Under the pieces are notes generated by a model. The model saw only the letters and a program-made list of their open reading frames with translations, was not told the DNA's origin and did no database searches. Both the position numbers and the translations under genes were made by a program. This document shows, in pieces, positions 1 through 64,000 of a stretch of DNA of 64,000 bases (its first letter is position 1; every line of letters starts with the position of its first letter). The stretch comes from Methanobacteriota archaeon. Lineage in GTDB: Archaea > Thermoplasmatota > Poseidoniia > Poseidoniales > Poseidoniaceae. The stretch lies in NCBI GenBank assembly GCA_002722135.1, contig PBKJ01000027.1, positions 75,833 to 139,832 of the forward strand, written 5' to 3'.

Positions 1-1960
1 TCATGGCACGCTCAATGGCGCTGATGGCACCAGGATTCCTCGCCCATGCCCTACGGGCAACACCGTTCTCAACGTCCCAGGTGAGCATCGCTTGCGCGCG
101 TGCTCCAGCCGCTTCAGAGCCGTCCAGAAGGAGGCCAAATCCACCGTTGATGACTTCACCCCAACCGACGCCTCCGCCGTTATGGATGCTGACCCATGTG
201 GCGCCACGAAACGCATCTCCAATCACGTTCTGGACCGCCATGTCCGCAGTGAAACTGGAGCCGTCGCGGATGTTGGCGGTTTCTCTGTAGGGGCTGTCCG
301 TGCCGGAGACGTCATGATGGTCACGACCAAGGACGATTGGACCCTTGAGTCGACCGTCGGCGACGGCTCGATTCATTTCGGTGGCAATCGCGGCTCGTCC
401 GACGGCATCGGCATACAGAATGCGGGCCCTGGTCCCAACGGCCATCTGATGATCATTGGCAGATTCAATCCACCGCAGATTGTCGAGCAACTGTTGACGA
501 ATTTCGTCAGGGGCATCGCCCAACATGTTGCGGATGACCTGCGAGGCAATCGCGTCCGTGACAAGGAGGTCCTCATCCAAACCTGATGTGCACACCCAGC
601 GGTAGGGGCCAAATCCAAAATCAAAGCACATCGGACCCATGATGTCTTCCACATATGACGGATATCGGAACCCACCTTTCCCATCGGAAAGGTTCGCGCC
701 CGCCCGCGAAGCCTCGAGCAAGAAGGCATTGCCATAATCCCAGAAATACATGCCACGTTCGGCCATGGTGTCGATGGCCGCCGCATGACGGACCAGCGTC
801 AATTGAATTTCTGATCTGAACGCGTCTGGGTCTTCTGCCATCAGGGCCATGGCCTCCTTGTAAGGGCGGCCGACGGGACAATAGCCACCGCCGAAGGGAT
901 TGTGCAGGCTCGTCTGGTCGCTCCCGAGGTCGATGTTGACTTCACGTTCGATCAATCGTTCCCAGACGTCGACAATGTTTCCGACATATCCAATCGAAAC
1001 GCCGAGGCGTGCATCACGCGCCTCAACCAAGCGGTCAATGGCCAGATCGAGGTCGTCGTGAACCTCACTCAACCAGCCTTGCTCATGGCGTTTGTAGGCC
1101 GCGTGTGGGTTGACTTCACAGATCAAGCAAGCCGCACCGGTGATGACCGCAGCTTTGGCTTGCGCCCCTGACATGCCACCGAGGCCGCTGGTCACGAACG
1201 TGACGCCCCCGAGGTCTTGTTCTGGGTCAAGGCCGAGGTGCAATCTTGCCGCGTTCAGCAGGGTGATGGTGGTGCCATGGACGATGCCCTGTGGACCGAT
1301 GTACATGTACGAACCCGCGGTCATTTGGCCATACTGCGTGACGCCGAGTGCGTTCATACGGGCGAAGTCGTGCTGGGACGAATGGTTCGGGATGACCATA
1401 CCGTTGGTCACCACCACACGCGGGCTTGCGGGATGGGAGGGGAAGAGGCCGAGGGGGTGCCCGGAGTACATCGGGAGGCACTGTTCATCGGTCATGGTGG
1501 CGAGGTAACGCATCGTCAACCGATATTGCGCCCAATTCTGGAAGACAGAGCCGTTGCCGCCGTAGGTGATCAGCTCATGAGGGAATTGAGCGACGGCCGG
1601 GTCAAGGTTGTTCATGATCATCAGCATGATGGATGCGGCTTGCCTGCTCTTTGCAGGATATGCGTCGATCGGGTACGCCTTCATGGGAACGGCCGTCGGC
1701 CTGTAACGGTGCATGATGATGCGCCCGTAATGCTCCAACTCCTCGAGAAATTCACCTGCCACTTCATCGTGATGAGTTTCGGGCAGGTACCGGAGGGCGT
1801 TTTCGAGCGCCAGTCGACGCTCTGATGGACTCAAATCGATCGGCCGAGCAGGTGCATGGTCCACCGTATCGTCGAGGCTTTTGGGTGCAGGCACCTCAGA
1901 TGGGATGCCTTCGAGGATCGACGTGCGGAGGGCATCCTGCCATGAATCGCCTCCTCCCAT
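1..1960 (-). CDS. hutU: Urocanate hydratase (urocanase), 3' end truncated by window edge; possible alternative start at 1714
   Basis: Manual minus-strand translation in frame 2 gives the conserved SGLGGMSGAQAKAAVITGA motif (~1110-1195) and an N-terminal IMLMIMNNLDPAVAQFPHELITYGGNG NAD-domain motif. The frame stays open to position 1 and beyond, ending ...GAISAIERAM. It is not in the ORF track because there is no in-window stop. The first in-frame ATG after the stop at 1964-1966 is 1958-1960; M83 (1714) aligns better with bacterial HutU N-termini. Confidence 0.85.
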   Translation of the reverse strand, partial: MGGGDSWQDALRTSILEGIPSEVPAPKSLDDTVDHAPARPIDLSPSERRLALENALRYLPETHHDEVAGEFLEELEHYGRIIMHRYRPTAVPMKAYPIDAYPAKSRQAASIMLMIMNNLDPAVAQFPHELITYGGNGSVFQNWAQYRLTMRYLATMTDEQCLPMYSGHPLGLFPSHPASPRVVVTNGMVIPNHSSQHDFARMNALGVTQYGQMTAGSYMYIGPQGIVHGTTITLLNAARLHLGLDPEQDLGGVTFVTSGLGGMSGAQAKAAVITGAACLICEVNPHAAYKRHEQGWLSEVHDDLDLAIDRLVEARDARLGVSIGYVGNIVDVWERLIEREVNIDLGSDQTSLHNPFGGGYCPVGRPYKEAMALMAEDPDAFRSEIQLTLVRHAAAIDTMAERGMYFWDYGNAFLLEASRAGANLSDGKGGFRYPSYVEDIMGPMCFDFGFGPYRWVCTSGLDEDLLVTDAIASQVIRNMLGDAPDEIRQQLLDNLRWIESANDHQMAVGTRARILYADAVGRAAIATEMNRAVADGRLKGPIVLGRDHHDVSGTDSPYRETANIRDGSSFTADMAVQNVIGDAFRGATWVSIHNGGGVGWGEVINGGFGLLLDGSEAAGARAQAMLTWDVENGVARRAWARNPGAISAIERAM

Positions 1961-2048
1961 GAATCACGCTCTGCGTCGCGACCTTTGTGGTTTGTCCATG
2001 CTAAACGAGGTGCTGAGACTTGAAATACGACCATTGAACCCACGACGC

Positions 2049-3893
2049 ATGGACGAGAAGCAGGGCCTCAACAGGCTCAGCACCGGAACCATCCTCGGTT
2101 CCACCATCGCCGTGTCCATCGTTGCGATTTTCCTTGCCATGATCGCTTCGCCGCTGGTCGAGGAGGGAATGCAGAGCAATCCCACCGCTGAGCTTCGCGT
2201 ACCGGTATGGGAAAGGGCCGGATTGCCGTATGACGTGACCTCAGATTTTGGTAGCGTGCTCGAACTTGGACCATACACGCCATTGGCGACACAGAACGAG
2301 TGGAATTCCACCCACGTGTTTGTCGAATACGAGTTGCCCCTGAGCGAAGGGGGAGCAGCAGCAACCGGACCCGTGATTTCCTTGGCGTACTGGCGCCCCG
2401 ACGTTCCGGAAGGCGTTCAAGTGCCGGTCATTGCGGAATTTGGACCCTATTTCCAAGAGCCAAGTGTCGAAACGCCGACGATTGAAGTGCCTGGGTCCTG
2501 GCTTGGCCAAATGGTCGTCGATCAGCTGCTGCCCCACGGCTATGCGTTCGCTCAGGTCTCCGTCACGGGGACTGGGCGCTCAAACCACTGCATGGACCTC
2601 ATGGGCTTCGCAGAGCAAGAGGGCGTGGATGCGGCCGTCACGTGGCTTGGAGCACAAAATTGGTCCAACGGCGCGGTCGCCATGATCGGCAAGTCGTACG
2701 ATGGGAGTACGCCATGGCAAGCCGCCATGTACGGCAACGAGGCCCTCAAGACCATCGTGCCCATTTCAGGATTGATTGGCGTCAAGGAACTCATGTGGCG
2801 GAACGGCTCTGCAGAAGCACGTGCGCCTATCATGCACAACGGCGTGTACGGTTCATACGGCCTTGATGGCGATGAAGAGGACTACCAGAACATCTGTCCA
2901 GACTACCTTATTGGCCCGGGTACTGGCGTTTCTGCTTGGTTTTTCGGCTCCGAAGTGGCCGGCGATTATTGGGCAGAACGGTATTTCTTGGACCGCGTGA
3001 TTGAGAACTACGAAGGAAGCGTGTACCTGATTCAAGGCATGCACGACTGGAACGTGGATCCACACATGGCCGTGCCAACGATGAACCGGTTGATCGATGC
3101 CGGTATCGAAGCGAGGGGTTTGTTTGGACAGTGGGACCACGATTATCCCGATCGGCCCGTGCAACTCGACGATCGCAGTGAGCTCGGTGGATGGGGAGGT
3201 GAAGCCTTCCCCCAGATGGTCCGCTACGATTGGATGCAGGACCTCCACGAATGGTTCGATTACTACCTCAAGGACATCGGACCACAACCTGGCCAGTGGA
3301 TTGAGGTCCAATCCAACCATGGTCAATGGCGCATCGAAGACCGCTATCCCCCTGCTGACACCACAGAGGTTGTGATGCAGCTGGGGGCTGAACTGTCGCT
3401 TGAGAGCGGTGGCTTGACGGTGCTGCCGGACACCACAACCGGCCCCACATGGACGTCCGAACCACTGGCCGAGGACATGCAGATTGTCGGCACGCCCCGA
3501 CTCCACGTCGAGGTCCGCACAGCGACCGTCGGTGGTCAGCTCTATGCCCTGCTCGAATCATGCAACGACGGCACATGCATCCACGTCGGCCATGCCATCA
3601 TGGACCTCAGGTACCATGCCGGTGGCGACGAGATTCAGACCTGGGCGGCGCCGCTTCAGACCATCACCGCACTGATGGAATTCATGCCGCTCGACGCTGA
3701 CGTTCAAGCAGGAGACACGTTGAGGTTGACCTTGTCGTCGACAGGGATGGATTACCTCCCTGCATCGACGTCCTCGGTGGTGACCGTACTGGAAGGTGAA
3801 GGGAGCACGCTCCAGTTGGACTTGGTCGACTTGGATCAACGACGCTTGTTCGACCCACCGGCATGCCTGCATGAGCGTTGTCTGGCGGTTTGA
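2049..3893 (+). CDS. Xaa-Pro dipeptidyl-peptidase / CocE-NonD family (peptidase S15) hydrolase with N-terminal signal-anchor helix
   Basis: ORF 1881..3893; motifs GKSYDGSTPWQAAMYG and a HD..D catalytic region typical of S15/CocE hydrolases. Internal ATG at 2049 (MDEKQGLNRLSTGT + hydrophobic helix) avoids overlap with the divergent hutU; an alternative ATG lies at 1998. Confidence 0.7.
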   Translation: MDEKQGLNRLSTGTILGSTIAVSIVAIFLAMIASPLVEEGMQSNPTAELRVPVWERAGLPYDVTSDFGSVLELGPYTPLATQNEWNSTHVFVEYELPLSEGGAAATGPVISLAYWRPDVPEGVQVPVIAEFGPYFQEPSVETPTIEVPGSWLGQMVVDQLLPHGYAFAQVSVTGTGRSNHCMDLMGFAEQEGVDAAVTWLGAQNWSNGAVAMIGKSYDGSTPWQAAMYGNEALKTIVPISGLIGVKELMWRNGSAEARAPIMHNGVYGSYGLDGDEEDYQNICPDYLIGPGTGVSAWFFGSEVAGDYWAERYFLDRVIENYEGSVYLIQGMHDWNVDPHMAVPTMNRLIDAGIEARGLFGQWDHDYPDRPVQLDDRSELGGWGGEAFPQMVRYDWMQDLHEWFDYYLKDIGPQPGQWIEVQSNHGQWRIEDRYPPADTTEVVMQLGAELSLESGGLTVLPDTTTGPTWTSEPLAEDMQIVGTPRLHVEVRTATVGGQLYALLESCNDGTCIHVGHAIMDLRYHAGGDEIQTWAAPLQTITALMEFMPLDADVQAGDTLRLTLSSTGMDYLPASTSSVVTVLEGEGSTLQLDLVDLDQRRLFDPPACLHERCLAV

Positions 3894-3898
3894 GGGCA

Positions 3899-6193
3899 TC
3901 ATTCTTCTTCGGATGATACCGTTTCATCGCCAATCAAACTGACTTCGATCCATTTGCTGGTCGGGGTGTTTGACACGGCCGCGGTGGAGTCCAACGGGAC
4001 GAGCACGTTGGCCTCAGGAAAGTAGCTGGCCAAGTTTCCCTTGGGGATGGCGTATGGCACCAGCAGCCAGCCGTCGGAACGGCGCTCTTCACCTTTCCAG
4101 TGCCCAATCAAATCCACACGGTGGCCGGTCTTCCATCCACGCTCGGCCATTTCTTCCGCGTTCATGAACACGACACGACGGTTGCCCTTGACGCCGCGGT
4201 AACGGTCTTCCAAGCCGTAAATCGTGGTGTTGTATTGGTCGTGAGACCGCAAGGTCATCATGATGTGTGTGCCCCCGTGTTGAGGCACCAAGTCCGGCAA
4301 CGCATGGAGTGTGAACTCGGCGAGACCGCTCGCGGTGTTGAACTTGGCCTTGTCGCGGGGCGGATTCGGCAACTCGAAGCCGTTTGGGGACCGAACGCGT
4401 TCGTTGTATGCATCAAAACCCGGAATGGAGGCCTCAATCAAATCACGAATTCCGTCGTAGTTTTGTGCCAGCCCTCGCCAGTCAATGGATTCGTCGTCAA
4501 GCGAACGCGCCGCGATTTCAGCGACAATCCAAGGCTCAGAGCGCAGGTCCTTGGATGCGGGATCGAGCCGACCTTGAGACCGGTGTACGATGCCCATGGA
4601 ATTCTCGACGGTCACAAACTGAGGTGACCCGTCTTGGAGGTCGATTTCGGTGCGCCCGAGGCATGGCAGGATGAGGACGTCGCCGTTGGTGGGTATCATG
4701 TGCGAACGGTTCGGTTTCGTGGAGACATGAACCACCAACCCCACCTCGCCGATGGCTGAGGCGGTTCGTTCCGTGTCTGGCGCTGCAGAAACAAGATTTC
4801 CACCCATGGCCATGAGCACATCCACGCCCCCTGCTTCCATCGCTCGAATGGCGTGGACGACATCGTATCCATGCGACCGAGGCATGGCCACGCCGGTACC
4901 TTCCTGCATCTTGTCCAAGAAAGACTCTGTCGGGGCTTCCCAGATGCCGACGGTTCGGTCGCCCTGGACGTTCGAGTGGCCACGTACAGGACATAGTCCG
5001 GCGCCCGGCCGGCCAATGTGGCCACCGAGGAGCAGGAGGTTGACCACTTCTTGAATGACCGCGACACCGTTCCGATGTTGCGTCAAACCCATGGCCCAAC
5101 AGGCGATGGTCGCTTTGCTCTCGTTCAGCATCTTCGCCGCCGATTCAATCATGGCTTGGTCCAAACCCGTGTCGTCGGTGATACGTTGCCAATCAATGTC
5201 CTGCCGCGCTTCCGCCAAGGCATCGAAACCGCTGGTGGACGCGTCGATGAAGGACGTGTCCACAGCGCCGTGCGTGATGGCCAAGTGTTGCAGCGCTTGG
5301 AGGAGCGCGGCGTCACCGCCGATTCGGACAGGAAGGTGGAGATCGGCCAGTTGATCGTCAAAGAGGTCCATGCGCATGTAGTCTTGCGGGTGCTTGAAGC
5401 GCTCGAGTCCAGCCTCAGGAAGCGGGTTCACGTGGATGATGCGTGCTCCTTTGCGCTTTGCATCTCGGAGGGAAGTCAACATCCTCGGATGGTTGGTGCC
5501 TGGGTTCTGACCGATGACCACAATCACATCGGCCTCATCGAAGTCCGACAAGCGAACCGTGCCCTTGCCGATGCCAATGGTGCTTCCGAGGGCTTTCCCG
5601 CTGGACTCGTGGCACATGTTCGAGCAGTCGGGGAGGTTGTTGGTCCCGAGACTACGGACCATGAGTTGGTACAGGAAGGCAGCTTCGTTGCTCGTCCGGC
5701 CAGAGGTGTAAAACACGGCACGATCAGGGTCGTCAAGACGCTTGAGTCGCTCACCGATCATGCCCAAAGCATCGTCCCACGAGATTGATTCGTAGCGGTC
5801 GTGGTCCTTACGGCGGAGCACTGGTTGGGTGAGTCGACCAAGCCCCCCAAGGTCGTAATCGCTCATTTGTGACCAGTCAGCAATCGACTTTGAAGCAAAG
5901 CGCTCGGCTGTGAAGCGGGCGGACATGGCTTCCTCTGCGACCGCCTTCGCTCCGTTTTCGCAAAACTCGAATCCAGAGCGGTGTTCAGGATCAGGCCAAG
6001 CGCATCCAGGGCAGTCAAAACCCTCCTGTTGGTTGACCGTCCGTAGTGTCTTCCAGGTCCGTCGAACACCCATTCGACGGATGCCGTGTTGCGCGCTTGA
6101 GATGACGGCAGGGATGCCTGCTGCTCGCTTTTTCGGTGCGCTGACGTGGAGTGGACGGTGGTCATCCGGTGTTCGACCTGGATGATTCCCCAT
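3899..6193 (-). CDS. Molybdopterin oxidoreductase, formate-dehydrogenase-alpha-like (YdeP/FdhF-like family)
   Basis: 764 aa; N-terminal Cys cluster FDCPGCAWPDP, molybdopterin-binding core motifs, no in-frame TGA, adjacent to fdhD. Confidence 0.65.
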   Translation of the reverse strand: MGNHPGRTPDDHRPLHVSAPKKRAAGIPAVISSAQHGIRRMGVRRTWKTLRTVNQQEGFDCPGCAWPDPEHRSGFEFCENGAKAVAEEAMSARFTAERFASKSIADWSQMSDYDLGGLGRLTQPVLRRKDHDRYESISWDDALGMIGERLKRLDDPDRAVFYTSGRTSNEAAFLYQLMVRSLGTNNLPDCSNMCHESSGKALGSTIGIGKGTVRLSDFDEADVIVVIGQNPGTNHPRMLTSLRDAKRKGARIIHVNPLPEAGLERFKHPQDYMRMDLFDDQLADLHLPVRIGGDAALLQALQHLAITHGAVDTSFIDASTSGFDALAEARQDIDWQRITDDTGLDQAMIESAAKMLNESKATIACWAMGLTQHRNGVAVIQEVVNLLLLGGHIGRPGAGLCPVRGHSNVQGDRTVGIWEAPTESFLDKMQEGTGVAMPRSHGYDVVHAIRAMEAGGVDVLMAMGGNLVSAAPDTERTASAIGEVGLVVHVSTKPNRSHMIPTNGDVLILPCLGRTEIDLQDGSPQFVTVENSMGIVHRSQGRLDPASKDLRSEPWIVAEIAARSLDDESIDWRGLAQNYDGIRDLIEASIPGFDAYNERVRSPNGFELPNPPRDKAKFNTASGLAEFTLHALPDLVPQHGGTHIMMTLRSHDQYNTTIYGLEDRYRGVKGNRRVVFMNAEEMAERGWKTGHRVDLIGHWKGEERRSDGWLLVPYAIPKGNLASYFPEANVLVPLDSTAAVSNTPTSKWIEVSLIGDETVSSEEE

Positions 6194-6216
6194 GGGAGCC
6201 CCTCAGCGCCGTTGAT

Positions 6217-6996
6217 TCAAGACTTTGTGGCCGCTGAAGGCCATGGGCCCACGAATTGTGGATGTTCACCTGCCGCGAATCCCATCACAAGGATGCCGTG
6301 TTTCCGAGCAAGTTGAGCGGCTTGGCCGGACATCGCCCCAACACAGGCCACTTGTTGAATTCCGGTTCGAACGGCTTTGGCCATGAGGTCCCAACCGCAC
6401 CGACCGGAAAGGAGCAAAGCAGCGGGGCGCTGCTGGTCATGATCGACCAACCATGCTCCGATGACCTTGTCGACGGCCGTGTGCCGCCCGATGTCCTCAC
6501 GGAGCACATGATGCCCGTCGTGCGAGACCAACATTGCTGCATGAACCCCGCCCGTCTTCTCGAACATGGGTTGCAGTGCTTTCATCTCGCGCAGGATGGA
6601 CCTCAGTCGAGCGGAATCAAGTGCTGATTGACCAGCAAAGCGGACGCCGAGTGGGGGTGAGGCCATGGCGTCACCGCAACCACCGCACGACGGTTGAATG
6701 AGGCGAGATTCTCGGAGGGGGCCCCACGAAGACGCACCACTCATCCTCAAGGCGTATCCGTCCTCATGATGCTCGACCTCCACCAAAGGGAGTGGTCCCT
6801 CTCCGCTCCACCATCCCTCCGACAAAGCGTGCCCAATGGCAAACTCACGGAGATCATGAGGCGTGGCGAGAACGCTGACCTCGTGACCGGCTTCGGTGGT
6901 GAGCGCAACATAGGCTTCGTTGGCGAAGTCATCAACGCCGGGGACAAAACCGGAGCCGTCACGTCTCAGAATCGGAAGCCGTTGGGTCGACGTCAT
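6217..6996 (-). CDS. fdhD: Formate dehydrogenase accessory sulfurtransferase FdhD
   Basis: 259 aa; ...LLSGRCGWDLMAKAV...ACVGAMS motifs typical of FdhD; neighbour of the Mo-oxidoreductase. Confidence 0.75.
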   Translation of the reverse strand: MTSTQRLPILRRDGSGFVPGVDDFANEAYVALTTEAGHEVSVLATPHDLREFAIGHALSEGWWSGEGPLPLVEVEHHEDGYALRMSGASSWGPLRESRLIQPSCGGCGDAMASPPLGVRFAGQSALDSARLRSILREMKALQPMFEKTGGVHAAMLVSHDGHHVLREDIGRHTAVDKVIGAWLVDHDQQRPAALLLSGRCGWDLMAKAVRTGIQQVACVGAMSGQAAQLARKHGILVMGFAAGEHPQFVGPWPSAATKS

Positions 6997-7535
6997 GTGG
7001 AGGGCTCCCGTTCGATATCAAAAAATTCGAATTGGAGATCAACCAATTCAGATGACGATGTTGCTCCAGCATACGCCTCGAGCGGTTCAGCGTTGAGTTC
7101 CAGAAAGCGCCCACCCCATCGCACGCAACCGAGCACCTCCTCCGCCTGTGCGACGTGACCCGCCAACACCAAGGTCGCTGCAATCGCTTCAACGGTCGAG
7201 AGTCGCCCTGGTTTACCCCAATTCACAGGATTGGCCGCCAAGAGGAGTGGGAGCATGCGGTGCTTGAGGCGTGTTCGGCGGTCAATCGATGCGACGGACG
7301 CATCGATTTGCGCCCAACTGCAATCAAGCGCAACGAGCGACCCAGTGTCGAAGAGATGGTGGTCTTCTGGCCCGAAGACTTTGCCACAAAGCGGATCGAG
7401 AAGAATCCCTCGACGTGGTACGCGCTTGAGGTCTTTGTGAAGAATGAGGTCGCCCCGTTTCGAAGAACGCACGGCGGTGTTCTTCTTGGGGTCGTCCTGC
7501 GCCAGCCAAATCGCGTGAACGGAGACGGCGGTCAA
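6993..7535 (-). CDS. tsr3: Tsr3-family 16S/18S rRNA aminocarboxypropyltransferase
   Basis: 180 aa with the conserved DCSW motif (LVALDCSWAQ) and Tsr3-like layout; 4-nt overlap with fdhD. Confidence 0.6.
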   Translation of the reverse strand: MTAVSVHAIWLAQDDPKKNTAVRSSKRGDLILHKDLKRVPRRGILLDPLCGKVFGPEDHHLFDTGSLVALDCSWAQIDASVASIDRRTRLKHRMLPLLLAANPVNWGKPGRLSTVEAIAATLVLAGHVAQAEEVLGCVRWGGRFLELNAEPLEAYAGATSSSELVDLQFEFFDIEREPST

Positions 7536-7538
7536 GGA

Positions 7539-8018
7539 TCATCGCGCTCCGTTGAGGTAATCACCAAGGGTGAAGCCGCCGCCACTTCCACCGCCAATTT
7601 GGCGATGTTCTTCCGGCGTATACTCCTCCATGAGGGTCACGGAAAGCACGCGCTCAAATTTTGAAATCACAGCGTCGGTCGGCCGTCGGCCGGACTCGCT
7701 TGATTTGATGACATTGACTTTCTCGGCCATTTTCCGAGCAAGTTCTTCCTGACTCCAGCCCTTGCCAGATCGCGCTTTCCTGATGCGCTGGCCGAAATCA
7801 TCCGCCAAGACGCGTTCGGAGCGCCGCATCAAGCCGGCCTTCTTTTGTTGACGTGGGGCGGGCGTTCTTCTCGCCGCTTGGGCCAAGCCGGGAGCAACAT
7901 TGCGATCCCCTGCACCAAGACGCTCAGCGCAGCGGTGGCACGCAGAGACGTTCGCCCTACCCATCGGGACGGTGCGTGTCCCGACGTTCATGGCACCGCA
8001 AACTTCGCACTCACCCAT
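7539..8018 (-). CDS. mbf1: Archaeal multiprotein bridging factor 1 (Zn-ribbon + HTH XRE)
   Basis: N-terminal CEVCG...CHRC zinc ribbon and C-terminal HTH (LRKARSGKGWSQEELARKM). Confidence 0.7.
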   Translation of the reverse strand: MGECEVCGAMNVGTRTVPMGRANVSACHRCAERLGAGDRNVAPGLAQAARRTPAPRQQKKAGLMRRSERVLADDFGQRIRKARSGKGWSQEELARKMAEKVNVIKSSESGRRPTDAVISKFERVLSVTLMEEYTPEEHRQIGGGSGGGFTLGDYLNGAR

Positions 8019-8065
8019 AATTGGACCATGGGCAGGGAGCCCTTACGGCTTCCGGCTCAACATTT

Positions 8066-8078
8066 CGATTTTTTATAC
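8066..8078 (+). promoter_or_regulatory. TATA-box-like element (TTTTTTATA) in the mbf1/pan divergent intergenic region, ~20-25 nt upstream of the pan ATGs
   Basis: AT-rich octamer in otherwise 62% GC DNA; the spacing fits an archaeal TATA at about -26 relative to a leaderless or short-leader pan transcript. Confidence 0.4.
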
Positions 8079-8098
8079 CGTGGAGCGAGTCCATGCTC

Positions 8099-9313
8099 AT
8101 GTCCGAAGTGGATGCCAGCCCACGGACGGACGTCGGGAAGACCGACGACCTCGTGGAAATGGAGCGCAACATCCGACGGCTTCAGGAGCAAGCCAAGGAC
8201 CTGAATCAAGCACGGCACGCCTTGGAGGGCGACGTGCGAGCCTTGCGCAAGAAAGCGACGAGGCTTGAGGATGAAATCGCCCACCTCAAGAGTCCACCCA
8301 TGATCATTGGTACCCTCCAAGACATGCTTGGCCCTCGCACGGCCATCGTCAAATCTTCAAACGGCACCGTCTTCCAAGTGGCGGTCAACGAGCGGCTTGA
8401 TGCGGACAAACTTCGGCCTGGTGCTCGCGTTGCGATGAACCAAGACAGCTTGGCCATCATTGAGTTGCTCCACGACGCGTGGGACCCGATGGTGAGCGGC
8501 GCGGAGATGATCGAAGCACCAAACGTCTCGTATGGCGACGTGGCCGGACTGGAGGAGGAGATCACGCTCGTCAAAGAGGCCGTCGAATTGCCGCTTCGAA
8601 ATCCTGCCCTGTTCACCAAAGTTGGCGTGACGCCACCCAAAGGCGTTCTTCTGGTTGGGCCACCCGGTTGCGGCAAGACGCTGTTGGCCAAGGCAGTCGC
8701 CAATTCCACAGAAGCCACCTTCATCCGCATGGTGGGCAGCGAACTTGCTCAGAAGTACATCGGCGAGGGTGGCCGCTTGGTGAGGGAGCTGTTCGCGTTG
8801 GCGAAGGAGAAGGCACCTAGCATCATTTTCCTCGATGAAATTGACGCCATCGGCGCCAAGCGACTTGACGGCTCCACCAGCGGTGACCGCGAAGTCCAGA
8901 GGACCCTCATGCAATTGCTGGCCGAACTCGACGGTTTCGACCAATTGGACGACGTGAAAATCATCGCCGCAACCAATCGACCGGACATCCTTGACGATGC
9001 CCTGCTCCGTCCAGGTCGTTTCGATCGCGTCATCGAAATCGGCCTCCCCAAGGACGAAGGCCGCAAAGCCATCCTGGATTTGCATCTCTCCTCGATGTCC
9101 ACCCGTCGCGTGGATGTTGGCGCGATGGTCGGGCCGACCAAGGGGTTCTCCGGCGCAGAATTGGCCGCCACATGTGTTGAAGCCGGCATGATTGCCATCC
9201 GCGATGGACGCACACAAGTTCGACAATCCGATCTGAAGGATGCGGTCGCTAAAATCGCCGAAAAGCGCGCCCACGCCGGAACGCGGAAAGATCCGACACA
9301 TCTGTACGCCTGA
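8099..9313 (+). CDS. pan: Proteasome-activating nucleotidase PAN (AAA+ ATPase), C-terminal HbYX (LYA)
   Basis: Coiled-coil N-terminus, OB region, Walker A GPPGCGKT, Walker B IIFLDEIDA, second region of homology, C-terminal ...HLYA. The track ORF starts at 8021 (TTG), but ATGs at 8093/8099 downstream of the TATA are more plausible. Confidence 0.85.
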   Translation: MSEVDASPRTDVGKTDDLVEMERNIRRLQEQAKDLNQARHALEGDVRALRKKATRLEDEIAHLKSPPMIIGTLQDMLGPRTAIVKSSNGTVFQVAVNERLDADKLRPGARVAMNQDSLAIIELLHDAWDPMVSGAEMIEAPNVSYGDVAGLEEEITLVKEAVELPLRNPALFTKVGVTPPKGVLLVGPPGCGKTLLAKAVANSTEATFIRMVGSELAQKYIGEGGRLVRELFALAKEKAPSIIFLDEIDAIGAKRLDGSTSGDREVQRTLMQLLAELDGFDQLDDVKIIAATNRPDILDDALLRPGRFDRVIEIGLPKDEGRKAILDLHLSSMSTRRVDVGAMVGPTKGFSGAELAATCVEAGMIAIRDGRTQVRQSDLKDAVAKIAEKRAHAGTRKDPTHLYA

Positions 9314-9355
9314 GACGCCCAACGTTCAAGGACGGCTGATGAGGACCGCGCGGAC

Positions 9356-10393
9356 ATGAATGCCGTTGTCGAGTGTGTCCCGAACATCTCCGAAGGCCGG
9401 AACCTGGAGCTCATCCATACGGTCGTCGATGCTGCTCGCGTCGATGGTTGCTCGGTGTTGAGCGTCGAGCCCGATGCCGATTACAACAGGACAGTCATCA
9501 CGCTGGCGGGAGATCCTGAGGCCGTTGCAGAAGCAGCGACCTTGTTGAGCGTTGAAGCGATTCGGCGCATCGACATGCGGGAGCACGCCGGAGAACATCC
9601 ACGTCTCGGCGTGGTTGACGTGTGCCCGTTTATTCCGATTCAGGGGATTGACATGGAGGCATGTGCCGACCTCGCGACCAACGTCGCACAAACCGTGGCA
9701 GAGAAGACGGGCGCCCCGACGTTCCTCTATGGAGCCAGCGCTTCGCATCCTGCCCGAACGAAACTTTCCAGTTTGAGGAAAGGCGAGTATGAGGGCCTTC
9801 AAGAAAGGATGAGGCACGACGGAGCAACGTCCCACACAGACACCAGGTGGCCAGACTTTGGGCCGACATCATGGAACGACATCGCGGCAAAAAGCGGTGG
9901 CTGCACCTACGGGGCGCGCCCAGTCTTGATCGCGTACAACGTCAACGTCCCTGAAGTCAACGCGAATGTTGCCAAAATGATTGGCACCGTCATCCGAGGG
10001 AGTGGGCGCATTGTCGCTCGACACGATGATGCGAAATTGCGTGTACCGGGCATGCTCGAAAGCGTTCAAGGCATGGGCGTCACGCTCGAAAAACACAACA
10101 TGTCACAAGTCAGCATGAACCTCACAGACGCAGCGTCATGTGGACTCCTGCACGCTTTTGAGACCGTGAAGAGTCTCGCAGCGGATCATGGACTAAACGT
10201 CACGGGAAGCGAGTTGGTGGGGTTGGTGCCGCTCGAAACCATGCTCGAAGCCGGCCGCTGGTATGCACCAGAAGCGGCAACGGATGAAGCGCTGGTTGAA
10301 GCGGCCATCATTGGTCTTGGGCTGGACGCATTCGCGCCCTTCGAGCCAAAGAGCAGGATCATTGAATGGGCGCTGAAGGAGGCCATGTCATGA
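9356..10393 (+). CDS. Glutamate formimidoyltransferase (formiminotransferase domain of FtcD)
   Basis: N-terminus MNAVVECVPNISEGRN matches the FTCD formiminotransferase signature; 345 aa. Confidence 0.8.
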   Translation: MNAVVECVPNISEGRNLELIHTVVDAARVDGCSVLSVEPDADYNRTVITLAGDPEAVAEAATLLSVEAIRRIDMREHAGEHPRLGVVDVCPFIPIQGIDMEACADLATNVAQTVAEKTGAPTFLYGASASHPARTKLSSLRKGEYEGLQERMRHDGATSHTDTRWPDFGPTSWNDIAAKSGGCTYGARPVLIAYNVNVPEVNANVAKMIGTVIRGSGRIVARHDDAKLRVPGMLESVQGMGVTLEKHNMSQVSMNLTDAASCGLLHAFETVKSLAADHGLNVTGSELVGLVPLETMLEAGRWYAPEAATDEALVEAAIIGLGLDAFAPFEPKSRIIEWALKEAMS

Positions 10394-11013
10394 CCTGGGC
10401 GAACACCACACTCACCGATTTTGAAGCGGCCGTGAAGTCATCAGATCCCACACCGGGCGGAGGTACGGTTGCCGCAGTTGCTCTTGGTCAAGCCGCGGCG
10501 CTCCTCTCAATGGTGGCTGATTTGACGCTCTCCTCGGATCGATGGTCGGACGCCCACCAAGCCGCGCATGATGCGAAGGCCGCCGCCGCCGCCGTCATGC
10601 CCCGCGCATCTCACCTTGCCGATGCCGACGCGCACGCTTTCGATGCGGTGGTTGAGGCGTTCAAACTCCCAAAATCCACGGAGGAAGAAAAAGAGGCCCG
10701 GAGGCACGAAATCCGTGCCGCAACGCTAGGAGCTGCCGAGGTGCCGTTCGAAACCGCAGAGCAAGCATGTGGATTGTTGCCCCACGTGCTCGCGATGGCT
10801 GAACGTGGAAACAGCAACGCAGCGAGCGATGCGGGGGTGGCTTCTCTCATGGCCACAGCTGCCGCCAAAGGGGCCGTGTTCAACGTTCTCATCAACCTCA
10901 ATGCCCTACCTGAAAGCATGGGTGGTTCGATGCGTGCTGCGCTTCCTAAGATGGAGGAAGACATTCGAAACCTTGGACGAGCATGCATGGACGCGGTCCG
11001 CTCGCGGCTGTGA
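10390..11013 (+). CDS. Formimidoyltetrahydrofolate cyclodeaminase (FtcD cyclodeaminase domain)
   Basis: TPGGGTVAAVALGQAAALLSMV motif of the cyclodeaminase family; start ATG overlaps the upstream stop (ATGA), suggesting translational coupling. Confidence 0.7.
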   Translation: MTWANTTLTDFEAAVKSSDPTPGGGTVAAVALGQAAALLSMVADLTLSSDRWSDAHQAAHDAKAAAAAVMPRASHLADADAHAFDAVVEAFKLPKSTEEEKEARRHEIRAATLGAAEVPFETAEQACGLLPHVLAMAERGNSNAASDAGVASLMATAAAKGAVFNVLINLNALPESMGGSMRAALPKMEEDIRNLGRACMDAVRSRL

Positions 11014-13281
11014 TTATCGCACGCGAGATCCGTTGCTGATCGCGTCGCTCACGGTGAGAAGACGCACACACCCGTCCTCATCGTCGGCGGCCAACATCAT
11101 GCCTTCGCTCATCACGCCGCGAAGCTTTCGCGGAGCCAGATTGGCGACAACAACGACTTGGAGGCCCATCAAATCCTCCGCCGAATAGATGTCACGAAGG
11201 CCAGCGCAAATGGTTCGACCCTCCGCAGTACCGTCGTCCAATTGAACCACCCAAAGGCGGTCGGCGTTTGGATGCTCTTCAACAGAGGTCACCGTGGCTA
11301 TCCGCATGTCAACGGCCACGAATTGATCGAAGTCGATCGTGCTGATTCCTTCTCGTTCCATGTCTTTCGTCTCCTTTTTCTTGTTCCGTCGACTTCCTTT
11401 GACGCCACCCACTGACGGCTCGGTGGTCTTTGGTGCTGATTCGGCCACGTTTCCTTCGCGTTCAAGGATGGCCTCGAGGTCCAGGCGCGCAAAGAGCGGT
11501 GCGGGTTGATCGGTTGAGGCCGAGATCGTCGGCATCATGTTGACCGCTTCATCCCATGACACCTCACTGACGTCACCAGAATGCCCTTGCATGGCCCACA
11601 GACGCTGTGCGGCTCCGGGCAGGAAGGGTTGAATGGTGATGGCGATGCCTTTCAGCATCCGCGCAGCCAAAGCAAGGCCCGCGAAGGATTGAACCCTGAC
11701 CGATTCATCCGCGTCCGGTTTCAGGGCAACCCAAGGCGCAGCCCGTTGGACCACGCCGTTGCCTTGTTGAGCGATGTTCATGACGCCGCGCAAGGCTTCT
11801 TTGAAGCGATGGCGTTCGAGCGATTCCCCGACGGCGTCGTGTTGAGCATGCCATGATTTGACGTCCTCCAACCATGCCTCTGGCCGATCCCAATCCGCCA
11901 GTTCGCCAAGGCCAGCTTGGCGCAACTTCACAGTGAGGGTCAACACGCGGTGGGCAAAATTGCCGAATGCGGCAATCAGTTCCGAGTTGATTTTCTCGAC
12001 AAAGTCTTCCCAAGTGAAATCAGTGTCGTGATTCTCGGGCATGTTGATGGACAGGTAATATCGAAGCGTGTCAGGGTCGTGATGCTCGAGGAAGGACGGA
12101 AGCCACACTGCATGCTTCCTTGATTTGGAAAATTGGCCACCGCTCAGCATCAAGTACTCCATCGCTGGGACATCGTGCGGGAGCGCGAGGTCCCCCGGTT
12201 GAGGCAACGCTGGGTCGTCCACGCCACGCTTGGTCATGTTCAACCCAAGCAATATGGCAGGCCAGATGACCGTATGGAACGGGATGTTGTCCTTGCCCAA
12301 GAAGTACAGATGCCTTGGACTGTTTCCGTGCTCATCGACGCACCACCACGATCTCCAGGCCTCTTCGCCGAGCTGATGTTCGTTGGCATGCCGTTCTGCC
12401 CAAATCTGTGCGCACGTCAGATATCCTTGAACGGCTTCAAACCAAACGTAGACGCACTTGCCGTCCCAGTCTTCGTCCGCAAAGGGAACAGGAATCCCCC
12501 ACTCAAGGTCACGCGTCACGGCACGTGGGCGCAAGCCCATGTCCAACCACTGCTTCGTCATGGCACGAACGTTGGATTTCCACTGTTTGGAGGAATTGGA
12601 GGCGAAGGATTCCAAGGCACCTTGGAAGGCATCAAGCCGGTAGAACAGATGTTCGGTTTCCCTGACCTCAATCTGGCGTTCAGGGTTCATCTTGGAGCGA
12701 GGGTTGGTCAACTCGACGGATTCGTAGGTTGCCCCACACGTGTCGCATTGGTCTCCGCGGGCATCGTCTGCGCCACACGATGGACAGGTGCCCTCAACGT
12801 AACGGTCGGGCAGGAAACGTCCACCGTCTTCGTGAACCTCGAAGAACTGAGGCGTCGAACGCCGCTCAAACAATCCTGCTTCATCCAAACGCAAGACGTT
12901 GGCTTGAACACGATCAGCATGGGCGGGGTCGCTGGTCCGGTTGAAGAGGGCTCCTCCAAATTCCACGCCCCGGCGGTCGACGTGCTCAAACCACGCGCAC
13001 CCCAGATCTGAAAGCGCCTGCGTGTTGATGGCATGAAATCGGTTCACCACGTCCTGCGGAGAAATTCCTTCCCGCTCTGCGCTGACCGTGATGGGGGTTC
13101 CATGCTCATCCGAGCCAGACACCATCAGCACTTTCCGGCCCTTGGCGCGTTCATACCTGAATTGAATGTCGGGTGGAAGATAGCACCCCGCCACGTGACC
13201 AAGATGGAGCGGCCCATTGGCATAGGGCCACGCCACGCAGATCAACACGTGCTCGGTGGCGTCCATCGGTCCGCGGCTCAT
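11014..13281 (-). CDS. metG: Methionyl-tRNA synthetase with C-terminal EMAP/tRNA-binding domain
   Basis: HVLICVAWPYANGPLHLGHV (HIGH region), KMSKS-like region, Zn knuckle CPSCG..CDTCG, C-terminal OB tRNA-binding domain. The track ORF extends to 13797 with a non-homologous 172-aa extension overlapping the CNNM gene; start reassigned to M173. Confidence 0.85.
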   Translation of the reverse strand: MSRGPMDATEHVLICVAWPYANGPLHLGHVAGCYLPPDIQFRYERAKGRKVLMVSGSDEHGTPITVSAEREGISPQDVVNRFHAINTQALSDLGCAWFEHVDRRGVEFGGALFNRTSDPAHADRVQANVLRLDEAGLFERRSTPQFFEVHEDGGRFLPDRYVEGTCPSCGADDARGDQCDTCGATYESVELTNPRSKMNPERQIEVRETEHLFYRLDAFQGALESFASNSSKQWKSNVRAMTKQWLDMGLRPRAVTRDLEWGIPVPFADEDWDGKCVYVWFEAVQGYLTCAQIWAERHANEHQLGEEAWRSWWCVDEHGNSPRHLYFLGKDNIPFHTVIWPAILLGLNMTKRGVDDPALPQPGDLALPHDVPAMEYLMLSGGQFSKSRKHAVWLPSFLEHHDPDTLRYYLSINMPENHDTDFTWEDFVEKINSELIAAFGNFAHRVLTLTVKLRQAGLGELADWDRPEAWLEDVKSWHAQHDAVGESLERHRFKEALRGVMNIAQQGNGVVQRAAPWVALKPDADESVRVQSFAGLALAARMLKGIAITIQPFLPGAAQRLWAMQGHSGDVSEVSWDEAVNMMPTISASTDQPAPLFARLDLEAILEREGNVAESAPKTTEPSVGGVKGSRRNKKKETKDMEREGISTIDFDQFVAVDMRIATVTSVEEHPNADRLWVVQLDDGTAEGRTICAGLRDIYSAEDLMGLQVVVVANLAPRKLRGVMSEGMMLAADDEDGCVRLLTVSDAISNGSRVR

Positions 13282-13323
13282 GCCCACATCACTTAGGCCT
13301 TCTTGACGCAAGCACGCTCCGTC

Positions 13324-14469
13324 ATGTTGATGAGCATTGAACCTCTGCAAGGAACGTCTCTGACAGGGGCTCTCCACATCATGGTGCTCGAAGCGCTCGC
13401 GGCGGCCGGACCCGCCATCAACGCCACAGGGACAGGAGACGTCCGCCTGCTGACCTTCTATGTCGTCATCGCTTTGGGAATCTCCTTCCTTTGTTCGATC
13501 CTCGAAGCGGTCGTCCTCTCCGTCACGCAAACATGGGTGGCCGTGGAGAAAAACAATGGAAGCAAGACCGGAGAATTGTGGGCGGCCCTCAAGGAAGACG
13601 ACGCTGTAGGCCCACTGACCGCCATTCTCACGCTGAACACCATCTCTCACACCATGGGCGCTGCAGGCGTGGGATCCCAGGTCCAGCTCATCTACGGCGA
13701 CGGCGCCCTGACGCTGGCCTCCATCTTGCTGACGTTGGCCATGCTGTTGCTTTCCGAAATTGTTCCCAAGACGATCGGAGCAGCGTATTGGAAACAATTG
13801 GCCCGACCATGCGGGTCCCTGTTGCGGATTGTGGTGTGGTCCATGACCGTCCTCATCGTGCCAATCCAGATCCTCAAGCGCATTCTGCCGAAGGGGGAAT
13901 TGAACCTCGTCTCACGTGATGATGTCGCGGCATTGGCAGATTTGGGTGAGGAACGTGGCGTGCTCAACGAAGACGAGGAAGCCATCATCCACAACCTGTT
14001 GCGTCTCCGTGATATCATGGTGAAGGACGTCATGACGCCACGGACCGTGATGCAAACCGTCAACGCCGACGCAACGGTCTTGGAAGTGACCGAATCCATG
14101 CCGGTGCTTCGCTTTTCACGCATGCCTGTCCTCGGAGAGGGCACGGACGATGTGCTCGGTCTCGTGCTCCGTGCTCGCATATTGCGTGCGTCCTCCAACG
14201 ACGAACACGGCGCGACGATGAACGATTTGATGCAACCCATCACCCGTATTCGACTGGAGCAAAGCGTCGAGGAGGCCTTGGACCACTTCCTCGAATCGAA
14301 GCAACATTTCGCCTTGGTGACCAATGAATTCGGCGGAACCGAGGGTGCCGTCACACTGGAGGACGTCTTTGAGACCTTGATTGGTGAGGAAATCGTGGAC
14401 GAACTGGATGAAGTGGAAGACATGCGAGAGTATGCACGTGAACAGGCAGCCCTCAGCAGTGAGGAATGA
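13324..14469 (+). CDS. CNNM/CorC-family transporter-associated protein (DUF21 + CBS pair)
   Basis: Four N-terminal TM helices followed by tandem CBS domains; track start 13303 (TTG), first ATG at 13324. Confidence 0.75.
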   Translation: MLMSIEPLQGTSLTGALHIMVLEALAAAGPAINATGTGDVRLLTFYVVIALGISFLCSILEAVVLSVTQTWVAVEKNNGSKTGELWAALKEDDAVGPLTAILTLNTISHTMGAAGVGSQVQLIYGDGALTLASILLTLAMLLLSEIVPKTIGAAYWKQLARPCGSLLRIVVWSMTVLIVPIQILKRILPKGELNLVSRDDVAALADLGEERGVLNEDEEAIIHNLLRLRDIMVKDVMTPRTVMQTVNADATVLEVTESMPVLRFSRMPVLGEGTDDVLGLVLRARILRASSNDEHGATMNDLMQPITRIRLEQSVEEALDHFLESKQHFALVTNEFGGTEGAVTLEDVFETLIGEEIVDELDEVEDMREYAREQAALSSEE

Positions 14470-15304
14470 AGGCCTTTGATTCGAGCCACGCCATCATCGC
14501 AGCATCTCGTTCATGATGAAGCGAAGTTCCACTGTGCCGCAAGGTGGTCGAGCTCCAGACGTCAAGAAGGTCGTCAGGCATGCACGACCGGAGCATGTCG
14601 AGATGAACTGGGCCCAATCGGAGGTCAGGATCGGCCTGCATCACGAAGGTTGGAACCTCTGGTTTCCCCCAGCGGGGGACGTCCACATCGGCCATGTCGC
14701 TGATTGAAACACCCGGGTGCATGGTGTTCCATTCATCCATCAACCGTCGTGTCAATCGAGAGCGAAAACCTGGCAGCCAACGTGGCCAACGAAGGTCCGA
14801 AAAAATTTCATCGAAAATGGGTGAATAGCACGTCATCGGTGATTCGAGCAGTAAGGCTTCGACCCTGTCGCCATGTCGGCCGTGCAACAACCGCAGGGCA
14901 ACGTATGCCCCGAGGGAGTGACCGTGCAACAAGAGCTTGGTTGTGGTCATTCCTAAATCGCCGCCAAAAAGACCGTCGAGCAGATCCTCAAGACACTCAA
15001 GGACGCAATGTGCTGTCCACGGGCCGTTGTACGTCGACGAGCCATGGCCCAACGATTCGAGGAGAACCACGTGAAATCCCGCATCAGCAAGAGCTTGCGT
15101 GCGGTTACGGGCATGCGCGACACCCGACGTCCAACCGTGGACTGCAACGAGCGTTGGTGCAGGTTGTTCACGCAAGTTCACGTGAAACCTGTACGGTGCA
15201 CGCGGCCCCTCGCGAACGGTTGATGGCCAATTCGGATCGTCGAGCGGGGCCGTTGATTTGGGTGGGCCTTGGAGGAGGCGCCTGGTCAAGGCCTTGGCCA
15301 ACAT
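14453..15304 (-). CDS. Alpha/beta-fold hydrolase
   Basis: HGW..G oxyanion region and GHSLG nucleophile elbow; 17-nt convergent overlap with the CNNM gene. Confidence 0.6.
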   Translation of the reverse strand: MLAKALTRRLLQGPPKSTAPLDDPNWPSTVREGPRAPYRFHVNLREQPAPTLVAVHGWTSGVAHARNRTQALADAGFHVVLLESLGHGSSTYNGPWTAHCVLECLEDLLDGLFGGDLGMTTTKLLLHGHSLGAYVALRLLHGRHGDRVEALLLESPMTCYSPIFDEIFSDLRWPRWLPGFRSRLTRRLMDEWNTMHPGVSISDMADVDVPRWGKPEVPTFVMQADPDLRLGPVHLDMLRSCMPDDLLDVWSSTTLRHSGTSLHHERDAAMMAWLESKAFIPHC

Positions 15305-15307
15305 CCG

Positions 15308-16207
15308 TCATGCAGCGTCTTCGTCAGCGGCATCAGCGTCAGAAGCAGGCGCCTCGGTTGCTGCCGCAGCCTCAGCGGCTTCGGCGGCCTTCGCGGCGCG
15401 CTTCTCTGCGGCCTTTTGCTCACGGTCGGCTTGCCGTTGTGCGAAGCGGTCGCCCCAGTCGCCCATGCTTTCGAGGCGGAGGGCCCAGCCCGTGTTGCCT
15501 TCGCTCGCGGTTGGAACGTGCTTGACCAGGTAAGCGGAGAAGGCGCGGTCAAACATGCCCTGATTCAGTTCGCTGGCGCGCTTAAACTGGCGGTCGATGA
15601 TCATCAACGACATCATGAGCACGCCAACGCCGAACCAAATGATGCCGTTTGTGTCGCCGCCGTTGCCGAGTTCGCTCATGTTGAACATCACCAATGTCCC
15701 GCCAATCAAAAACAGGAAGCCAATCATGCTGTTGAGCACGGCGTGGATCTTGATTGGTGGGTTTCCTGATGCGCTGATGAACTTGGTTCGGGACACGAAC
15801 TGTCCAACGTTGCGGCCAAACCTGACTGGAATGATGAACACGTTCAGGGCGTAGAGTGCCATCGCGCCAAGGATTGAAGCAGAATTCGCCACGGTTGAAT
15901 TGACGAAAATCACGACGAAAGCTGCACCAATCAACATGCCGTAGTTGATGATGAAATTCGCCAACGAACCGGTGAACCGAGCGGTACCTGATGCAATCTC
16001 AAATTCGCTTGGAAGGCCCTTCGGTCGTGCCTTGGGCTTCTTCGCTTTCTTGGCTTTGGCCGCCTTGGCCGGCTGTGCGACCGGTTGAGCCGCAACGGCT
16101 GCGACGGGCACGGCCGCAGGAGCGGCTGCTGGTGCAGCCACGGGCACGGCTGCGGGGGCGGTTGGAGTCGTCGAGTTGGCCTTGTCAAGCAGTCCCATGG
16201 TGATCAC
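15308..16207 (-). CDS. RDD-family-like polytopic membrane protein with Pro/Ala/Lys-rich N-terminus and acidic Ala-rich C-terminus
   Basis: SGTARFTGSLANFIINYG...R...D pattern resembling the RDD family, 3-4 TM helices, low-complexity termini. Confidence 0.45.
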   Translation of the reverse strand: MITMGLLDKANSTTPTAPAAVPVAAPAAAPAAVPVAAVAAQPVAQPAKAAKAKKAKKPKARPKGLPSEFEIASGTARFTGSLANFIINYGMLIGAAFVVIFVNSTVANSASILGAMALYALNVFIIPVRFGRNVGQFVSRTKFISASGNPPIKIHAVLNSMIGFLFLIGGTLVMFNMSELGNGGDTNGIIWFGVGVLMMSLMIIDRQFKRASELNQGMFDRAFSAYLVKHVPTASEGNTGWALRLESMGDWGDRFAQRQADREQKAAEKRAAKAAEAAEAAAATEAPASDADAADEDAA

Positions 16208-16209
16208 GC

Positions 16210-17196
16210 TCAGCTGTATGTTGCGCCAATGCGGCTGTAAAGTGCAAAGTTTGGACTGGCCACGAAGGCCGAAATCGCCGATTCTGGCATGTCGCCCAGC
16301 AAGGCGTCAACCATGCTGAAGAATGCCACCCTGTCCTCATGTGAAGCGGCGGCCGGGTTTGTTCCGACACGCTGGTACAGTGAAAACTCAGGGCTTGCCA
16401 AGAAAGCGGCGACCGCTGCCTCAGGCAGGTCAGTTCCAAGAAGATGGTCGACCACGGCGACGAAGGATGGGAATTCGTCGGCCACCGGTTGGGCGACGGC
16501 TGCTGCCTCGACAGGCACAGCTGCGGCCACTGGCGCTGCTGCTGGAGCGCCCCGCAGAGCCCGGCGCTCTTCCATCAGGGCCCGGAGTTCGGGCCGCAGG
16601 GCTTCCAGGGTAGCGGCATCGTCGGATGCCTTGGCCGCTTCGTACTGGGGCTTGAGTTCGCGGAGACGGTTTTCGACCTGCGTCAAGCGGTCCATGGGTT
16701 GATCGGGTTCCACAGTTTCTGCATCAAGGAGTTCAACCGTGGGCGCATCCCTGACTTCTGCAATCCGGTCGTCGTGCATTTGCTTCCTGAGCACGATGAT
16801 TTCACGGTCCAGTTCATGCCCGAAACGATCGGCGTATCGGTCGAGCAGCGAACCTGCTTCTTTGTTCGTGAGACGATCGATGTGGCCGTACACCTGCTGA
16901 AGCGGTTTTTCCGTTCGCTTGGCCCACATTTCCGAGTAGGCATCAGCATCAGAGGGAACGGGCTGAGGTGCTTCTGCGGGCGCAGGAAGATCCGGTAGCG
17001 GTGCCGCTGGAGGAAGCTCTGGCAGCGGAGCCAAGTCCGGCAATGGCGCAGGAGGAGGGGCCTCAAGTGCCGGAAGAGGAGCCAAATCTGGAAGGGGTGG
17101 AGCAGCAGGAGCCTCGGCTGCAGCGGCCTTGCGTCGACGACGACCCATGGTGAACCCCGACCCTTCGTCGCACTGTGCCCCTTCAAGGTTCCTCAC
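16210..17196 (-). CDS. Hypothetical Pro/Ala-rich protein with PLPDLAPLPxL tandem repeats and an internally duplicated C-terminal module
   Basis: The N-terminal repeats are also visible as DNA tandem repeats. A coiled-coil-like middle is followed by two copies of F(V/F)xxVDxLLGxxPExAxxAFxASPxFxLYxRxG. No family recognised. Confidence 0.4.
   Translation of the reverse strand: MRNLEGAQCDEGSGFTMGRRRRKAAAAEAPAAPPLPDLAPLPALEAPPPAPLPDLAPLPELPPAAPLPDLPAPAEAPQPVPSDADAYSEMWAKRTEKPLQQVYGHIDRLTNKEAGSLLDRYADRFGHELDREIIVLRKQMHDDRIAEVRDAPTVELLDAETVEPDQPMDRLTQVENRLRELKPQYEAAKASDDAATLEALRPELRALMEERRALRGAPAAAPVAAAVPVEAAAVAQPVADEFPSFVAVVDHLLGTDLPEAAVAAFLASPEFSLYQRVGTNPAAASHEDRVAFFSMVDALLGDMPESAISAFVASPNFALYSRIGATYS
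16985..17140. repeat. Short in-frame tandem repeat (~33-36 nt units) encoding the (A)PLPDLAPLPEL repeats
   Basis: Repeated ...ggagccaagtccggcaatggcgcaggagga... / ...ggagccaaatctggaaggggtggagca... units on the plus strand. Confidence 0.4.
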
Positions 17197-17221
17197 GCCG
17201 GGGTCGCGTTCGGGTCAACCT

Positions 17222-18424
17222 TCACGCTACCTTTCGCGCCCAGCCCTTGAGGGAAAGGAAGACTTCCTCTGCCTCAGAAACCTCAACGACCTCACCGCTT
17301 GAAGCCTCGATTCTCCTCCCGTGGAGTCCAAAAACGGCATCGTCAACCGTCATCTCCATTCTACGGTCCACGTCACGACCGAACACCACGGCTTCGCTCA
17401 GAGCATCGTACGCGCCCGGTTGCTCGGGATTCAGCCTGGAGAGCGGAAGGGTCGACACACGCATGCCACACTTGCCGTGAAGGCTGGTCGGCCATCGGAT
17501 TTGCCGTCGGGTGTCGATGGTGACCACCTCGTCGGTTTCGCCTGCAGCGCCAAGCACGATCGAAGCATCGGTGGCCACCAGGTCGGCGAAGAGAATCTTG
17601 GGTCCATCCTTGAGGACGTTGAAATTCCCTTCAAGCAAACGTTCTGCCCGTCGTGGATCCGAGAGCGTTTCAGCCAACTTCCGTATGGCTGCAACGGAAT
17701 GTGGGCCTGAGGTGCGGCCTTCGTGTGCTCGCCGTCTTTGGACCCCATCGTGGAGGCGCGCAATGTCGTCTTTCGTGGTTTTACCGCTGATGATGCCCTG
17801 CAATGTTTCGACGGTGGTGGCGACGCCGTCCCGCACACGACGGCTCCATCCTCGGGCGTCGGTGTCACGGTACATCCCAAACCGTCCAGCGACGTCAACG
17901 CCTTCTCCTCGGATGTGCGCCACGAGTTCCCGGCGTGCATCCGAGTCAAGGTGGACGAGGGTTGGGTCCCTGTAGTGCAAGTGAAAGCCACGGTGCCCAG
18001 AGAAGGTGACGTGGAGGTGGTCCTCTTTGAATCCAAATTCAGGTTCCAAAAAGTCAGACCATAGGGTCCATGCTTGTTCTTGAATCAGCTCGAGCATCCC
18101 CGGGAAGTCCCGGTCTGATACCCCCGGGAGGTGGTCGCCGTCAAGGTCGAAAATCAGGTCGGCCCCAAGCCATTGTTTGTCGGCCATCTTCGCCTCAAAC
18201 GGCCGTTTCCAATATGCGGTTGAATAGAAACAGGAGTGCGTTGGGCGTTGAAGCAGAAACGAGCGAACGTCCTCCATCTTCGAGAACGATTGATGCCGAA
18301 GTGGGGCACCTTCGCCAAATGGGATGAACATCCATTCCCTTCTTGACAAGCGGGGCGGTTGCCAAAGCTCAGCGCTACGGTAGTAGCTGCTGAAACGATG
18401 CGCAACGCGCGCCCAGCCGTCCAT
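17222..18424 (-). CDS. priS: DNA primase small (catalytic) subunit PriS
   Basis: ADLIFDLDGDHL (DxD metal site) and FSGHRGFHLHY motifs of archaeo-eukaryotic primase; 400 aa. Confidence 0.75.
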   Translation of the reverse strand: MDGWARVAHRFSSYYRSAELWQPPRLSRREWMFIPFGEGAPLRHQSFSKMEDVRSFLLQRPTHSCFYSTAYWKRPFEAKMADKQWLGADLIFDLDGDHLPGVSDRDFPGMLELIQEQAWTLWSDFLEPEFGFKEDHLHVTFSGHRGFHLHYRDPTLVHLDSDARRELVAHIRGEGVDVAGRFGMYRDTDARGWSRRVRDGVATTVETLQGIISGKTTKDDIARLHDGVQRRRAHEGRTSGPHSVAAIRKLAETLSDPRRAERLLEGNFNVLKDGPKILFADLVATDASIVLGAAGETDEVVTIDTRRQIRWPTSLHGKCGMRVSTLPLSRLNPEQPGAYDALSEAVVFGRDVDRRMEMTVDDAVFGLHGRRIEASSGEVVEVSEAEEVFLSLKGWARKVA

Positions 18425-18463
18425 CGTACATCAGGCGGTGACGACACCGCTTGAACCCATGCC

Positions 18464-18667
18464 TCAGCGGGCGTAGAAGCGCTCAACGGTTTCGCCGACC
18501 ACCGTTGAGGTGTCGGCACCGGTTGCTTCGACGTAGCACGGCCAGCAGACGTAGTTGTTGTTGAGCACCATCGCAGCACCGAAGGTCATGCGCTTGTTGC
18601 ACATGCTGCATCGAGGACCAATTTCGCCGTTCGGGGCCTGCGCCAAGCGGACGTGATCGTGGGGCAT
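18464..18667 (-). CDS. Small CxxC...CxxC zinc-ribbon protein (hypothetical)
   Basis: 67 aa, CSMCN...CWPC; conserved position between the HEAT protein and priS. Confidence 0.35.
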   Translation of the reverse strand: MPHDHVRLAQAPNGEIGPRCSMCNKRMTFGAAMVLNNNYVCWPCYVEATGADTSTVVGETVERFYAR

Positions 18668-18715
18668 GTTGGGTCCTCCATGTGCTGCTGAGTGACGCGG
18701 GTTTTGAGGCTTCGC

Positions 18716-19189
18716 TCAAGGTTTCTCCCATTCGGCCCGTTCGCACCAATCGAGCAAATCGAGCGCAACTTCGCAAGATTCCGAAATCTCGGGCGCTGGG
18801 TGTTCGAGAAACCGCTGCAAAACGGAACGAGAGCGTGCATCGCCGATGGCGCCCATGGCTTCTGCCGCTTCATGGCGGACCATGACGTGCTCATCCTCGT
18901 CCGCCAGACGCTCCCAGAGCGTAGGGAGAGCACGCGGGTTTTGCATCTGTCCAAGCACGTAAGCCAACTCGTGACGCAACAGGGCGCTGGTGGAAGAAAA
19001 GGCGGCGCAGAGCGCATCAACTGCTTGGTCAGAGCCGTCGTTCCGCAACGCAAACACGGCCCGCATGCGTTGGAACATTCGCGCATCTTCGTCCTGAAGG
19101 ACAACCTGGTGATCCCCGTTGGTCGCAGGCGGCGCGGGGTCAACCGAACCGAAATCACTGACCTGAGGCGTGGCGTTGGTCACCTTCAC
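18716..19189 (-). CDS. HEAT-repeat (PBS-lyase-like) protein
   Basis: Repeating ...ALRNDGSDQAVDAL... / ...VRHEAAEAMGAIGD... HEAT-like units. Confidence 0.5.
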   Translation of the reverse strand: MKVTNATPQVSDFGSVDPAPPATNGDHQVVLQDEDARMFQRMRAVFALRNDGSDQAVDALCAAFSSTSALLRHELAYVLGQMQNPRALPTLWERLADEDEHVMVRHEAAEAMGAIGDARSRSVLQRFLEHPAPEISESCEVALDLLDWCERAEWEKP

Positions 19190-20079
19190 TCCTCCACGGC
19201 ACCGATGAAGGACATCGCTTCGACATCGAATCCAGAATCGACCATACCCGCTTCAATCCCTTCGCTGAGGAACCTGCGAATCGATGCCCGGCCTTCGGGC
19301 TTGTAGTCGATGGTGCGGTCGTTCACGTACATGCCGACGAAGGCTTCGTTCGTGTCATCGTCGATGCCTCGCCCCCATGCCTTCGCGAACTCAAGCGCCG
19401 CCTCTGGAGCGCGGATGGCGTGTTCAATGGACATCTTGGTGTATCGGGTGATGTCTTCCATCACCTGCTGACCAAGGTCACGCCGGACCACGTTGCCACC
19501 GAGCGGCATCGGCCAGCCGCCCGTGCGCTCATTCCACCACACGCCCAGGTCGATGATGACGTTGAGTTCGTGGTCCTTGTAGGTCAGCTGTCCCTCATGG
19601 ATGATGAGACCAGAGACGTAGCGACCTTCGATCACACCGGGCATGATTTCGTCAAAAGGCACGACTTCGATGGGAACGTCTCCCCACGCCAATCGAAGAC
19701 CGAGGTAAGCGCTCGTCTTGAGACCAGGGACGGCGATGGGCGATGCACGTGCTTCTTCCTCCGTCACGCCCGGTTTTGCGATAATCATCGGGCCGTAGCC
19801 CTCGCCCATGGAGGCTCCACAATTCATGAGGGCATAGCGGTCAGCGATGTCGGGAAACGCATGAATGGACACCGCGGAGACCTCGAGCTCGCTGTTCATG
19901 GCCCGGTGGTTCAGGGTCTCGATGTCTTGGAGTTCGTGCACAAACACATACCCAGGGGTTGGGAAAGCGCCGGTGGTCAGGGCATGGAACATGAACGCGT
20001 CATCGGGGTCGGGAGAGTGCCCGATGCGAACAATCTTCTCGCCGGCATCGTTTGTTGGCAGGTCTGCGGTCATGGGCAT
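19186..20079 (-). CDS. mqnD: 1,4-dihydroxy-6-naphthoate synthase MqnD (futalosine pathway)
   Basis: IGHSPDPDDAFMFHAL, DIETLN, IIHEGQLTY and DLGVWWNERTGGWPMPLG match MqnD. The track ORF (to 20352) has an implausible 91-aa N-terminal extension; start set to M92. Confidence 0.75.
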   Translation of the reverse strand: MPMTADLPTNDAGEKIVRIGHSPDPDDAFMFHALTTGAFPTPGYVFVHELQDIETLNHRAMNSELEVSAVSIHAFPDIADRYALMNCGASMGEGYGPMIIAKPGVTEEEARASPIAVPGLKTSAYLGLRLAWGDVPIEVVPFDEIMPGVIEGRYVSGLIIHEGQLTYKDHELNVIIDLGVWWNERTGGWPMPLGGNVVRRDLGQQVMEDITRYTKMSIEHAIRAPEAALEFAKAWGRGIDDDTNEAFVGMYVNDRTIDYKPEGRASIRRFLSEGIEAGMVDSGFDVEAMSFIGAVEE

Positions 20080-20110
20080 GGCTCCGACCCGCCCTTCAAG
20101 AAGCCACCTC

Positions 20111-20923
20111 TCACGCCAACGGCGCGACGGTCTCCCACGCCCAGCGAGGCCGGGCCGTGAGGCCACATGCGCGTTCAAGGAAAGCGTGCAGACCGTGGTG
20201 ATCTTCTGGAGCGAGGCGATTGAAGACTTCTCCGAAGTAGCGGTCGAGTCGATCCATGGGGAGCCCCGTGTGTTCGTGGGCCCGCTGCAGCACGGCCGAT
20301 CGAGCCGAGGCAACGGTTTCGAAGTCAACAAGGCGGTCCAACAGGGCTTCATGGGCTTCGCGGACGAGTTCTGGTGGCGTATCGGCCCGCGCGACGAAGA
20401 CGCCGAAGACCATGGGGTGACCCGTGCGCTCCACCCATGCTTGGCTCAGGTCCATTTGAACGAGTTCAGGATGCAAGGCCGCGCCGTCAAGGGCGCGGTC
20501 CCCGATGACCAAAGCACCGTCAGCCACCTCGAGCATCCCGTCGAGATCAGGCCCCATGTGGGTGTAGGTCACGTCGAGTTCGTGCTCGGCGACCAACCAG
20601 CGCAAAAGCGCAACAGACGAAGCAGAATCCGTGGGTACCGCAATGGATTGCATGGTCTCCAGAGGTCCGTCACCAAACAAAATGACGCTGCCGACCTCGC
20701 CTGCTGAACTGATGCCGACATCAGGGACCAACACCAACTCATCGTGGTGCTTTGCATAGTCTGCCGCAGGAATGGGAGCAAGCACGCAGTCCCTGCGAAG
20801 CACGTGCCCGGTCAACCATGACGGTGGTGCGGCAAGAACGGACCACGAGGGGTCCAGTCCTGTGAAGAGCGGGTCACAATTGATGAAGGCCACTCGACCG
20901 ATGGTTCGCGTCCACGTCGTCAT
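20111..20923 (-). CDS. mqnA: Chorismate dehydratase MqnA (futalosine pathway)
   Basis: RVAFINCDPLFTG ... LSQAWVERTGHPMVFGVFVARAD align with the MqnA family (PF02621). Confidence 0.7.
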   Translation of the reverse strand: MTTWTRTIGRVAFINCDPLFTGLDPSWSVLAAPPSWLTGHVLRRDCVLAPIPAADYAKHHDELVLVPDVGISSAGEVGSVILFGDGPLETMQSIAVPTDSASSVALLRWLVAEHELDVTYTHMGPDLDGMLEVADGALVIGDRALDGAALHPELVQMDLSQAWVERTGHPMVFGVFVARADTPPELVREAHEALLDRLVDFETVASARSAVLQRAHEHTGLPMDRLDRYFGEVFNRLAPEDHHGLHAFLERACGLTARPRWAWETVAPLA

Positions 20924-20932
20924 CGAATCACC

Positions 20933-22144
20933 TCATTCACTGGCCATCTTCAGACCGCGACGCTTCGGCAACGGAGGAGCCACATATCGCGTGAAGGACG
21001 TGTAGTCTGAATTTCGCTCCCAAGCCTCGGCCCCTGCGTCGTTGATGAGACGGGCCATTTGGCGACGATCAGCGTCCAACGGGGCGGTGGAACCGGCGAG
21101 GTGCATGATGGATTCTTTGTGCACGGTCCCGTCAATGTCGTCTGCGCCGAACCGGAGCGCGAGTTCACCAAGGCCGTCGCCGACGTTCATACGGTAGGCC
21201 TTGATGTGCGGAATGCTGTCGAGCATCAGGCGCGACACGGCGATCGTCCGCAGGACCTCAGCACCCGTTGCAAGTTGTGCCTCTGGCAAGCGGGTGTCGT
21301 CAGGCAGGAAGGGGTAGGGCACGAAGCACTGGAAGCCTCCGGTTTGGTCGGCCACGTCCCGAAGGCGAAGCATGTGGACCACACGTTGCTCGAGGCTCTC
21401 GACCGTTCCGAACAGCATTGTGCAGTTGCTCACATGGCCGAGTTCGTGCACTGTGGTGTGGATGTCAAGGTACTCCTGACTGCTTTCCTTGCCGTTGCAA
21501 ATGATCGCTCGGACCTCATCGTCGAGGATTTCTGCTCCGCCGCCAGGGAGTTGGTCCAAACCTGCATCGAACAGGCGCTGGAGCGTGTCCTTGACCGAGA
21601 GGTTCGATTGCTGGGCCAAGTGCTTGACCTCAACGGCCGTGAGGGCCTTGATCGAGACATGCGGGTAGGCCGATTTGGCGGCGGAAAACATCGCTTCGTA
21701 CGTGCTCACGTCCCAATCGGGGTGCAAGCCGCCAACAGAGTGGACCTCCGTCACGTGGTCTGCATATCGCCCGAGGTCTTCCACGTATGCTTCTGTGCTG
21801 AAGGCGTACGCGTCATCCTGCCGCTTTGAACGACGAAACGCGCAAAACCTGCACGCCAGGGCACACACATTTGTGGGGTTGATGTGGACGTTGTGGTTGA
21901 AGAAGGCCCTGTTGCCAAAGCGGGCCTCTTTGGCCAAGTGAGCCAAGCGGCCGAGCTCTGCAAGGTCAGGGTGATGGTAGAGGAGAAGGCCGTCTTCGAG
22001 GTTGAGTCTCCCACCAGACGACAGGCGCTCAACAACCGAGGCAAGGCCATCGCTCCACGTGGTTTGAGCGAGTGCATCCTGGAAGCGCTGGGTCCAATCG
22101 GGATCTGCGCCGGCGGAACGATGCTCCGCACGGACGGCCGCCAT
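20933..22144 (-). CDS. Radical SAM enzyme of the MqnC/MqnE family (cyclic dehypoxanthinyl-futalosine or aminofutalosine synthase)
   Basis: CALACRFCA radical-SAM cysteine triad, ~400 aa, clustered with mqnA/mqnD. Confidence 0.65.
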   Translation of the reverse strand: MAAVRAEHRSAGADPDWTQRFQDALAQTTWSDGLASVVERLSSGGRLNLEDGLLLYHHPDLAELGRLAHLAKEARFGNRAFFNHNVHINPTNVCALACRFCAFRRSKRQDDAYAFSTEAYVEDLGRYADHVTEVHSVGGLHPDWDVSTYEAMFSAAKSAYPHVSIKALTAVEVKHLAQQSNLSVKDTLQRLFDAGLDQLPGGGAEILDDEVRAIICNGKESSQEYLDIHTTVHELGHVSNCTMLFGTVESLEQRVVHMLRLRDVADQTGGFQCFVPYPFLPDDTRLPEAQLATGAEVLRTIAVSRLMLDSIPHIKAYRMNVGDGLGELALRFGADDIDGTVHKESIMHLAGSTAPLDADRRQMARLINDAGAEAWERNSDYTSFTRYVAPPLPKRRGLKMASE

Positions 22145-22181
22145 GCGAATTTCTCCGGCTCGGAACCTTTCAAGGTGGTGT

Positions 22182-25133
22182 TCACGCCACGTCGGCCCTC
22201 GTCAAGGCCAATCGAATGATCTTCCTGAATTCATCCATCACCAAGACCGTCGAAGCCACCAACACGACCACGAGCCAATCGCCTGATTCAAGGGTCGTGG
22301 TCTTGAGCAAATCGCCCACGACAACATCGCCAAACGGCAATCCAAGGTCTGCGCCCTGGACGAAGAACAAGAGCAGGCCCATGGAAATCATCACGGCGAT
22401 GTTGATGGCACGGTTGGAGAAGATGCCGATGTCGAACACGACCGATCGATTGCCTGACCGGCAATTGACGACGTTAAACAGCTGATAGACGATGAACACA
22501 GAGAACGCCATGGTTCGGGATTGGCGCAATTCTTGATCCCAAGCGTCGTAGAGCGGCCCTTCGCCGGCCTCTTCCTGTTCAAGGCATGTGGCCACATCAA
22601 AGTCTGCGCCCATGCCTTGGCATGGTCCTGTAATGACTTCACCACCAGCCAATCCAAAGACGATCATGGTTCCCGTGACCATCACGGCACCGAGGAACAA
22701 GATGAGGGAAATGTCCTGAACGTTTGGAAGCGGCTCTCCGACCGGACGAGGAGGCTTGTCCATGACCTCGCCGTGTTTCTTTTCCATGCCCAGGGCCACC
22801 GCAGGTGGGCCGTCCATCAGGATGTTGATGACCAAGATTTGCGTCGCCGTGAGGGGGATCTCCCAACCTAGGATCAGGGTGCTGACAAAGAGGAGCAGCA
22901 CCGCCGCGACGTTGGTTGAAATTTGATAGCGCACGAAATTTCTGATGTTGGAGTAAATCTTCCTTCCTTCCTCCACCGCTTCGACGATGTTGGCGAAGTT
23001 GTCGTCCTGCAGGATCATGTCCGAGGCGTCCTTGGCCACGTCCGTGCCGGCAATGCCCATGGCCACACCGATGTTGGCTTGGGCAAGCGCGGGTGCATCG
23101 TTGACGCCATCGCCGGTCATCGCGACCACGTGACCCTTCTCCTGGAGCGCAGTCACGATGCGCATTTTGTCCATCGGGGTGACGCGGGAGTAAATGCTCG
23201 CCCCTTCGACGCGGTGGCGCAGTTCTTCCTCGTCCATGTCTCGGAGTTCACGGCCGCCGATGCTGGCGCCGTCGTCGCAACCGAGATCGCTGGCGATGGC
23301 TTCGGCGGTGGCTTGCTGATCACCGGTGATCATCTTCACATCAATGCCTGCACGGTGGCAGCGCGCAATGGCATCCGCGACCTCTGCGCGGGGCGGGTCG
23401 ATGATGCCCACTGAACCAAGGAGCACCAAGTCATGCTCCAGAGATAGCTCGGGATCCAACGCCTCATCATCCGACAACTTCCTCGCGGCGAAGGTGATGA
23501 CGCGCATGGCCCGGTCCGCCAAGGCGCCAACGCGGTCACGGTAGCCGAGGGCTTCCTCTTCCCCAAAGGCGACCGAATCGTTGCCGTCGAAGCGATGACT
23601 GCACAACCGGAGCACGGAGGAGGTTGCACCCTTGACGAAAAGCCAGCGCTCGCCTTCGTATTCATGAACGGTGGACATGCGCTTGCGGACGCTGTCGAAG
23701 ACCTGCTCATGCAGGCGTGGGTGAAGCGAGGCGAACTTGGTCACGTCGCCGTTCAACTTCCAACCTGCAACAGCGCAGGCCGCGTCGGTGGGGTCACCGA
23801 TGGCTGACCACACGCCATCTGATTCCTGCACGACAGCATTGTGGGACAGCGAGAGGCCCGCGGCGAGCAACCTGAACGGTTTCTCTCGTTGGAGGGAAGC
23901 CATCGCTTCCTCTCCGAGGGTTTCACCGTTTGACTCAAGCGAGCCTGTGGGTTTGTACCCCTCACCGCCGACGTCATACGTCGCGTCGTAGGTGGCCAAG
24001 GCCTTCACGGTCATCTGATTCGTGGTCAACGTCCCTGTTTTGTCCGAACAAATGACCGTGGTTGAACCAAGGGTTTCGACGGCTTTCATTTGACGGATGA
24101 TGGCGCGGTGGCGGGCCATGTTTCGCATACCAAGCGAGAGCGTGATGATGAGAATGATGGGCAGCCCTTCAGGAACAATGGCCACGAAGATGGCAATCGC
24201 CACAATGAATTGGTCGACCACGACCGAGAACAGGTCGCTCTGTCCGTCGATGATCGCCTTACCGAGTTCGACACCGACGATGACGACAGCCACCAGCAGC
24301 GCGATGAAACCAAGGAATTGACCAAGGGATTCCAGCTTCAATTCGAGCGGCGTCTTCGGAGGCTCTGCCTCCTGAATGTCGGAGGCGATGTGACCCAGTT
24401 GGGTGTCCATACCGATGGCCACCACCATCCCATGACCGCGCCCGGTGGACACCGTGGTGCCCATGTAGGCCATGTTGTCGCGTTCGGCGAGCAGCAAATC
24501 TTCTGCGAGCGCATCTGCGGTCTTCTTCCGTGGGATGGATTCGCCCGTAAGCGCAGATTCATCCACGGTGAACTGCATGATCGACATGAGACGAACGTCT
24601 GCCGGAATTTTCTGACCTTCCTCGAGTCGAACAAGGTCACCTGGCAGCAGCATGTCCGCAGGAATTTCGATGTCCTTGCCGCCTCGAATCACAACGCATT
24701 GGCTGATGGCGCTGGATTTGAGCCGCTCAACCGCCTCCTCCGCTTTCCCTTCCTGCCAAAAGCCAAACGCGGCATTGGCGGTGAGCACGATGAAGATGAA
24801 AATCGCGTCACCTGGTTTGTCCGGGTGAAGGGCGAGGGCGAGCAACGCCGCACCGATCAGAAGAAAATTCAGCGGGTCGTTGTATTGGTTCAGAAAGCGG
24901 AGCCATGCCGGGTCACGCGATTGGGACGTCAATCGGTTGAAGCCGTGACGTTCGCGCAAGTCGAAGACCTGTGCATCTGTGAGGCCATCCGGGCTGGATT
25001 CCAGCTGGTTAACAACATGGTCCGTATCGATGGCATGCCAAGGGATGCCGTCCCCCCGTTCCATCTGGTCAGGAAGACCCATGTTAACAAGCCACGAAAC
25101 GTCCATCCAATGAAGGTGGTGGTCCGATTCCAC
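22182..25133 (-). CDS. P-type cation-transporting ATPase (type II, Ca2+/cation)
   Basis: ICSDKTGTLT phosphorylation motif, MITGDQQATA, AMTGDGVNDAPALAQANIGVAMG hinge, 10 TM helices; true start probably an internal ATG (~25064). Confidence 0.8.
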   Translation of the reverse strand: MESDHHLHWMDVSWLVNMGLPDQMERGDGIPWHAIDTDHVVNQLESSPDGLTDAQVFDLRERHGFNRLTSQSRDPAWLRFLNQYNDPLNFLLIGAALLALALHPDKPGDAIFIFIVLTANAAFGFWQEGKAEEAVERLKSSAISQCVVIRGGKDIEIPADMLLPGDLVRLEEGQKIPADVRLMSIMQFTVDESALTGESIPRKKTADALAEDLLLAERDNMAYMGTTVSTGRGHGMVVAIGMDTQLGHIASDIQEAEPPKTPLELKLESLGQFLGFIALLVAVVIVGVELGKAIIDGQSDLFSVVVDQFIVAIAIFVAIVPEGLPIILIITLSLGMRNMARHRAIIRQMKAVETLGSTTVICSDKTGTLTTNQMTVKALATYDATYDVGGEGYKPTGSLESNGETLGEEAMASLQREKPFRLLAAGLSLSHNAVVQESDGVWSAIGDPTDAACAVAGWKLNGDVTKFASLHPRLHEQVFDSVRKRMSTVHEYEGERWLFVKGATSSVLRLCSHRFDGNDSVAFGEEEALGYRDRVGALADRAMRVITFAARKLSDDEALDPELSLEHDLVLLGSVGIIDPPRAEVADAIARCHRAGIDVKMITGDQQATAEAIASDLGCDDGASIGGRELRDMDEEELRHRVEGASIYSRVTPMDKMRIVTALQEKGHVVAMTGDGVNDAPALAQANIGVAMGIAGTDVAKDASDMILQDDNFANIVEAVEEGRKIYSNIRNFVRYQISTNVAAVLLLFVSTLILGWEIPLTATQILVINILMDGPPAVALGMEKKHGEVMDKPPRPVGEPLPNVQDISLILFLGAVMVTGTMIVFGLAGGEVITGPCQGMGADFDVATCLEQEEAGEGPLYDAWDQELRQSRTMAFSVFIVYQLFNVVNCRSGNRSVVFDIGIFSNRAINIAVMISMGLLLFFVQGADLGLPFGDVVVGDLLKTTTLESGDWLVVVLVASTVLVMDEFRKIIRLALTRADVA

Positions 25134-25171
25134 GCCGATGCTTTGACGAAGAAAGGTGGTTTCGGAGTGAT

Positions 25172-27226
25172 GTGACCGCCACGGAGGACCCCTTCATCTC
25201 TCCTGACGTGACCGTCCCGGAACTCACCGTGCGTGTGCTCGGTGTTGGGATTGTGCTCGGCGTTCTGATGACCGCCGCAAACGCGTACCTCGGGTTGTAT
25301 GCGGGGATGACCGTCTCAGCCAGCATCCCTGCAGCCGTGATGTCGATGATCATCCTCCGGTTGATGTTTAACGACGTCACCATTCTCGAAAACAACAGCG
25401 TGCAAACCATGGCCAGCGCGGGTGAAAGCCTCGCTGCTGGCGTGATTTTCACCGTCCCAGCCTTCCTCGTCGTCGGCCTTTGGACGGACATCAATTGGGG
25501 CATCACGCTCGCGATTGCTTTGTTGGGTGGATGGCTGGGCACCATGTTCACCATCGCTTTGCGTCGATTGTTCATCGTCGAAGAAGCCCTGCCGTACCCA
25601 GAAGGCGTGGCATGCAGGGAAGTGTTGGTCGCAGGTGAAGAAGGAGGCGACGGCATGGTCGCCATCCTGTATGCCCTTGGCATCGGCGCCTTGTACGGCT
25701 TCGTGGTCAAAGTCATGGCCGCTGTGCACCACGCCGTCGAAGGGGCGGTCGAATTCCTCGGCACTCGACTGTATGCGGGTGCTGACCTCTCCGTCGCGCT
25801 CTTTTCGGTCGGTTTCATCGTCGGCCTTCGAATCGCGTCGTTCATTTTCCTCGGGGGTGTCATTGGATTCGGAATCCTCACGCCGATTTACGGCTTTGTT
25901 CACGGATGGCCAGAAGGCGATTTAGCCGCCGGTTTCACGTCGATCTTCCTGAGTCAAATCCGTTACATCGGGGTCGGTGCCATGGTGGTCGGTGGCGTCC
26001 ACACCCTCTGGACCATGCGGAAGACGATCATCGATGGATTGTCTGGTGCGTTCAAAGCCACCGATGGAGAAGCTGAGCGCTTGCTTCGAACGGAGCAGGA
26101 CATCCCCCTGCGCTATGTGGCCATGGTGGTTGCGGGCCTGGTCGTGCTGACGTTCCTGTTCTACTGGAGCACGACGGGATCCCTCGTGCTCGCGCTTGCC
26201 GGAGCGCTCTTCCTCGCCCTCGTTGCCTTCTTCTTCAGCGCGGTTGCTGGCTACATTGCCGGCGTGGTCGGTTCATCGAATTCACCGGTGTCGGGCATGA
26301 CCATCGCCACCATGCTGTTCACCGTCCTCCTCGTCTGGGTGGTGGGCGACCTCATCCTCAACCTGGCCACGGAGGAACTCATCCTCGCCACGTTGCTCAT
26401 CGCTGCGGTCGTCGCCTCCTCAAGCGCCATTGCAGGCGACGTCATGCAGGACCTGAAAACAGGAAACATGGTTGGAGCAACACCCTGGCGCCAGCAAACG
26501 GCTGAGGTGGTCGGCGTGACCGTCGGTGCACTTGTCATTGGCCCTGTGCTGAGCCTCCTCCACAACGCCTTCCGAATTTCAGCCACGGCGTGCCTTGACA
26601 ACCCCTTGCCCAGCGACCCCACCTGCTCAAGGGCCTTGTTCGCACCACAGGCAGAACTCATCGGCGCCATCGCCGAAGGCGCCTTCGGTGGCTCAATCAA
26701 CATCCAGATGGTCATGCTCGGCGTGTTGTTCGCGATCGCTCTGATTCGACTCAAAATGCCCGTGATGTCCGTGGCCATTGGGCTTTACCTCCCGTTGAAG
26801 CTGTCCGTGCCCATCATGCTCGGGGGCATCATCGCAGCCACGATGGGAGCGGTCATCGTCAAGCGCATCGACGGAGAAACATCGGAAGCACCGTCCGAAG
26901 AAGCGACAAAAACCGTGGACGCGATGCAAGCACGGGGTGTGCTGATTGGCGCGGGTTACATCGCTGGAGAATCGCTCCTCGGGGTGCTTCTGGCCGTGCT
27001 CATCGTCCTCGATGTGGATTTGTCGGCCATGTTTGGCATCACGGCTCTCGGCGATCTCCCCTCGCTCTTGTTCTTCTTCTGGTTCGTTGCGGTGTTCGTG
27101 GCCTTGGTGGCGCAAACCATGCCCAAGGGCATCACCCCAATGCTGGTGGTTGGTGTCATGACGAACGCAATACGGCGGGCCATTGGACGCTTGATTCCAA
27201 AGGCACTGCAGGCAGCAGAGCCCTGA
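25172..27226 (+). CDS. OPT-family oligopeptide transporter
   Basis: 684 aa with ~16 TM helices and OPT-like conserved segments; GTG start. Confidence 0.65.
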   Translation: MTATEDPFISPDVTVPELTVRVLGVGIVLGVLMTAANAYLGLYAGMTVSASIPAAVMSMIILRLMFNDVTILENNSVQTMASAGESLAAGVIFTVPAFLVVGLWTDINWGITLAIALLGGWLGTMFTIALRRLFIVEEALPYPEGVACREVLVAGEEGGDGMVAILYALGIGALYGFVVKVMAAVHHAVEGAVEFLGTRLYAGADLSVALFSVGFIVGLRIASFIFLGGVIGFGILTPIYGFVHGWPEGDLAAGFTSIFLSQIRYIGVGAMVVGGVHTLWTMRKTIIDGLSGAFKATDGEAERLLRTEQDIPLRYVAMVVAGLVVLTFLFYWSTTGSLVLALAGALFLALVAFFFSAVAGYIAGVVGSSNSPVSGMTIATMLFTVLLVWVVGDLILNLATEELILATLLIAAVVASSSAIAGDVMQDLKTGNMVGATPWRQQTAEVVGVTVGALVIGPVLSLLHNAFRISATACLDNPLPSDPTCSRALFAPQAELIGAIAEGAFGGSINIQMVMLGVLFAIALIRLKMPVMSVAIGLYLPLKLSVPIMLGGIIAATMGAVIVKRIDGETSEAPSEEATKTVDAMQARGVLIGAGYIAGESLLGVLLAVLIVLDVDLSAMFGITALGDLPSLLFFFWFVAVFVALVAQTMPKGITPMLVVGVMTNAIRRAIGRLIPKALQAAEP

Positions 27227-27273
27227 TGTCGAATGTGAAAGGATGAAAGGCCCACTTCAGAGCAATCATCATC

Positions 27274-28101
27274 ATGGCCGCGGACATCGAACATCTCGAG
27301 GAGCAAGCCCGTCGCTGCCGCGTCGAGATCGTGAAGATGGTTCACCGCGCTCAAGCGGGCCACCCTGGTGGGTCCCTTTCAGAAATTGACCTGCTCGTCG
27401 CCCTCTACGGTGGCATCCTCAACGTGCGACCTGATGACCCTGATTGGTCAGACCGAGATCGATTCATCCTCTCAAAAGGCCATGCCTCACCGGGAATGTA
27501 CGCCATTTTGGCTGAGCACGGTTTCATCACGCACGCCGATCTTGAGACCTACCGCGTCAAAGGCGGCGTCTGCCAAGGGCACGTGGACATGAAGTGGTGC
27601 CCTGGCGTCGACTTTTCTGCAGGTTCCCTTGGCATGGGACTTTCCTTTGGGCTCGGTTGCGCGCTTGCGGCTCGCCTCGACGGGTCGGAACGTCGAGCAT
27701 GGGTGATGCTCGGTGACGGTGAAGTTCAGGAAGGCAGCGTCTGGGAAGCCGCGATGGCGGCAAAGCACCACAACGTCAGCAACCTCAAGGCAATCGTGGA
27801 CGTCAACCGCATTCAGAACGACGACTTCTGCGTCGAGCAAATGGAAGTTCACGATTTGGAAGCCATGTGGGCCTCATTTGGCTGGCAAGTCTTCAGCGTT
27901 GACGGGCACGACATGAGCGCCGTCGTGGGGGCCCTGATGGCGGTTGCATCGTACGACAAAGGCCCAGCCGTGCTCCTCGCGCACACCGTCAAGGGCAAGG
28001 GCGTCTCCTACATGGAGGACAACCCGTCCTTCCATGGCGCGGCCCCGAACGACGAGCAATTTGCCCGAGCCATGGTTGAACTCGGGGAGGTGGCCGCTTG
28101 A
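27274..28101 (+). CDS. Transketolase, N-terminal (TPP-binding) subunit
   Basis: GHPGGSLS, TPP-binding GDGE..EG motif region; split tkt arrangement typical of archaea. Confidence 0.8.
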   Translation: MAADIEHLEEQARRCRVEIVKMVHRAQAGHPGGSLSEIDLLVALYGGILNVRPDDPDWSDRDRFILSKGHASPGMYAILAEHGFITHADLETYRVKGGVCQGHVDMKWCPGVDFSAGSLGMGLSFGLGCALAARLDGSERRAWVMLGDGEVQEGSVWEAAMAAKHHNVSNLKAIVDVNRIQNDDFCVEQMEVHDLEAMWASFGWQVFSVDGHDMSAVVGALMAVASYDKGPAVLLAHTVKGKGVSYMEDNPSFHGAAPNDEQFARAMVELGEVAA

Positions 28102-29033
28102 CGCGAATGGCCGCGACGCGGGACGGCTACGGTGCTGCTCTGATGGAGCTCGCAGGCAACGACAGGGTGGTCGTCCTCGAAGCCGACTTGGGCAAGTCCA
28201 CCAAATCTCAACTCTTCCGCAAGGCCCACCCCGAGCGGACCATCTCTTGCGGGATTGGCGAGCAGAACATGCTGTTGACCGCGGCAGGCATGGCGTCGTC
28301 TGGGTACGTGCCTTTTGCCAGTACCTTTGCCATCTTCACGGAGCGCGCCTTTGAACAGATGCGAAACGGCGTGGCTCGACCCAACCTTCCGGTGCACCTC
28401 TGCGGTTCGCACGGTGGAACCCACACCGGTACAGACGGTTCGTCGGCACAATCCATCGAAGACCTGGCCATCTACCGAACACTGCCCAACGTGACCGTCA
28501 TGCATCCCGCGGACGACGTGTCGACGAAACTCCTGACCAAGCAGCTGGTCGAGCACGGGAAGCCCTCCTACACCCGCACGGCCCGCAACAAGACGCCGGT
28601 GCTGTACGACGGCCGAGAGGACGAGGTCCAGATCGGCCGGGGCATCGTTCACGGCGACGGGAAGGACGTCACCATCGTGGCCTGCGGCGTGATGGTCTCG
28701 CGATCGCTCGAGGCAGCCGAACTTCTTCGCGCTGACGGGATCGAAGCGACCGTGGTGGACATGCACACGCTGAAACCGCTGGACACCGATCTCCTTGACC
28801 GTCTCGCGGCAAGCACCGGGGGCATGGTGACCGCTGAGGATCATTCGATCATCGGCGGCCTCGGCGGTGCTGTGGCAGAGCACCTCATCTCAACGCAACC
28901 GGTTCCTTTGGAGCGGGTTGGTGTTCAGGACCGCTTCGGTGAGTCGGCTCAGGCCGAGGAGATGTTGGAGATGATGGGCCTGACCGCACCTGATGTTGCA
29001 GCCGCAGCTCACCGTGCCATTGGCCGAAAGTGA
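28098..29033 (+). CDS. Transketolase, C-terminal (pyrimidine-binding) subunit
   Basis: TRDGYGAALMELA...; 4-nt overlap with the N-terminal subunit gene; TTG at 28098 or ATG at 28107. Confidence 0.8.
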   Translation: MTRMAATRDGYGAALMELAGNDRVVVLEADLGKSTKSQLFRKAHPERTISCGIGEQNMLLTAAGMASSGYVPFASTFAIFTERAFEQMRNGVARPNLPVHLCGSHGGTHTGTDGSSAQSIEDLAIYRTLPNVTVMHPADDVSTKLLTKQLVEHGKPSYTRTARNKTPVLYDGREDEVQIGRGIVHGDGKDVTIVACGVMVSRSLEAAELLRADGIEATVVDMHTLKPLDTDLLDRLAASTGGMVTAEDHSIIGGLGGAVAEHLISTQPVPLERVGVQDRFGESAQAEEMLEMMGLTAPDVAAAAHRAIGRK

Positions 29034-29075
29034 GACCCCCCAAGATTCAAGGAACGTCCTCAGCGGCTTGTGCGC

Positions 29076-29735
29076 ATGGAGTTCTTTCTGGACACGGCCG
29101 ACGTTGACGAGATTCGAGAGATTGCCGCGTGGGGCATCCTTGACGGTGTGACCACCAACCCCTCGCTCATCAAGAAGAGCGGTCGGGACTTCCGAGAAGT
29201 CGTCCGCGAAATCGCGGGCATTTGCTCTGGGCCGATTTCAGCGGAAGTCACAGCGATGGACACCGCCGGAATGGTCGAGCAGGGCAGGGCGCTGAAGGCG
29301 GAACTCCCCGAGAACGTCATCATCAAAATTCCCTGCACGCCGGAAGGTCTGGCAGCGACCAAGATCCTGACCGAGGACGGCATCAAGACCAACGTGACGC
29401 TCATCTTCTCGGCATCACAAGCGTTGATGGCCGCAAAGGCAGGCGCGACCTACGTGTCGCCATTCATCGGTCGAATCGATGACACGGGCCATGACGGAAT
29501 GGAACTCATCGCTGAGATCATGAACACCTGGGCGAACTACGACCTGGACACAAAGGTCCTGGCTGCCTCTGTACGCCACCCAACGCACGTGCTCCAATGC
29601 ATCCAACTGGGCGCACACACGGCCACCATGCCGGCCAAGACCTTCCGCCAACTGATGAGCCACCCTCTCACGGACCGTGGTTTGGAAGGCTTCATGCGCG
29701 ACTGGGCTGAAGTTGAAGCCAAAGGCAACGCGTGA
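29076..29735 (+). CDS. Transaldolase / fructose-6-phosphate aldolase (Fsa/TalB-archaeal type)
   Basis: [15 protein letters not shown]...GVTTNPSL...IKIP (Schiff-base Lys) signature. Confidence 0.8.
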
Positions 29736-30358
29736 TTGAACGTGGGAGCCTTCATCAAGGAGGCATTCGACGCCGGACCGGTGACCGCATGACCCTGCCG
29801 GACGACCAACTCCGCCGTCTGCTCGACGGCGAGATTGACGCCGGTGAGTTGGCGGGCGACCGCGTGATGGCCAGCATCGCCGACCGCGTGTTCGGCGTCA
29901 AGGTCGACCCTGCCGTCCGGCCCGTCAAGCCTCGTGACGCGGCCGCCATGGGACAAGAATCCGGAGCACCAGCGGCCGCCCAACCCGAGATGTTGGTCGA
30001 GATCATTCCCGGTGGCGGCCCACCCCTGCCCGCCTTGGATGCACCTCCTGCAGCCGTCATCCCACCGTTGGAAACGCCCGTCGCGGTCAAGCGCCGTCGA
30101 AAGGGGCTGATCCTCATCGGAATGCTCGGAGTGGCTGCGGCCCTTGTGAACGTCTTCCTCGGACTCGGCGAATTCATGCCGACCTGCGACCCATCGGTCC
30201 ACGTCACGTGTGGGCAATCGCTCAAACTCAACTGGCTCGACGCCTACCGTACCGCTGAACACGTCGCATGGGGACCCGTTGGTGTCTGGGGCATTCCTGA
30301 CATGGTGGCGACCGGAGCGAGTGCGTTGCTCATGCTCTTCGGATTCCGGAAGCGATGA
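29732..30358 (+). CDS. Hypothetical membrane protein (2 TM), Pro-rich linker
   Basis: ORF with GTG start overlapping the fsa stop; no recognised family. An alternative ATG at ~29789 is possible. Confidence 0.3.
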
Positions 30359-30397
30359 AGCCGTCATCTTGATGGCTGCCACCGCTGGCCATGCACC

Positions 30398-31915
30398 ATG
30401 GGCAAGAAGGTCGCCAAGGCCAACCGAGGGATTCCTTCCAAGGCTGAGGCCTTCACGGAATGGTACCCCTTCATCGTCGAAGCGGCTGAGTTGGTCGACA
30501 AGCGCTACCCGATCAAGGGCATGGACGTTTGGCGCCCGTACGGTTGGAAGACCATGCGTCTCATCGACCAGCTGACCCACACAGAGATGGAGCGCACGGA
30601 CCACGACGAGGTGAACTTCCCGCTCTTGATTCCAGAAGTCCTGCTCGAAAAGGAAAACGCGCTCGTTGCGCGCCTGAAGCGTGCTCGCGAAGAAGGCGTT
30701 GACCCCGATGAACTGCGGGATGAGGAAGAGGAAGCCGGATTCAAGAAAGAGGTCTACTGGGTCAAGCATGCCGGAGAAAACGAGCTCGACGTGCCCATGT
30801 TCCTGCGCCCGACCTCTGAAACGGCCATGTACACCATGTTCCCGCTGTGGATTCGCTCCCATGCAGACCTGCCGTTGAAGGTCTACCAGATGGTCAACAC
30901 CTTCCGTTACGAGACCAAGCAAACGCGTTCGTTCATTCGCGTTCGCGAGATTCACTTCTTCGAAGCCCACACGGCCCACATTGACGAGGACGACGCTTCA
31001 CGGCAAATTGAGCAGGATTTGGAAATCGTCGATCGGCTCATGCACCAGCTTTGCCTGCCAGTTCTCAAGGCAAAGCGACCGGTGTGGGACACCTTCCCTG
31101 GCGCGTGGTACACCATCGGCATCGACGCCATCATGCCCAACGGTCGCACGCTTCAGGTGGCCTCGTGCCACCATTACCGTGACCAGTGGGCCAAAGCATT
31201 CGACATCACGTACGAGACGAAAGACGCCACGCAAGCCCACGTGCATCAGACCACCTATGGGATGTCTGAGCGCTTGCTGGGTGCCGTGGTCGGTATGCAC
31301 GGCGACGATTCCGGGCTGATCATGCCACCGGCTATCGCACCGATTCAGGTCGTGATCTGTCCCTTGGTGCGCAAGAACGCCACCGTGGACACGGTGGCGG
31401 TGGCTCACGATGTGGCCGACCGCCTGCGTAACGCTGGACTCCGCGTCAAAGTGGACGACCGGGATTTGCACCCGGGTCAGAAGTACTACGACTGGGAGAT
31501 CAAGGGCGTCCCGCTCCGGCTTGAAGTTGGCCCACGAGACGTAGAACAGGGCAGCGTCTTCGCTGCACGTCGCACGGGCGGCAAAGCACCGATCTCAATG
31601 GACGAACTCGAAAGCGGCGTTCGCACCACCCTCAACGAGATCGCAGAAGAACTGCGAACGCGAGCTTACGCCCACGTGGACGACGTCGTGAAGCCCCTCC
31701 CTGCGTGGGGCGAGGACGGCCTCGAATCTCCGGTTGAGGAAGGCCGAATCTACGAGTTGGCCTTCAACGGGAGCGATGCGGATGCTGAACGGCTTGAACG
31801 TGCCACGGGCATGGGCTTCCTCGGCGACGCCACCGAGCCCTACGCCGAACCGCGTCCATGCCATGCCACGGGTGAACCTACCACGCGCCGCGTCCTGATG
31901 TCAAGGTCCTACTGA
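30398..31915 (+). CDS. proS: Prolyl-tRNA synthetase (archaeal/eukaryotic type)
   Basis: Class II motifs and an archaeal-type C-terminal domain ending in ...SY; 505 aa. Confidence 0.85.
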   Translation: MGKKVAKANRGIPSKAEAFTEWYPFIVEAAELVDKRYPIKGMDVWRPYGWKTMRLIDQLTHTEMERTDHDEVNFPLLIPEVLLEKENALVARLKRAREEGVDPDELRDEEEEAGFKKEVYWVKHAGENELDVPMFLRPTSETAMYTMFPLWIRSHADLPLKVYQMVNTFRYETKQTRSFIRVREIHFFEAHTAHIDEDDASRQIEQDLEIVDRLMHQLCLPVLKAKRPVWDTFPGAWYTIGIDAIMPNGRTLQVASCHHYRDQWAKAFDITYETKDATQAHVHQTTYGMSERLLGAVVGMHGDDSGLIMPPAIAPIQVVICPLVRKNATVDTVAVAHDVADRLRNAGLRVKVDDRDLHPGQKYYDWEIKGVPLRLEVGPRDVEQGSVFAARRTGGKAPISMDELESGVRTTLNEIAEELRTRAYAHVDDVVKPLPAWGEDGLESPVEEGRIYELAFNGSDADAERLERATGMGFLGDATEPYAEPRPCHATGEPTTRRVLMSRSY

Positions 31916-31943
31916 ACCAGCTTGATGTTCGGCTAAGGCTTAC

Positions 31944-32606
31944 ATGTGGCGTTCATGCCACCACTTCATGCGAGCCTTGCAAGCCGCTGGTCTCATCTTC
32001 GTGCTCGTCGCGGGACTTTTCCTCGGCATCACCGAACCTTGGGTGGAGGAAGCAGACCCTGCTCAAATCCAATCCACTCAGGACGTGCCAGACGAAGAGA
32101 CATCAGACCCGGAGATGTCAGACGGAGGGGTTGCGGACCCTCAAGTCGATTCAGAATCCAACGAGACCACAACCAATGAACCGGACACAGACTCAACCAC
32201 ACCGCGTTCTGAGCAATGCTTGGACAGCCATAACTCGCTTGCCATGCACATCCATCCCAGACTGGAGTTGGTGGTCAACAACCAGAGCGTTACGGTGCCC
32301 GGGGACCTCGGCATTGACACAACGGCGTGCGACCAAGCGATGCACCTCTTGCACACCCACGATGCCAGTGGCAAACTGCACATCGAAGGATACGAGTCCT
32401 TTACACCAACCGCAGATCTCATCTTCGAGATTTGGAACATCAGTTATCCGAACGATGAATCACTGCGACCGCTCTTTGATGACGCAGGCAACGTGACCGT
32501 CACGGTCAACGGGGCAGCCACCAATGCTGCATGGCATGAGATTGTGCTCAAGGACGGCGAAACACTCCGCGTCGTGCACAACACCGATTCAAACACCGAA
32601 GCGTGA
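31944..32606 (+). CDS. Hypothetical secreted/anchored acidic protein with His-rich C-terminal domain
   Basis: N-terminal hydrophobic segment, acidic Thr/Glu/Asp linker, C-terminal HIHPRLE...HLLHTHDASGKLHIEGYE region; no family recognised. Confidence 0.35.
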   Translation: MWRSCHHFMRALQAAGLIFVLVAGLFLGITEPWVEEADPAQIQSTQDVPDEETSDPEMSDGGVADPQVDSESNETTTNEPDTDSTTPRSEQCLDSHNSLAMHIHPRLELVVNNQSVTVPGDLGIDTTACDQAMHLLHTHDASGKLHIEGYESFTPTADLIFEIWNISYPNDESLRPLFDDAGNVTVTVNGAATNAAWHEIVLKDGETLRVVHNTDSNTEA

Positions 32607-32666
32607 GGCACTCGGCCTTGGCTCAGTCGGGGCAAGACCTTTCACGCGCCAGACGCTCCTTGTCAC

Positions 32667-35573
32667 GTGCAGCGTGTCTTGTTTGTGCTGGTGCTGCTCA
32701 TGGCGGCACCATGGGGGCCAAGCGTGGCGGCCGTTGAAGCACGTTCCATCACGGTTGAACTCGACATCGAGCGCCATGGCTGGTGGTCCAACGAAAGTGT
32801 GGACGCAGACTTGACCGTGACCAACGCACCCGCGGGCGACGATCTGCAGTTGACCTTGACCATGTTTGACACCAATGGCGTGGTGTTGGAAGAAGCACAA
32901 CCGCTTCCCGTTACCGCCAGTCGTCTGAACGTGCCGCTGGAGATGTCGTCCTTCTACCGAGGCGATACCTTCCACCGACTCTTGGTTCACATCCATGATT
33001 CAAGCGGTCAACTTCTGGGCCAAGCCGAGGTTGAATTCGTGATGTTTCAACACGTCCAACACCCTAACGTCGGACAACTTCTGGTGTTTGGGGATTCCTT
33101 GTCAGACATGGGCAACGCTAAGGCATCGTTCCTCAACACACCCGACGTTCCCCCGTATTGGCAAGGACGCTTCTCGAATGGAGAAGTCTGGCTCGGTGGC
33201 GTGTACGAAGCGTATGGGTTGAGCAGCAGCATCGGTTCAGGCTGGTCGAGCACAGGAGACAACCGGGCTTTCGGAGGCGCTCAAACTGGGTCCGGCTACG
33301 CCTACCTCGTCATTCCAAATGTCGGAACGCAGATCTCGAACTACCTGGCCAACGTTCAATCCACCATCCCAAGCAATGCTGTGGTGAGTCTCTGGGCTGG
33401 AGGGAACGATTTCCTCTACGGCACAGCCAACCCAGACACCATCGTTAGCAACATGGAAGCCCACCTGCGCCAATTGGCTGGAGCGGGAGCTTCCACCTTC
33501 ATCGTACCAAACCTACCACCGCTCGAAGACACACCTGAGATCCGCAGCAAAAGCGCGTCTGAACGGCAGACGGTGCGTGACGACGTCATCGATTACAACA
33601 CAAAATTGGCGACCCTCGTCGCAGATCTTCGTGCGGAACTCGGCATCACCGTCCATACCATCGATGCATGGACCATCTTTGGTGGAATCACGTCTTCACC
33701 CCAAGCCTTGGGACTGACCAACGTTCAGGACGCTGCGTGCACGGGAGGCAGCACTTTGCTTCCATTGCCCATCTGCAACAGTGGAAGTTCCATCGTCAGC
33801 AACGTCGACGAGTACGTGTTTTTTGACAAAGCGCATCCAACCCGAGTGATGCACGATTACATCGCTCAGTTTGCTCTTGAGGCCATCGGTACCCCAGATA
33901 CGGATGCGGACGGCATCGTGGACGACAGCGATGCTTGCCCATGGACACCTGAGGGTGAGTCGCCGGACGCGACAGGCTGTGCGTGGTCCCAACGAGATGA
34001 GGACCAGGACGGCGTCGCCAACGGTGAGGACCTCTGTGCAAGCACCATGGACGGGGTCGAGGTTGACGAACAGGGATGTTCTGCCGCACAGCGTGATTCC
34101 GATGACGACGGCTTGTCGGACCTGGTCGATCCGTGCCCCTTCAGCCCGAACCTCATCGATCACGACCTCGACGGTTGCGCGGATGACGAAGACACAGACG
34201 ACGACAACGACGGTCATCAGGATGCTGCGGACGCTTGTCCACGTGGCGCACTGGGGCCCCATGAGAGGGATCTCGATGCAGACGGTTGCGCCGATGCGGA
34301 GGACACGGATGAGGATGGAGACGGCTTGAGCAACGTCGATGAGGACGCCATTGGCAGCAGCAACCGCGACCAAGACAGCGACGATGACGGGTGGCTGGAC
34401 GGTGAGGATGCATTCCCCATCGACCCAACAGAATGGAGCGACACGGACCGTGACGGGTGCGGCGACAACGCTGACGAATACCCCCTGAACCCGAACGAGT
34501 GCGCCGACTCCGATGACGACGGTGTGGCCGACAACGAAGACGTGTTCCCAGATGACCCTGATGAATGGACGGACCTCGACAGCGACGGTGTCGGGGACAA
34601 CGGTGACGATTGCCCGCTTCAACCTGGCAATTCGACTGGCCCCCCGGGATGTCCCGACCGAGACGGCGACGGTTCACCGGACAAGCGCGACGCCTTCCCT
34701 GACGATGGAGGGGAATGGGCGGATTCCGATGGCGACGGATACGGTGACAACCGAGATGCGCTCCCCAACAACCCCAACGAGTGGAACGACACCGACGCCG
34801 ACGGCTTTGGCGACTTCAGCGATGCGTTTCCAATGAATCCGGATGAATGGAACGACACCGACGGCGACGGTCATGGTGACAACCGAGATGCGCTGCCCGA
34901 CGATCCGAACGAATGGAACGACAGCGACGCCGACGGATGCGGGGACAACACGGACGTGTTCCCCAACGACCCTGAGGAATGCTTGGACAGCGACGGAGAC
35001 GGTCTTGGGGATGCCGCGGACGTCTTCCCTTACGATCCAAAGGAGACCAAAGACACCGATGGTGATGGTGTAGGGGACAACGCCGATGCCTTCCCGAACA
35101 ACCCGCGTGCCCGGTACGATGCCGACGGTGACGGTGTGGCCGACGTCAACGATGCGTTTCCACGGAGTGGGCTCTTCACGACGTGGAACCAAGCCGGCTT
35201 TTCCCTTGGTCTTCTGATGCTCGTGGTCGTCACCCTCGCCATGGTCCGTCGAAGGGGTACATCAAGCGAGCCGATGAGCAAGGACGACATGCTCAGCTCG
35301 ATGCAGTTCGCCGCACCAACCCCCCACGAACCTGAGATTTTGGCTCCACCCTTGCCGACAATCCTTGATGAGGCGCAGAACGATTGGCCGACCCATCCTT
35401 CTGATGTGCCACAACACGTGATGCCGCAAGCAGTGGTCACGCCTACCGTGCACGCAACGTTGCCATCCGAAGTTGAACCTCCAAGTGTTGTCGCGGAGCC
35501 TGCGCCGTCGATGGACGACCCTTGGTCAGAGGTTCACTCCGGATGGGGGGATGAGGTCGAAGGTCAAGGCTGA
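32667..35573 (+). CDS. Large secreted SGNH/GDSL hydrolase (lipase/esterase-like) fused to ~10 thrombospondin-type-3-like Ca-binding repeats, TM anchor and Pro-rich cytoplasmic tail
   Basis: Signal peptide MQRVLFVLVLLMAAPWGPSVAAVEA, GDSLSDMGNA catalytic Ser block, GGNDF and DxxH blocks, repeats D(T/S)DxDGxGDNxDxFPxDPxEW, TM helix GFSLGLLMLVVVTLAMV followed by RRRG and a ~105-aa tail; GTG start. Confidence 0.6.
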   Translation: MQRVLFVLVLLMAAPWGPSVAAVEARSITVELDIERHGWWSNESVDADLTVTNAPAGDDLQLTLTMFDTNGVVLEEAQPLPVTASRLNVPLEMSSFYRGDTFHRLLVHIHDSSGQLLGQAEVEFVMFQHVQHPNVGQLLVFGDSLSDMGNAKASFLNTPDVPPYWQGRFSNGEVWLGGVYEAYGLSSSIGSGWSSTGDNRAFGGAQTGSGYAYLVIPNVGTQISNYLANVQSTIPSNAVVSLWAGGNDFLYGTANPDTIVSNMEAHLRQLAGAGASTFIVPNLPPLEDTPEIRSKSASERQTVRDDVIDYNTKLATLVADLRAELGITVHTIDAWTIFGGITSSPQALGLTNVQDAACTGGSTLLPLPICNSGSSIVSNVDEYVFFDKAHPTRVMHDYIAQFALEAIGTPDTDADGIVDDSDACPWTPEGESPDATGCAWSQRDEDQDGVANGEDLCASTMDGVEVDEQGCSAAQRDSDDDGLSDLVDPCPFSPNLIDHDLDGCADDEDTDDDNDGHQDAADACPRGALGPHERDLDADGCADAEDTDEDGDGLSNVDEDAIGSSNRDQDSDDDGWLDGEDAFPIDPTEWSDTDRDGCGDNADEYPLNPNECADSDDDGVADNEDVFPDDPDEWTDLDSDGVGDNGDDCPLQPGNSTGPPGCPDRDGDGSPDKRDAFPDDGGEWADSDGDGYGDNRDALPNNPNEWNDTDADGFGDFSDAFPMNPDEWNDTDGDGHGDNRDALPDDPNEWNDSDADGCGDNTDVFPNDPEECLDSDGDGLGDAADVFPYDPKETKDTDGDGVGDNADAFPNNPRARYDADGDGVADVNDAFPRSGLFTTWNQAGFSLGLLMLVVVTLAMVRRRGTSSEPMSKDDMLSSMQFAAPTPHEPEILAPPLPTILDEAQNDWPTHPSDVPQHVMPQAVVTPTVHATLPSEVEPPSVVAEPAPSMDDPWSEVHSGWGDEVEGQG
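33870..35160 (+). repeat. Array of ~69-nt degenerate tandem repeats encoding the TSP3-like DxDxDG repeats
   Basis: Recurrent gacggcgacgg(t/a)...gacaac...ttccc...gatga(a/g)tgg units; the protein-level period is 23 aa. Confidence 0.55.
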
Positions 35574-35575
35574 GA

Positions 35576-36946
35576 TCAGAAGGGGAGCGAATCCCCGTTG
35601 AGGTCCATCTCGCCCTCCTTCATCATCTTCCGCATCTGCTTGTTGAGGCGACGGTTTCCTCCCATCCCCTTCATCATCTTCCGCGAACGGTTCCATTGCC
35701 CAATGAGTTCACGCACGTCCTTTTCCTTCACGCCGGAGCCCTTGGCGATACGACGAACGCGCTCGACTTTGATTTTGGCAGGCTCGTTCTTCTCCCACGT
35801 GGTCATGCTGTCCATGATGACGCGATAGCGGTCGAGGTTGGCTTGCATGGCTTCCTTTTGGGATTTGGAGGCTTGCGCCATTCCACCGAGCATACCTCCG
35901 GGAAGGAAGGACATCAGTTTGTCAATCGTGCCCACCTTGGACATCATTTCCATTTGCTTGTACATGTCGTTGAGGGTAAAACGACCGGACATCAGGCGCT
36001 GCGTCAAGCGCAAGGCTTCCTCCTCATCGAGGTCCTCAGGAGCCAGATCAATCAGGCCCTGGATGTCACCCATGCCGAGCAATCGCGAGATGAAGCGGTC
36101 GGACTCGAAGCGCTCGAGGTCCTTGACCTGCTCACCCACACCGATGTGGACGATGGGAGCGCCTGTGGCAGCAACGGCCGACAGGGCGCCACCACCACGT
36201 GCAGTACCGTCGAGTTTCGTGATGACGATGCCCGTCACGCCGGCCAAGTCGTGGAAGGAAGCAGCGACCGGCCCTGCTGCCTGTCCAACCTGCGCGTCGA
36301 TGACCAACCAGCGCTCTTCGGCTTGGGCCAAGGCCGCGATTTGGTCAAGTTCCACCACCAGTTCCTCGTCGAGTTCATGCCGTCCTGCGGTGTCGATGAT
36401 GACGAAATCAGCCGATGCCGTGGCTTCAAGCCCGTTCCTGACGATGGTCGCTGCGTCTTTGGTCTCGGGTTCACCATAGACCTGAACGGACGTTCCTTCG
36501 AGCAGTTGACTCAGTTGTGCATAGGCTCCAGGCCGGTGAACGTCGGCCTCGATGACCGCCACGCGCACGCCATGCTTCTTGCGGTACCACTCGGCCAACT
36601 TCGCCGTCGTGGTCGTCTTTCCTTGACCGTAAAGACCGACGAGCAGCAGGGTGTTGCCGTGAGGTCGGAATTCTGCAGACGGGCCAAGCAAGCGAACCAA
36701 TTCGGTGTACAGGATGTTCATCGCGTGGGTCTGGAGGGTGATCCCGGGCCGGGGCTCCTCCTCGCGCATCCTTGACTCGAGGCGTTCGACAATTTCCTTC
36801 GTCTGTCGGACGTTGAAATCCGCTTCCTGCAAAGCCCTGCGCAGGCTCTTCGTCATGTCACGGAGTTCTTCCTCGTCAAGGCGACGCTTGGACTTGAGAA
36901 AGCCGAGGGACCGGAAAATCCCCTTGGAGAGGCCTTCCAGCGCCAT
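35576..36946 (-). CDS. srp54: Signal recognition particle protein SRP54
   Basis: N-domain, G-domain GLYGQGKTTT / DTAGR / TKLD motifs and a Met-rich C-terminal M-domain. Confidence 0.85.
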   Translation of the reverse strand: MALEGLSKGIFRSLGFLKSKRRLDEEELRDMTKSLRRALQEADFNVRQTKEIVERLESRMREEEPRPGITLQTHAMNILYTELVRLLGPSAEFRPHGNTLLLVGLYGQGKTTTTAKLAEWYRKKHGVRVAVIEADVHRPGAYAQLSQLLEGTSVQVYGEPETKDAATIVRNGLEATASADFVIIDTAGRHELDEELVVELDQIAALAQAEERWLVIDAQVGQAAGPVAASFHDLAGVTGIVITKLDGTARGGGALSAVAATGAPIVHIGVGEQVKDLERFESDRFISRLLGMGDIQGLIDLAPEDLDEEEALRLTQRLMSGRFTLNDMYKQMEMMSKVGTIDKLMSFLPGGMLGGMAQASKSQKEAMQANLDRYRVIMDSMTTWEKNEPAKIKVERVRRIAKGSGVKEKDVRELIGQWNRSRKMMKGMGGNRRLNKQMRKMMKEGEMDLNGDSLPF

Positions 36947-36986
36947 GTCTACGCCTCACAGGGGGTGGGTTTCAACCTGTTGACGG

Positions 36987-38231
36987 TCAGGAAATCGGGA
37001 CTGTGAGGTGCAGCACCTCGCCACGGAACCGAGCGACCACCGTGCTGGCTTTGACCGCGCTGGTCGTTGGCACATGCCGCTCATGACCGTTCACGCCGAC
37101 AAGCAGCCGTCCTTCCTCACTGCGGAGGCTGAGGTCTTCTCGGGCGAGGCCGGGAAGGTGAAGTTGGATGGTTTCCTCGTCATCGGCTTGGTCCACCACA
37201 AGCGAGCGGTGTAGTTCGTGGTAGAGTGGATCGCCCATTGGATGCGGACCGATGCCCTCGGGCATGGCCTGAAGGTCGCCGTAAAGGACCTGCGCGAGGT
37301 TACGGAGCCCATCCAGACCGTGAACTTCCGTGTCCATCAACGGCACACAGACCGGCGTAAAATCGCCGAGGGCCTCCTCAAGTTCGCGGATCCTGCCCTG
37401 CTCCTCTGAGCGACGACGTGCCAAGAAGGGGTGATCGAATTCAGGCGTCACGCGGTTCACCACGCAGCCCGTGACCGGCAACCCGTGGTGCTGAAGGGCT
37501 TCGTTGGCCCGGACGGTTTCGTTCACGCCCATGCGTTCTGGAATGGTCACCAAGGTGAACCGTGTCGTGGACGGGTCCGAGAGGATCCTACGAATGTGCA
37601 ACACGCGACGTCGAAAGCGCTCCAGCTCGTCCTTCATCGCATCGCTTTCCTTTCGCCCGAAGAGCATCGAGCGGATGCCACCCGAAGCGCGCATCAAGCG
37701 AAGAAGCCGGTCCGACCACGCATCGATGAGTTCGGGTAGGGCCAAGAAACGCAGGGTGTGACCCGTCGGAGCCGTGTCGAACACGACCACGTCCCAACGA
37801 AGATCCTCGATGTGCTTCAGCAGCTCATCGAACGCCAGCGCTTCGTCAAGACCGGGCAAGAGGAGGTCAGACGCCTCGACCTCGCTGCCAACATCGGCCG
37901 CAGCTCCACCGAGGTCGCCGCCGGCCATGCCCGCCAAGCCAGCGAATGGACCGCCGTTTCCGAGGCCCTGCATCGCCTCGCTCAATTTTGGCATGGCCTG
38001 GGCCACGCGGGCCTCCGGGTCCATCTCCAAACCGAAGAGGCCCGGAACGCCTTCGACGGGCGTTGGTTCCGGTCCAAGCTCAAGGCCCAACGAGTCCGAT
38101 GTGGAGTGGGCCGGATCGCTGGACACCAACAACACCCGGAGCCCCGCGTCGGCAAGGCGGATGGCGCTCGCTGCCGAGCAGGTGGTCTTTCCGACCCCAC
38201 CTTTTCCACCAAACAACAGCAGTCGGGCCAT
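36987..38231 (-). CDS. ArsA/Get3-family ATPase (tail-anchored protein insertion / anion-transporting ATPase homolog)
   Basis: GGKGGVGKTT P-loop and DTAPTGHTLR signature. Confidence 0.75.
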   Translation of the reverse strand: MARLLLFGGKGGVGKTTCSAASAIRLADAGLRVLLVSSDPAHSTSDSLGLELGPEPTPVEGVPGLFGLEMDPEARVAQAMPKLSEAMQGLGNGGPFAGLAGMAGGDLGGAAADVGSEVEASDLLLPGLDEALAFDELLKHIEDLRWDVVVFDTAPTGHTLRFLALPELIDAWSDRLLRLMRASGGIRSMLFGRKESDAMKDELERFRRRVLHIRRILSDPSTTRFTLVTIPERMGVNETVRANEALQHHGLPVTGCVVNRVTPEFDHPFLARRRSEEQGRIRELEEALGDFTPVCVPLMDTEVHGLDGLRNLAQVLYGDLQAMPEGIGPHPMGDPLYHELHRSLVVDQADDEETIQLHLPGLAREDLSLRSEEGRLLVGVNGHERHVPTTSAVKASTVVARFRGEVLHLTVPIS

Positions 38232-38307
38232 GGTTCGGCTGAGGAACGGGGTCGTTTGAACTTCTCGACGTGGGATGCTTCATCAACGTGAGGGCCTGCC
38301 TTGAACC

Positions 38308-39066
38308 ATGCAAGAGGCCGTGGTCTTCCAGATCGCGGCCCTGCTCGCCCTGCTCGGCATGGGATTGGCATGGCGCGGCGTGATGACGCAGTACGCGGGC
38401 TTCTACGACCTGAGCCTCGCATGGAGCCACGTCTTGTGGGGTTTCGTCCTCGGCGCCGTGGTGGCCGCGCTTGAATTCCAAACGCTGTTCATCCCCTACT
38501 ACGACGTCGTGGTCGGTGGTGCACCGGCTTCTCAAGGTCCAAACCTCCTCGTCTTGCTGTGGTTTGTCTCGATGCACTCAGCCGCTGCACACCTCATCCT
38601 ACGACGGGCGAAGGTCCGCGAGGCGAGCGCCCAAACGACGTCCGGCTGGGCCCTCGGTGCAGCGATGGGCGGCATGCAAGGCTTGTTCCTAAGCGCACAA
38701 CTGCTCAACGCCGAGGGGACCTTCGACGGTGCGCATCGGTGGCTTGGAGCCGCTGCCTTCGGGCTGTTGTTTCCGCGTCTTGAGGGCACCTTGACCGCCT
38801 GGCAAGGTCATTTGATGCTGCAAGGACGACGTGTGGGTGCTGTTGTTCGCGCCGCAGTGTGGCGCATGGTGCTCCTCAGCCTCGCCTACTATGCCTTCTT
38901 CCAGCCTCTGATTTGGTTGGCGGCAGCCGTGCTCTTGTTGTCCATGGAACCCCGCGTGAGCGCTTGGGTTTGGGACGGCCTCAGCCCGCAAGCAAAGCGC
39001 GCCCTGCGGCGGGTTCGAGCAGAGCGTGCACGCGAACAGCGCACACGGGAACGAGAGGAGGAGTAA
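38308..39066 (+). CDS. Hypothetical polytopic membrane protein with basic Arg/Glu-rich C-terminus
   Basis: 6-7 predicted TM helices; weak resemblance to intramembrane protease families (E..F, H...H motifs), not convincing. Confidence 0.3.
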   Translation: MQEAVVFQIAALLALLGMGLAWRGVMTQYAGFYDLSLAWSHVLWGFVLGAVVAALEFQTLFIPYYDVVVGGAPASQGPNLLVLLWFVSMHSAAAHLILRRAKVREASAQTTSGWALGAAMGGMQGLFLSAQLLNAEGTFDGAHRWLGAAAFGLLFPRLEGTLTAWQGHLMLQGRRVGAVVRAAVWRMVLLSLAYYAFFQPLIWLAAAVLLLSMEPRVSAWVWDGLSPQAKRALRRVRAERAREQRTREREEE

Positions 39067-39111
39067 ATCCTCCAAGGAAGCGTTAAACGGCGTCGGTCGG
39101 CAGAAGGATGT

Positions 39112-40647
39112 ATGGGCACCTGCCCACACTGCCGTGCGGTCACGCTGCCCGGCGATGCCGTATGCTACACCTGCGGCCGATTTCTGAAGGGTGAAGGCAA
39201 AGGATACTCCATGCCAAGCGCCCCAAAGCAGCGCGGTGTCGTGGTCGACCAAAAGGGACGCACGCGGAACATCATGAAGCGGCGACGAAACAGGCAGCGT
39301 TCGGTGTTCATGCTGGCCTTCGTGATTTTCGCCTTCCTTTCCCCTCAAGCCAGAGAGGCAGCCTTTGGCACCGTTGACAACCTCGACGAATACCTCGCAC
39401 AACTGCTCGAAGGGCCGCTGATCTATCCACAGGAGGCTTCGTTTGGCGTGCAACGCGATTTTGAGGTTGAAAACCACCTGAACCGACCAGCTTACCTCTT
39501 GGAAACCGTTCGACTTCCGCTCAACCTGACCAGCGCACACGGCATGGAGACGGCCATCGACAGCAGCACACCGTTCGCGTTGCAGATCCCGGAGAGTTTC
39601 GTCGTGACCGTCGATGGCGAAAGTGTGAATGTCCCCTTGGACGGAACCACGGTCGATCGCGACAACGCATGGACCTCAAGCCAAGGGCATGAGGTCTGGT
39701 GGCCCAGTCAGGCGGTCAACGATCAAGAGCATTGTTCCATCACGGCTTGCGTCAAGATTCGTCTCAATATGGATCCTGGCGATGTCGTGCGTTTCACCAC
39801 CGTCGCAAACGTGGCGGTGAAGAGTTACACGTGGTGGGACCATGACCGCGTTGATGCCCGGATCCCTGGTGGTGCAACAGGCATCAACGTGGACCGCTCG
39901 GGGACCTTTGATGACTTAGACGACCGGAGGGACGGTCTTCGCGTCGGCGAATTCACAGACGGCCGTTGGTACGATCTCGGCATCTATGAGAACGGTACCG
40001 ACCGAGGCTATGCCATCGACTCCACGGCTCAGATCGTCCAAGAGACGGCGAACCTCATTTCAATGCGCCTTCCTGAAGGTCGTCAAGACAACGTCTACGC
40101 CTTCGCTCGTGCCGCTTTTGACTGGATGCATGAGAACGTGCCCTACGACGAATACGCCCTGAGCACACCACGTTCAGGTCCAACATGCTTGGCCGATGGT
40201 ACCGGCGACTGCGATGAACAAACCAACGCCTACCTCTCGATCTTGAGGACCAAGGGCATTCCAGGTTGGTTCGTGTTTGGCGCTCTTGTCGACCCTCTGA
40301 GCTTCACGACTTGGGAATTGCACGCATGGGGCTACATCATGCTCCCACTCGACGAAGCGTGGTGCACGGCCAACCTGATCGACGCCAACGACTGCTTTGT
40401 GGAGGCCAGCGTTGACGTCGTCAACAACAAGTGGCTCCTCCACACCACCAACGCCTACGTGGATTGGATGGAGGAACCCGATCCTTCAGGGGATGCCATC
40501 GCCTCCGCCTACCAGAGCACCATCTTCACCGCAGCCAACATCGGCGAGACGCCGATCGAACGAAACATGCTCATCAGCACGGCAGAAGGCGTCCAGTTGG
40601 ACGGCGGCTCCTACAGCGTGAACAAACTCTCCGAAGACCTGAGGTGA
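39112..40647 (+). CDS. Zn-ribbon / single TM / extracellular transglutaminase-like cysteine-protease-fold protein
   Basis: N-terminal CPHC...CYTCG ribbon, basic stretch + TM (VFMLAFVIFAFL), C-terminal GDCDEQTNAYLSILRTKGIP ... ELHAWGYIM (Cys-His-Asp transglutaminase-like core). Confidence 0.5.
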   Translation: MGTCPHCRAVTLPGDAVCYTCGRFLKGEGKGYSMPSAPKQRGVVVDQKGRTRNIMKRRRNRQRSVFMLAFVIFAFLSPQAREAAFGTVDNLDEYLAQLLEGPLIYPQEASFGVQRDFEVENHLNRPAYLLETVRLPLNLTSAHGMETAIDSSTPFALQIPESFVVTVDGESVNVPLDGTTVDRDNAWTSSQGHEVWWPSQAVNDQEHCSITACVKIRLNMDPGDVVRFTTVANVAVKSYTWWDHDRVDARIPGGATGINVDRSGTFDDLDDRRDGLRVGEFTDGRWYDLGIYENGTDRGYAIDSTAQIVQETANLISMRLPEGRQDNVYAFARAAFDWMHENVPYDEYALSTPRSGPTCLADGTGDCDEQTNAYLSILRTKGIPGWFVFGALVDPLSFTTWELHAWGYIMLPLDEAWCTANLIDANDCFVEASVDVVNNKWLLHTTNAYVDWMEEPDPSGDAIASAYQSTIFTAANIGETPIERNMLISTAEGVQLDGGSYSVNKLSEDLR

Positions 40648-40651
40648 TGAG

Positions 40652-42070
40652 ATGCTGGTGGTGATTGCAGGTGCTGGTCGCGTTGGTTTGGGCTTGGCTG
40701 AGGCCCTCATCAAGGAGCAGAAGAACGACGTCGTGCTTCTCGACATGAATTCGAGGGCCGTCAAGAACGCGCAAGCCTTCGACATGCTGGTCCTGCACGG
40801 CGACATGCTCGACCGCCAGGCCTTGATCGAGGCAGGGATTGAGCGTGCGGATGTGTTCATCGCGGCGACCGATAAGGACGACCGCAACGTGCTCGCATGC
40901 GGTTTGGCCAAACACTTGCACGAACATCGCGGCGGAAAGCGTGAGGACCTGTTGACCATTTGCCGCATCCGAGATGAGACCATCCTCGACGAACAGGCTC
41001 ACGGCGGCCTTGCTGCCTGGGCAGAAGTGGATCGGGCCATCGACCCCATCGACGGAGCCATCAGCCGGCTCTCATCCGGCATTCGGGCATCCTCCTTCGC
41101 CGAAGTGATTCCCTTCGACCACGAAGCCTACCTCGTGGAACTCGAAATCACGGAAGACTGTCGCCTCCCCCTGGACGTGCCTTTGGCCGACGTCGAGGTG
41201 GAAGCCGGTTCTCCTGTGCCGCTGCTGATTGGCCTCAAGCGCAAGGGCACGCGGAGCATCGTGCCCTCCGGCACCACGGTGCTTCGACCAGGTGATCGTA
41301 TTGCGGTGGCCACGACGGGCCTCGGCTCATTTGACGACCTGGTCCACACCTTCGGACATGATGTGCGCGCTTTCCCCGCTCAGCCAAAGGTGGTCGTGGT
41401 CGGTGGATCAAGGCTTGGCCTACGCATCGCCGAGCATTGGCTTGATGAGGGCGCACACGTGATGATCGTTGAAGGCGACCTCCAAACCGCGAACGCCATC
41501 TCAGGTCACCGCATCGGCGGACACCCAGAACTCGAAGTCATCCACGGTGATCACGTCTCGCGAGAGACCATGGAAGAGGTGGGCATGGGCGGCATGGACG
41601 TCGCTGTCGGCGCCTTGGACGATGACCACGCCAACATCGCCGCGATGTTGTTTGCCATGGACCTCGGCGTACCCAACACTGGACTGATCCTCAACGACAA
41701 CGACCTCGTCCACGTCGTGCAGCGCATGGGCATCAGCTTCTCTGTGGACATCACCCGCGTGGCCGTCGACGAGTTGTTGACGCTCGTGCACAGGAAACTC
41801 GCTGGGCATTATGCGGTTCTCTCCACGATTCCCAACGTCGTTGGCGTCACCCACGAGGTCACAAAGGCGGCCAAGTTCTGTGGACGACGCATTCGAGAGG
41901 GTGGATTCCCCGACTGGATGCGGATCGCCTTCATTCAGCGCAGCGATTCGCATGGACGCTGGTCGTCGCACGACCCCCACCCCGATGAGACCCTGATCGA
42001 ACACGATCGCTTGATCATCTTCACGTCCCCCGACCATGTCGCCGACGTGGAGAAAAAATTCCGGGTGTGA
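40652..42070 (+). CDS. trkA: K+ uptake regulatory protein TrkA (tandem RCK/NAD-binding domains)
   Basis: Two GxGxxG Rossmann motifs (VIAGAGRVG; VVVGGSRLG) with TrkA_C domains. Confidence 0.8.
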   Translation: MLVVIAGAGRVGLGLAEALIKEQKNDVVLLDMNSRAVKNAQAFDMLVLHGDMLDRQALIEAGIERADVFIAATDKDDRNVLACGLAKHLHEHRGGKREDLLTICRIRDETILDEQAHGGLAAWAEVDRAIDPIDGAISRLSSGIRASSFAEVIPFDHEAYLVELEITEDCRLPLDVPLADVEVEAGSPVPLLIGLKRKGTRSIVPSGTTVLRPGDRIAVATTGLGSFDDLVHTFGHDVRAFPAQPKVVVVGGSRLGLRIAEHWLDEGAHVMIVEGDLQTANAISGHRIGGHPELEVIHGDHVSRETMEEVGMGGMDVAVGALDDDHANIAAMLFAMDLGVPNTGLILNDNDLVHVVQRMGISFSVDITRVAVDELLTLVHRKLAGHYAVLSTIPNVVGVTHEVTKAAKFCGRRIREGGFPDWMRIAFIQRSDSHGRWSSHDPHPDETLIEHDRLIIFTSPDHVADVEKKFRV

Positions 42071-42073
42071 TGC

Positions 42074-43684
42074 ATGCGTTGGGACGTGCTGTACCTCATT
42101 CTTGGTTGGACCGTTGGGGCCCTCACGGTCCCCTTGGCCCTCGTTGGCATCGCCACGGCCTTCCTCGATGACGTGCAGATGGCCCTCATCGCGTTCCTCC
42201 CATCCACGCTGCTCGCGATGGGCTCCAGTTGGCTGATGCTGCGCTACGGCACCACCCCAGAAACCCCGGACCGCTTACGGGACAGGGAAGCCTTCGCCAC
42301 CGTGGCGCTGGCCTATCCGGTCGTGGTGGCGTTTGGCGCCATGCCATTCTGGTTGGGCGGCATGTTTCATGGTCCATTTACCGCTGATGTCACCCTTCTT
42401 GCGGCCATGGAAGGCCTCATCCATTCTGGATTTGAAGCGATGTCAGGATTCACCACAACAGGGACGACCATCATCGACGTGTCCACCTCACCGAATTGCT
42501 TCGCGAACACCGAAGATTGCATCGGCGCCCAGTCGCGTGGGCTTCTGTTGTGGCGATCAACCATGCAGTGGTTGGGAGGCATGGGTGTTATCATGCTCAG
42601 CATGGTGGTCTTGTCACGGGTTTTGGGCGGTGGAATGGCCCTCGCCCGAGCCGAATTGACTGGCCCTTCCCTCTCCCGCCTACGCCCCAAGCTCGCGCAA
42701 ACCGCCCAAGCGTTGTGGATCATGTACCTCGTGCTGACCCTTCTCGAAATTGCGCTGCTCATTGGCCTGACGCCCATGAACACCTTCGAGGCCGTCAATC
42801 ACGGCCTGACCACGATGCCAAGCGGCGGTTTCTCGACCACCGACGACAGCATCGGTCACTGGGACTCCGCTGCTCTGGAATCGATCATCCTGGTGTTCAT
42901 GTTCCTGGCAGGTGTCAACTTCACGCTGCTCTACTTCATCGTCCAGCGGCAACCAGGGAAGATGTGGGCCGATGAGGAATTCAAGACCTACATCGCTTAC
43001 TTGGTCGGAGCCACGGCGATCATCACGGCTGCGCTGTACGTCAAGGGCGGAGACGTGGGAGGCGAGCCCTTGCGGAAATCCCTGTTCCAGGTGGTCGCCA
43101 TCGCGACCTCGACAGGATACGGCACGGCCGATTACATGCTGTGGCCCGTCATTGCACAAATCGTCATTCTGATGTTGATGGTGGTGGGCGCTTCTGCAGG
43201 TTCGACCGCAGGTGGTCTCAAACTGCTGCGCATCAGCCTCGCCGTGAAGGTGGCACGACGCCAATTGAACAGACTCACGCACCCGAGGCGAATCCACACC
43301 GTTCGAATGAACGGCGAGCAGGTTGAACAGGAACAAGTCGAACTGATCGTTGGCATGTTGCTTGTTTGGATTCTCCTCTTTGCCGGTGCCTCCTTGCTTC
43401 TCGCCCTGATCATGGCACCGATGGGCGAGGACCTCGACGTCTTGACCGTCATTGGCGTGACGGCAAGCGCGTTGGGCAACACCGGTCCCGCGATGGGTCA
43501 ATTCGGGCCGGCGGTCACCTGGGCCGCCATGCCAAACGGCGGGCTGATTTTGACGGGGATTTTGATGTGGTTCGGCCGTCTTGAACTCTTGACGGCTGTC
43601 ATCCTCTTTTCGCCATCCACGTGGCGGGAGCCGGGCGCGAGAAAGAAGGACGCCGACGAAGAGGATCAGAACAGCGTGGTCTGA
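42074..43684 (+). CDS. trkH: K+ transporter TrkH/KtrB family
   Basis: 536 aa, repeated M-P-M pore modules with GxG selectivity-filter-like glycines; directly downstream of trkA. Confidence 0.8.
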   Translation: MRWDVLYLILGWTVGALTVPLALVGIATAFLDDVQMALIAFLPSTLLAMGSSWLMLRYGTTPETPDRLRDREAFATVALAYPVVVAFGAMPFWLGGMFHGPFTADVTLLAAMEGLIHSGFEAMSGFTTTGTTIIDVSTSPNCFANTEDCIGAQSRGLLLWRSTMQWLGGMGVIMLSMVVLSRVLGGGMALARAELTGPSLSRLRPKLAQTAQALWIMYLVLTLLEIALLIGLTPMNTFEAVNHGLTTMPSGGFSTTDDSIGHWDSAALESIILVFMFLAGVNFTLLYFIVQRQPGKMWADEEFKTYIAYLVGATAIITAALYVKGGDVGGEPLRKSLFQVVAIATSTGYGTADYMLWPVIAQIVILMLMVVGASAGSTAGGLKLLRISLAVKVARRQLNRLTHPRRIHTVRMNGEQVEQEQVELIVGMLLVWILLFAGASLLLALIMAPMGEDLDVLTVIGVTASALGNTGPAMGQFGPAVTWAAMPNGGLILTGILMWFGRLELLTAVILFSPSTWREPGARKKDADEEDQNSVV

Positions 43685-45195
43685 CCGGCCGCAGGCGAGG
43701 CCGCTGAATCGTCCTCTGCATCGTCGCCCACGGGCGCTTCAACCACCGCAGCAGGTGCAGCAGGGGCATCCTGTTCGGATTCACGCTGAAGGCGCTCGCT
43801 GAGCACCTCATCATAACGGAGCATGAGGTCCTTGGCCGAGCGACGGCTGGTGGCAAGGCCCGTCAGCGCAACGTGTTCGTTGGAGGTCAGCCCGAGCCCG
43901 ATGGACATGTCGAGGTGCTCATGGTCGCCCATGCCCCCCTCTGCGCTGAGACCGGCGGAGAGGATCGGGAGGAGTTCGGCCCTCATGCCCACCACGCTCG
44001 CCCCGCAAGCATCACCCAGGGCTTCCGCCACGGAGGCCGTCCTGCTCGCCGTGCGGCGGAGGTGCGCAGGGTAATTCGTGTAGACCTTCTTCTGAACAGG
44101 CTCCGAATTGGCCACCGAGGCTGCCAAACTGCTGAGGTGAAGGGACCAGTAGGACGAACGATGCGCGGTGCTGAGGTAGCGGGAGGCTGCGGCGCGATCC
44201 GCGAGGATCAGGCTTGTCGCAGCACGGTCACGCGATGTTGCTTGCGTGAAGACGGACCCGTTGTTCCAGTGGACCCAGTCCACCAACTCAGCGGGATCCT
44301 TGTCGAGGCTCGATGCATGACGGACGGCCTCCTCAGCCGTTCGTGACTGGTACACGGAGCCGAGTCCGGGGAAGACCCCCATGGTCAAATCACGACCACC
44401 GCTCTGAATACGTCCCATGACGACCTCAGCCGTGAGCACGCGGTCAAATCCTTCACACAGCACTTGGAGGTCACGCACCAAGGCCCGCAGGTCACCCGGA
44501 TTGTGTTTGACGAGCAGGTCCAGGGCATCACCGTCGAAGGTCACGCCTTCTTCACGCAGCACACGACGCGCAATACGACGGATGGCATCGTTGGACACCC
44601 GGTCGAAGTTGAGCGTCAACACGTGCCGAGAAAAACGGTCACGGGTGGAGCGCCAGTTGGATCCTGAGCCCCACAGACGCATCACGTCGTTGCAGGCCAG
44701 CACAACGGGCTGACTGGTTTTCTCCAACAAGCGCAGCAGTTCTGCTTTTCCACCCGAGTCCCCTTTCAACGCCTCCTTGTCCTCGTCGTCCATCAATTGT
44801 CCTCGGACGCGCGCGTCGCTGACGGCGCGTAACCCGCCCGAGAGGTGGTCCACTTCATCGAGAAGAATGAGGGTGCGCTGGGCGGGTTCGTTTGGGTCGT
44901 GAAAGAGCGAACGGTGGGTTGCACCGTGCGTGGCCGCCCTCCGGATTGCAGCTGCGTTGCGGTCGTCGGAGGCGTTGAGCTCAATGACGCTCCACCCCAT
45001 GTCCGCCGCAACCGCACGGACGACGGACGTTTTGCCCACCCCCGGCGGTCCAACCAGGAGCACGCCGGGCCGCTTTGGACGTCCGGTCCGCCATTCCTCG
45101 AGCCACTCGCGGAGCTTGCTTCGCTGCGCATCGTTGCCCTCGAGTTGGCGTTCGGACGACGGGCGATGCCGCTCCGTCCAATCGCTCACGGGCAT
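43666..45195 (-). CDS. rfcL: Replication factor C large subunit
   Basis: WTERHRP... N-terminal box, Walker A GPPGVGKT, DEVD Walker B, SRC-like and sensor motifs; start set to the internal ATG (MPVSDW); 19-nt convergent overlap with trkH. Confidence 0.75.
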   Translation of the reverse strand: MPVSDWTERHRPSSERQLEGNDAQRSKLREWLEEWRTGRPKRPGVLLVGPPGVGKTSVVRAVAADMGWSVIELNASDDRNAAAIRRAATHGATHRSLFHDPNEPAQRTLILLDEVDHLSGGLRAVSDARVRGQLMDDEDKEALKGDSGGKAELLRLLEKTSQPVVLACNDVMRLWGSGSNWRSTRDRFSRHVLTLNFDRVSNDAIRRIARRVLREEGVTFDGDALDLLVKHNPGDLRALVRDLQVLCEGFDRVLTAEVVMGRIQSGGRDLTMGVFPGLGSVYQSRTAEEAVRHASSLDKDPAELVDWVHWNNGSVFTQATSRDRAATSLILADRAAASRYLSTAHRSSYWSLHLSSLAASVANSEPVQKKVYTNYPAHLRRTASRTASVAEALGDACGASVVGMRAELLPILSAGLSAEGGMGDHEHLDMSIGLGLTSNEHVALTGLATSRRSAKDLMLRYDEVLSERLQRESEQDAPAAPAAVVEAPVGDDAEDDSAASPAAGQTTLF

Positions 45196-45235
45196 AACGC
45201 CCTCTCGGTTACGACGGTGTATCAACCCGCCGTCA

Positions 45236-46933
45236 TCAGGGAGCAGCGAGACGTCGAACCGCGTCATCAACGGACATACGCGTTTGTTCTCCCGTGTCCC
45301 GATCGCGCCAAGTGACCGTGCCGTCTTCGAGCGACGTATGGTCCACGGTCAAGCAACACGGCACCCCGATTTCGTCCGCTCTTGCGTACCTGCGGCCGAT
45401 GGAACCGCTTCCGTCGTAACTGGCCAGAACGCCACGCGTCCCGCACAGGCGGCGGTGAACCTCTGAAGCCATGGTATCCATGCCCTCCTTCTCAAACAAG
45501 GGCAAAACGGCAGCATCGACGGGTGCAACATCAGGGTGGAGGCGCATGCGGACGTACATCTCCTCGCCCGAGCCAGATTCTTCGTAGGCGTGGTCCAGCA
45601 GGTGCCAAATGATGCGGTCGATGCCAAAAGCCGGTTCGACAACGTGTGGAATGAACCACTCGCCAGCCACCGTTTCGGTGCGCTGGACTCGCTTGACGTG
45701 CTCCTCCTCAACGAGGACCTCCTCACCGCCGTCGAGCACGACGGTCAGCGGGAAACTCGCCTCCGGCCCAAGTGCTTCCACCTTGGATTTGACTTGACCC
45801 GCGAGGGCTCGGAAGGCTGGACCGGCCTTCGCGCCGTCGATGGTCCATCCGTTGATTTCCACCACCTTCGGCTCAGGGTAATTCCTCCAAGCCCGCAGGC
45901 GTTGACCCGTGGCCTTCTCATGGGCTTCGAGGTCATAGCAGCCTCGATGGGCGATACCAACGCACTCGATCCACCCGTAGGAACCGTGGAGTTCGACGTC
46001 CCAGCAGTCCAGCGCGTAATGCGCCATCTCATCGCGCGCGTGCTGCCTGAATCGAAGTTTCTCGGCATCAACGCCAAGCGCCAGCATCAGGTCATGGGTG
46101 CGCGCCATGAACCATGCCACGGTCGGGTGGAGGATGACGCCCTGGGCGAGTGCAGTTGGGATTGAGGCAGCGAAGGCGTCGCCTTCGGCCGGGACCAACT
46201 GGACCTCCGTCGAGGCCCACGGGCTCAGATCATGCGGCGCCTCCGTTTCAGGATCAATGAAGTATTCCAACTCGGCCATGTTGAATTCGCGGAGGCGAAT
46301 CATCCCTTGCCGTGGTGAAATTTCATTCCGATAACCACGACCAAGTTGCATGGCACCAAAGGGCAAGCGCTCACGGAAGTGCCTGTAGATGGCAGGGTAG
46401 GTCGTGAACATGCCTTGGGCCGTTTCTGGGCGCAAAAAGGCAGCACGGCCAGACGAACCAGCGCCGATGACCGTGTCGAACATCAGGTTCTCAGCCGCCA
46501 CCGGGGACCACGATGCTTCGCCGCAGGCCGGACACGGAGGTTGTACGTCGTCGAGCAGGGCTTGCAGGTCGCTCAACGACAGGGCATCGGGATTTGCGTG
46601 GTGGGCTTCAAGCAGCGTGTCCGCCCTGCTCGCTTCGTCGCACGCGGTGCACACGGTCATGAAATCACTGAACTCAGCCACGTGCCCACTCGCTTCCAGG
46701 ACGGCGAATGGCGTGACCGTAGGGCACGAAATTTCGACCACATCGCCTTGGCTGAGCCAGTGATCCCGCCAGACGGATTGCACCTTGGAGCGAAGCCGGC
46801 CACCGACCGGTCCGAAATCGTAGAGCCCTTTGGCACCCCCATGGATCTCAAAGGCAGGAAGGATGATGCCACGACGGCGCAGCATACCGGTCAGACGTTC
46901 CAACCGCTCAACGGAGGCCTGAGGCTCCACCAT
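45236..46933 (-). CDS. glyS: Glycyl-tRNA synthetase (archaeal/eukaryotic alpha2 type)
   Basis: 565 aa, class II motifs, insertion domains and C-terminal anticodon-binding domain. Confidence 0.85.
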   Translation of the reverse strand: MVEPQASVERLERLTGMLRRRGIILPAFEIHGGAKGLYDFGPVGGRLRSKVQSVWRDHWLSQGDVVEISCPTVTPFAVLEASGHVAEFSDFMTVCTACDEASRADTLLEAHHANPDALSLSDLQALLDDVQPPCPACGEASWSPVAAENLMFDTVIGAGSSGRAAFLRPETAQGMFTTYPAIYRHFRERLPFGAMQLGRGYRNEISPRQGMIRLREFNMAELEYFIDPETEAPHDLSPWASTEVQLVPAEGDAFAASIPTALAQGVILHPTVAWFMARTHDLMLALGVDAEKLRFRQHARDEMAHYALDCWDVELHGSYGWIECVGIAHRGCYDLEAHEKATGQRLRAWRNYPEPKVVEINGWTIDGAKAGPAFRALAGQVKSKVEALGPEASFPLTVVLDGGEEVLVEEEHVKRVQRTETVAGEWFIPHVVEPAFGIDRIIWHLLDHAYEESGSGEEMYVRMRLHPDVAPVDAAVLPLFEKEGMDTMASEVHRRLCGTRGVLASYDGSGSIGRRYARADEIGVPCCLTVDHTSLEDGTVTWRDRDTGEQTRMSVDDAVRRLAAP

Positions 46934-47022
46934 GATGCTTCGCTCCTTCTCAAGCCCTTCAACCCCTCGGCCAAATTTGGCGCGTGGGCAGGACTCAAAA
47001 GGTCGGAGCGGGCCCTCCGGGC

Positions 47023-47337
47023 ATGGGACAGGCCATGGTGGGCATCACCGATTCGGCCTGCACAGGTTGCGACCTGTGCATCCCCTTCTGCCCCTTCGAG
47101 GCCTTGTTGCCCTTGGTGGAAAATCCCGTTGAACGCAGCCATCCAAAACGTCCTGTGGTCGTGGTTGAAGCTGCATGCGTGGGCTGCTTGTCGTGCATCG
47201 GTTCCTGTCCAACCGGTGCACTGCACGAAGTTGCGCTTCCTCCCAGCAACGAAGCATCACCGTTGCTCGACCCACCGAAGGCCCCCGCCACGACCCCCGT
47301 CCTCCGTTGGGGACCCCGTGGCATCGGCTGGCCTTGA
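47023..47337 (+). CDS. 2x[4Fe-4S] ferredoxin
   Basis: CTGCDLCIPFCP and CVGCLSCIGSCP clusters; track ORF begins at 46984 (GTG), internal ATG at 47023. Confidence 0.65.
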   Translation: MGQAMVGITDSACTGCDLCIPFCPFEALLPLVENPVERSHPKRPVVVVEAACVGCLSCIGSCPTGALHEVALPPSNEASPLLDPPKAPATTPVLRWGPRGIGWP

Positions 47338-47355
47338 GCGTGCACACGGACGCCG

Positions 47356-47366
47356 TGTTTATATAC
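47356..47366 (+). promoter_or_regulatory. TATA box (TTTATATA) ~45 nt upstream of the lhr ATG
   Basis: Canonical archaeal TATA sequence in GC-rich context in the 72-nt spacer between ferredoxin and lhr. Confidence 0.45.
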
Positions 47367-47408
47367 TGAAGATGGCGGAGGCCACGCCACGGGCGTCGTG
47401 AGAAAAAC

Positions 47409-50400
47409 ATGCCAGAAATCACCTACCTCGAAACCTCCGATGATACGGAGGCCTTGGCGGCCCGCTTGAGCGAGCCTGTGCGACGGTGGTTCCTCGACAA
47501 GTTTCCCGACTTCACTGCCCCTCAGAAGATGGCCATCCCCGCCATCATGAACGGGGAACACCTGCTCCTGTGCAGCCCAACGGGGTCAGGAAAAACGCTG
47601 ACGGCTTTCCTCACGGTCATCGATGACTTGGTGCGTAAAGCGCTCGACGGCTCACTCAAGGACCAGGTGTACTGCATTTACATTTCACCGATCAAAGCCT
47701 TGGCGAATGACATCGAGCGGAACCTCCTCGGTCCGCTTGAAGAAATCAAGGCGCGCTATTTGCCGGACCGGGCCAAAGAAATCCGCGTGGGACTGCGGAC
47801 CGGCGACACCTCACAATCGGACCGCCAGAAGATGCTGAGGAAACCACCGCACATCCTCATCACCACCCCTGAAAGCATGGCCATCGCCGTCGGCTCCTCG
47901 AGGTTCCAACCCATCGTCTCGCGCGTCAAGTGGATGATCATCGACGAGCTGCACAGCCTGGTCCCAACCAAGCGTGGGGTGCACCTCAGCCTTACCTTGT
48001 CCTTCCTCGACACGCTGCTGAAGGACCCGGTTCAGCGCATCGGCATTTCCGCGACCATGGAACCCTTGGACACCGTGGCCGAATATTTGGTGGCCAGCGA
48101 TGACCGTGAATCCCGCGGAGAAGATCAGCGCATCATGGTCGCCAAAATTTCTGGCTCGAGGGAACTCGATCTGGACATCCTCATCACGCATCCCCGCTTT
48201 GCGGACCGCTCCGTGGCCCAGACCTTGGAGGCCAACGTGGAAGCCATCGCGGACCTGATCTCCGCCCACACCACCACACTGGTCTTCGCCAACACGAGGA
48301 AAATGACCGAGACGCTCGTCCAACGCCTCCGCCCCTTCTTGGGTGAACTCGTGGCTGGACATCACGGCTCGATGGACAAGAACATCCGGCTGGAGGTTGA
48401 ACGGAAACTGAAACTCGGCCATCTGCGGGCCGTGGTGACCTCGTCCTCTCTCGAGATGGGCATCGACATCGGTTCGGTTGATCTCGTCATCCAAGTCGGC
48501 TCCCCAGGCGACATCGCCACCGCCCTCCAGCGCATTGGCCGCGCGGGCCACCATGTTGGTGGCATCCCCCGTGCACGTTTCCTGCCGTCCTCCGTGGACG
48601 ACTTGCTCGAACTTGCCGCCCTCCAAGCGGCGATTCAAACGGGCGACATGGACCGCCTGTCTTTCCCACAAAACTGCCTTGACGTCGTCGCGCAGTTCCT
48701 CATTGGTTTGGTCATCAACGAGGAGCTTGACATCGACGAGGCCTACGAGATTGTCGTCAACGCATGGAGCTACAGGAATTTCGCGTACGACGATTTCATC
48801 GAAGTGCTGGACCTGTTGGAAGACGAGCGAAGAATCTGGGTCGACTGGGAAGAGAACACCTTCGGAAAGCGCGGATACTCCCGCATGATCTACTACACCA
48901 ACATCGGAACCATCGCACCGGACAACTCCTACCTTGTGTTCAACGCCGAGGGATCCATCCTCGGAAAGTTGTCCTCCTCCTTCGTGGCCAGCTTACGGAC
49001 CAGCGACGTCATTCTCCTCGGTGGCTCGACCTACCGCGTCAACACCATCCAAGGCACGCGTGTCAACGTCAGCAACGTCACGGGATACCGTCCGACCGTG
49101 CCCTCCTGGTCCGGTGAAGCGCGTTCCCGCTCGGCCGAATTGTCCTCGTCCTTGCTGGATTTGATCGGCCGGTGTGCGGTTGCGCTACGACGTGAAGTCG
49201 ACCCGCGCACGGTGCTCACTGAGGCCTATTCCATCGGTCGCGATTCGGCGGAAATCATCGCGCGCCACCTTGAAGAACACGTCCTCACGACTTTCCAAGT
49301 CCCCGACAAGGACCGTATCCTTGTTGAGCAAATCATCGGCGGCCCGCATCCGACCTACCTCATCACGACCTGCAGAGGACGCGGGTTCAACACGGCGCTT
49401 GGCTACTTCATGGCGGGACTGGCCGAGCAAGCCAGCATCCCGGTCATCGAGATGTCCTTCGATGAAAACGGACTGCTCCTCAAAACGGCCCAAGACGTGG
49501 ATCCAGGTGCGATGTACGAGGCCTTCTCGGCGGACAACCACATGGACGTCATCGAGCGGTACATCATCGGCACGCAAATTTTCGCCAAGCGATTCAGGGA
49601 AGTTGCCGGACGCAGCCTCATCATCCCCAAGCGGATTGGTGCGGAGGAAATCAGCCCGCAACAATTCCAGCAGCGCGCGGATGCTCTCCTCAATCGGCAC
49701 AGAACCATGGAGGGGTCCATCCTCATCCGTGAAGCAAAGAACGAGATCCTCTACGGCGACATCGACCTCGGAGGTCTGGAACAATTCCTGACCTCATGCC
49801 GCGAGGGACAGGCACGGATTGTTCACATCAGGACGACCTTGCCCAGCCGCATTGGCATGTCGCTGTACATGTCCGCGTTCGAGGACCTGATGTCCATGCG
49901 CACGAGGGCCTTCCTCGTCAAGGACATCGACCCGGCCATCCTCGAGCGCTTGCTCGGGAGGCGCTCTCTGGCCACGGAGATGACCAACGAGCAAATCAGT
50001 GACTATTACGCCAACAAAGTCCCAGTCCCTGTGGACGCGGACACCCTGTTGGCGCTTATGGAACACGGTGGTGGCCTCGACCGATCGTTCGGAAATCCAC
50101 TCTATAGAGAGAAACTCAGCGGCATTGACCACGAAGTAATCCGCGGTTGGGTCGAGGAATTGTGCACCGCAGGGCGAATCACGAAAATCGAAGCAACCGG
50201 CATGGAGGAACTCGACGGCAAGTGGTTCAGCACCTACATGGGCGAAATCCACGGCACCCTCGGGTGCCTTGCCGCCAACGGCGGACGGGACGTGGAAGAC
50301 CTCCTCACGCTGCACACCGCAGGGGTGACCTACCGCATGGCCTCCGCCTTCAGCGGAACAAAAGTCACGTCGTGGACGGACATGGAATTGGGCGACCCCC

Positions 50401-52697
50401 AGGAAGCCCTGCGCGTGAAGCTCATCGAGATGCTCGGCTCTGAAGGCCCACAGACCGCTGACCACCTGGAGGCGCGGTTGCCCTTCCCACGGTCGATGGT
50501 CGAGCGGACCATCCACCAACTTGAGACTCGAAACGTCATCAGCATCGGCTTCTTCACGCAAACCGAAGAGGCCGAGTTCATCCTCAAAGTCGACGAGCAC
50601 CGCATCACGGGCGGCGAAGAAGAGGTCATCGAGTACCGCTCCATCCAGAACATGATCCTCGACAAGTCGTTCACCATGTACGATGACGTCGACCAAGCCT
50701 TTGACCAGCACCTGCTCTTCCAGAAGCAGCAGGAACTGCTCTACCGGATCAACGATTTCAGGTTCAGCGATTGGAAGGACCTGCAGTTGGACCGTGACAT
50801 CGTCAACGGGCGGCTCCTGCACAACCGCCAAGGGTACACGACGCGAAGGAACCTTCCCATGCTGCTCGGACTCAAACCTGAGCCTTACATCGGTGCGATG
50901 GAGGCCGACCTGCTCGACCGCATCCTGCCCGGCGAGGAACCTCAGCGCTCCGAAATCGTGGCCATGTATCCGAAAGGCGACGAACACAAGCAACTCCAGC
51001 GTGACGTCAAGAATGGCCTCGCCAACCTCGAGCGCCAACTTTTGGTCGCGAAACAATTCGAAGAAGTTCCAGGACGTCGTCGACGTTTGTCCTTCTACCA
51101 CCGCGTCCACGAGGTCTACGACGGGTTGTCCTTCGAGGACGCTTTGTGCGAGGTCATCCGTCGCATCGGGCCCATCAAGGCCAACACGCTTCGGTTCTAC
51201 GTCAGCCGTGCCTACGAAGAATTGGTCATCGCCCTCAAGGCGCTGGAACAGGATGGACGCATCAGCCGCGTTACTACGCTGGTGCCAGAACCCGAGGATT
51301 TCTATTGCGCTCCTGAGGAAGTCGGGACCTTCCGTCGCGCTCGGCGAGAGGACCGGTCGATGCGCATCCTGACGCAATCCGACCCCTACGTCTCTCGTTT
51401 CATCTGGGAGGTCCGCGCCATGTTGGACCGCGGCTGGTACCTGCCCGTGTTCAAGGGCATCGACCCGGTTGGGAAGGTCCTGATGTTCAAGGTGAACGAC
51501 TACCTCGAAGTCAAGGACATTCAGATTCCCGCAGCTTACCTCGAGGAATTCTGCGAAGCCTTCGACGTGCTGCTCAACAACCACGCCGAACAACTGGTGG
51601 ACGTCGCGGTCCTCAGCGGCATCAACGGTCAACCGATCAACGAAGTGGAGCAGGTCTGGCGCGACGCGCTGGGGAGCATCGGGTTCAAGCTCGCCGGGGA
51701 GCGGATGATCCGAGGGGGCATCGTCGAAACCCAGCCACGGAACCTCGCCGATCGTGCCTTGTTCCACAAGCACCACCTGCACCAATCGGCACGGCTGGAG
51801 AACGAGTTCCTCGCCCTCAAGAGGATTCGAGAAGTCCGTGACGACTTCGCCCTCCGTGGACGTGCTGAGGTCTACCGCGTGGACCTGAAGAGCATGGCGA
51901 GTGCGAACCGACTGCACCAGGGCGTCAACCTCCGAGGCCACCAGTCCTGGGCCTCCTACGAGCACTTCCAGACCCTGTTGGCCATCCGGGGCATTGAACC
52001 CGATGAGGACCTTGCTGACGTGCTGGAGTTCTTCTCGACACATTCGGATCATGAGTTGTTCAAAGAACGCTATGCGCTGAGCCAATCGGAGTTCAGAAAA
52101 TTGGTTCAACCCCTCATCAGGTCCGGTCACATCGTCCAAGATTTCCGAGGAGGATTCAGGACGGTCACCGTGGATGCCTCGCTTGAACGGTCTGTTTTGC
52201 GCAAGGAGTACCTGCGCTCCCTCGTGGCCGATTTCCCCGTCATGACGATCAAGCAACTCTTGTCCTTGGCAGGCAGCCACTTCAAGCCGGAGGAGGTCAA
52301 AGCCATCCTGACGGAGTTTGAGGAAGATGAGACCCTCATCAAGGGCTTCCTGATCGATGACCTGCACGAGGTCTGTTGGGGGCGAAAGGACCTCCTCGCC
52401 GAGGCCAAGGAACTCCAACCGATGCGCGACTTCGTGCTTCCGCCCTCGGACCCCATCGCGCCGTACTTTGCTGGCACGCTCAAGGAAAAGTTCGGCTTTG
52501 GCAGCGCCTATCTGGTGTTCAAGAACGGCGAACCGGCTGCCGCCTTCAAGGCCAACACCAGAAACCGCGTCATCGAAGTCACGGACTATGAAGGGAAGGA
52601 AGACGCGTGGCGCATCGTCAAGGAATTCGCGTGGGAGCACCAGATGCCGCTCACGTCCGAGGTCAGGATTGGCGGTCGACGGTTGAGCAGTTCCTGA
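47409..52697 (+). CDS. lhr: Lhr-family large ATP-dependent DEAD/DEAH-box helicase with an ~850-aa C-terminal extension
   Basis: FTAPQKMAIPAIMNGEHLLLCSPTGSGKT (Q motif / Walker A), DELH box, ..ARAGH.., followed by WH/domain-4-like regions and a long C-terminal region without recognisable catalytic motifs; 1762 aa. Confidence 0.75.
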   Translation: MPEITYLETSDDTEALAARLSEPVRRWFLDKFPDFTAPQKMAIPAIMNGEHLLLCSPTGSGKTLTAFLTVIDDLVRKALDGSLKDQVYCIYISPIKALANDIERNLLGPLEEIKARYLPDRAKEIRVGLRTGDTSQSDRQKMLRKPPHILITTPESMAIAVGSSRFQPIVSRVKWMIIDELHSLVPTKRGVHLSLTLSFLDTLLKDPVQRIGISATMEPLDTVAEYLVASDDRESRGEDQRIMVAKISGSRELDLDILITHPRFADRSVAQTLEANVEAIADLISAHTTTLVFANTRKMTETLVQRLRPFLGELVAGHHGSMDKNIRLEVERKLKLGHLRAVVTSSSLEMGIDIGSVDLVIQVGSPGDIATALQRIGRAGHHVGGIPRARFLPSSVDDLLELAALQAAIQTGDMDRLSFPQNCLDVVAQFLIGLVINEELDIDEAYEIVVNAWSYRNFAYDDFIEVLDLLEDERRIWVDWEENTFGKRGYSRMIYYTNIGTIAPDNSYLVFNAEGSILGKLSSSFVASLRTSDVILLGGSTYRVNTIQGTRVNVSNVTGYRPTVPSWSGEARSRSAELSSSLLDLIGRCAVALRREVDPRTVLTEAYSIGRDSAEIIARHLEEHVLTTFQVPDKDRILVEQIIGGPHPTYLITTCRGRGFNTALGYFMAGLAEQASIPVIEMSFDENGLLLKTAQDVDPGAMYEAFSADNHMDVIERYIIGTQIFAKRFREVAGRSLIIPKRIGAEEISPQQFQQRADALLNRHRTMEGSILIREAKNEILYGDIDLGGLEQFLTSCREGQARIVHIRTTLPSRIGMSLYMSAFEDLMSMRTRAFLVKDIDPAILERLLGRRSLATEMTNEQISDYYANKVPVPVDADTLLALMEHGGGLDRSFGNPLYREKLSGIDHEVIRGWVEELCTAGRITKIEATGMEELDGKWFSTYMGEIHGTLGCLAANGGRDVEDLLTLHTAGVTYRMASAFSGTKVTSWTDMELGDPQEALRVKLIEMLGSEGPQTADHLEARLPFPRSMVERTIHQLETRNVISIGFFTQTEEAEFILKVDEHRITGGEEEVIEYRSIQNMILDKSFTMYDDVDQAFDQHLLFQKQQELLYRINDFRFSDWKDLQLDRDIVNGRLLHNRQGYTTRRNLPMLLGLKPEPYIGAMEADLLDRILPGEEPQRSEIVAMYPKGDEHKQLQRDVKNGLANLERQLLVAKQFEEVPGRRRRLSFYHRVHEVYDGLSFEDALCEVIRRIGPIKANTLRFYVSRAYEELVIALKALEQDGRISRVTTLVPEPEDFYCAPEEVGTFRRARREDRSMRILTQSDPYVSRFIWEVRAMLDRGWYLPVFKGIDPVGKVLMFKVNDYLEVKDIQIPAAYLEEFCEAFDVLLNNHAEQLVDVAVLSGINGQPINEVEQVWRDALGSIGFKLAGERMIRGGIVETQPRNLADRALFHKHHLHQSARLENEFLALKRIREVRDDFALRGRAEVYRVDLKSMASANRLHQGVNLRGHQSWASYEHFQTLLAIRGIEPDEDLADVLEFFSTHSDHELFKERYALSQSEFRKLVQPLIRSGHIVQDFRGGFRTVTVDASLERSVLRKEYLRSLVADFPVMTIKQLLSLAGSHFKPEEVKAILTEFEEDETLIKGFLIDDLHEVCWGRKDLLAEAKELQPMRDFVLPPSDPIAPYFAGTLKEKFGFGSAYLVFKNGEPAAAFKANTRNRVIEVTDYEGKEDAWRIVKEFAWEHQMPLTSEVRIGGRRLSSS

Positions 52698-52750
52698 AGG
52701 CCAAACCATCGCACCAACAGGTTTTGAAGACGCGGGGCCGTCTTCCCCCC

Positions 52751-55700
52751 ATGCACGACGGACGCCCCCGTGCGCTCGCCCTCGTGGCCCTCTTGGTGCT
52801 CTCCACCACCCTCGCCACCTTGAGCCCGACCGCCGGCGCGGAATCATCCTTGGACATCGAAGTGCTGGACACCAAGGTCAATCCAGCGAACAACCACACC
52901 TATCACCTGCTTTCTGCCTCGTCATGGACGGAAGCAGCGCAGGCCGCCCGTGGCCTCGAAGGCTTCCTCGTCACGGTGGACGACGAAGCAGAAAACACGT
53001 GGCTGCACGAAACGTGGGGCAACGACGGAAACGTCACGCGCCATTTGTGGACCGGCCTCAACGATGCCGCGGAAGAAGGCGTCTTTCGCTGGCATGACGG
53101 CACGCCCTACATCCACCGTCAGTGGGGCGAAGATCAACCGAGCATGACCGATGAAGAGGACTACGTGCACATCACGGGTCCAAACATGGGCTCCATCCAG
53201 CCCGGCGATTGGAACGACTTGGAGAACGACCCGCAGTACTTCCCGGTCTACGGCGTGGTGGAGCTTGGCCCCGGCGCGGATTTCGCCTTGCGCTTCGACG
53301 GTGAGGACGACCACGTCATCACGGCCGATGACACGTCCCTGCGCGCACCCTCCTCGGAGGGTGAGTTGACCATCGAAGCGAGGGTCTATCCCACAGATCT
53401 CGACGGCATCCACACCGTGGTGATGTACGGCGACTATGGATACGGTCTCTACCTCAATGACGGACGCCTGGGGTATTCCTCAGAATACAGCCTGTCCAAA
53501 AACGCCCTGAGCGAGGCCAACACCACGCTGAGCGCGGACACGTGGTCCACCGTGGCCGTCGCCGTGAACGCATCCACGGGAGGCACCTTCTTCCTGAACG
53601 GCGAGGCCATCGGCTCGTTTGACGCCACACAAGCAGAGATTCCAGCGGGTGACTTCGGCTCCAACGACTGTTACGATGCAGGCCTCGCCTGCGAGAACCT
53701 GGTGATAGGACGCCACGGCGCAGGCGCAGACCGCTACCACTTCGAAGGCATGATCGACCACGTCAGCATCAGTTCTGACGACCACCGAATCACCACAGAC
53801 GACGGTGGCATCGGCCTGGACAGCTCCGACGATCCGCTCTCCACCTGGACGTTTGGTGAAGGCGAGGGAGACCTCACCATGGACAACGCCGAGAGGAACG
53901 GCACGATTCATGGCGCGGCTTGGGTGATGCCAGATGGCTCGGTGGTGGCTCAGGCTTTGGAACTCGAAAACGGCGATGAACTCGCCATCGAGGACGTGAG
54001 CGCCGGCGACACGCTCCTCTTCTTTGCCGAACTCCCTGAATACACTCGGGACTTCAGCGTCCAAGCCTTCGCATGGTCAGCCGGCAAAGGGAAGGAAGAC
54101 GGCGATGCGGAGTTTAGCCTCTACCACGACATCGACCGCGTTCCTTCAGCGTGGTCGCACATGGATGAAGTCGAAAATTGGGGCTGGGGCGGTGTGTTCG
54201 CCTCCTACAGTTGGCCTGATGCCGGCGTACACTGGTTTGCACTGCAGGCAGACTCTGACCTTGACGAATTCAGCCTGTGGGTGGAGTGGGACGTCGCGGA
54301 AGCCCCGCCAACCTTGGAGGACATGATCGAACTCAAGCACGGCATTCCTGTCGCCAACCAAGACCTGCAAAGCCAGCGCGGGAATGAATTCGGCGACACA
54401 ATCCAGTATTACGTCAACGTCACCGAGCCGCTTGCCGATCTCGCGGTGGAAACGTACGGCGGTGACGGTAACGTCGAACTCGCCATCTCCTACGGGGGCC
54501 CACCGGACCCCTTCGGGCAATGGAGCGAGTGGGACGAGTGGGACATCATTGGAGCACCCGGTTTCCTTGGTGAGGACGATGCGGATGTCGAAGCCTACGA
54601 AGATTGGTCGATGGGGCCCGGGAACGACGAGGAGGTTCACCTCTACAACGTTGAACCCGGCACCTACTACGTGACGGCGTACACCTGGGGACGAGCCTTC
54701 GATTTCAGCATCGTCGCCGACCTGACCCCAATGCCGACCAACGGCGAGGCCTCCGACGCCATTGCCCTGACCGCAGGCGTTCCGTACGGCCCCTTCTCCG
54801 GCTACGACGGTCTCAGCCAATACTTCTCCATCGACGTGCCGGAAGGCACAGAACGGCTGGAAGTTCGCCTGGACGACGGCGTCGGAGAAGCCGACCTCCA
54901 TCTTGCCTACGCGTCCACGCCGACGGAGACGGTCTACGACCACCGGAGCACGTCGCCTGGCTCGAACGACATGGTCGCGTTCAACGACCCCACACCGGGA
55001 ACGTGGATGATTCTCGTCCACACCGAGCGCGTGTTCAGCGGCACCACCATCCTCGCGGAGTTTGCCGACCGGTACGTCTGGGATTGGGACGGTGAGCCCA
55101 TCCAGTTGTTCAATGGAGAGGCCATTGTGGGCATCGAGGCAGAAGAAGGCACGGTGTTGGAATTCTTTGGCATCCTCGAGGAACCCGCCTCACCGCTTGA
55201 GGTCACGACCTGGGGCGAAGATGGGGTCATCGAACTCGAAGGCGAAGCGGAGCCCTACGATTGGGACCTGATCTTCGAGGAAGGGCCTCGTGGACGGCAA
55301 TGGGGCGAAGCCACGTGGATCGAAGGCGACGGCGCCAATTGGTTCTGGTACGTTGACATCGCCGCAAACGGGCGTTTTGACGTGACCGTTGAGGTGGTTG
55401 AAGACCTCAGTGCACTCGGCATCATGGCGACGTGGGTTGAGGCCGATTTGCCGCCCGTGGACGACGACGATGACGTTGACAGCGACGAACCCTTTGATCC
55501 TCAAGGGTGCGAAGACCGAACGATCGAGTGGTTCAGCGAACTTGATGCCAACCGGGACGGGTTTGTCAGCCTCGATGAGCACCGGCCGCACCCCGATACG
55601 GGCACACCCGGAGAGGACCTCGACCGCAACCAAGACGAACGCCTCCAAATGGCCGAACTGGAAGCCGATTTGTGCTCCTGTGCACAAGAATTCCTCTTCA

Positions 55701-56302
55701 TTTGGGAACAAGCCGACGAAGCCGATGCCATCGCGCTCGAGGATTTGGAAACGGTGTCTTACCTGAACGAGATTGATTTGGAGGCCATGGACCGAGACGG
55801 CGACGGCGACATCGACGACCGTGAGGCTGAGCGTCACACCCTGGCCTGTTCAACGACCTACGACCCGATCGACCTCGACGGTGACGGTGTCCCCAACGAC
55901 GACGACGCGTTCCCGGAAGACCCCGACGAGAGCGAAGACTCGGACGGCGACGGCGTGGGCGACAATGCAGACCTTGTCGCGGGTGTCAACGACAGCATGG
56001 TGACCTACGGAGCCGCGGCGGCCGTCCTCGGTCTGGTCATTGTCTTGCTGCTGACCATGTTGCGCCGAGGACCCGGTGGTGCACAGCCGGTTGACCCGTG
56101 GGCGGAACTCGGGGACGAGAAGCGCATGCCAGACCTCTTCGAACCCGCAACCATGGCTCAGGAACCGTCCATGGCGTTTGATTCAGCTCCATCTTCTGCG
56201 AGCAACAACCCCGTACAGCCTGCACCTGAAGTCCCAGGCATGACCGATCTGCCGCCGCCGTTGAACGATGCGTTGCCAAGCGAACCACTCGAGTGGCGAT
56301 GA
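52751..56302 (+). CDS. Large secreted surface protein: C-type-lectin-like domain + LamG/ConA-like domain + 3 PPC (pre-peptidase C-terminal) domains + EF-hand-like Ca sites + TSP3-like repeats + TM anchor + Pro-rich cytoplasmic tail
   Basis: Signal peptide MHDGRPRALALVALLVLSTTLATLSPTAGA; CTLD-like WTGLNDAAEEGVFRWHDG...WNDLEND; LamG-like block (LRFDG...LNGEAIGSF); PPC-like blocks (YYVNVTE..., YFSIDVPEG...ADLHLAY..., ...); DANRDGFVSLDE / DRDGDGDIDD loops; DLDGDGVPNDDDAFPEDPDESEDSDGDGVGDNAD; TM AAAAVLGLVIVLLLTML + RRG + 75-aa tail. The track ORF begins at 52607 inside lhr; start moved to the signal-peptide Met. Confidence 0.6.
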   Translation: MHDGRPRALALVALLVLSTTLATLSPTAGAESSLDIEVLDTKVNPANNHTYHLLSASSWTEAAQAARGLEGFLVTVDDEAENTWLHETWGNDGNVTRHLWTGLNDAAEEGVFRWHDGTPYIHRQWGEDQPSMTDEEDYVHITGPNMGSIQPGDWNDLENDPQYFPVYGVVELGPGADFALRFDGEDDHVITADDTSLRAPSSEGELTIEARVYPTDLDGIHTVVMYGDYGYGLYLNDGRLGYSSEYSLSKNALSEANTTLSADTWSTVAVAVNASTGGTFFLNGEAIGSFDATQAEIPAGDFGSNDCYDAGLACENLVIGRHGAGADRYHFEGMIDHVSISSDDHRITTDDGGIGLDSSDDPLSTWTFGEGEGDLTMDNAERNGTIHGAAWVMPDGSVVAQALELENGDELAIEDVSAGDTLLFFAELPEYTRDFSVQAFAWSAGKGKEDGDAEFSLYHDIDRVPSAWSHMDEVENWGWGGVFASYSWPDAGVHWFALQADSDLDEFSLWVEWDVAEAPPTLEDMIELKHGIPVANQDLQSQRGNEFGDTIQYYVNVTEPLADLAVETYGGDGNVELAISYGGPPDPFGQWSEWDEWDIIGAPGFLGEDDADVEAYEDWSMGPGNDEEVHLYNVEPGTYYVTAYTWGRAFDFSIVADLTPMPTNGEASDAIALTAGVPYGPFSGYDGLSQYFSIDVPEGTERLEVRLDDGVGEADLHLAYASTPTETVYDHRSTSPGSNDMVAFNDPTPGTWMILVHTERVFSGTTILAEFADRYVWDWDGEPIQLFNGEAIVGIEAEEGTVLEFFGILEEPASPLEVTTWGEDGVIELEGEAEPYDWDLIFEEGPRGRQWGEATWIEGDGANWFWYVDIAANGRFDVTVEVVEDLSALGIMATWVEADLPPVDDDDDVDSDEPFDPQGCEDRTIEWFSELDANRDGFVSLDEHRPHPDTGTPGEDLDRNQDERLQMAELEADLCSCAQEFLFIWEQADEADAIALEDLETVSYLNEIDLEAMDRDGDGDIDDREAERHTLACSTTYDPIDLDGDGVPNDDDAFPEDPDESEDSDGDGVGDNADLVAGVNDSMVTYGAAAAVLGLVIVLLLTMLRRGPGGAQPVDPWAELGDEKRMPDLFEPATMAQEPSMAFDSAPSSASNNPVQPAPEVPGMTDLPPPLNDALPSEPLEWR

Positions 56303-56321
56303 GCGCACACCAACCGTCACG

Positions 56322-57266
56322 TCATGACGACTTCGGTTTCAAGGCGAGTTGAATGGGTCGCATCAAGCGTAGAACGTGTGCGTGAAGCTCCGGGAGCAGT
56401 CTGAACATCACGAGCGCCAGTCCGTACATGGCCAACAAAGCGACCACGCGAGCGGCGTAGGTGTGCGCGAATTCGAACATGCGGAGACCAAAGACGTCGA
56501 CTGAGCCATGGATGGCGTGCAGCCAAACGATGCCTGCGTTTCGGAAAATGTTGAGCACGTGAATCAGCGGCAGGGTGAGCAGGAGCGCGCGAACGCGGCG
56601 CTTCCATGGCATGTCCAGCACGGCGATGGCGCCGACAAAGACGATCATGGACTGCAGCGCGGTGCAGGCCAGGACGATGTTGACGCCCACAGAGGTGCCG
56701 TCAGCCCAGATGAGATCTGTTTGGATGGGGTACTCGCCGAAGGGCTGGCTCCAGAACCACACGTTGCCCTCCCACTCTTGCCAGAGCACCTGCCCCTCGG
56801 GTGTGCTGACGTAGGTTTCCCCAACGTAGACGTCACCCGCCCCCGTGAATCGGAGCATCAAGGCGGATTGCGAGGCGACGGCGACGATGGCCAGCCGACT
56901 GAGCCAGGGCACGTGATAGGTCGCAAGATAGGGCAAGCCTGCGAGCGCGACCGCCCCCTTCAGCCAGCGAAGGGCCGATGCATCACGTGCATCTTCCACC
57001 TTCCATTCCCACCACGCAAGGCCGATGGACGCCGGGAGGGCTGCACTTAGCATGACGGTCAGGACAGGGTCACGTTCCTGCCAGTAGCCGTCAGCCATCA
57101 GAAAAAAACCAACACCAACCAGCGGCCATGCGATGAGGCTGACGCGATGCAAGCTGCCCCGTTTCGACAACGAAACACCGAGGAGAACCATGCCAAAGGC
57201 AAGCAAGCCGATGGATTCCACCGAGGCGCCCGCCATGACCTGAACCCCGTTCGCGTCTGTCTTCAA
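56322..57266 (-). CDS. Archaeosortase/exosortase-family transpeptidase-like membrane protein
   Basis: 7-8 TM helices; candidate catalytic Cys (IVLACTALQ) with Arg 41 residues downstream in an NIFRNAG context, matching the Cys173/Arg214 spacing reported for ArtA; further conserved Arg residues follow. TTG start in track; internal ATG at ~57236. Confidence 0.55.
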   Translation of the reverse strand: MKTDANGVQVMAGASVESIGLLAFGMVLLGVSLSKRGSLHRVSLIAWPLVGVGFFLMADGYWQERDPVLTVMLSAALPASIGLAWWEWKVEDARDASALRWLKGAVALAGLPYLATYHVPWLSRLAIVAVASQSALMLRFTGAGDVYVGETYVSTPEGQVLWQEWEGNVWFWSQPFGEYPIQTDLIWADGTSVGVNIVLACTALQSMIVFVGAIAVLDMPWKRRVRALLLTLPLIHVLNIFRNAGIVWLHAIHGSVDVFGLRMFEFAHTYAARVVALLAMYGLALVMFRLLPELHAHVLRLMRPIQLALKPKSS

Positions 57267-57336
57267 CCCTCCTCGTTGAAATCCATCGGAGCAGGGCAGT
57301 GGCCAACCTCAAGGGCCGGTGTGGAGAAGGTGTGGC

Positions 57337-57948
57337 ATGGACGGGCCCATTGCGCACGCGCTGCGCCCGTTTCCCGGTGGTCGCGAGGATGCTCCAATCG
57401 CGTTTCTCGACCGCGATGGCGTGCTGAACATGAGCCTCGATGGGTACGTGAACCACCCGCACGAATTGGCGCTCCTTCCCGGAACTGAACGAGCGATGCG
57501 TGTGCTCAGGGACGAAGGCTTCCTTCTGTGCGTTGTCACCAATCAGTCCGCTGTCGGACGAGGGGTGTGGGACGACGAACGGTTGCACCAGATCCATGAC
57601 CGGTTCGATGCGATGCTCGCCGCTGCAGGAGCGCAACCCGACCTCATCTTGGCCTGCCCTCACGTGCCTTGGGCCGGTTGCGGATGCCGCAAGCCGAGGA
57701 CTGGCATGCTGAGCCTTGGTGCATCGCTGCTCCGCTCAGAGCACGGCTTTGGTGTGCTTCGGCAACGCATGAACAACGTCGAGGCCCCCCCGAACAATGA
57801 CGATGTCATGGTCGGTGATCGCGGCAGCGACATCAGAGCCGGCTTGGCCTTCGGTGCACGTGCGTTCCACGCTGTGCGCGACCTTGGACTCGATTCGTTG
57901 CTGCCTCGTTTGTTGGATTGGGACGACCCCGGGGACAGGGTGAGATGA
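57337..57948 (+). CDS. HAD-IIIA phosphatase, GmhB (D,D-heptose 1,7-bisphosphate phosphatase)/HisB-N-like
   Basis: AFLDRDGVLN (motif I), VVTNQS (motif II), CPHVPWAGCGCRKPRTGML Zn-binding insert plus motif III, GDRGSD (motif IV). Confidence 0.6.
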   Translation: MDGPIAHALRPFPGGREDAPIAFLDRDGVLNMSLDGYVNHPHELALLPGTERAMRVLRDEGFLLCVVTNQSAVGRGVWDDERLHQIHDRFDAMLAAAGAQPDLILACPHVPWAGCGCRKPRTGMLSLGASLLRSEHGFGVLRQRMNNVEAPPNNDDVMVGDRGSDIRAGLAFGARAFHAVRDLGLDSLLPRLLDWDDPGDRVR

Positions 57949-59136
57949 GTGGGTTGGCTTGGCCTGGACGACACCGACCACCTCGGCGGAGGGTGCACGA
58001 CGTGGACGATGCACCAGCTGCTCTCGTCCTTGCCCCCGGAAGTCTCCGTCGCCGGTGATCCGTGCCTCGTTCGGTTGTACCCCATGGCCAAGGGCAGAAC
58101 CCGTGGAAACGCGGCTCTGGCCGTTGAGCTCGACGTTCGTCTCAATCCCTCAGCGTGGAAGAACTGGCTCGAACAGTATTGGGAAGCGCATCTTGCCACC
58201 TTGGCGGGACAGTGGACGCCGTCCACGCATGCTTCGCGAACACAGGTCCCAAGCGATCCAGGTCTGGTGTGGTTTGAATCAAAGCCCTCTCCAGAATTCT
58301 ATAGAAAAGCAGTTACCGGAGAAGTCGCCCTTGACGCCGTACCTGAAGCAACGTGGTCGGCAGGAGGCCTGGGCATCATCGGCGCGACGGCGGCTGTCGC
58401 CTGGCCCTTGGACGTGTCCACATGGGAAGGCATCGCATGGCGGCAAGGCCACGACACACCGCGCCGGTTGGACGAGGGGATCATGGTACGCCTCGATCGC
58501 GACCCACGTTTGGTGGCGTGCCGGGACCCAAGAAAGGGACGCAGTCTGCTGGCACCACGTGGCACGTCGCCGGTCTTGTTTGGCCTAAGAGGCACAGATC
58601 GAAGCGCCGTTGAGCAAGGCGTCAGGGATCTTGTCGAGGCGCAGGGGACAGAGGACGTGGCCGCGGTTTGCATCTTCCAAACCAACCAAGGAAGCGGAGA
58701 CCACTTACCGCCTGCCCTCGAAGCAACCGTGGAAAAAATCCACATCTTGCGCGGAGGACATGTCGCCCTTGAGACCTCTGTGGGCACGTGGCTGGCCTTT
58801 GCACCGTCCGATGAACTACGTCACCTTGCCGCTCAACTGACCGCCGGTGACGTGGTGCGAGGCCTTGGTCTTGTTAGCCAAAGGGAAGGACGGGAGGGGC
58901 TCCACCTCGAGGCCTTGAATCACGTGTCCGGACCAATACGAAACAGATCGCGACCGCTGTGTCCAACCTGTGACGTCCGCATGAAATCCGCAGGCCGAGG
59001 CCAAGGGCTGCGTTGCCCGTCGTGCACCCATCGTGAGCCGGACCGCTGGGTCGGTACGCCGGTGACGCCGAGCGGATGGGTGCAACCACCGCTGGATCGG
59101 CGGCGGCATCTCGCCCCTGACCTCGGCGCGAGATGA
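57949..59136 (+). CDS. tiaS: tRNA(Ile2) 2-agmatinylcytidine synthetase TiaS
   Basis: N-terminal GLDDTDH..GGCTTW (TiaS kinase-domain signature), OB-like middle, C-terminal Zn ribbon CPTCDVRM...CPSCTH; GTG start abutting the upstream stop. Confidence 0.65.
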   Translation: MGWLGLDDTDHLGGGCTTWTMHQLLSSLPPEVSVAGDPCLVRLYPMAKGRTRGNAALAVELDVRLNPSAWKNWLEQYWEAHLATLAGQWTPSTHASRTQVPSDPGLVWFESKPSPEFYRKAVTGEVALDAVPEATWSAGGLGIIGATAAVAWPLDVSTWEGIAWRQGHDTPRRLDEGIMVRLDRDPRLVACRDPRKGRSLLAPRGTSPVLFGLRGTDRSAVEQGVRDLVEAQGTEDVAAVCIFQTNQGSGDHLPPALEATVEKIHILRGGHVALETSVGTWLAFAPSDELRHLAAQLTAGDVVRGLGLVSQREGREGLHLEALNHVSGPIRNRSRPLCPTCDVRMKSAGRGQGLRCPSCTHREPDRWVGTPVTPSGWVQPPLDRRRHLAPDLGAR

Positions 59137-59202
59137 CCAAACGGTCGTGCGCTGGTTCCAATTCACCGGCATCTTCCTAACAGACCATGCACACCTCCGC
59201 AC

Positions 59203-59445
59203 ATGGCCGATGAAACCGGCGTTGACGTCGTGACCGTGCTTGCGGGACTTGTGTTCCTTGGATTGCTCGCCTTCGTGGTGTGGAAGGCCCGACAGAACCG
59301 AGCCGCTGCCTTGGCCAAGACCGGCCCGAAGGTGGCCGGAGAGGACCCGTTGGAAGGCGGGGCTCGACGACCAGAAGCCTTCGATGAACCGACGGAAGAA
59401 GACCTCGAAATGATGGGCGACTTGCTCAATGAGGACGAGGATTAG
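59203..59445 (+). CDS. Small single-TM protein with acidic C-terminal tail
   Basis: 80 aa; TM VVTVLAGLVFLGLLAFVVW then ...EEDLEMMGDLLNEDED. Confidence 0.3.
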   Translation: MADETGVDVVTVLAGLVFLGLLAFVVWKARQNRAAALAKTGPKVAGEDPLEGGARRPEAFDEPTEEDLEMMGDLLNEDED

Positions 59446-60023
59446 GCGAAGTCCAAGCCTTCGTCCACGATGCGTACGCGCTGCGGCTCATCCGGGCCCT
59501 CGAGCAGGCGAACACCGCTTGGCTCCACCGTCAACCGCCACGAGGCAAATCCTGCCTCGATGAGCTGGTCTTCGGATCGCACGCGGAACCCGTCCTCTGC
59601 GTCCATGTCGGTACCAAGTTTCGAGGTCGCCAGCAGGGTGATTTCACCAAGACCCGACGCAAGATTGCTCAGAGCGTCAAAGGAGGCCTTTGGAATTCGG
59701 CCGGTCGCGGGAGCCCAGTCGTCCATGACCACCAAACCCACACCAGGCAGCGACGTCGCGGCTTGCTGGAGCGATTTCGTCACCAAATCCATTCTACCGA
59801 CCAAATTCATGGCGTGAAAACGGGTGGCCACCGTGGGTGGAAGCCCACCAAGGACTTGGGAAAAGCGGGTTGGGTCTGGCATCTCGGGCGCCGCCCAGAG
59901 CACCCGCTCCCCGTCCTCAAGCACATGCTTGGCCATCTGCAAGGCCAGGCTTGTGGCCCCTGCCCCTGCGGCGCCGGCAAGGTGAACCTTGGTTGCCTGG
60001 AACGCGGGGCGCCATGCTGCCAT
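59442..60023 (-). CDS. RecA-superfamily (KaiC/RadB-like) ATPase-fold protein with degenerate P-loop
   Basis: GAAGAGATSLALQMA in place of GxxGxGK(T/S) (no Lys); hhhhDD Walker-B-like VVMDDW; 193 aa. Confidence 0.4.
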   Translation of the reverse strand: MAAWRPAFQATKVHLAGAAGAGATSLALQMAKHVLEDGERVLWAAPEMPDPTRFSQVLGGLPPTVATRFHAMNLVGRMDLVTKSLQQAATSLPGVGLVVMDDWAPATGRIPKASFDALSNLASGLGEITLLATSKLGTDMDAEDGFRVRSEDQLIEAGFASWRLTVEPSGVRLLEGPDEPQRVRIVDEGLDFA

Positions 60024-60100
60024 GTGCCGCGTTGGTTGACGAAGGAGAAAGACGCTTCCGGTGTCGCAACGCTCATGATGTGGCAGCGGGAGACCGGAAC

Positions 60101-60316
60101 ATGGCCGAGGAAACCAAGAAGGCAGAACGCATCCCCCGTCGCCCTGCTCCGGAATTCACAGAGGTCGGCTCCTTTAGCGAGGCCATCAAGACGCACGGCC
60201 TCATCGGTACCGCGGTCAACGACAAGAACCAGTACGGCCCCGTGGGCATGATGGTGTTGCTCTTCATCGTGGCCGCCATCACCTCCCTCGGACTTCTGCT
60301 GATTCGCTCGTCCTGA
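60101..60316 (+). CDS. Small tail-anchored membrane protein (hypothetical)
   Basis: 71 aa from an internal ATG of track ORF 59837..60316; basic N-terminus and C-terminal TM MMVLLFIVAAITSLGLLLI. Confidence 0.3.
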   Translation: MAEETKKAERIPRRPAPEFTEVGSFSEAIKTHGLIGTAVNDKNQYGPVGMMVLLFIVAAITSLGLLLIRSS

Positions 60317-60354
60317 AGCGCAAGGGCTATCCTCCTCTCGACCCAAGTTGGGTC

Positions 60355-60795
60355 ATGGAACAGGGCCATCCACCCGCGACGATGGCTTTTACCGATCGGC
60401 GATGGACGATCATGGCCGCCCTCTTGGGGTCCAACACGGCCGTGATGCTGGTGCATGGGCTTCAGCAGGAGATGAACCCAAGCGTCACACGGGAGTTTGC
60501 CTTGACCCTGATCGCGGTGACGTTGCCGTTCCAGGCGGTGTACTTCATGATCCACACCTACGCGGATTCCTTCGCTCAAAACCTCGCTCCGGCGGAACGG
60601 CGGACGCTGGAGCGCCTGTCCACCGTGTGCCAAATCATCGCCTACGCCTCCCTGCTTGGCTTGGCCATCCTGTGGAGCAACGTCTCTCCATTCGTGGGCG
60701 GTGGATTCCTTGTCGCCTCCTTTTGCGCCCTCCTGATGGTCCGTATGGCCATGCGAGAGGCGCGTTCCTCCTCGGAGGCCGCACGTTCCTCCTGA
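60355..60795 (+). CDS. Hypothetical 4-TM membrane protein
   Basis: 146 aa, hydrophobic helices, no recognised family. Confidence 0.3.
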   Translation: MEQGHPPATMAFTDRRWTIMAALLGSNTAVMLVHGLQQEMNPSVTREFALTLIAVTLPFQAVYFMIHTYADSFAQNLAPAERRTLERLSTVCQIIAYASLLGLAILWSNVSPFVGGGFLVASFCALLMVRMAMREARSSSEAARSS

Positions 60796-60841
60796 ACATC
60801 GGCCTGCGAAGGTTGATGGGGCGGCCACAACGCCGAACGTC

Positions 60842-62191
60842 ATGGCCTTCTGTCCGTTGGATTACCGCTACGGCTGCCAAGACTTCAAGCAAATTTGGTC
60901 GGAAGACGGCCGCCATGAGCGCCAACTCGAAGTCGAGCGTGCGTTGGTTTGGGCTCACCAGCAGATGGGCCGTGTCTCGGCTGAGGACTATGCCGTGATC
61001 GAGAAGATCGCGGTACCGAACGTGGTCACCAAGCAAAGGGTCAGCGAAATCGAGGCAGAAACGCGGCACGACATCATGGCCTTGACCAAGGCCATGGCCG
61101 AAGCCGCGGGCGACGCAGGCTGGTGCGTGCACTTGGGTGCGACCTCCAACGACATCGTTGACACCGCCGTCGGGCTGCAGCTTCGCGACAGCATCGTCCT
61201 TCTGCGAAAGGCCCTGTGCGACCTCATCGCGGTGTGCGCGGACGTCGCCGAACGCGAACGCGACACCGTGATGCTCGGCCGAACGCACGGTCAAGCCGCC
61301 GTCCCCATCACCTTCGGACTGAAAGCCGCCGTCTGGCTGGACGAACTCCGCCGTCACCTCGTCCGTCTCGACGAAGCCAGCCCACGCATCGCGGTCGGGA
61401 AATTCCTCGGTGCCGTGGGCACGGGCGCTGCACAGGGCGAAGGTGCCCGTGAACTCCAGCGGCTCATCCTCGAGCACCTCGGCTTGGGCGTCCCGCTCGC
61501 CACCACCCAAGTCGTCGGGCGCGACCGGTACATCGAGTACGTCCACTGGATGGGCAACACGGCGACGACCTGCCAGAAGGTCTTGACCGAGGTTCGAAAC
61601 CTCCAGCGTTCGGAAATCGCTGAAGCGGGTGAGGGCTTTGACGTCAAGAAGCAGGTGGGTTCCTCGACGATGGCCCACAAGAAGAACCCCATCACGAGTG
61701 AGAATGCAAGCGGGCTCGCCCGCATCGTACGGTCGTTCATCGCGCCAAGCCACGAGAACGCCATCCTTTGGCACGAGCGTGACCTGGCCAATTCCAGCGC
61801 GGAGCGCTTCACGCTCTCGCACGCCTCGGCTTTGTGCGAGGACGTGCTGGCCAAGACGGCCAAGGTCCTGCGCGGCATGTGGGTGGATGCCGCACGTTGC
61901 CTGAAGAACATCGAGGATCAGCGCGGTTTGGTCATGGCCGAGAAGGTGATGATCGAATTGACCGCGCACGGCATCGGCCGTGACGAAGCCCACGAGATCC
62001 TGCGTACCGCCTCCTTCACCGCGGTGGAAACCGGCGAACACCTGATGGACATCTGCATGCGAACCCCTGAGATCACCGCCGTGTTCAGCGTCGAGGACCT
62101 CGAGGCGATGTTCAATCCCGCCAACCACATCGGCGTCTCAGGCGAACTGGTCGACGAAGCCGTCGCGCTGGCGCGCCAAGCCATCGCTTGA
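60842..62191 (+). CDS. purB: Adenylosuccinate lyase
   Basis: YRYG N-terminus, fumarate-lyase signature GSSTMAHKKNP, 449 aa. Confidence 0.85.
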   Translation: MAFCPLDYRYGCQDFKQIWSEDGRHERQLEVERALVWAHQQMGRVSAEDYAVIEKIAVPNVVTKQRVSEIEAETRHDIMALTKAMAEAAGDAGWCVHLGATSNDIVDTAVGLQLRDSIVLLRKALCDLIAVCADVAERERDTVMLGRTHGQAAVPITFGLKAAVWLDELRRHLVRLDEASPRIAVGKFLGAVGTGAAQGEGARELQRLILEHLGLGVPLATTQVVGRDRYIEYVHWMGNTATTCQKVLTEVRNLQRSEIAEAGEGFDVKKQVGSSTMAHKKNPITSENASGLARIVRSFIAPSHENAILWHERDLANSSAERFTLSHASALCEDVLAKTAKVLRGMWVDAARCLKNIEDQRGLVMAEKVMIELTAHGIGRDEAHEILRTASFTAVETGEHLMDICMRTPEITAVFSVEDLEAMFNPANHIGVSGELVDEAVALARQAIA

Positions 62192-62836
62192 TTAGGCCAT
62201 CTCGAGGTGCCCTCGACGGCCTTCCCACACGGGGGTCCAGGTCACGTCCAATCCCTCGGGGAACATCGGTGCTCGGACCACCAGGGTCTCGTACTCACCG
62301 CCTTCGCCGTCAACGTTGAAGCGATGCACCTTGGACAAGGCTTCCAATTCGTCGAGGGCGTCATGGTCCAGGACCCGCCCCAACCATGACGCGTCGAGGC
62401 CCTCGGCTGAAACCGACGTGACCATGACCTCAAATCCGTGCGCAGCCAAACCACGGAGGTGGTCCTCCGGTCGCTGATGCCAAAGCGGCGTCCAGGTGCG
62501 CAACCCCAAGGCTTCACCGAGGCGTTCCAGTCTGTTGCGCTGGTAGTCTGAACGGAGGGCTCCACTCACAAATCCGTCCAACCGGTAAGAGGTGAGCATG
62601 GCTTCGAGGGCCTCGAAATCTGGACCTTCCGTGCCGTCGATCACGCGGTGGTCCCACGGCACGCCGGCGGCCGCTGCCTGCCGTTGCGTCAGCCGCGTGT
62701 TCGGAACCTGGAACATCGGGGAGTCCCCATCCACCACGAGGGTGATGATGACGGACACGTCCCATCCCCTGCACGTGGCCCACCACCACGCTGCAGAGGA
62801 GTCCTTCCCGCCGGAGGAGAGGACGGCGACGCGCAT
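62192..62836 (-). CDS. PP-loop ATP pyrophosphatase of the MJ0570/Dph6 (diphthine-ammonia ligase) family
   Basis: MRVAVLSSGGKDS PP-loop and EGGEYETLV motif; abuts the purB stop. Confidence 0.55.
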   Translation of the reverse strand: MRVAVLSSGGKDSSAAWWWATCRGWDVSVIITLVVDGDSPMFQVPNTRLTQRQAAAAGVPWDHRVIDGTEGPDFEALEAMLTSYRLDGFVSGALRSDYQRNRLERLGEALGLRTWTPLWHQRPEDHLRGLAAHGFEVMVTSVSAEGLDASWLGRVLDHDALDELEALSKVHRFNVDGEGGEYETLVVRAPMFPEGLDVTWTPVWEGRRGHLEMA

Positions 62837-62946
62837 GTTCGTGCGGGGTCGAAGGCCTTCATCAGCCTGACCTTGGGAAAGAGGGTTCAAATGGGGTGGA
62901 CCCGCGCTTTAACCGTAGGCGGCGCGACCGTCTTGGAGGCAACAGC

Positions 62947-63669
62947 ATGCAACCCAGCGGACGAGGTTACGACCACGGCATTACCACCTTCAGCCCAGAC
63001 GGCCGACTGTTCCAAGTCGAATACGCCCGGGAGTCCGTCAAGCGCGGCACCACCACGGCTGGACTGAAGTTCCGCGACGGCGTGGTGCTGGTTTGCGACA
63101 AGCGCATCATCTCACGCCTGATCATCCCCGAGTCCATCGAGAAGGTGTTCAAGGTCGACGAGCACGTCGGTGTGGCGACCTCCGGTCTCGTCGCCGACGC
63201 CCGCCAACTCGTTGGTCGTGCTCGCGTGGAAGCCCAGATCAACCGCATCACGTACGCGGACACCATCCCCGTGGACGTCCTGGTGAAGAAAATCTGCGAC
63301 TTCAAGCAGTCCTTCACCCAATACGGCGGCTCTCGCCCCTTCGGCACCGCCCTGCTCATCGGCGGTGTTGACGACGAAGGCATCCACCTCTACGAGACCG
63401 ACCCCTCGGGCGCCTACCAGAGCTACCACGCTGGTGCCATCGGCAGCGGCCGCAACACCGTGATTGAATTCTTTGAACAGAAGTGGAAGGAAGGGTTGAC
63501 CCTGAACGCCGCGATGAAGTTGGGCCTCGAGGCCTTGCAGCACGCCAACGACAGCAACCTGAATCGGGAAGCCGTCGAGGTCGCGACCATCACGGCAGAC
63601 GGCTACAACGTGCTTGACCGCGCCGCGGTCAACAAGCAGATCGACCGGCTCAAGCCCATCGACGAGTGA
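62947..63669 (+). CDS. psmA: Proteasome alpha subunit
   Basis: MQPSGRGYDHGITTFSPDGRLFQVEYA N-terminus and proteasome alpha core; track ORF begins upstream at 62896. Confidence 0.85.
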   Translation: MQPSGRGYDHGITTFSPDGRLFQVEYARESVKRGTTTAGLKFRDGVVLVCDKRIISRLIIPESIEKVFKVDEHVGVATSGLVADARQLVGRARVEAQINRITYADTIPVDVLVKKICDFKQSFTQYGGSRPFGTALLIGGVDDEGIHLYETDPSGAYQSYHAGAIGSGRNTVIEFFEQKWKEGLTLNAAMKLGLEALQHANDSNLNREAVEVATITADGYNVLDRAAVNKQIDRLKPIDE

Positions 63670-63683
63670 AGCGGTGACCGTGC

Positions 63684-64000
63684 ATGGTCTCCCTCGACGA
63701 CGCGGTTGTCGCGCGCTGGGAGTACGGCGGGAAGCGATACGAGGTGTTGCTTGACCCGGACATGGTTGAGGCTTTTCGAGAAGACCCCACATCGGTCAAC
63801 CTCGACGACTTCATGGCCGTCGAAGACGTCTTCCACGACGCCCGTCAGGGCGAGCGACCCGCGGTGGAAGACCTCGTGTCCACCTTCGGCAGCGAGGACG
63901 TGGCCGAAGCGACACGAACCATCCTGCAGCGAGGCAGCATCCAGTTGACCACCGCTCAACGAAAGGCTCGCGTCGAAGCGATGCGCCAACGCATCCTCCA
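63684..64000 (+). CDS. SBDS/Sdo1 ribosome maturation protein, 3' end truncated by window
   Basis: MVSLDDAVVARWEYGGKRYEVLLDPDMVEAFRE... matches the archaeal SBDS N-terminal (FYSH) domain. Not in the ORF track (no in-window stop); position directly after psmA is the conserved exosome-superoperon order. Confidence 0.75.
   Translation, partial: MVSLDDAVVARWEYGGKRYEVLLDPDMVEAFREDPTSVNLDDFMAVEDVFHDARQGERPAVEDLVSTFGSEDVAEATRTILQRGSIQLTTAQRKARVEAMRQRIL

Follow-up and report, generated by a model that had tools for sequence, protein, structure and literature searches.

The priS gene in this archaeal DNA and the three genes that follow it are, with moderate confidence, better read as a composite of conserved neighbours than as one primase operon. 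In this model priS would be served by its own TATA-like box, whereas ORF2, ORF3 and an alpha/beta hydrolase gene would form a tightly coupled unit of their own. At its core would be an old two-gene pair, made up of a soluble, helical, Pro-rich protein with a TP_0179-type double repeat and an RDD-type membrane protein, to which the hydrolase would have been added as a dispensable, lineage-specific element. The setting of priS would accordingly be a conserved neighbourhood of an ordinary kind and not a new primase operon, and the two paired proteins would have no direct role in priming.

The analysed stretch, called the window here, is 64 kb long and comes from an archaeon of the Poseidoniaceae (Marine Group IIa). 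As the first-pass annotation had reported, four minus-strand ORFs are present at 17222-18424, 16210-17196, 15308-16207 and 14453-15304, with 400, 328, 299 and 283 amino acids in their longest form, the second and third opening with GTG. The gaps of 25, 2 and 3 nt on which the idea of a tightly packed operon was based are valid only if each ORF is mechanically taken at its longest. The starts kept in relatives (about 70 orthologous loci) are an ATG at 17148 for ORF2 (MGRRRRK..., 312 amino acids; 16210-17148) and an ATG at 16198 for ORF3 (MGLLDKA..., 296 amino acids; 15308-16198). Because these conserved starts define both genes, the gaps become 73, 11 and 3 nt, and only the last of the original values holds. 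Family-wide, the PriS-ORF2 gap spans 73-100 nt, the ORF2-ORF3 gap mostly 5-14 nt and the ORF3-hydrolase gap mostly 2-30 nt; the start codon of ORF2 orthologues is ATG, GTG or TTG. Public gene callers place the ORF2 start still further inside (239 amino acids). The co-directional run itself extends beyond four genes and includes, upstream, genes for a 67-amino-acid zinc ribbon and a HEAT protein, two MqnA-like genes and an MqnC-like gene.

The priS gene (17222-18424, minus strand) apparently encodes, judging by its sequence, an intact catalytic (small) subunit of the archaeo-eukaryotic primase. Its identity is borne out by a match to PF01896 (56.6 bits against a cut-off of 26.8; E 5.1e-15); the NCBIfam PriS models reach 2.5e-57, yet stay under their equivalog cut-offs. 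The protein can be aligned to the solved PriS of S. solfataricus and P. furiosus over the catalytic motifs, including FDLDGDH, SGHRGFH and the ...RWPTSLHGK... segment. It departs from the PriS-PriL primase (with PriX in Sulfolobales) in that the Cys/His zinc-knuckle residues of P. furiosus PriS are missing at the aligned stretch; in addition, no PriL is encoded within the window and none of the PriS neighbours resembles PriL or PriX. Directly 5' of priS, at a distance of 39 nt, lies the gene for the zinc-ribbon mini-protein (CxxC...CxxC; 18464-18667, minus strand). This gene, which falls outside the range covered by the first-pass annotation, is a member of the conserved block. It was found by tblastn directly upstream of PriS in 80/80 GTDB loci, and it keeps this place in the more distant loci, those with inverted MqnA/HEAT genes included. 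Its family is small, with only 34 protein clusters found, all Poseidoniales-like, and shows nothing beyond a weak LIM match in Pfam.

ORF2 had been described as a Pro/Ala-rich repeat protein, which is correct in part: residues about 8-65 are rich in Pro and Ala, but no DNA tandem repeat was found there and about 250 residues form conserved helical domains. The order of its elements is a basic N-terminus (MGRRRRK, a motif kept in orthologues), the Pro/Ala-rich stretch and a conserved YGHIDR...GSLLDRYADRFGHELDREIIVLRK domain, behind which come a helical hairpin, a linker rich in Ala and, at the C-terminus, a double helical repeat. Hydrophobic segments are absent from ORF2, in contrast to ORF3 with several. 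The AlphaFold2 model is all-helical (pLDDT 75.6 overall, above 87 over model residues 164-249, in the double repeat), and no solved structures resembling it were found. The family is narrow, with 188 representatives at E<=1e-3 among 1.84 billion. The C-terminal double repeat (16213-16473, minus strand) follows the pattern F..FV..VD.LLG..LPE..V..F..S..F.LY..VG, twice, and corresponds to Pfam PF27359 'TP_0179'; for the window protein this correspondence goes via the precomputed annotation of homologues (PF27359 on close ones, 'TP_0179 (weak)' on a distant one) and not via a direct score. The Pfam family takes its name from a hypothetical Treponema pallidum protein, TP0179, for which no function is described in the accessible parts of the Treponema genomics and evolution studies that mention it. 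Modules of this type also occur at the C-terminus of unrelated proteins, namely a DnaA-like AAA+ protein, a P-loop ATPase and a membrane protein. The DnaA-like fusion, found in Candidatus Altiarchaeales, is a second link of the module with a replication-type protein.

ORF3 (minus strand) combines, in this order, an invariant MGLLDK N-terminus, an Ala/Pro/Lys-rich tail, an RDD-type membrane domain of about four hydrophobic segments and a conserved C-terminal region with the motifs ...QG.(F/Y)D...YLVKH... and RLESMG.(W/F)GD. Its designation as RDD-like is supported via its orthologues, 8/12 of which match PF06271 (best E 1.9e-5), whereas the window protein itself has no significant match and is best called a divergent member. 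The layout of ORF3 presumably fits the residues after which the RDD family is named, with an Arg on the N-terminal side of the first hydrophobic segment, then a G-R-x-(L/I)-G-x-F-V-S-R-T-K loop, and Q-G-x-(Y/F)-D as the last element. It differs from the family in that the first family Asp is replaced by Asn (invariant N81), in the MGLLDK start and the long Ala/Pro/Lys and Ala/Glu tails, and in always having an ORF2-type partner. We envisage a membrane-associated complex in which ORF2 would dock on those parts of the RDD protein that face the cytoplasm, the Lys/Ala/Pro-rich tail presumably being among them.

The fourth gene (14453-15304, minus strand) encodes an alpha/beta-fold serine hydrolase with a GHSLG nucleophile elbow, in agreement with the first-pass annotation. 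It passes the cut-offs of Abhydrolase_6 (46.4 bits against 26.3), Hydrolase_4 and Abhydrolase_1, and so shares the fold families and elbow of MenH-type and other such hydrolases, but scores far under the MenH equivalog cut-off (30.9 against 208.6 bits); its nearest solved structures are weak matches. The 3' end overlaps a convergent CNNM/CBS gene by 17 nt. Most orthologues would be membrane-anchored, given an N-terminal hydrophobic segment in 53/61 of them that is missing in the window clade. The gene was found in all informative Poseidoniaceae loci, but in only 19/47 distant loci, and its absence from the other 28 speaks against the proposed coupling of the primase to a hydrolase.

The spacer between PriS and ORF2 contains a conserved box, GAGGAACCTTGAAGGGGCAC (17175-17194, minus strand), which is a candidate BRE/TATA promoter for ORF2, ORF3 and the hydrolase. 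Its TTGAAG core (17181-17186) lies 38 nt before the ORF2 ATG. The box is unique in the window, occurs as one copy per locus in 78 loci and has no Rfam match. A TTNAAN box at -38 to -42 is present in 71/71 unique PriS-ORF2 spacers; it reads GTTAAAA, GTTAAAG or CTTCAAT in distant lineages, and in low-GC relatives it takes the canonical-looking form GTTAAAA or GTTAAAG. Upstream of priS, the TTCAAG box at 18450-18455 (minus strand), 31 nt before the ATG, is the candidate PriS promoter. A TTNAA[AGT] hexamer whose first base lies at -30 to -32 or -38 to -45 occurs in 69 of the 79 unique ZnR-PriS spacers. Since the same type of box stands about 29 nt before many other genes, PriS included, the TTGAAG-type box is probably the TATA element of this genome, an assignment based on motif position, enrichment and conservation. 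The hexamer class occurs some 29 nt upstream of 7 other genes in this genome. It starts at -27 to -42 before 8/32 called genes, where 1.07 would be expected (P about 1.6e-5, an optimistic value as the motif was defined after inspecting the data); for six of these the position is exactly -29. The predicted transcription units are the zinc-ribbon gene, priS, and ORF2-ORF3-hydrolase. The ORF3 start lies 11 nt, and the hydrolase start 3 nt, behind the stop codon of the gene before it; for both, transcription together with ORF2 and translational coupling to it are therefore most likely. An internal promoter, which according to the first-pass annotation would split the supposed single operon, is probably present as far as sequence analysis can tell.

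Gene order was compared among 80 GTDB species representatives and 80 more distant metagenome loci, and the expected conservation of the neighbours beside priS was confirmed in all informative loci. PriS-ORF2-ORF3 is intact in all related loci of sufficient length (about 150), including lineages in which PriS is only 41-50% identical and the flanks are rearranged. ORF2 follows PriS in 72/80 GTDB loci, the remaining 8 contigs ending first; in the distant loci PriS lies upstream in 27/27 and ORF3 downstream of the ORF2-like gene in 56/56. This adjacency, unbroken across Poseidoniales, favours the reading that all four genes form one operon in which ORF2 and ORF3 act with the primase, for example by tethering primase, replisome or nascent DNA to the membrane, with ORF2 in the genomic position of Gins51. 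It is Gins51, and not PriL as had been assumed, that the literature names as a frequent PriS neighbour in archaea, although this co-localisation is lost in many species (Swiatek and MacNeill, 2010; PMC2861644). As in that neighbourhood, a co-directional gene immediately downstream of priS is kept over a large clade. Here, however, the product is not detectably similar to GINS in sequence or fold, nor to PriL, PriX or any replication protein; the gene stands behind a spacer that contains a TATA-like box of its own, and its partner codes for a membrane protein. T5 or longer runs occur in only 6/71 PriS-ORF2 spacers, and with so few oligo-T terminators transcription from priS may continue into ORF2. 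The Altiarchaeales fusion, the KPVAKA repeats in ORF3 of relatives and a match of one ORF3 orthologue to the histone-H1-like HC2 family would also suit a role at the replisome or on DNA, but the HC2 match is weak (E 0.022) and of low complexity. With a promoter-type box in every spacer, a dispensable hydrolase and an ORF2-like/RDD pair that occurs elsewhere without PriS, we regard a single primase operon as unlikely.

This occurrence elsewhere concerns three loci of another lineage (L092-L094), in which a VWA gene is followed by an ORF2-like gene (TP_0179 weak) and an RDD gene, stop and start overlapping; no PriS was found on these contigs of 6.3-8.6 kb, and the RDD partner in L092 begins with MGLLDKA. 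A PriS-specific role of ORF2 and ORF3 is not supported. In the most distant locus, L091, the ORF2-like gene and an RDD gene whose product begins with MGLLDE are followed by an FtsZ gene fragment, which raises the improbable alternative that the pair is a cell-division or envelope-organisation module, with a membrane anchor and a Pro-rich scaffold recruiting cytoskeletal or division proteins and a merely historical place beside priS. A membrane protein together with a soluble, scaffold-like protein bearing a long Pro-rich spacer and a coiled-coil hairpin would suit such a role, and an EF-hand insertion in some Marine Group II homologues suggests regulation. The FtsZ neighbour is nevertheless a single case on a 3.3-kb contig, no FtsZ lies near the pair in the Poseidoniales loci, and no similarity to SepF, CdvA, ESCRT-III or other division proteins was seen beyond generic helical matches.

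That the gene order is neutral inherited synteny without functional or regulatory meaning seems very doubtful, for although all loci with PriS beside the pair belong to one order, Poseidoniales, and the surrounding 20 kb is largely collinear within Poseidoniaceae, breakpoints (MqnA/HEAT inversion, WD40 insertion, hydrolase loss, CNNM flip) directly abut both sides of the ZnR-PriS-ORF2-ORF3 block and never fall inside it. Because the block is never broken while its flanks are rearranged, the data argue that selection links priS and the pair in some way. Within the composite of conserved neighbours that we favour, shared regulation of the pair with priS, or read-through from priS, is possible.

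In the window, priS lies among genes of known family types, in a neighbourhood whose conservation is lineage-specific. Four co-directional ORFs occupy the minus strand, namely priS (17222-18424), a Pro-rich helical protein gene (ORF2, 16210-17148), a divergent RDD-type membrane protein gene (ORF3, 15308-16198) and a hydrolase gene (14453-15304). The first-pass annotation had taken them to suggest an operon, with gaps of 25, 2 and 3 nt, which are obtained if the ORFs are read from their first ATG, GTG or TTG. The observation is real, with corrected spacing: measured from the conserved start codons, the gaps are 73, 11 and 3 nt, and relatives have 73-100, mostly 5-14 and mostly 2-30 nt, respectively. 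The co-directional run continues upstream with the genes of a 67-aa zinc ribbon and a HEAT protein, followed by two MqnA-like genes and one MqnC-like gene.

The assignment of priS is well founded. Its 400-aa product scores 56.6 bits against the Pfam HMM PF01896 (cut-off 26.8, E 5.1e-15), and the NCBIfam PriS equivalogs match at E 2.5e-57, yet under their strict cut-offs of 577, 326 and 143.5 bits. Three segments, FDLDGDH, FSGHRGFHLH and IRWPTSLHGKCG (with RWPTSLHGK), align to their counterparts in the solved PriS of S. solfataricus (1zt2) and P. furiosus (1g71); we take them to be the catalytic AEP motifs (acidic DxD, sGxRGxH and the C-terminal ...R.P.S.H.K.G). In the same alignments no zinc-knuckle Cys/His residues were found in the window PriS. 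The P. furiosus stretch 'lkrCnHepgtvCpiC' lies opposite 'vsdrdfpgml.eli', and the S. solfataricus insertion at about residues 109-157 has no counterpart. Both solved proteins, from Pyrococcus and Sulfolobus, have the knuckle; it is a variable PriS feature and its absence here does not exclude family membership. A 67-aa CxxC...CxxC zinc ribbon (ZnR, 18464-18667, minus strand) is encoded 39 nt upstream of priS, and adjoins it in every Poseidoniales locus examined, even where genes farther upstream are inverted. It could serve as a zinc module supplied in trans to a PriS without a knuckle. Marine metagenome contigs, the longest of 173 kb, carry exact copies of this PriS.

In several well-studied archaea priS and priL are unlinked. 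No PriL of the PF04104 type is among the genes annotated across the 64-kb window. That PriS is normally paired with PriL, the premise on which its context had been called unexpected, is not supported, as Gins51 has been named as a frequent neighbour of priS and this co-localisation has been lost in many species (PMC2861644); priL-free surroundings are thus unsurprising in themselves.

The second gene encodes more than the low-complexity protein it had been labelled as. The start of ORF2 (ATG 17148, MGRRRRK...) was assigned from the window sequence and about 70 orthologous loci, while public gene callers begin it at an internal Met, giving 239 aa. Its basic N-terminus is kept as MG(L/R/F)RKGKK in relatives, which start there with ATG, GTG or TTG, and this conservation shows that the Pro-rich N-terminus is translated. 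About 60 Pro/Ala-rich residues are followed by a strongly conserved YGHIDR...GSLLDRYADRFGHELDREIIVLRK domain, a helical hairpin and a C-terminal double repeat. The AlphaFold2 model is all-helical, with the hairpin and double repeat at pLDDT above 87. At the DNA level, no repeat array was detected in the Pro-rich region with Tandem Repeats Finder. The family is narrow, with 188 representatives among 1.84 billion. Neither ORF2 nor ORF3 of the window gave a usable Pfam or NCBIfam match; for ORF2 the Pfam scan, which did not include the PF27359 model, returned just a sub-threshold match to DUF4416. Precomputed PF27359 ('TP_0179') matches are present on homologues 75-91% identical to ORF2 (six protein clusters) and, weakly, on the cluster P0206. 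Literature searches gave no functional account of PF27359 or TP0179. ORF2 as a divergent Gins51, PriL or PriX was unsupported by database searches, which showed no resemblance to the GINS A and B domains in sequence or fold. Among its homologues, two clusters (P0132, P0137) carry N-terminal extensions to a total of 500-580 aa. In other Marine Group II lineages an EF-hand insertion, DKDNSGTIDFNE, occurs in the homologues at L087 527-1453 (cluster P0148, with a Pfam EF-hand_1 match) and L089 26-988 (cluster P0154).

For ORF3 (ATG 16198, MGLLDKA..., assigned from the same kind of evidence: the window sequence and about 70 orthologous loci), the label 'RDD-like' finds support in its relatives. The window protein has no RDD (PF06271) match at E<=1; matches were obtained in 8 of 12 orthologues (best E 1.9e-5), and four to five hydrophobic 19-residue windows are present. 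Distant ORF3-like partners in three loci (L092-L094) have a strong precomputed PF06271 match. R74 and D217 are invariant and an invariant Asn (N81) occupies the position of the first Asp of RDD, a correspondence with RDD family residues that was judged by eye. The protein is further marked by an invariant MGLLDK N-terminus, a conserved segment at the C-terminus and an Ala/Pro/Lys-rich tail, in which relatives carry KPVAKA repeats.

The identity of the last gene as an alpha/beta-fold serine hydrolase was confirmed by three fold-family HMMs above their cut-offs (Abhydrolase_6, 46.4 vs 26.3; Hydrolase_4, 42.2 vs 27; Abhydrolase_1, 37.4 vs 25.8) and by GHSLG, a G-x-S-x-G nucleophile elbow that is present in 47 of 61 orthologues. 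MenH (SHCHC synthase), considered because of the futalosine-pathway Mqn genes upstream, was rejected at 30.9 bits against the TIGR03695 cut-off of 208.55. A hydrophobic segment at the N-terminus, carried by 53 of the 61 orthologues compared (311-339 aa; L015-L084), is missing from the hydrolase in the window clade (278-283 aa), which may have become soluble there. Its 3' end overlaps that of a convergent CNNM/CBS gene (13303-14469, plus strand) by 17 nt (14453-14469).

Synteny was compared in two sets of loci. The near set comprises the best 80 species-representative loci, all but two labelled Poseidoniaceae, Poseidonia or Poseidoniales (Marine Group IIa). The two exceptions, a 'Salinimicrobium sp.' MAG (CAXRAI010000015.1, PriS 92% identical) and a 'Verrucomicrobiales bacterium' MAG (NZEQ01000006.1, PriS 61% identical), have Poseidoniaceae-type loci and are probably mis-binned contigs. 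The order MqnA, HEAT, ZnR, PriS, ORF2, ORF3, hydrolase and convergent CNNM is kept in all near-set loci extending far enough, down to identities of 58% for PriS and 27% for the hydrolase. The distant set comprises 80 metagenome loci, obtained with a profile of distant ORF2 homologues (one cluster of which is labelled Marine Group II euryarchaeote MED-G38), with PriS 41-60% identical to that of the window. Here, all 27 informative loci have a co-directional PriS upstream of ORF2 and an RDD-like gene follows ORF2 in 56 of 56, while the hydrolase is present in just 19 of 47. The surroundings of the block show an inversion of MqnA and HEAT, the insertion of a WD40 gene and a strand switch of CNNM, with ZnR still directly before PriS. 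The unbroken order and the patchy hydrolase define ZnR-PriS-ORF2-ORF3 as the conserved block and the hydrolase as facultative. ORF2 and ORF3 thus stay beside priS in both sets wherever the loci are informative, and the first-pass suggestion is not refuted by a lack of conserved neighbours.

Conserved order is matched by a conserved element in every PriS-ORF2 spacer. This box reads GAGGAACCTTGAAGGGGCAC in the window clade (17175-17194, minus strand), GGTAAGGTTCAAG(G/A) in most Poseidoniaceae, and GGAATGTTAAAACC, ACGTTAAAGG or GAACCTTCAAT in more distant lineages. Its TTNAAN core begins -38 to -42 from the ORF2 start codon in 71/71 unique spacers, and the extended box occurs once per locus. A leader RNA in which the box would pair with sequence beyond the Shine-Dalgarno was set aside, since single-sequence folds were inconsistent between clades and the box matched a promoter-type motif. 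An Rfam scan of 13000-20000 at E<=1 gave no match, which speaks against the spacer encoding an RNA of a described family. A hexamer of the same class, TT(C/G/A)AA(A/G/C), also precedes other called genes of the genome: six have it starting precisely at -29, PriS and one further gene at -31. It occurs at -27 to -42 before 8 of 32 called genes against 1.07 expected (P about 1.6e-5, an optimistic value given that the motif was picked with the data in view). The box before PriS recurs in 69 of the 79 unique spacers between ZnR and PriS.

An archaeal TATA box is centred about 26-27 nt before the transcription start, and for this reason the PriS-ORF2 spacer box is best read as the TATA element of the organism. 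Such a reading, drawn from motif positions, would imply leaderless or short-leader mRNAs, with the transcripts of the window genome mostly leaderless, and predicts three units: ZnR, PriS and ORF2-ORF3-hydrolase. ORF3 and the hydrolase gene have neither the upstream space nor a box for a promoter of their own. Gaps of 11 and 3 nt are in keeping with an operon, but the gap after priS, 73 nt here and 73-100 nt in relatives, has room for a promoter. With a TATA-like box so placed, an internal promoter between priS and the hydrolase gene is probable and a single operon unlikely. Read-through from priS into ORF2 is possible, because T5 or longer is present in just 6 of the 71 spacers.

The likely TATA element takes the form TT(C/G)AA(A/G), often with G before it, 29-31 nt before many start codons; examples on L001 and L085, two loci that represent the window sequence, are at 6281, 10001 and 18032 and at 6465, 7876 and 16125, respectively. 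Several lineages also have perfect 7-bp inverted repeats with a 3-nt spacer between the priS stop and the ORF2 box (CACCAAC-N3-GTTGGTG, ACCATAC-N3-GTATGGT; L115, L119 and L139, where they lie shortly after the PriS stop, as well as L053-type loci, L142 and L158), which could be an operator or a hairpin at the transcript 3' end. A clear equivalent was not found in the window clade.

The ORF2-type/RDD pair is also present away from priS. In the three loci L092-L094, outside Poseidoniales, an ORF2-like gene precedes an RDD gene (product beginning MGLLDKA) with overlapping stop and start codons; the N-terminus of the ORF2-like protein is rich in Pro and Lys, and the protein also contains an IDRM...RF.RKFG segment and a TP_0179-type double repeat. 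A VWA gene lies upstream of the pair, and PriS was not found on these contigs of 6.3-8.6 kb. The pair is thus the older unit and its adjacency to priS is specific to Poseidoniales. On a contig from a distant lineage (L091; 17-874, 981-2048 and 2758-3291), a fragment of an FtsZ gene (GCGGAGNN...GGGTGTGA) comes after the pair. The double repeat also forms the C-terminus of unrelated proteins, among them a membrane protein, a P-loop ATPase that has a long coiled coil and, in Candidatus Altiarchaeales, a DnaA-like AAA+ protein; this distribution fits an interaction or adaptor module. The Altiarchaeales protein is annotated as DnaA, has a Bac_DnaA AAA+ domain and ends in the repeat (clusters P0227 and P0300; L096, L177 7001-8476 and L178). 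Its gene overlaps, stop to start, that of a 418-aa protein with a weak DUF2226 match and adjoins no RDD gene, so that the idea of a TP_0179 module always beside RDD fails for this protein. Literature searches on RDD with archaeal cell division and on Poseidoniales with primase yielded nothing on function or on this gene block.

Taken together, we propose as the best-supported picture that priS is a housekeeping gene transcribed from a promoter of its own beside a conserved zinc-ribbon gene, and that ORF2-ORF3-hydrolase is a separately promoted three-gene unit built on the TP_0179-type/RDD pair, whose products probably make up a membrane-associated complex. Of the primase operon suggested by the first-pass annotation, the gene order is conserved order-wide, whereas the single operon is made unlikely by the putative internal promoter. 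A more far-reaching alternative is a Poseidoniales-specific replication module, in which a knuckle-less PriS works with the separately encoded 67-aa zinc ribbon, ORF2 takes the Gins51 slot, and ORF2 with its RDD partner, whose tail is rich in Lys, Ala and Pro, would link the cell membrane to primase or replisome. On this reading, the Altiarchaeales protein that joins a TP_0179-type module with a DnaA-like AAA+ domain would count as an independent sign of a replication link; we nevertheless regard this full scheme as improbable. Any direct link of the block to replication is likewise unlikely, if slightly less so, and is kept in play by an adjacency that is never broken, a position like that of Gins51, the fusion with a DnaA-like protein elsewhere and a PriS without knuckle beside a separate zinc ribbon.

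Marine Group II are among the most abundant planktonic archaea, none is cultured and their biology is inferred from genomes alone. A block annotated inconsistently by gene callers now has a firm gene structure, with start codons and likely promoters, and the working TATA-like consensus, about 29 nt before start codons, may aid annotation. The conserved pair of a TP_0179-type helical protein and an MGLLDK-RDD membrane protein is a unit worth testing. If the block were a replication module, it would provide a lineage-specific primase-membrane link and a split zinc module for PriS; if separately promoted units are correct, tight spacing and conserved order alone do not make an operon. At a distance of 25-35 kb from priS, the window encodes further proteins of DNA metabolism, namely a 534-aa AAA+ protein (43666-45270, minus strand) that has P-loop matches of Rad17/RFC type and is possibly the RFC large subunit, and a 1762-aa Lhr-type helicase (47409-52697, plus strand).

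Follow-up and report, generated by a model that had tools for sequence, protein, structure and literature searches.

Gene content and protein architecture

The window, a 64,000-nucleotide stretch of a contig from a Poseidoniaceae archaeon (order Poseidoniales, Marine Group II or MGII), encodes two large surface proteins on the forward strand, here called A and B (Table 1). A first-pass annotation of this DNA had described them as having unrelated N-terminal domains followed by thrombospondin type 3 (TSP3) repeats, a single transmembrane (TM) helix, an RRRG (A) or RRG (B) cluster and a proline-rich acidic tail, and all of these features are found at the coordinates given in Table 1. No further open reading frame of this architecture is present in the window.

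Protein A consists of a signal peptide, an N-terminal domain, a GDSL/SGNH hydrolase, a TSP3 stalk, the membrane helix and a cytoplasmic tail. The FGDSLSD block with its GDSLSD motif places the enzymatic domain in the GDSL/SGNH hydrolases (PF00657); similarity to the PlaA lysophospholipase model is weak (2.9e-29, under the model cutoff). The stalk is of the TSP3 type, with 32.2 bits against PF02412 (cutoff 25), and its D-x-D-x-D-G-x-x-D loops follow a 22-residue period from residue 570 onward. Protein B has more than 300 orthologues across Poseidoniales and is built of a signal peptide, a C-type lectin domain, LamG, two PPC stretches, a weak, sub-threshold Pfam match to EF-hand, two or three TSP3 loops, the membrane helix and a tail. 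Its Lectin_C, Laminin_G_3 and PPC domains score 30.0, 44.4 and 62.6 bits, above the respective cutoffs of 22.6, 27.6 and 25.9. The TSP3 loops of B lie below Pfam reporting and were seen by regular expression and by their identity to the repeats of A. A strict repeat pattern, D(T/S)DxDGxGDNxDxFPxDP, had been proposed for both proteins: repeats do occur in both, but by regular-expression count only 7 of the 19 loops of A have the strict form, and B has only two or three TSP3-like loops (residues 1014-1071).

The gene for A is adjoined by genes for SRP54 and an ArsA/Get3-like ATPase. The window genes are otherwise housekeeping, without a sortase.

Table 1. Coordinates of the genes for A and B and of their features in the window.
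Feature	Coordinates	Strand	Details and basis
Protein A gene	32667..35573	+	968 aa; open reading frame; 100 % identical to P0121; Pfam
A signal-peptide-like hydrophobic N-terminus	32667..32735	+	residues 1-23; hydropathy peak residues 5-23, score 2.03
A GDSL lipase/acylhydrolase domain	33078..33869	+	residues 138-401; PF00657 2e-21, 77.5 bits
A TSP3 stalk, 19 calcium-binding loops	33897..35144	+	residues 411-826; regular-expression count; PF02412 8.3e-08
A single C-terminal TM helix	35190..35246	+	residues 842-860; hydropathy 2.12; AlphaFold2 helix, pLDDT ~94
A cytoplasmic tail (predicted), acidic and Pro-rich	35247..35570	+	108 aa; begins RRRG; composition; predicted disordered (AlphaFold2)
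A juxtamembrane element DDMLSSMQFAAP	35283..35318	+	counterpart of F.E.M[LF]..AP..RP in clade orthologue tails
A C-terminal motif DDPWSEVHSGWGDE	35514..35555	+	instance of clade motif [DE]x W x2 [LV] x3 W G
Protein B gene	52751..56302	+	1183 aa; start supported by 1183-aa orthologues; Pfam
B signal-peptide-like N-terminus	52751..52840	+	~residues 1-30; hydropathy peak residues 8-26, score 1.94
B Lectin_C and Laminin_G_3	52916..53776	+	residues 56-156 and 183-342; Pfam 9e-07 and 2.5e-11
B PPC (pre-peptidase C-terminal) domain, best stretch	54815..55021	+	residues 689-757; PF04151 6.6e-17, 2 stretches
B two TSP3-like repeats	55868..55975	+	residues 1040-1075; 63 % identity to A repeats, E = 6e-08; regular expression
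B single C-terminal TM helix	55997..56062	+	residues 1083-1104; hydropathy 2.45
B cytoplasmic tail (predicted), acidic and Pro-rich	56063..56299	+	79 aa; begins RRG; composition
B juxtamembrane motif DPWAELGDEKRMPDLFEP	56093..56146	+	acidic Trp, then hydrophobic pair LF; orthologue conservation
B C-terminal PLEWR, at the stop codon	56285..56299	+	kept in closest orthologues: P0001-P0005, L001, L002, L027, L029

Membrane topology and sorting signals

Hydropathy and the positive-inside rule were the sole basis for assigning the topology. The C-terminal helix is the only hydrophobic segment besides the signal peptide and, with the adjoining arginines, would act as a stop-transfer anchor, so that the tails are predicted to stay in the cytoplasm, the side on which a docking role had been envisaged for them. 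RRG and RRRG are ordinary positive-inside basic clusters, replaced in many orthologues by just one R or K.

A helix followed by basic residues is also found in tripartite C-terminal sorting signals, among which PGF-CTERM, LPXTG and GlyGly-CTERM have been described (PMC6219818; PMC11980579; doi 10.1101/2023.06.07.544157). Such signals (PGF-CTERM/archaeosortase A, LPXTG/sortase, PEP-CTERM, GlyGly-CTERM/rhombosortase, MYXO-CTERM/myxosortase) are found on secreted surface proteins and on unrelated passengers, including the TSP3-repeat proteins MtsC and MtsD; the repeats of A weakly match the models of these two MYXO-CTERM cohesion proteins. The resemblance of the stalk, helix and basic residues to PGF-CTERM, LPXTG and GlyGly-CTERM would agree with a cleavable signal of the archaeosortase, rhombosortase or rhomboid type, whose tail is discarded after attachment to lipid or wall. 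Unlike tripartite signals, however, A and B have no PGF, PEF or Cys signature before the helix, and their C-termini do not end in a few basic residues but continue for 79-108 aa with invariant motifs. Searched with the full proteins and with their C-terminal 151/121 aa, the NCBIfam/TIGRFAM sorting-signal models gave no match at E <= 1, and no archaeosortase, exosortase or other processing enzyme was found among the scanned genes of the window. Invariant residues far from the helix would moreover be pointless in a discarded peptide. We regard cleavage as very improbable, in agreement with the earlier opinion that these are not classical extreme-C-terminal sorting signals.

Conserved motifs of the two tails

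Both tails combine proline with acidic residues: that of A has 17 % proline, a net charge of -14 and ends in DDPWSEVHSGWGDEVEGQG, and that of B, which starts ...PVDPWAELGDEKRMPDLF, has 20 % proline and a net charge of -8. The first-pass annotation had combined DPWAELGDE of B and DPWSEVHSGWGDE of A into one shared module, DPW(A/S)E...GDE. BLASTP detects no significant similarity between the two tails outside the TSP3 repeats. Their best ungapped segment, which is ATLPSE/DALPSE and not DPW, was equalled in 10 % of 5000 shuffles (p = 0.10). Taken by itself, the likeness of A and B could therefore be due to chance.

The strings also differ in kind. In A, DPWSEVHSGWGDE is part of an extreme C-terminal motif, W-x2-[LV]-x3-W, which occurs within the last 22 aa in 25 of 25 tails of the A sub-clade, although tail length there varies between 98 and 129 aa. 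The two tryptophans of the motif (W953 and W960) and one post-helix Arg make up all the invariant columns of the clade's tails. In the window protein the two tryptophans stand at -16 and -9 from the C-terminus, in a motif confined to the last 19 residues and ~90 aa from the membrane. The clade ends in DWG[DA], and distant A orthologues end in APSFDEWD. Outside A orthologues, the motif was absent from 857 long open reading frames of 80 loci, and a pattern scan of metagenomes returned 7 matches, 3 of which are A orthologues while the remainder look like chance. Since the terminal motif is found only in A orthologues, a common partner of A and B does not follow from it.

In 28 diverse B orthologues, with overall identities of 44-77 %, every column past the last TSP3 repeat varies except one, the Trp of DPWAELGDE (W1117). 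The first Trp lies 8-16 residues past the first basic residue in all of 103 non-redundant B tails. Mean column identity in the B tails is only 29 %. The window B has its Trp 13 residues past the first Arg, orthologous to the invariant Trp of the family, and the RMPDLF element is present. The DPW strings of A and B are distinct motifs at non-equivalent positions that share a chemical type, a Trp among acidic residues, and a single shared module is not supported. A further VDDDPW string preceding a stop codon on the plus strand (~17142) was dismissed as spurious; its frame is short, and a minus-strand open reading frame of 328 aa runs across it.

Could the likeness of the two DPW strings be a coincidence between family-specific motifs that serve unrelated purposes, with no common tail system? 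The non-significant pairwise similarity, the unequal distances from the membrane and the restriction of the A motif to its orthologues all point that way, as does the fact that only 4 of 98 other tails have W-x2-[LVIM] amid acidic residues. Against a juxtamembrane profile built from 37 proteins of other families, the juxtamembrane stretch of B scored 0.0 bits. The first 36 tail residues of A (RRRG…, including DDMLSSMQFAAP) gave a weak 4.7 bits, equalled by 23 of 2000 shuffles. Yet D-P-W-[AGS]-[DE]-[LVMS] is kept in the closest relatives of both proteins (P0122 for A, P0001-P0005 for B), and the next clades of both change to D-x-W-x-[DER]-[LV] (P0123-P0127 and P0006/P0007). Although the window A has no juxtamembrane Trp, one is present at +9 to +17, approximately the distance seen in B, in roughly half of the non-redundant tails of its family, chiefly those of more distant orthologues. 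Acidic-Trp tails also recur across many Poseidoniales surface proteins. On balance, we consider coincidence rather unlikely.

A wider tail pattern in Poseidoniales

Most B orthologues end in a Trp-rich β mini-domain of ~38 aa, for which AlphaFold2 predicts, in a B orthologue, an antiparallel sheet of three to four strands that contains conserved Trp. The mini-domain is previously undescribed. A word-indexed homologue search with its alignment returned only 12 short fragments, and an exhaustive search was made instead with the profile DGYEV.EYP.GSG.WW[WY]RD..[ST]G.W.EW, defined at the extreme C-terminus. This search recovered at least 245 representative Poseidoniales proteins (clusters), nearly all of which have the match at their very C-terminal end, and every named member belongs to MGII. 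TSP3 stalks link 16 of 36 long mini-domain proteins to A. Tails with the same elements are carried by fasciclin, TIG+TSP3, CarboxypepD_reg-like and unannotated ectodomains. Pfam searches of tails and mini-domains at E <= 10 gave only noise (DUF2510, E = 1.2; Tcp10_C, 0.059).

Against the mini-domain profile, the scores of B orthologues reach 48 bits (E = 4e-14), whereas the window proteins score -1.1 bits (A) and -1.3 bits (B), the level of shuffled tails. For this reason we rejected the W.D..SG.W ending of A and PLEWR of B as vestigial mini-domains recognisable by profile. PLEWR is possibly the remnant of a lost mini-domain, as hinted at only by a series of orthologues in which the mini-domain decays from P0007 through P0006/L017 to the clade of the window protein.

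In 98 mini-domain tails, which were chosen by the presence of the mini-domain and may be homologous, hence not independent samples, Trp is most frequent at positions 9-11 (8-11 % at each, vs 0.5 % in the remaining linker). An acidic residue lies within three positions before it in 31 of the 37 tails that have such a Trp. The general juxtamembrane logo of Poseidoniales tails is DDDW[DS]EE, and we define the juxtamembrane acidic-Trp motif as a Trp in acidic context ~8-16 residues past the first basic residue, followed by acidic-x-[LM]-[FW]. Judging from these sequences, the motifs of A and B appear to belong to a wider Poseidoniales pattern of an acidic Trp ~10 residues from the membrane, often with a terminal Trp-rich mini-domain. 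Similar tails occur on many unrelated Poseidoniales surface proteins, but the terminal motif of A was found only in A orthologues.

AlphaFold2 predicts little structure in the tails themselves. In A, modelled as helix plus tail, the tail has pLDDT values of 50-71 and no regular structure except one short helix at KDDMLSSM, outside which the values are 50-67. In a B-orthologue tail, order is confined to the mini-domain and to a helix that directly follows the Trp. Instead of binding a partner, the aromatic and hydrophobic elements could be membrane-interface segments that turn back to the cytoplasmic face of the membrane and steady or orient the single-helix anchor, a reading that these short helices would suit. 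Trp does prefer membrane interfaces, and the spacing between motif and membrane helix is short and fixed in B and many other tails. The predicted helices nevertheless have low confidence (pLDDT ~60-70), the segment of the window B contains a Pro, and the motifs are embedded in Asp/Glu runs that anionic lipids would be expected to repel. The invariant double Trp of A lies ~90 residues from the membrane at a free C-terminus. An interfacial role is on balance improbable.

Proposed role and comparison with known systems

We propose that A and B are Sec-exported, single-pass type-I surface proteins whose cytoplasmic tails carry short putative docking motifs, a reading to which we assign a probability of about 0.6. 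The signal peptide would export the enzyme head of A or the lectin head of B, and calcium-binding TSP3 repeats form the stalk, a long one in A and a short one in B. The tails evolve fast but hold a few short aromatic motifs constant: in B the juxtamembrane acidic Trp followed by an [RF]M..[ML]F-type element, together with a C-terminal Trp, and in A the juxtamembrane F.E.M[LF]..AP element and the terminal W-x2-[LV]-x3-W-G. These motifs may be docking sites for one or more cytoplasmic or membrane-peripheral partners that position, cluster, sort or turn over the surface proteins. Conservation within a family proves constraint but does not tell the kind of function. The earlier proposal of a shared anchoring or docking module thus survives in part: the cytoplasmic placement, the constraint on both motifs and the similar tails on unrelated proteins agree with docking, but the motif is not shared.

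More tentatively, and as a speculation that we would not bet on, A and B could be clients of a lineage-wide intracellular recognition of surface proteins. The acidic-Trp motif, terminal Trp motifs and the mini-domain would then tether or sort extracellular enzymes and adhesins via a cytoplasmic scaffold (a flotillin/SPFH, cytoskeletal or TPR protein), in functional analogy to adhesion-receptor tails of eukaryotes, with A and B retaining linear motifs only.

No archaea are more abundant in the plankton of the surface ocean than Poseidoniales. Surface proteins of prokaryotes are usually viewed as anchored via lipid, wall linkage or a bare membrane helix, a picture in which, to our knowledge, conserved cytoplasmic tails have no place. 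Here an uncultured, globally abundant archaeal order keeps a few Trp-centred residues invariant in otherwise fast-evolving tails and joins an undescribed mini-domain to many unrelated ectodomains, which implies that something intracellular reads the tails. Such reading would serve to place, cluster, turn over or couple the adhesins and ecto-enzymes with which the cells act on particles and algal material. If this is true, concrete peptides and one small domain are available as bait for the machinery, without culture. For annotation, such C-termini should not be classed as sortase-type signals.

The accessible text of Rinke et al. 2019 (PMC6461757) notes thrombospondin genes in Poseidoniales genomes as evidence of adhesion, and A and B, from the same organisms and with the same repeat type, belong to this set of 'adhesion' proteins. 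The terms archaeosortase, anchor and S-layer did not turn up in a search of that text. The literature searched holds no description of such tails in archaea, in line with the first annotator's failure to recognise them.

There is a parallel in design with apicomplexan TRAP/MIC2 adhesins, whose tails require a Trp near the C-terminus and acidic residues to bind an intracellular linker (aldolase/GAC) coupled to a motor (PMC3448169). At the sequence level, A and B resemble this family in that their topology is of type I, their tails are acidic and a Trp stands near the end (second-to-last in B; -9 and -16 in A). The apicomplexan proteins are eukaryotic, have TSP type 1 and not type 3 repeats (TRAP) and show no sequence homology, and the archaeal likeness may be read as a design analogy only. 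We know of no equivalent archaeal partner or motor for tails of the TRAP/MIC2 type.

Acidic aromatic motifs of eukaryotes include LIR/AIM ([W/F/Y]xx[L/I/V] with upstream acidic residues), the kinesin-light-chain 'W-acidic' motif and DPW/DPF of AP-2, which are bound by Atg8, the KLC TPR and the AP-2 appendage. As in LIR/AIM, DDPWSEV of A and VDPWAEL of B match [DE][DE]-W-x-x-[LV], and the Poseidoniales logo resembles the W-acidic motif, each being a pattern match of 4-6 residues only. Like the Poseidoniales tail motifs, the eukaryotic ones lie in disordered regions. The mini-domain, as distinct from the tails of A and B, is similar to small Trp-rich β domains such as the WW domain and DUF2510 (PF10708), and one of its variants has a faint DUF2510 match.

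Two probable single-pass anchors without significant likeness in their tails

The first-pass annotation described A (the GDSL-hydrolase surface protein) and B (the lectin/LamG/PPC surface protein) as sharing one C-terminal module, in which a TSP3-like stalk, a membrane helix and an Arg cluster lead into a Pro/Glu-rich tail with a DPW(A/S)E...GDE motif. Domain, hydropathy and loop checks recovered the stalk, helix, Arg cluster and Pro-rich tail in both proteins, and no other ORF of the window has this architecture. A consists of a hydrophobic N-terminus, a GDSL hydrolase domain (Pfam, E = 2e-21), 19 calcium-binding D-x-D-x-D-G-x-x-D loops at residues 411-826, and one membrane helix (842-860) followed by RRRG and a 108-aa tail (17% Pro, net charge -14). 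B comprises a hydrophobic N-terminus, a C-type lectin domain, LamG and PPC (twice), plus an EF-hand match that is weak and below threshold, with two or three TSP3-like loops only; its helix (1083-1104) leads through RRG into a 79-aa tail (20% Pro, net charge -8) that starts with GPGGAQPVDPWAELGDEKRMPDLFEP. The ORF of B runs 48 codons further upstream (52607-52750 (+)), into the end of the Lhr gene. Judged from the sequence comparison, the Met at 52751 is best read as the start of B, since there are orthologues of exactly 1183 aa, which cover 100% of B in the alignment.

The proposed likeness of the tails did not reach significance. BLASTP aligns only the TSP3 repeats of the two proteins; without gaps, the tails match best at ATLPSE/DALPSE, not at DPW, and 10% of 5000 shuffles do as well. 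The DPW...GDE strings are not one shared module: they lie at different places and belong to different motifs, that of B 13 residues past the first Arg and that of A in the last 19 residues of the protein, which ends in DDPWSEVHSGWGDEVEGQG. The original observation is therefore confirmed in part, for the architecture but not for the likeness of the tails, and its interpretation is partly supported. Its view that this is not a classical sorting signal stands, as neither protein matches an NCBIfam/TIGRFAM C-terminal sorting-signal model. No signature motif precedes the membrane helix of A or B, and the tails greatly exceed the length of such a signal. No exosortase/archaeosortase gene is encoded within the window.

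The closest relatives of both A and B keep D-P-W-[AGS]-[DE]-[LVMS] (P0122; P0001-P0005), and one step further out, in the clades that follow, both shift to D-x-W-x-[DER]-[LV]. These parallels may hint at a common reader. The two DPW strings are best read as distinct short linear motifs that share a chemical type, that of B being the juxtamembrane motif of its family and that of A a clade-specific terminal motif.

Coordinates of the proteins, tail endings and neighbouring genes
Feature	Location (strand)	Remark
A	32667-35573 (+)	968 aa; 100% identity to the deposited MAG protein P0121
B	52751-56302 (+)	1183 aa from Met at 52751
PLEWR end of the window's B clade	56285-56299 (+)	Possible end of the decay series P0007, P0006, L017:1-2391(+)
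220-aa protein	31944-32606 (+)	Directly upstream of A
SRP54	35576-36946 (-)	Directly downstream of A, tail to tail
ArsA/Get3-like ATPase	36987-38231 (-)	HSP20-like C-terminal domain; likewise downstream of A, tail to tail
Lhr-type helicase	47409-52697 (+)	1762 aa; DEAD, Helicase_C, WH_Lhr, DEAD_assoc
Antisense ORF	49794-52847	1017 aa; overlaps the Lhr-type helicase gene
Mini-domain examples	L045:5399-10477(+), L040:1-2448(+), L079:13400-16396(-), P0254, P0257	Outside the window
LPxGWT.EQW.YYG..WLD tail	L017:5070-10616(-), L044:7175-10570(+), L075:195-3566(+), P0393	Internal in P0393
Four-Cys tail proteins	L044:2242-6354(+), L053:7316-10870(+), L053:11199-15527(+)	

A juxtamembrane tryptophan in the orthologues of B

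More than 300 relatives of B were found (E ≤ 1e-5), the best-scoring 120 being near-full-length orthologues from both Poseidoniales families. When 28 diverse orthologues (44-77% identity to B) are aligned, W1117, the Trp of DPWAELGDE, is the sole invariant column past the last TSP3 repeat. All 103 of 103 non-redundant B tails have their first Trp at +8 to +16 from the first basic residue after the helix. The residue before this Trp is mostly D, E, H or M; acidic residues come next, and after them an element of the [FM]-x-E-x-M-[LMF] type; the tails are otherwise poorly conserved (mean column identity 29%). A motif profile from other families scores the juxtamembrane stretch of A at 4.7 bits (equalled by 23 of 2000 shuffles) and does not recognise that of B (0.0 bits, equalled by 754 of 2000).

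Most B orthologues end in a well-conserved mini-domain of ~38 residues, LMGM.D..G.E.IEYP.GSG..W.R..P...W. The clade of B in the window has lost it and ends in LPSEPLEWR. Decay of the mini-domain toward B can be followed step by step from the full form in most orthologues to a shortened one in P0007, ending in GMEVLEHEGVMWQRASDGLSWDRR, and to the terminal YGSDA[YF]LWD.. of P0006 and L017; the PLEWR of the window clade may be its last trace. For a B-orthologue tail, AlphaFold2 predicts the mini-domain as a small antiparallel β-sheet (pLDDT ~95), with a low-confidence helix right behind the juxtamembrane Trp; the other parts come out disordered. Two further clades of B orthologues (P0008-P0028; L010, L015, L016, L018, L036-L038) are also without the mini-domain and keep the juxtamembrane Trp, their C-termini being acidic-hydrophobic strings that read EISEVLDDLFD or DMKVSDLYD.

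A terminal motif in the clade of A

Relatives of A number more than 500 (E ≤ 1e-5), and the best-scoring 120 are orthologues. The tails of the closest 25 clusters (57-100% identity) are long (98-129 aa) and highly divergent, and 25 of 25 have W-x2-[LV]-x3-W among their final 22 residues, as in the endings SEDWGDLASGWGD, DDGWGALESDWGA and SDEWADLGEGWG. One Arg, W953 and W960 are the only invariant residues in the helix and tail alignment of this clade. Common to the same 25 clusters is a juxtamembrane element, F.E.M[LF]..AP..RP.Q.P.F, represented in the window by DDMLSSMQFAAP. AlphaFold2 models the membrane helix of A with confidence. In the tail, KDDMLSSM forms one short helix and everything else, terminal motif included, is modelled without structure, which amounts to a prediction of disorder. 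In more distant A orthologues the tails are short (27-50 aa) and end in RP.GPPPPGSF or APSFD[DE]W[DE], with a Trp at +9 to +13 from the basic residue, about the distance seen in B. Peptides with Trp residues from the tails are PVDPWAELGDEKRMPDLFEP and SMDDPWSEVHSGWGDEVEGQG, and MPDLFEPATMAQEPSMAFDSAPSSASNNPVQPAPEVPGMTDLPPPLNDALPSEPLEWR would be an example of a tryptic peptide of the tails.

The terminal motif of A is not a general tag: it occurs in none of 857 long ORFs of the 80 loci scanned (see below), and the matches to its pattern across metagenomes were three A orthologues and four others that look like chance. On a 3-kb metagenome contig, a 76-aa ORF without a membrane helix (L084:427-465(+)) ends in GDEWGDLVSEWGA, following the A-clade terminal pattern; this ending is probably due to chance, since a few chance matches are expected.

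A C-terminal mini-domain in Poseidoniales surface proteins

A search that covered one genome per species and used the B alignment as query yielded 80 loci. About 39 of these are B-orthologue loci, and the others, bacterial genomes among them, match via TSP3 repeats. An ORF scan of the loci recovered further large proteins with a helix and tail, whose ectodomains vary (six fasciclin domains; TIG and TSP3; CarboxypepD_reg/Big_1-like; or no Pfam match). Many of them end in a Trp-rich stretch like the mini-domain, for example GQMRDGYEVVEYPDGSGNWWWRDPNTGNWNEWT, and several carry [DE]W[ST][EQ] soon after the basic cluster.

The mini-domain profile, searched against 1.84 billion representative proteins, matched 245 at E ≤ 0.001 and 16 at E ≤ 1e-10; in the 245 it lies almost always at the extreme C-terminus, and all named cluster members are MGII or Thermoplasmatota MAG proteins. 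The mini-domain (consensus of ~38 aa, DGYEV.EYP.GSG.WW[WY]RD..[ST]G.W.EW) is previously undescribed, with no match in Pfam or PDB beyond a faint one to DUF2510 (Pfam, E = 1.2). B orthologues reach 48 bits against the profile; both window tails score at the level of shuffled sequences. In 98 tails taken from the best-scoring 150 representatives, counting from the first basic residue, the frequency of Trp is 8-11% at positions 9-11 and 0.5% in the remaining linker. The local logo reads DDDW[DS]EE, and [DE]x[LM]F frequently comes next. By BLAST, 36 long mini-domain members together with A and B fall into nine ectodomain groups, 16 of the 36 joining A via TSP3 stalks. Related tail elements are present on many Poseidoniales surface proteins that are otherwise unrelated.

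Another recurrent tail ending of Poseidoniales surface proteins is LPxGWT.EQW.YYG..WLD, which follows a Pro-rich linker; its L044 and L075 members carry DW[ST]Q next to the membrane as well. A four-Cys zinc-ribbon-like motif ends the cytoplasmic tails of large single-pass Poseidoniales/Thermoplasmata proteins, which again suggests that small end-domains on the cytoplasmic side are common among Thermoplasmatota surface proteins.

Possible function of the tails

The domain order of A and B is established, and within tails that otherwise evolve fast a few positions around Trp are under strong constraint. A and B are probably single-pass anchors with motif-bearing cytoplasmic tails. A type-I topology would place both tails in the cytoplasm, where the Trp motifs may serve as docking sites. 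The cytoplasmic tails of apicomplexan TRAP-family adhesins are acidic and Trp-bearing, and their binding to an intracellular linker depends on the Trp and on acidic residues (PMC3448169). They are the nearest analogy to the tails of A and B, one without homology. The likeness of the A and B motifs to eukaryotic LIR, W-acidic and DPW motifs is one of pattern alone.

In its accessible text, the study of Rinke et al. (PMC6461757) takes the thrombospondin and flotillin genes found across Poseidoniales to signal adhesion and makes no mention of anchors or tails; no description of archaeal tails of this kind was found in the literature searched. The tails suggest that, in this very abundant but uncultured group of archaea, surface proteins may be read from inside the cell.

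Genes around A and B

The window has a GC content of ~60% and contains archaeal housekeeping genes, including those for MetRS, the proteasome α subunit, a PAN-type AAA ATPase, primase, Lhr helicase, SRP54 and TrkAH. Homologues of A and B, where named, are assigned to Poseidoniales, Poseidonia, Thalassarchaeaceae or 'Marine Group II', which makes the source a Marine Group II archaeon. Among the closest B loci, L001 is annotated as Poseidoniaceae, and L002 and L029 bear generic archaeal names only, a tentative pointer to Poseidoniaceae. The 220-aa protein, which no Pfam model matches, has one N-terminal membrane helix and then an acidic linker rich in Thr, Asp and Glu. Pfam likewise matches nothing in the C-terminal ~900 aa of the Lhr-type helicase; the ORF antisense to its gene is presumably a GC-rich artefact. 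SRP54 and the ArsA/Get3-like ATPase are factors for membrane-protein targeting, and their adjacency to A is probably coincidental.

Follow-up and report, generated by a model that had tools for sequence, protein, structure and literature searches.

The window analysed here (the whole stretch of DNA, 64 kb) contains an open reading frame that begins with ATG, has no internal stops and joins in one frame the core of an Lhr helicase (residues 1–850) to a 912-aa C-terminal domain (CTD). The question raised by this locus is whether a frame of 1762 codons is truly a single gene and, if so, what its second half is and does. Lhr is a widespread repair helicase about which little is understood, and what its AlkZ-like tail does is still debated: it serves as a tetramerisation scaffold in mycobacteria and as a uracil glycosylase in E. 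coli. The analysis presented below makes it probable that the protein is a Thermoplasmatota Lhr (aLhr2 / Lhr-HTH_42 type), in which the helicase core is followed by a winged-helix subdomain (N) and two tandem AlkZ-like modules (M1 and M2) with the roles proposed further on. The coordinates of all features are given in Table 1.

Table 1. Features of the lhr locus, in positions of the window
Feature	Coordinates	Strand	Basis or remark
lhr gene	47409..52697	+	1762 codons plus stop; frame unbroken and colinear at 57 Poseidoniales loci (species level)
Lhr core (aa 1-850): RecA1, RecA2, WH1, Domain 4	47409..49958	+	Pfam + NCBIfam
DEAD/RecA1 domain (aa 36-218)	47514..48062	+	PF00270, 2.7e-30
Helicase_C/RecA2 domain (aa 277-381)	48237..48551	+	PF00271, 4.2e-19
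Lhr winged-helix domain WH1, WH_Lhr (aa 408-559)	48630..49085	+	PF19306, 3.2e-25
DEAD_assoc / Lhr Domain 4 (aa 631-815)	49299..49853	+	PF08494, 1.7e-31
CTD subdomain N (aa 851-1065), array of winged helices corresponding to WH2-WH3 of bacterial Lhr	49959..50603	+	hhalign
CTD module M1 (aa 1066-1450), first AlkZ-like module	50604..51758	+	PF06224 in relatives, hhalign to M2
CTD module M2 (aa 1451-1762), second AlkZ-like module, complete with three WH and a beta-barrel	51759..52694	+	predicted fold
E-V-R-D-D-F-A-L-R-G-R-A-E block (aa 1475-1487), in M2	51831..51869	+	putatively aligned with the AlkZ/YcaQ catalytic QΦ(Q/D) position
TTTATATA, putative TATA box of lhr promoter	47358..47365	+	43 nt before ATG
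CACGGG, possible initiator / TSS region	47388..47393	+	~24 nt downstream of TATA box; columns conserved (64-locus alignment)
GTGAG, Shine-Dalgarno-like motif, then A-rich spacer	47398..47402	+	putative role
4Fe-4S ferredoxin ORF	46984..47337	+	upstream of lhr
Divergent class II aaRS, HGTP anticodon domain, glyS-like	45236..46933	-	upstream of lhr

An open reading frame of this length could arise as an artefact, either because a frameshift or misassembly has joined two genes or because the CTD is an independent gene with an internal start. Databases do hold CTD-only or shortened gene calls (P0002, 940 aa; P0003, 863 aa; P0065, 1365 aa), which might be taken to favour this explanation; however, each is attributable to a single frameshift, at differing positions and on long-read contigs, and in each case the full colinear protein was recovered across two frames by tblastn. 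The frame of ~1760 codons is unbroken (residues 1–1760) in 57 independent Poseidoniales species genomes, about 100 database proteins of 1755–1786 aa are full length, and more distant relatives in other Thermoplasmata (1700–1930 aa, ~27–30% identity) are colinear from end to end. The artefact is thus of negligible probability and we regard it as already refuted: the fusion of core and CTD is real and forms a single gene, whose start codon is supported by the alignment of orthologues from residue 1. An earlier note on this DNA, which had described a very long Lhr helicase with a large CTD in one uninterrupted frame and had proposed a read-through check for a frameshift fusion, is borne out in this respect, and its alternative of an independent C-terminal gene fails as an artefact of this kind given the intact frames and colinear relatives. 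Judging from the sequence, an extra internal transcription start may nevertheless lie within lhr. Two further candidates were set aside, namely a 1017-aa antisense ORF, which is a shadow ORF, and matches of 200–280 aa to the M2 region, which look like truncated gene calls from an internal conserved Met and are not counted as stand-alone homologues.

The first half of the protein is readily identified. All four Pfam domains are present in order and make up a full Lhr core, the NCBIfam model PRK13767 spans residues 9–848, and the top PDB sequence match of the core is the M. smegmatis protein MsmLhr (5v9x, 1e-109). The SF2 motifs are intact and align with those of E. coli Lhr (I, PTGSGKT; II, DELH of the DExH type; III, SAT; VI, QRIGRAGH). 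By motifs and domain order the protein is therefore an Lhr helicase, with DNA-dependent ATPase and 3'-to-5' translocase/helicase activity presumed.

The CTD is far more diverged. A Pfam scan of the window protein's own CTD (E ≤ 10) returned faint wHTH matches only and did not find the AlkZ-like domain PF06224, while PDB sequence searches with the single sequence, an MGII (Marine Group II) profile or a diverse profile gave no AlkZ or Lhr match above noise (5uuj at E 1.5); its homology emerges only when relatives, profiles and the predicted fold are taken into account. Among family members, 17/24 close and 12/14 diverse CTDs give a PF06224 match, which falls on the M1 region (profile positions 82–256, best E 8e-18). 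M1 and M2 match each other by hhalign at 99.7% (E 5e-26, 302 columns), and an HMM of M2 also matches the M1 region (iE 3e-8); the repeat is undetected when the alignment is confined to MGII (hhalign 9%), so that diverse Thermoplasmata sequences are needed to see it. N, which contains a faint TrmB/MarR wHTH match at CTD positions 152–195, is in turn homologous to the beginning of both modules, over ~240 residues in M1 and ~215 in M2 (hhalign 98.4% each).

Comparison with bacterial Lhr-CTDs needed a profile of 26 bacterial CTD sequences, with which the CTD matches profile to profile. N corresponds to the N-terminal part of the bacterial CTD (residues 1–225; hhalign 97.4%, E 1.2e-11), that is, to its WH2-WH3 subdomain, and M1 gives a weak profile match to the bacterial AlkZ-like part (20%). 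Against single sequences the family profile was weak by hhalign (E. coli Lhr-CTD 23%, YcaQ < 4%). Structure prediction adds to this picture. An initial AF2 model covering the entire CTD was of middling quality (pLDDT 62, pTM 0.34), with the M1 part only partly confident, and Foldseek with this model gave significant matches to AlkX, AlkZ and 7LHL with poor TM scores. The predicted structure of M2 is the C-shaped fold of AlkZ/YcaQ type, consisting of three tandem winged helices with a beta-barrel at the C-terminus. On these profile comparisons the entire CTD shares homology with that of bacterial Lhr, with N, M1 and M2 as mutually homologous repeats, and in the model M2 has the AlkZ fold, in agreement with the suggestion in the earlier note that the C-terminal half is related to the bacterial Lhr-CTD and AlkZ-like winged-helix fold.

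The CTD differs from its bacterial counterpart in the number of AlkZ-like modules, which the note had not foreseen. In full-length bacterial Lhr (bLhr-HTH; E. coli, 1538 aa; M. smegmatis, 1507 aa; CTD structure PDB 7LHL) the CTD measures ~615–665 aa and consists of five WH modules and one beta-barrel, i.e. a single AlkZ-like module, whereas the CTD described here reaches 912 aa because it holds two complete AlkZ-like modules, the additional one accounting for the extra length. The AlkZ-like region lies C-terminal to Domain 4 as in bLhr-HTH and long aLhr2, as seen via relatives, profiles and the M2 fold. AlkZ and YcaQ (AlkX; PDB 5UUJ, 9ZD6) are stand-alone monomeric interstrand-crosslink glycosylases of ~370–410 aa, while here the modules stand in tandem and are fused to a helicase. 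Core-only archaeal Lhr proteins (M. thermautotrophicus Lhr, T. barophilus aLhr2, S. solfataricus Hel112) share the core family and are presumed to be 3'-to-5' translocases on forks and RNA:DNA hybrids (PMC8301817, among other literature), but end after Domain 4 (~850–950 aa) and lack the AlkZ-like tail.

The long form is nevertheless no peculiarity of this genome. It is found throughout Marine Group II, where it is the norm; relatives are encoded in 423 GTDB species genomes; public records call the protein 'ATP-dependent Lhr-like helicase'; the two-module layout is common to the Thermoplasmata relatives at 27–30% identity, and a relative of 2344 aa carries three AlkZ-like modules. Hajj et al. 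2021 (PMC8301817) described a long aLhr2 C-terminus with HTH_42 in Methanomassiliicoccales and extended aLhr2 C-termini in Thermoplasmatales, both of the same phylum and likewise combining an archaeal core with a long C-terminal region, in which PF06224 can be detected in some proteins but escapes detection in others, as here. The earlier note took the long CTD for a feature of bacteria, a premise now outdated since long archaeal aLhr2 was already on record in that study, and the note's own alternative, a well-known archaeal extension, holds in part, as the reported proteins, the 423 species genomes and the Thermoplasmata relatives indicate. That study states HTH_42 presence or 'no detected Pfam domain' only, and says nothing about the number of modules, the repeat structure or Marine Group II (PMC8301817). 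Long archaeal Lhr as such is therefore already known, and what appears new is the CTD architecture of N and two tandem AlkZ-like modules, of which we found no description; the finding is of a known kind with a different architecture. It corrects the common view of archaeal Lhr as core-only and reveals no new kind of system.

A recent gain from bacteria, by movement of a bLhr-HTH gene into Marine Group II, might be considered given that the best-known examples of the long CTD architecture are bacterial and that archaea rarely encode AlkZ-like (HTH_42) proteins (one survey, PMC9040887, counts 12 sequences). We consider this very unlikely, because the core is only 31% identical to that of E. coli Lhr and scores 743 bits with PRK13767 compared to 382 bits with the E. 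coli-type PRK09751; the CTD is strongly diverged from bacterial CTDs, its similarity to them lying below HMMER detection with no PDB or bacterial match; the two-module architecture is shared with the distant Thermoplasmata relatives; and Hajj et al. assign long aLhr2 to aLhr2, which has a common ancestor with bLhr-HTH (PMC8301817). Nothing in these sequence comparisons indicates a recent bacterial origin.

The proposed function follows the domain order. The core, presumed to be an SF2 translocase powered by ATP and moving 3'-to-5', shares one polypeptide with the 912-aa winged-helix tail and would travel on single-stranded DNA at stalled forks or RNA:DNA hybrids, by analogy with the biochemistry of other Lhr proteins, while the AlkZ-like modules would bind duplex or damaged DNA beside the motor. 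M1 and M2 are each proposed to comprise three winged helices and a beta-barrel, and the presence of two such modules in tandem in one chain may take over some of the packing between subunits that tetramerisation gives to bacterial CTDs. M2 would be the likelier lesion-binding, possibly base-excising, module, because its most conserved block (R-D-D-F..R-G-R) lies at the site of the AlkZ/YcaQ catalytic motif. Residues E1475, R1477, D1478, F1480, L1482, R1483, G1484 and R1485 are present in 99/99 MGII sequences, D1479 in 97/99 and E1487 in 96/99, with positions 1476, 1481 and 1486 variable, and among the distant relatives 21/23 retain R1477 and 22/23 retain R1485. We infer that this block is positionally equivalent to Q45-I-D47 of YcaQ from a profile-to-sequence alignment that is colinear but of low probability.

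The catalytic motif itself, QΦQ in AlkZ and QΦD in YcaQ ((Q/H)Φ(Q/D)), is not conserved across the family in either M1 or M2, and we therefore do not file the protein as an AlkZ/YcaQ-type enzyme. The aligned positions are R1477-D1478-D1479 in M2 and Q1105-K-Q1107 in M1, the latter conserved within MGII only (Q1105 in 93/99 sequences, G/S in distant relatives). A counterpart of Asp-1536 of E. coli Lhr (D1536, in the uracil-DNA glycosylase active site) was not identified in a low-confidence alignment, in which the E. coli terminus ...GLDWG falls on an M1 segment G-F-x6-[ILV]-x-[KR]-G that has no conserved Asp. A C-terminal D-W tail is present in Thermoplasmata relatives and absent from the MGII proteins.

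It is conceivable on these grounds that the CTD is a non-catalytic scaffold, engaged in oligomerisation or partner binding only, with neither module recognising or excising lesions. The CTD of MsmLhr, which also lacks the motif, nucleates a tetramer that covers the corresponding DNA-binding surface, and gel shifts with the purified CTD showed no binding to DNA (PMC8053096), so the CTD may here too serve structure or oligomerisation alone. However, the E. coli Lhr-CTD has uracil-DNA glycosylase activity though it lacks QxQ (PMC10953399), and the near-invariant charged block of M2 at the catalytic-motif position suggests that a functional site, and not just a scaffold, has been conserved; we therefore think that the scaffold reading probably does not hold.

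Beyond the proposed assignment of M2 as the likelier lesion-binding module, we can speculate that the extra module is no passive duplicate, that M2 is a new catalytic or lesion-recognition variant of the HTH_42 glycosylase fold, and that M1 and M2 form an intramolecular pseudo-dimer replacing the inter-subunit CTD packing of bacteria, although we consider this combination unlikely. If it were true, Thermoplasmatota would have a monomeric helicase with two lesion-processing sites, and module number (two, or three in the longest relative) would tune substrate range. The archaea of Marine Group II, all of which carry this long form, rank among the most abundant in the plankton and are exposed to strong light and oxidative stress. 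A naturally occurring variant that has two and sometimes three modules, and a putative active-site block conserved in a different way, gives a point of comparison for learning what the AlkZ-like module does and how it works together with the motor.

Upstream of the gene, TTTATATA is the sole match in the window on both strands (0.01 expected in dinucleotide shuffles), and an A/T-rich box is positionally conserved at -51..-43 in ~60 orthologous loci. The candidate initiator CACGGG is assigned that role because its distance from the box fits the usual archaeal spacing between TATA box and TSS, and GTG(A) is kept ~11 nt before the ATG in most orthologues, as would suit a Shine-Dalgarno-like element. 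An inverted repeat in this 5' region gave no RNAalifold consensus and is more simply read as the initiator-like CAC(G)GG together with the SD-like GTGA. The TATA-box promoter that the earlier note had assigned to lhr is plausible in view of the conserved A/T-rich box, and lhr is probably transcribed from it, just downstream of the ferredoxin gene. The ferredoxin and divergent glyS-like aaRS genes are both present upstream as that note had placed them, and since the former ends 21 nt upstream of the TATA box, lhr may also be co-transcribed with it.

A single long ORF in the window encodes an Lhr helicase core followed by a large C-terminal extension, as the earlier note had proposed. A Pfam scan of the window protein recovered the complete set of four Lhr-core domains, correctly ordered, and 912 further residues continue in the same frame beyond it. 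The top NCBIfam model is PRK13767 (743 bits, aa 9–848), and the E. coli-type full-length model PRK09751 scores 382 bits with a match confined to the core. The core shares 31% identity with that of E. coli Lhr, retains helicase motifs I, II (DELH), III and VI intact, and has M. smegmatis Lhr (5v9x, 1e-109) as its closest solved structure.

Features of the Lhr locus, in window coordinates or, for domains, residues of the window protein
Feature	Position	Strand	Remarks
glyS-like gene	45236–46933	-	divergent, upstream of Lhr
4Fe-4S ferredoxin ORF	46984–47337	+	between glyS and Lhr
TTTATATA	47358–47365		putative TATA box, 43 nt before ATG
Lhr ORF	47409–52697	+	ATG start, 1762 codons, single reading frame
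DEAD	aa 36–218		Pfam match
Helicase_C	aa 277–381		Pfam match
WH_Lhr	aa 408–559		Pfam match
DEAD_assoc (Domain 4)	aa 631–815		Pfam match
Downstream ORF	52607–56302	+	GTG start as listed; 91-nt overlap with Lhr end

The possibility that a frameshift had fused two genes was checked, and the fusion of core and C-terminal domain (CTD, aa 851–1762) proved genuine and conserved. Scanning one genome per GTDB species, we found 423 genomes encoding a relative of the window Lhr and took the best 80 loci further. An intact frame of ~1750–1830 codons, covering essentially residues 1–1760 at 71–99% identity, is present in 57 of these 80; nearly all of the remainder run off a contig end, and locus L010 alone carries a frameshift. 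The protein collection holds ~100 full-length proteins of 1755–1786 aa, many named 'ATP-dependent Lhr-like helicase'. Two apparently split genes on megabase contigs were each explained by a single frameshift, at differing positions, in a pilon-polished long-read assembly, and in both the full protein is colinear across the two frames. The CTD search returned relatives, many fragmentary, solely from Marine Group II (MGII; Poseidoniales), and essentially all of the best 80 of the 423 bear archaeal MAG labels (Poseidoniales/Poseidoniaceae, Poseidonia, Thermoplasmatota or the older 'Euryarchaeota/Methanobacteriota' names), the original MG-II genome CM001443.1 among them. One exception is L074, a 5.9-kb contig binned in a 'Rhodobiaceae bacterium' MAG; the relative protein P0290 is likewise named 'Deltaproteobacteria bacterium'. 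Both share 63–67% identity with the window protein, and their bacterial labels most probably reflect faulty binning or annotation.

A 1017-aa ORF on the minus strand (window 49794–52847), opposite the whole CTD-coding region, was rejected as a shadow ORF. It is not conserved among the Lhr relatives compared, the longest antisense open stretch being 531 and 380 codons where identity is 98–99% and 105–250 in most other relatives; TTA, CTA and TCA are nearly unused in the Lhr plus frame (7 codons in 1762). Across Poseidoniaceae species with ~72–75% protein identity, the orthologous Lhr genes (L003–L082) have a G+C content of 36–59%, the window organism lying at the high-GC extreme.

Pfam and PDB sequence searches with the window protein's own CTD both returned no match. 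PF06224 (AlkZ-like) is matched by 17 of 24 close CTDs and by 12 of 14 diverse ones (best E 8e-18), and PF23234 (WH4_Lhr) by 10 of the same 14. Profile–profile comparison of the family CTD (30 sequences) with the bacterial Lhr-CTD (26 sequences) gave 97.1% probability (E 5e-11) and aligned archaeal CTD residues 6–583 with residues 37–660 of the 663 in E. coli. The archaeal CTD is thus homologous to the bacterial one, a counterpart that the earlier note had suggested looking for. The archaeal CTD exceeds the bacterial alignment by ~300 residues.

This CTD comprises a region N and two AlkZ-like modules, M1 and M2, for which the family alignment was cut in three (CTD residues 1–215, 216–600 and 601–912). 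M1 and M2 match each other at 99.7% (E 5e-26, 302 columns aligned) and have equivalent barrel motifs ('RILSxxDP..FGxGWYxPV' in M1, 'FVLxPxDxL..KFGxGxxYxVF' in M2), and plain HMMER found reciprocal M1/M2 cross-matches in 30 of 30 long relatives. N matches the N-terminal ~240 residues of M1 and the N-terminal ~215 of M2, each at 98.4%. Corresponding pairs of sub-segments reach 92–98%, compared to 5% for a non-corresponding pair and at most 6% for control segments of the helicase core. Against the bacterial subdomains, N matches WH2-WH3 at 97.4%, and the AlkZ-like part is matched by M2 at 82.6% versus 20% for M1. Thus the window Lhr consists of core, N and two AlkZ-like modules, whereas bacterial Lhr has core, WH2-WH3 and one. 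Module number is variable within the family, since the distant relative P0220 (2344 aa) has three full AlkZ-like modules after N (~1157–1554, 1547–1927 and 1957–2339). We found no description of the two-module architecture in the searchable literature, where just three papers name Lhr together with HTH_42 and module number is a topic in none of them.

AlkZ and YcaQ carry the motif QΦQ or QΦD. In a colinear but low-probability alignment its position falls on R1477-D1478-D1479 in M2 and Q1105-K-Q1107 in M1; the canonical motif is not conserved at these positions, since M2 has R-D-D and conservation of the M1 glutamines is confined to MGII. In 99 MGII sequences the surrounding M2 block, E-[LVI]-R-D-D-F-x-L-R-G-R-x-E, hardly varies outside the x positions (D1479 in 97, the final E in 96), and distant relatives keep R1477 and R1485 almost throughout. 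M2 nevertheless has a strongly constrained charged site where the catalytic motif would lie, and this site may have a role in binding or cleavage. No counterpart of E. coli Asp-1536 was identifiable in the archaeal CTD alignments. Distant Thermoplasmata relatives (P0089, P0097, P0104, P0127) share an acidic C-terminal tail, D-[DE]-W-[DE]-[ILV]-[IV]-x-[WY]-[YV]-[DE]-K, resembling the E. coli Lhr C-terminus ...GLDWG, where catalytic Asp-1536 is located; neither the window protein nor the other MGII proteins have such a tail.

An exhaustive search of 1.84 billion representative proteins with the CTD profile gave only 275 matches, among them some thirty full-length proteins of 1660–1940 aa and one of 2344 aa. 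Of these full-length relatives, roughly half align with the window protein end to end in one piece (~27–30% identity), the remainder in two pieces (core 33–38%, CTD 21–24%). Their CTDs measure 845–1070 aa, and those that are named come from Thermoplasmata MAGs. The long architecture is therefore of old standing in Thermoplasmatota, in line with Hajj et al. 2021 (PMC8301817), who reported a long C-terminus with HTH_42 in Methanomassiliicoccales aLhr2 and, in Thermoplasmatales aLhr2, extended C-termini lacking any Pfam domain, and who take aLhr2 and bacterial Lhr-HTH to descend from a common ancestor. Given that earlier report, the earlier note's view of the long CTD as a bacterial trait is outdated, and none of the present results points to a recent bacterial origin of the window Lhr. 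The earlier interpretation is right in part, the CTD being the counterpart of that of bacterial Lhr. Prior literature, and the fact that the long form is the norm in this lineage, weaken its claim of unusualness. Archaeal long aLhr2 was already known; what we did not find described is an AlkZ-like module duplicated in tandem, with the motif conserved in M2.

The TATA-like element noted near the Lhr start was recovered as TTTATATA, its sole occurrence in the 64-kb window (0.01 expected). Comparison of 64 orthologous upstream regions identified three positionally kept elements: an A/T-rich box spanning -51 to -43, CAC(G)GG ~24 nt downstream of it, and GTGA followed by an A-rich run directly before the ATG. 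These fit a TATA box, initiator region and Shine-Dalgarno-like site, respectively; RNAalifold detected no conserved structure in the 5' region of the orthologues. The ferredoxin ORF and divergent glyS-like gene also lie upstream as noted earlier, and because the ferredoxin ORF ends just 21 nt upstream of the TATA box, transcription may read through into Lhr.

Close relatives have the ferredoxin ORF; the gene calls for L001 and L002 do not include it, and the glyS–Lhr gap there is only 118–179 bp; at many other orthologous loci an upstream ORF ends in a similar '...GW(P/A)*' sequence. The window (43666–56302), L001 and L002 share the MGII gene order TrkH, AAA+ ATPase (-; weak Rad17/RuvB-N matches), glyS-like (-), Lhr (+) and a large protein (+; ~1150–1230 aa, with Lectin_C, Laminin_G_3 and PPC domains). 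Since the listed GTG ORF overlaps Lhr, the true start of the downstream gene probably lies beyond 52607. In the stretch from the TATA-like box to the ATG (window 47349–47411 and L001–L082), CAC...GTG arms have the look of a small inverted repeat with varying half-sites (ACGCC/GGCGT in the window; CTCAC/GTGAG, CACT/AGTG and CACAC/GTGTG in other orthologues). These arms may merely be the initiator-like CACGGG and the Shine-Dalgarno-like GTGA, or they may form an operator for a repressor, overlapping the site where transcription starts.
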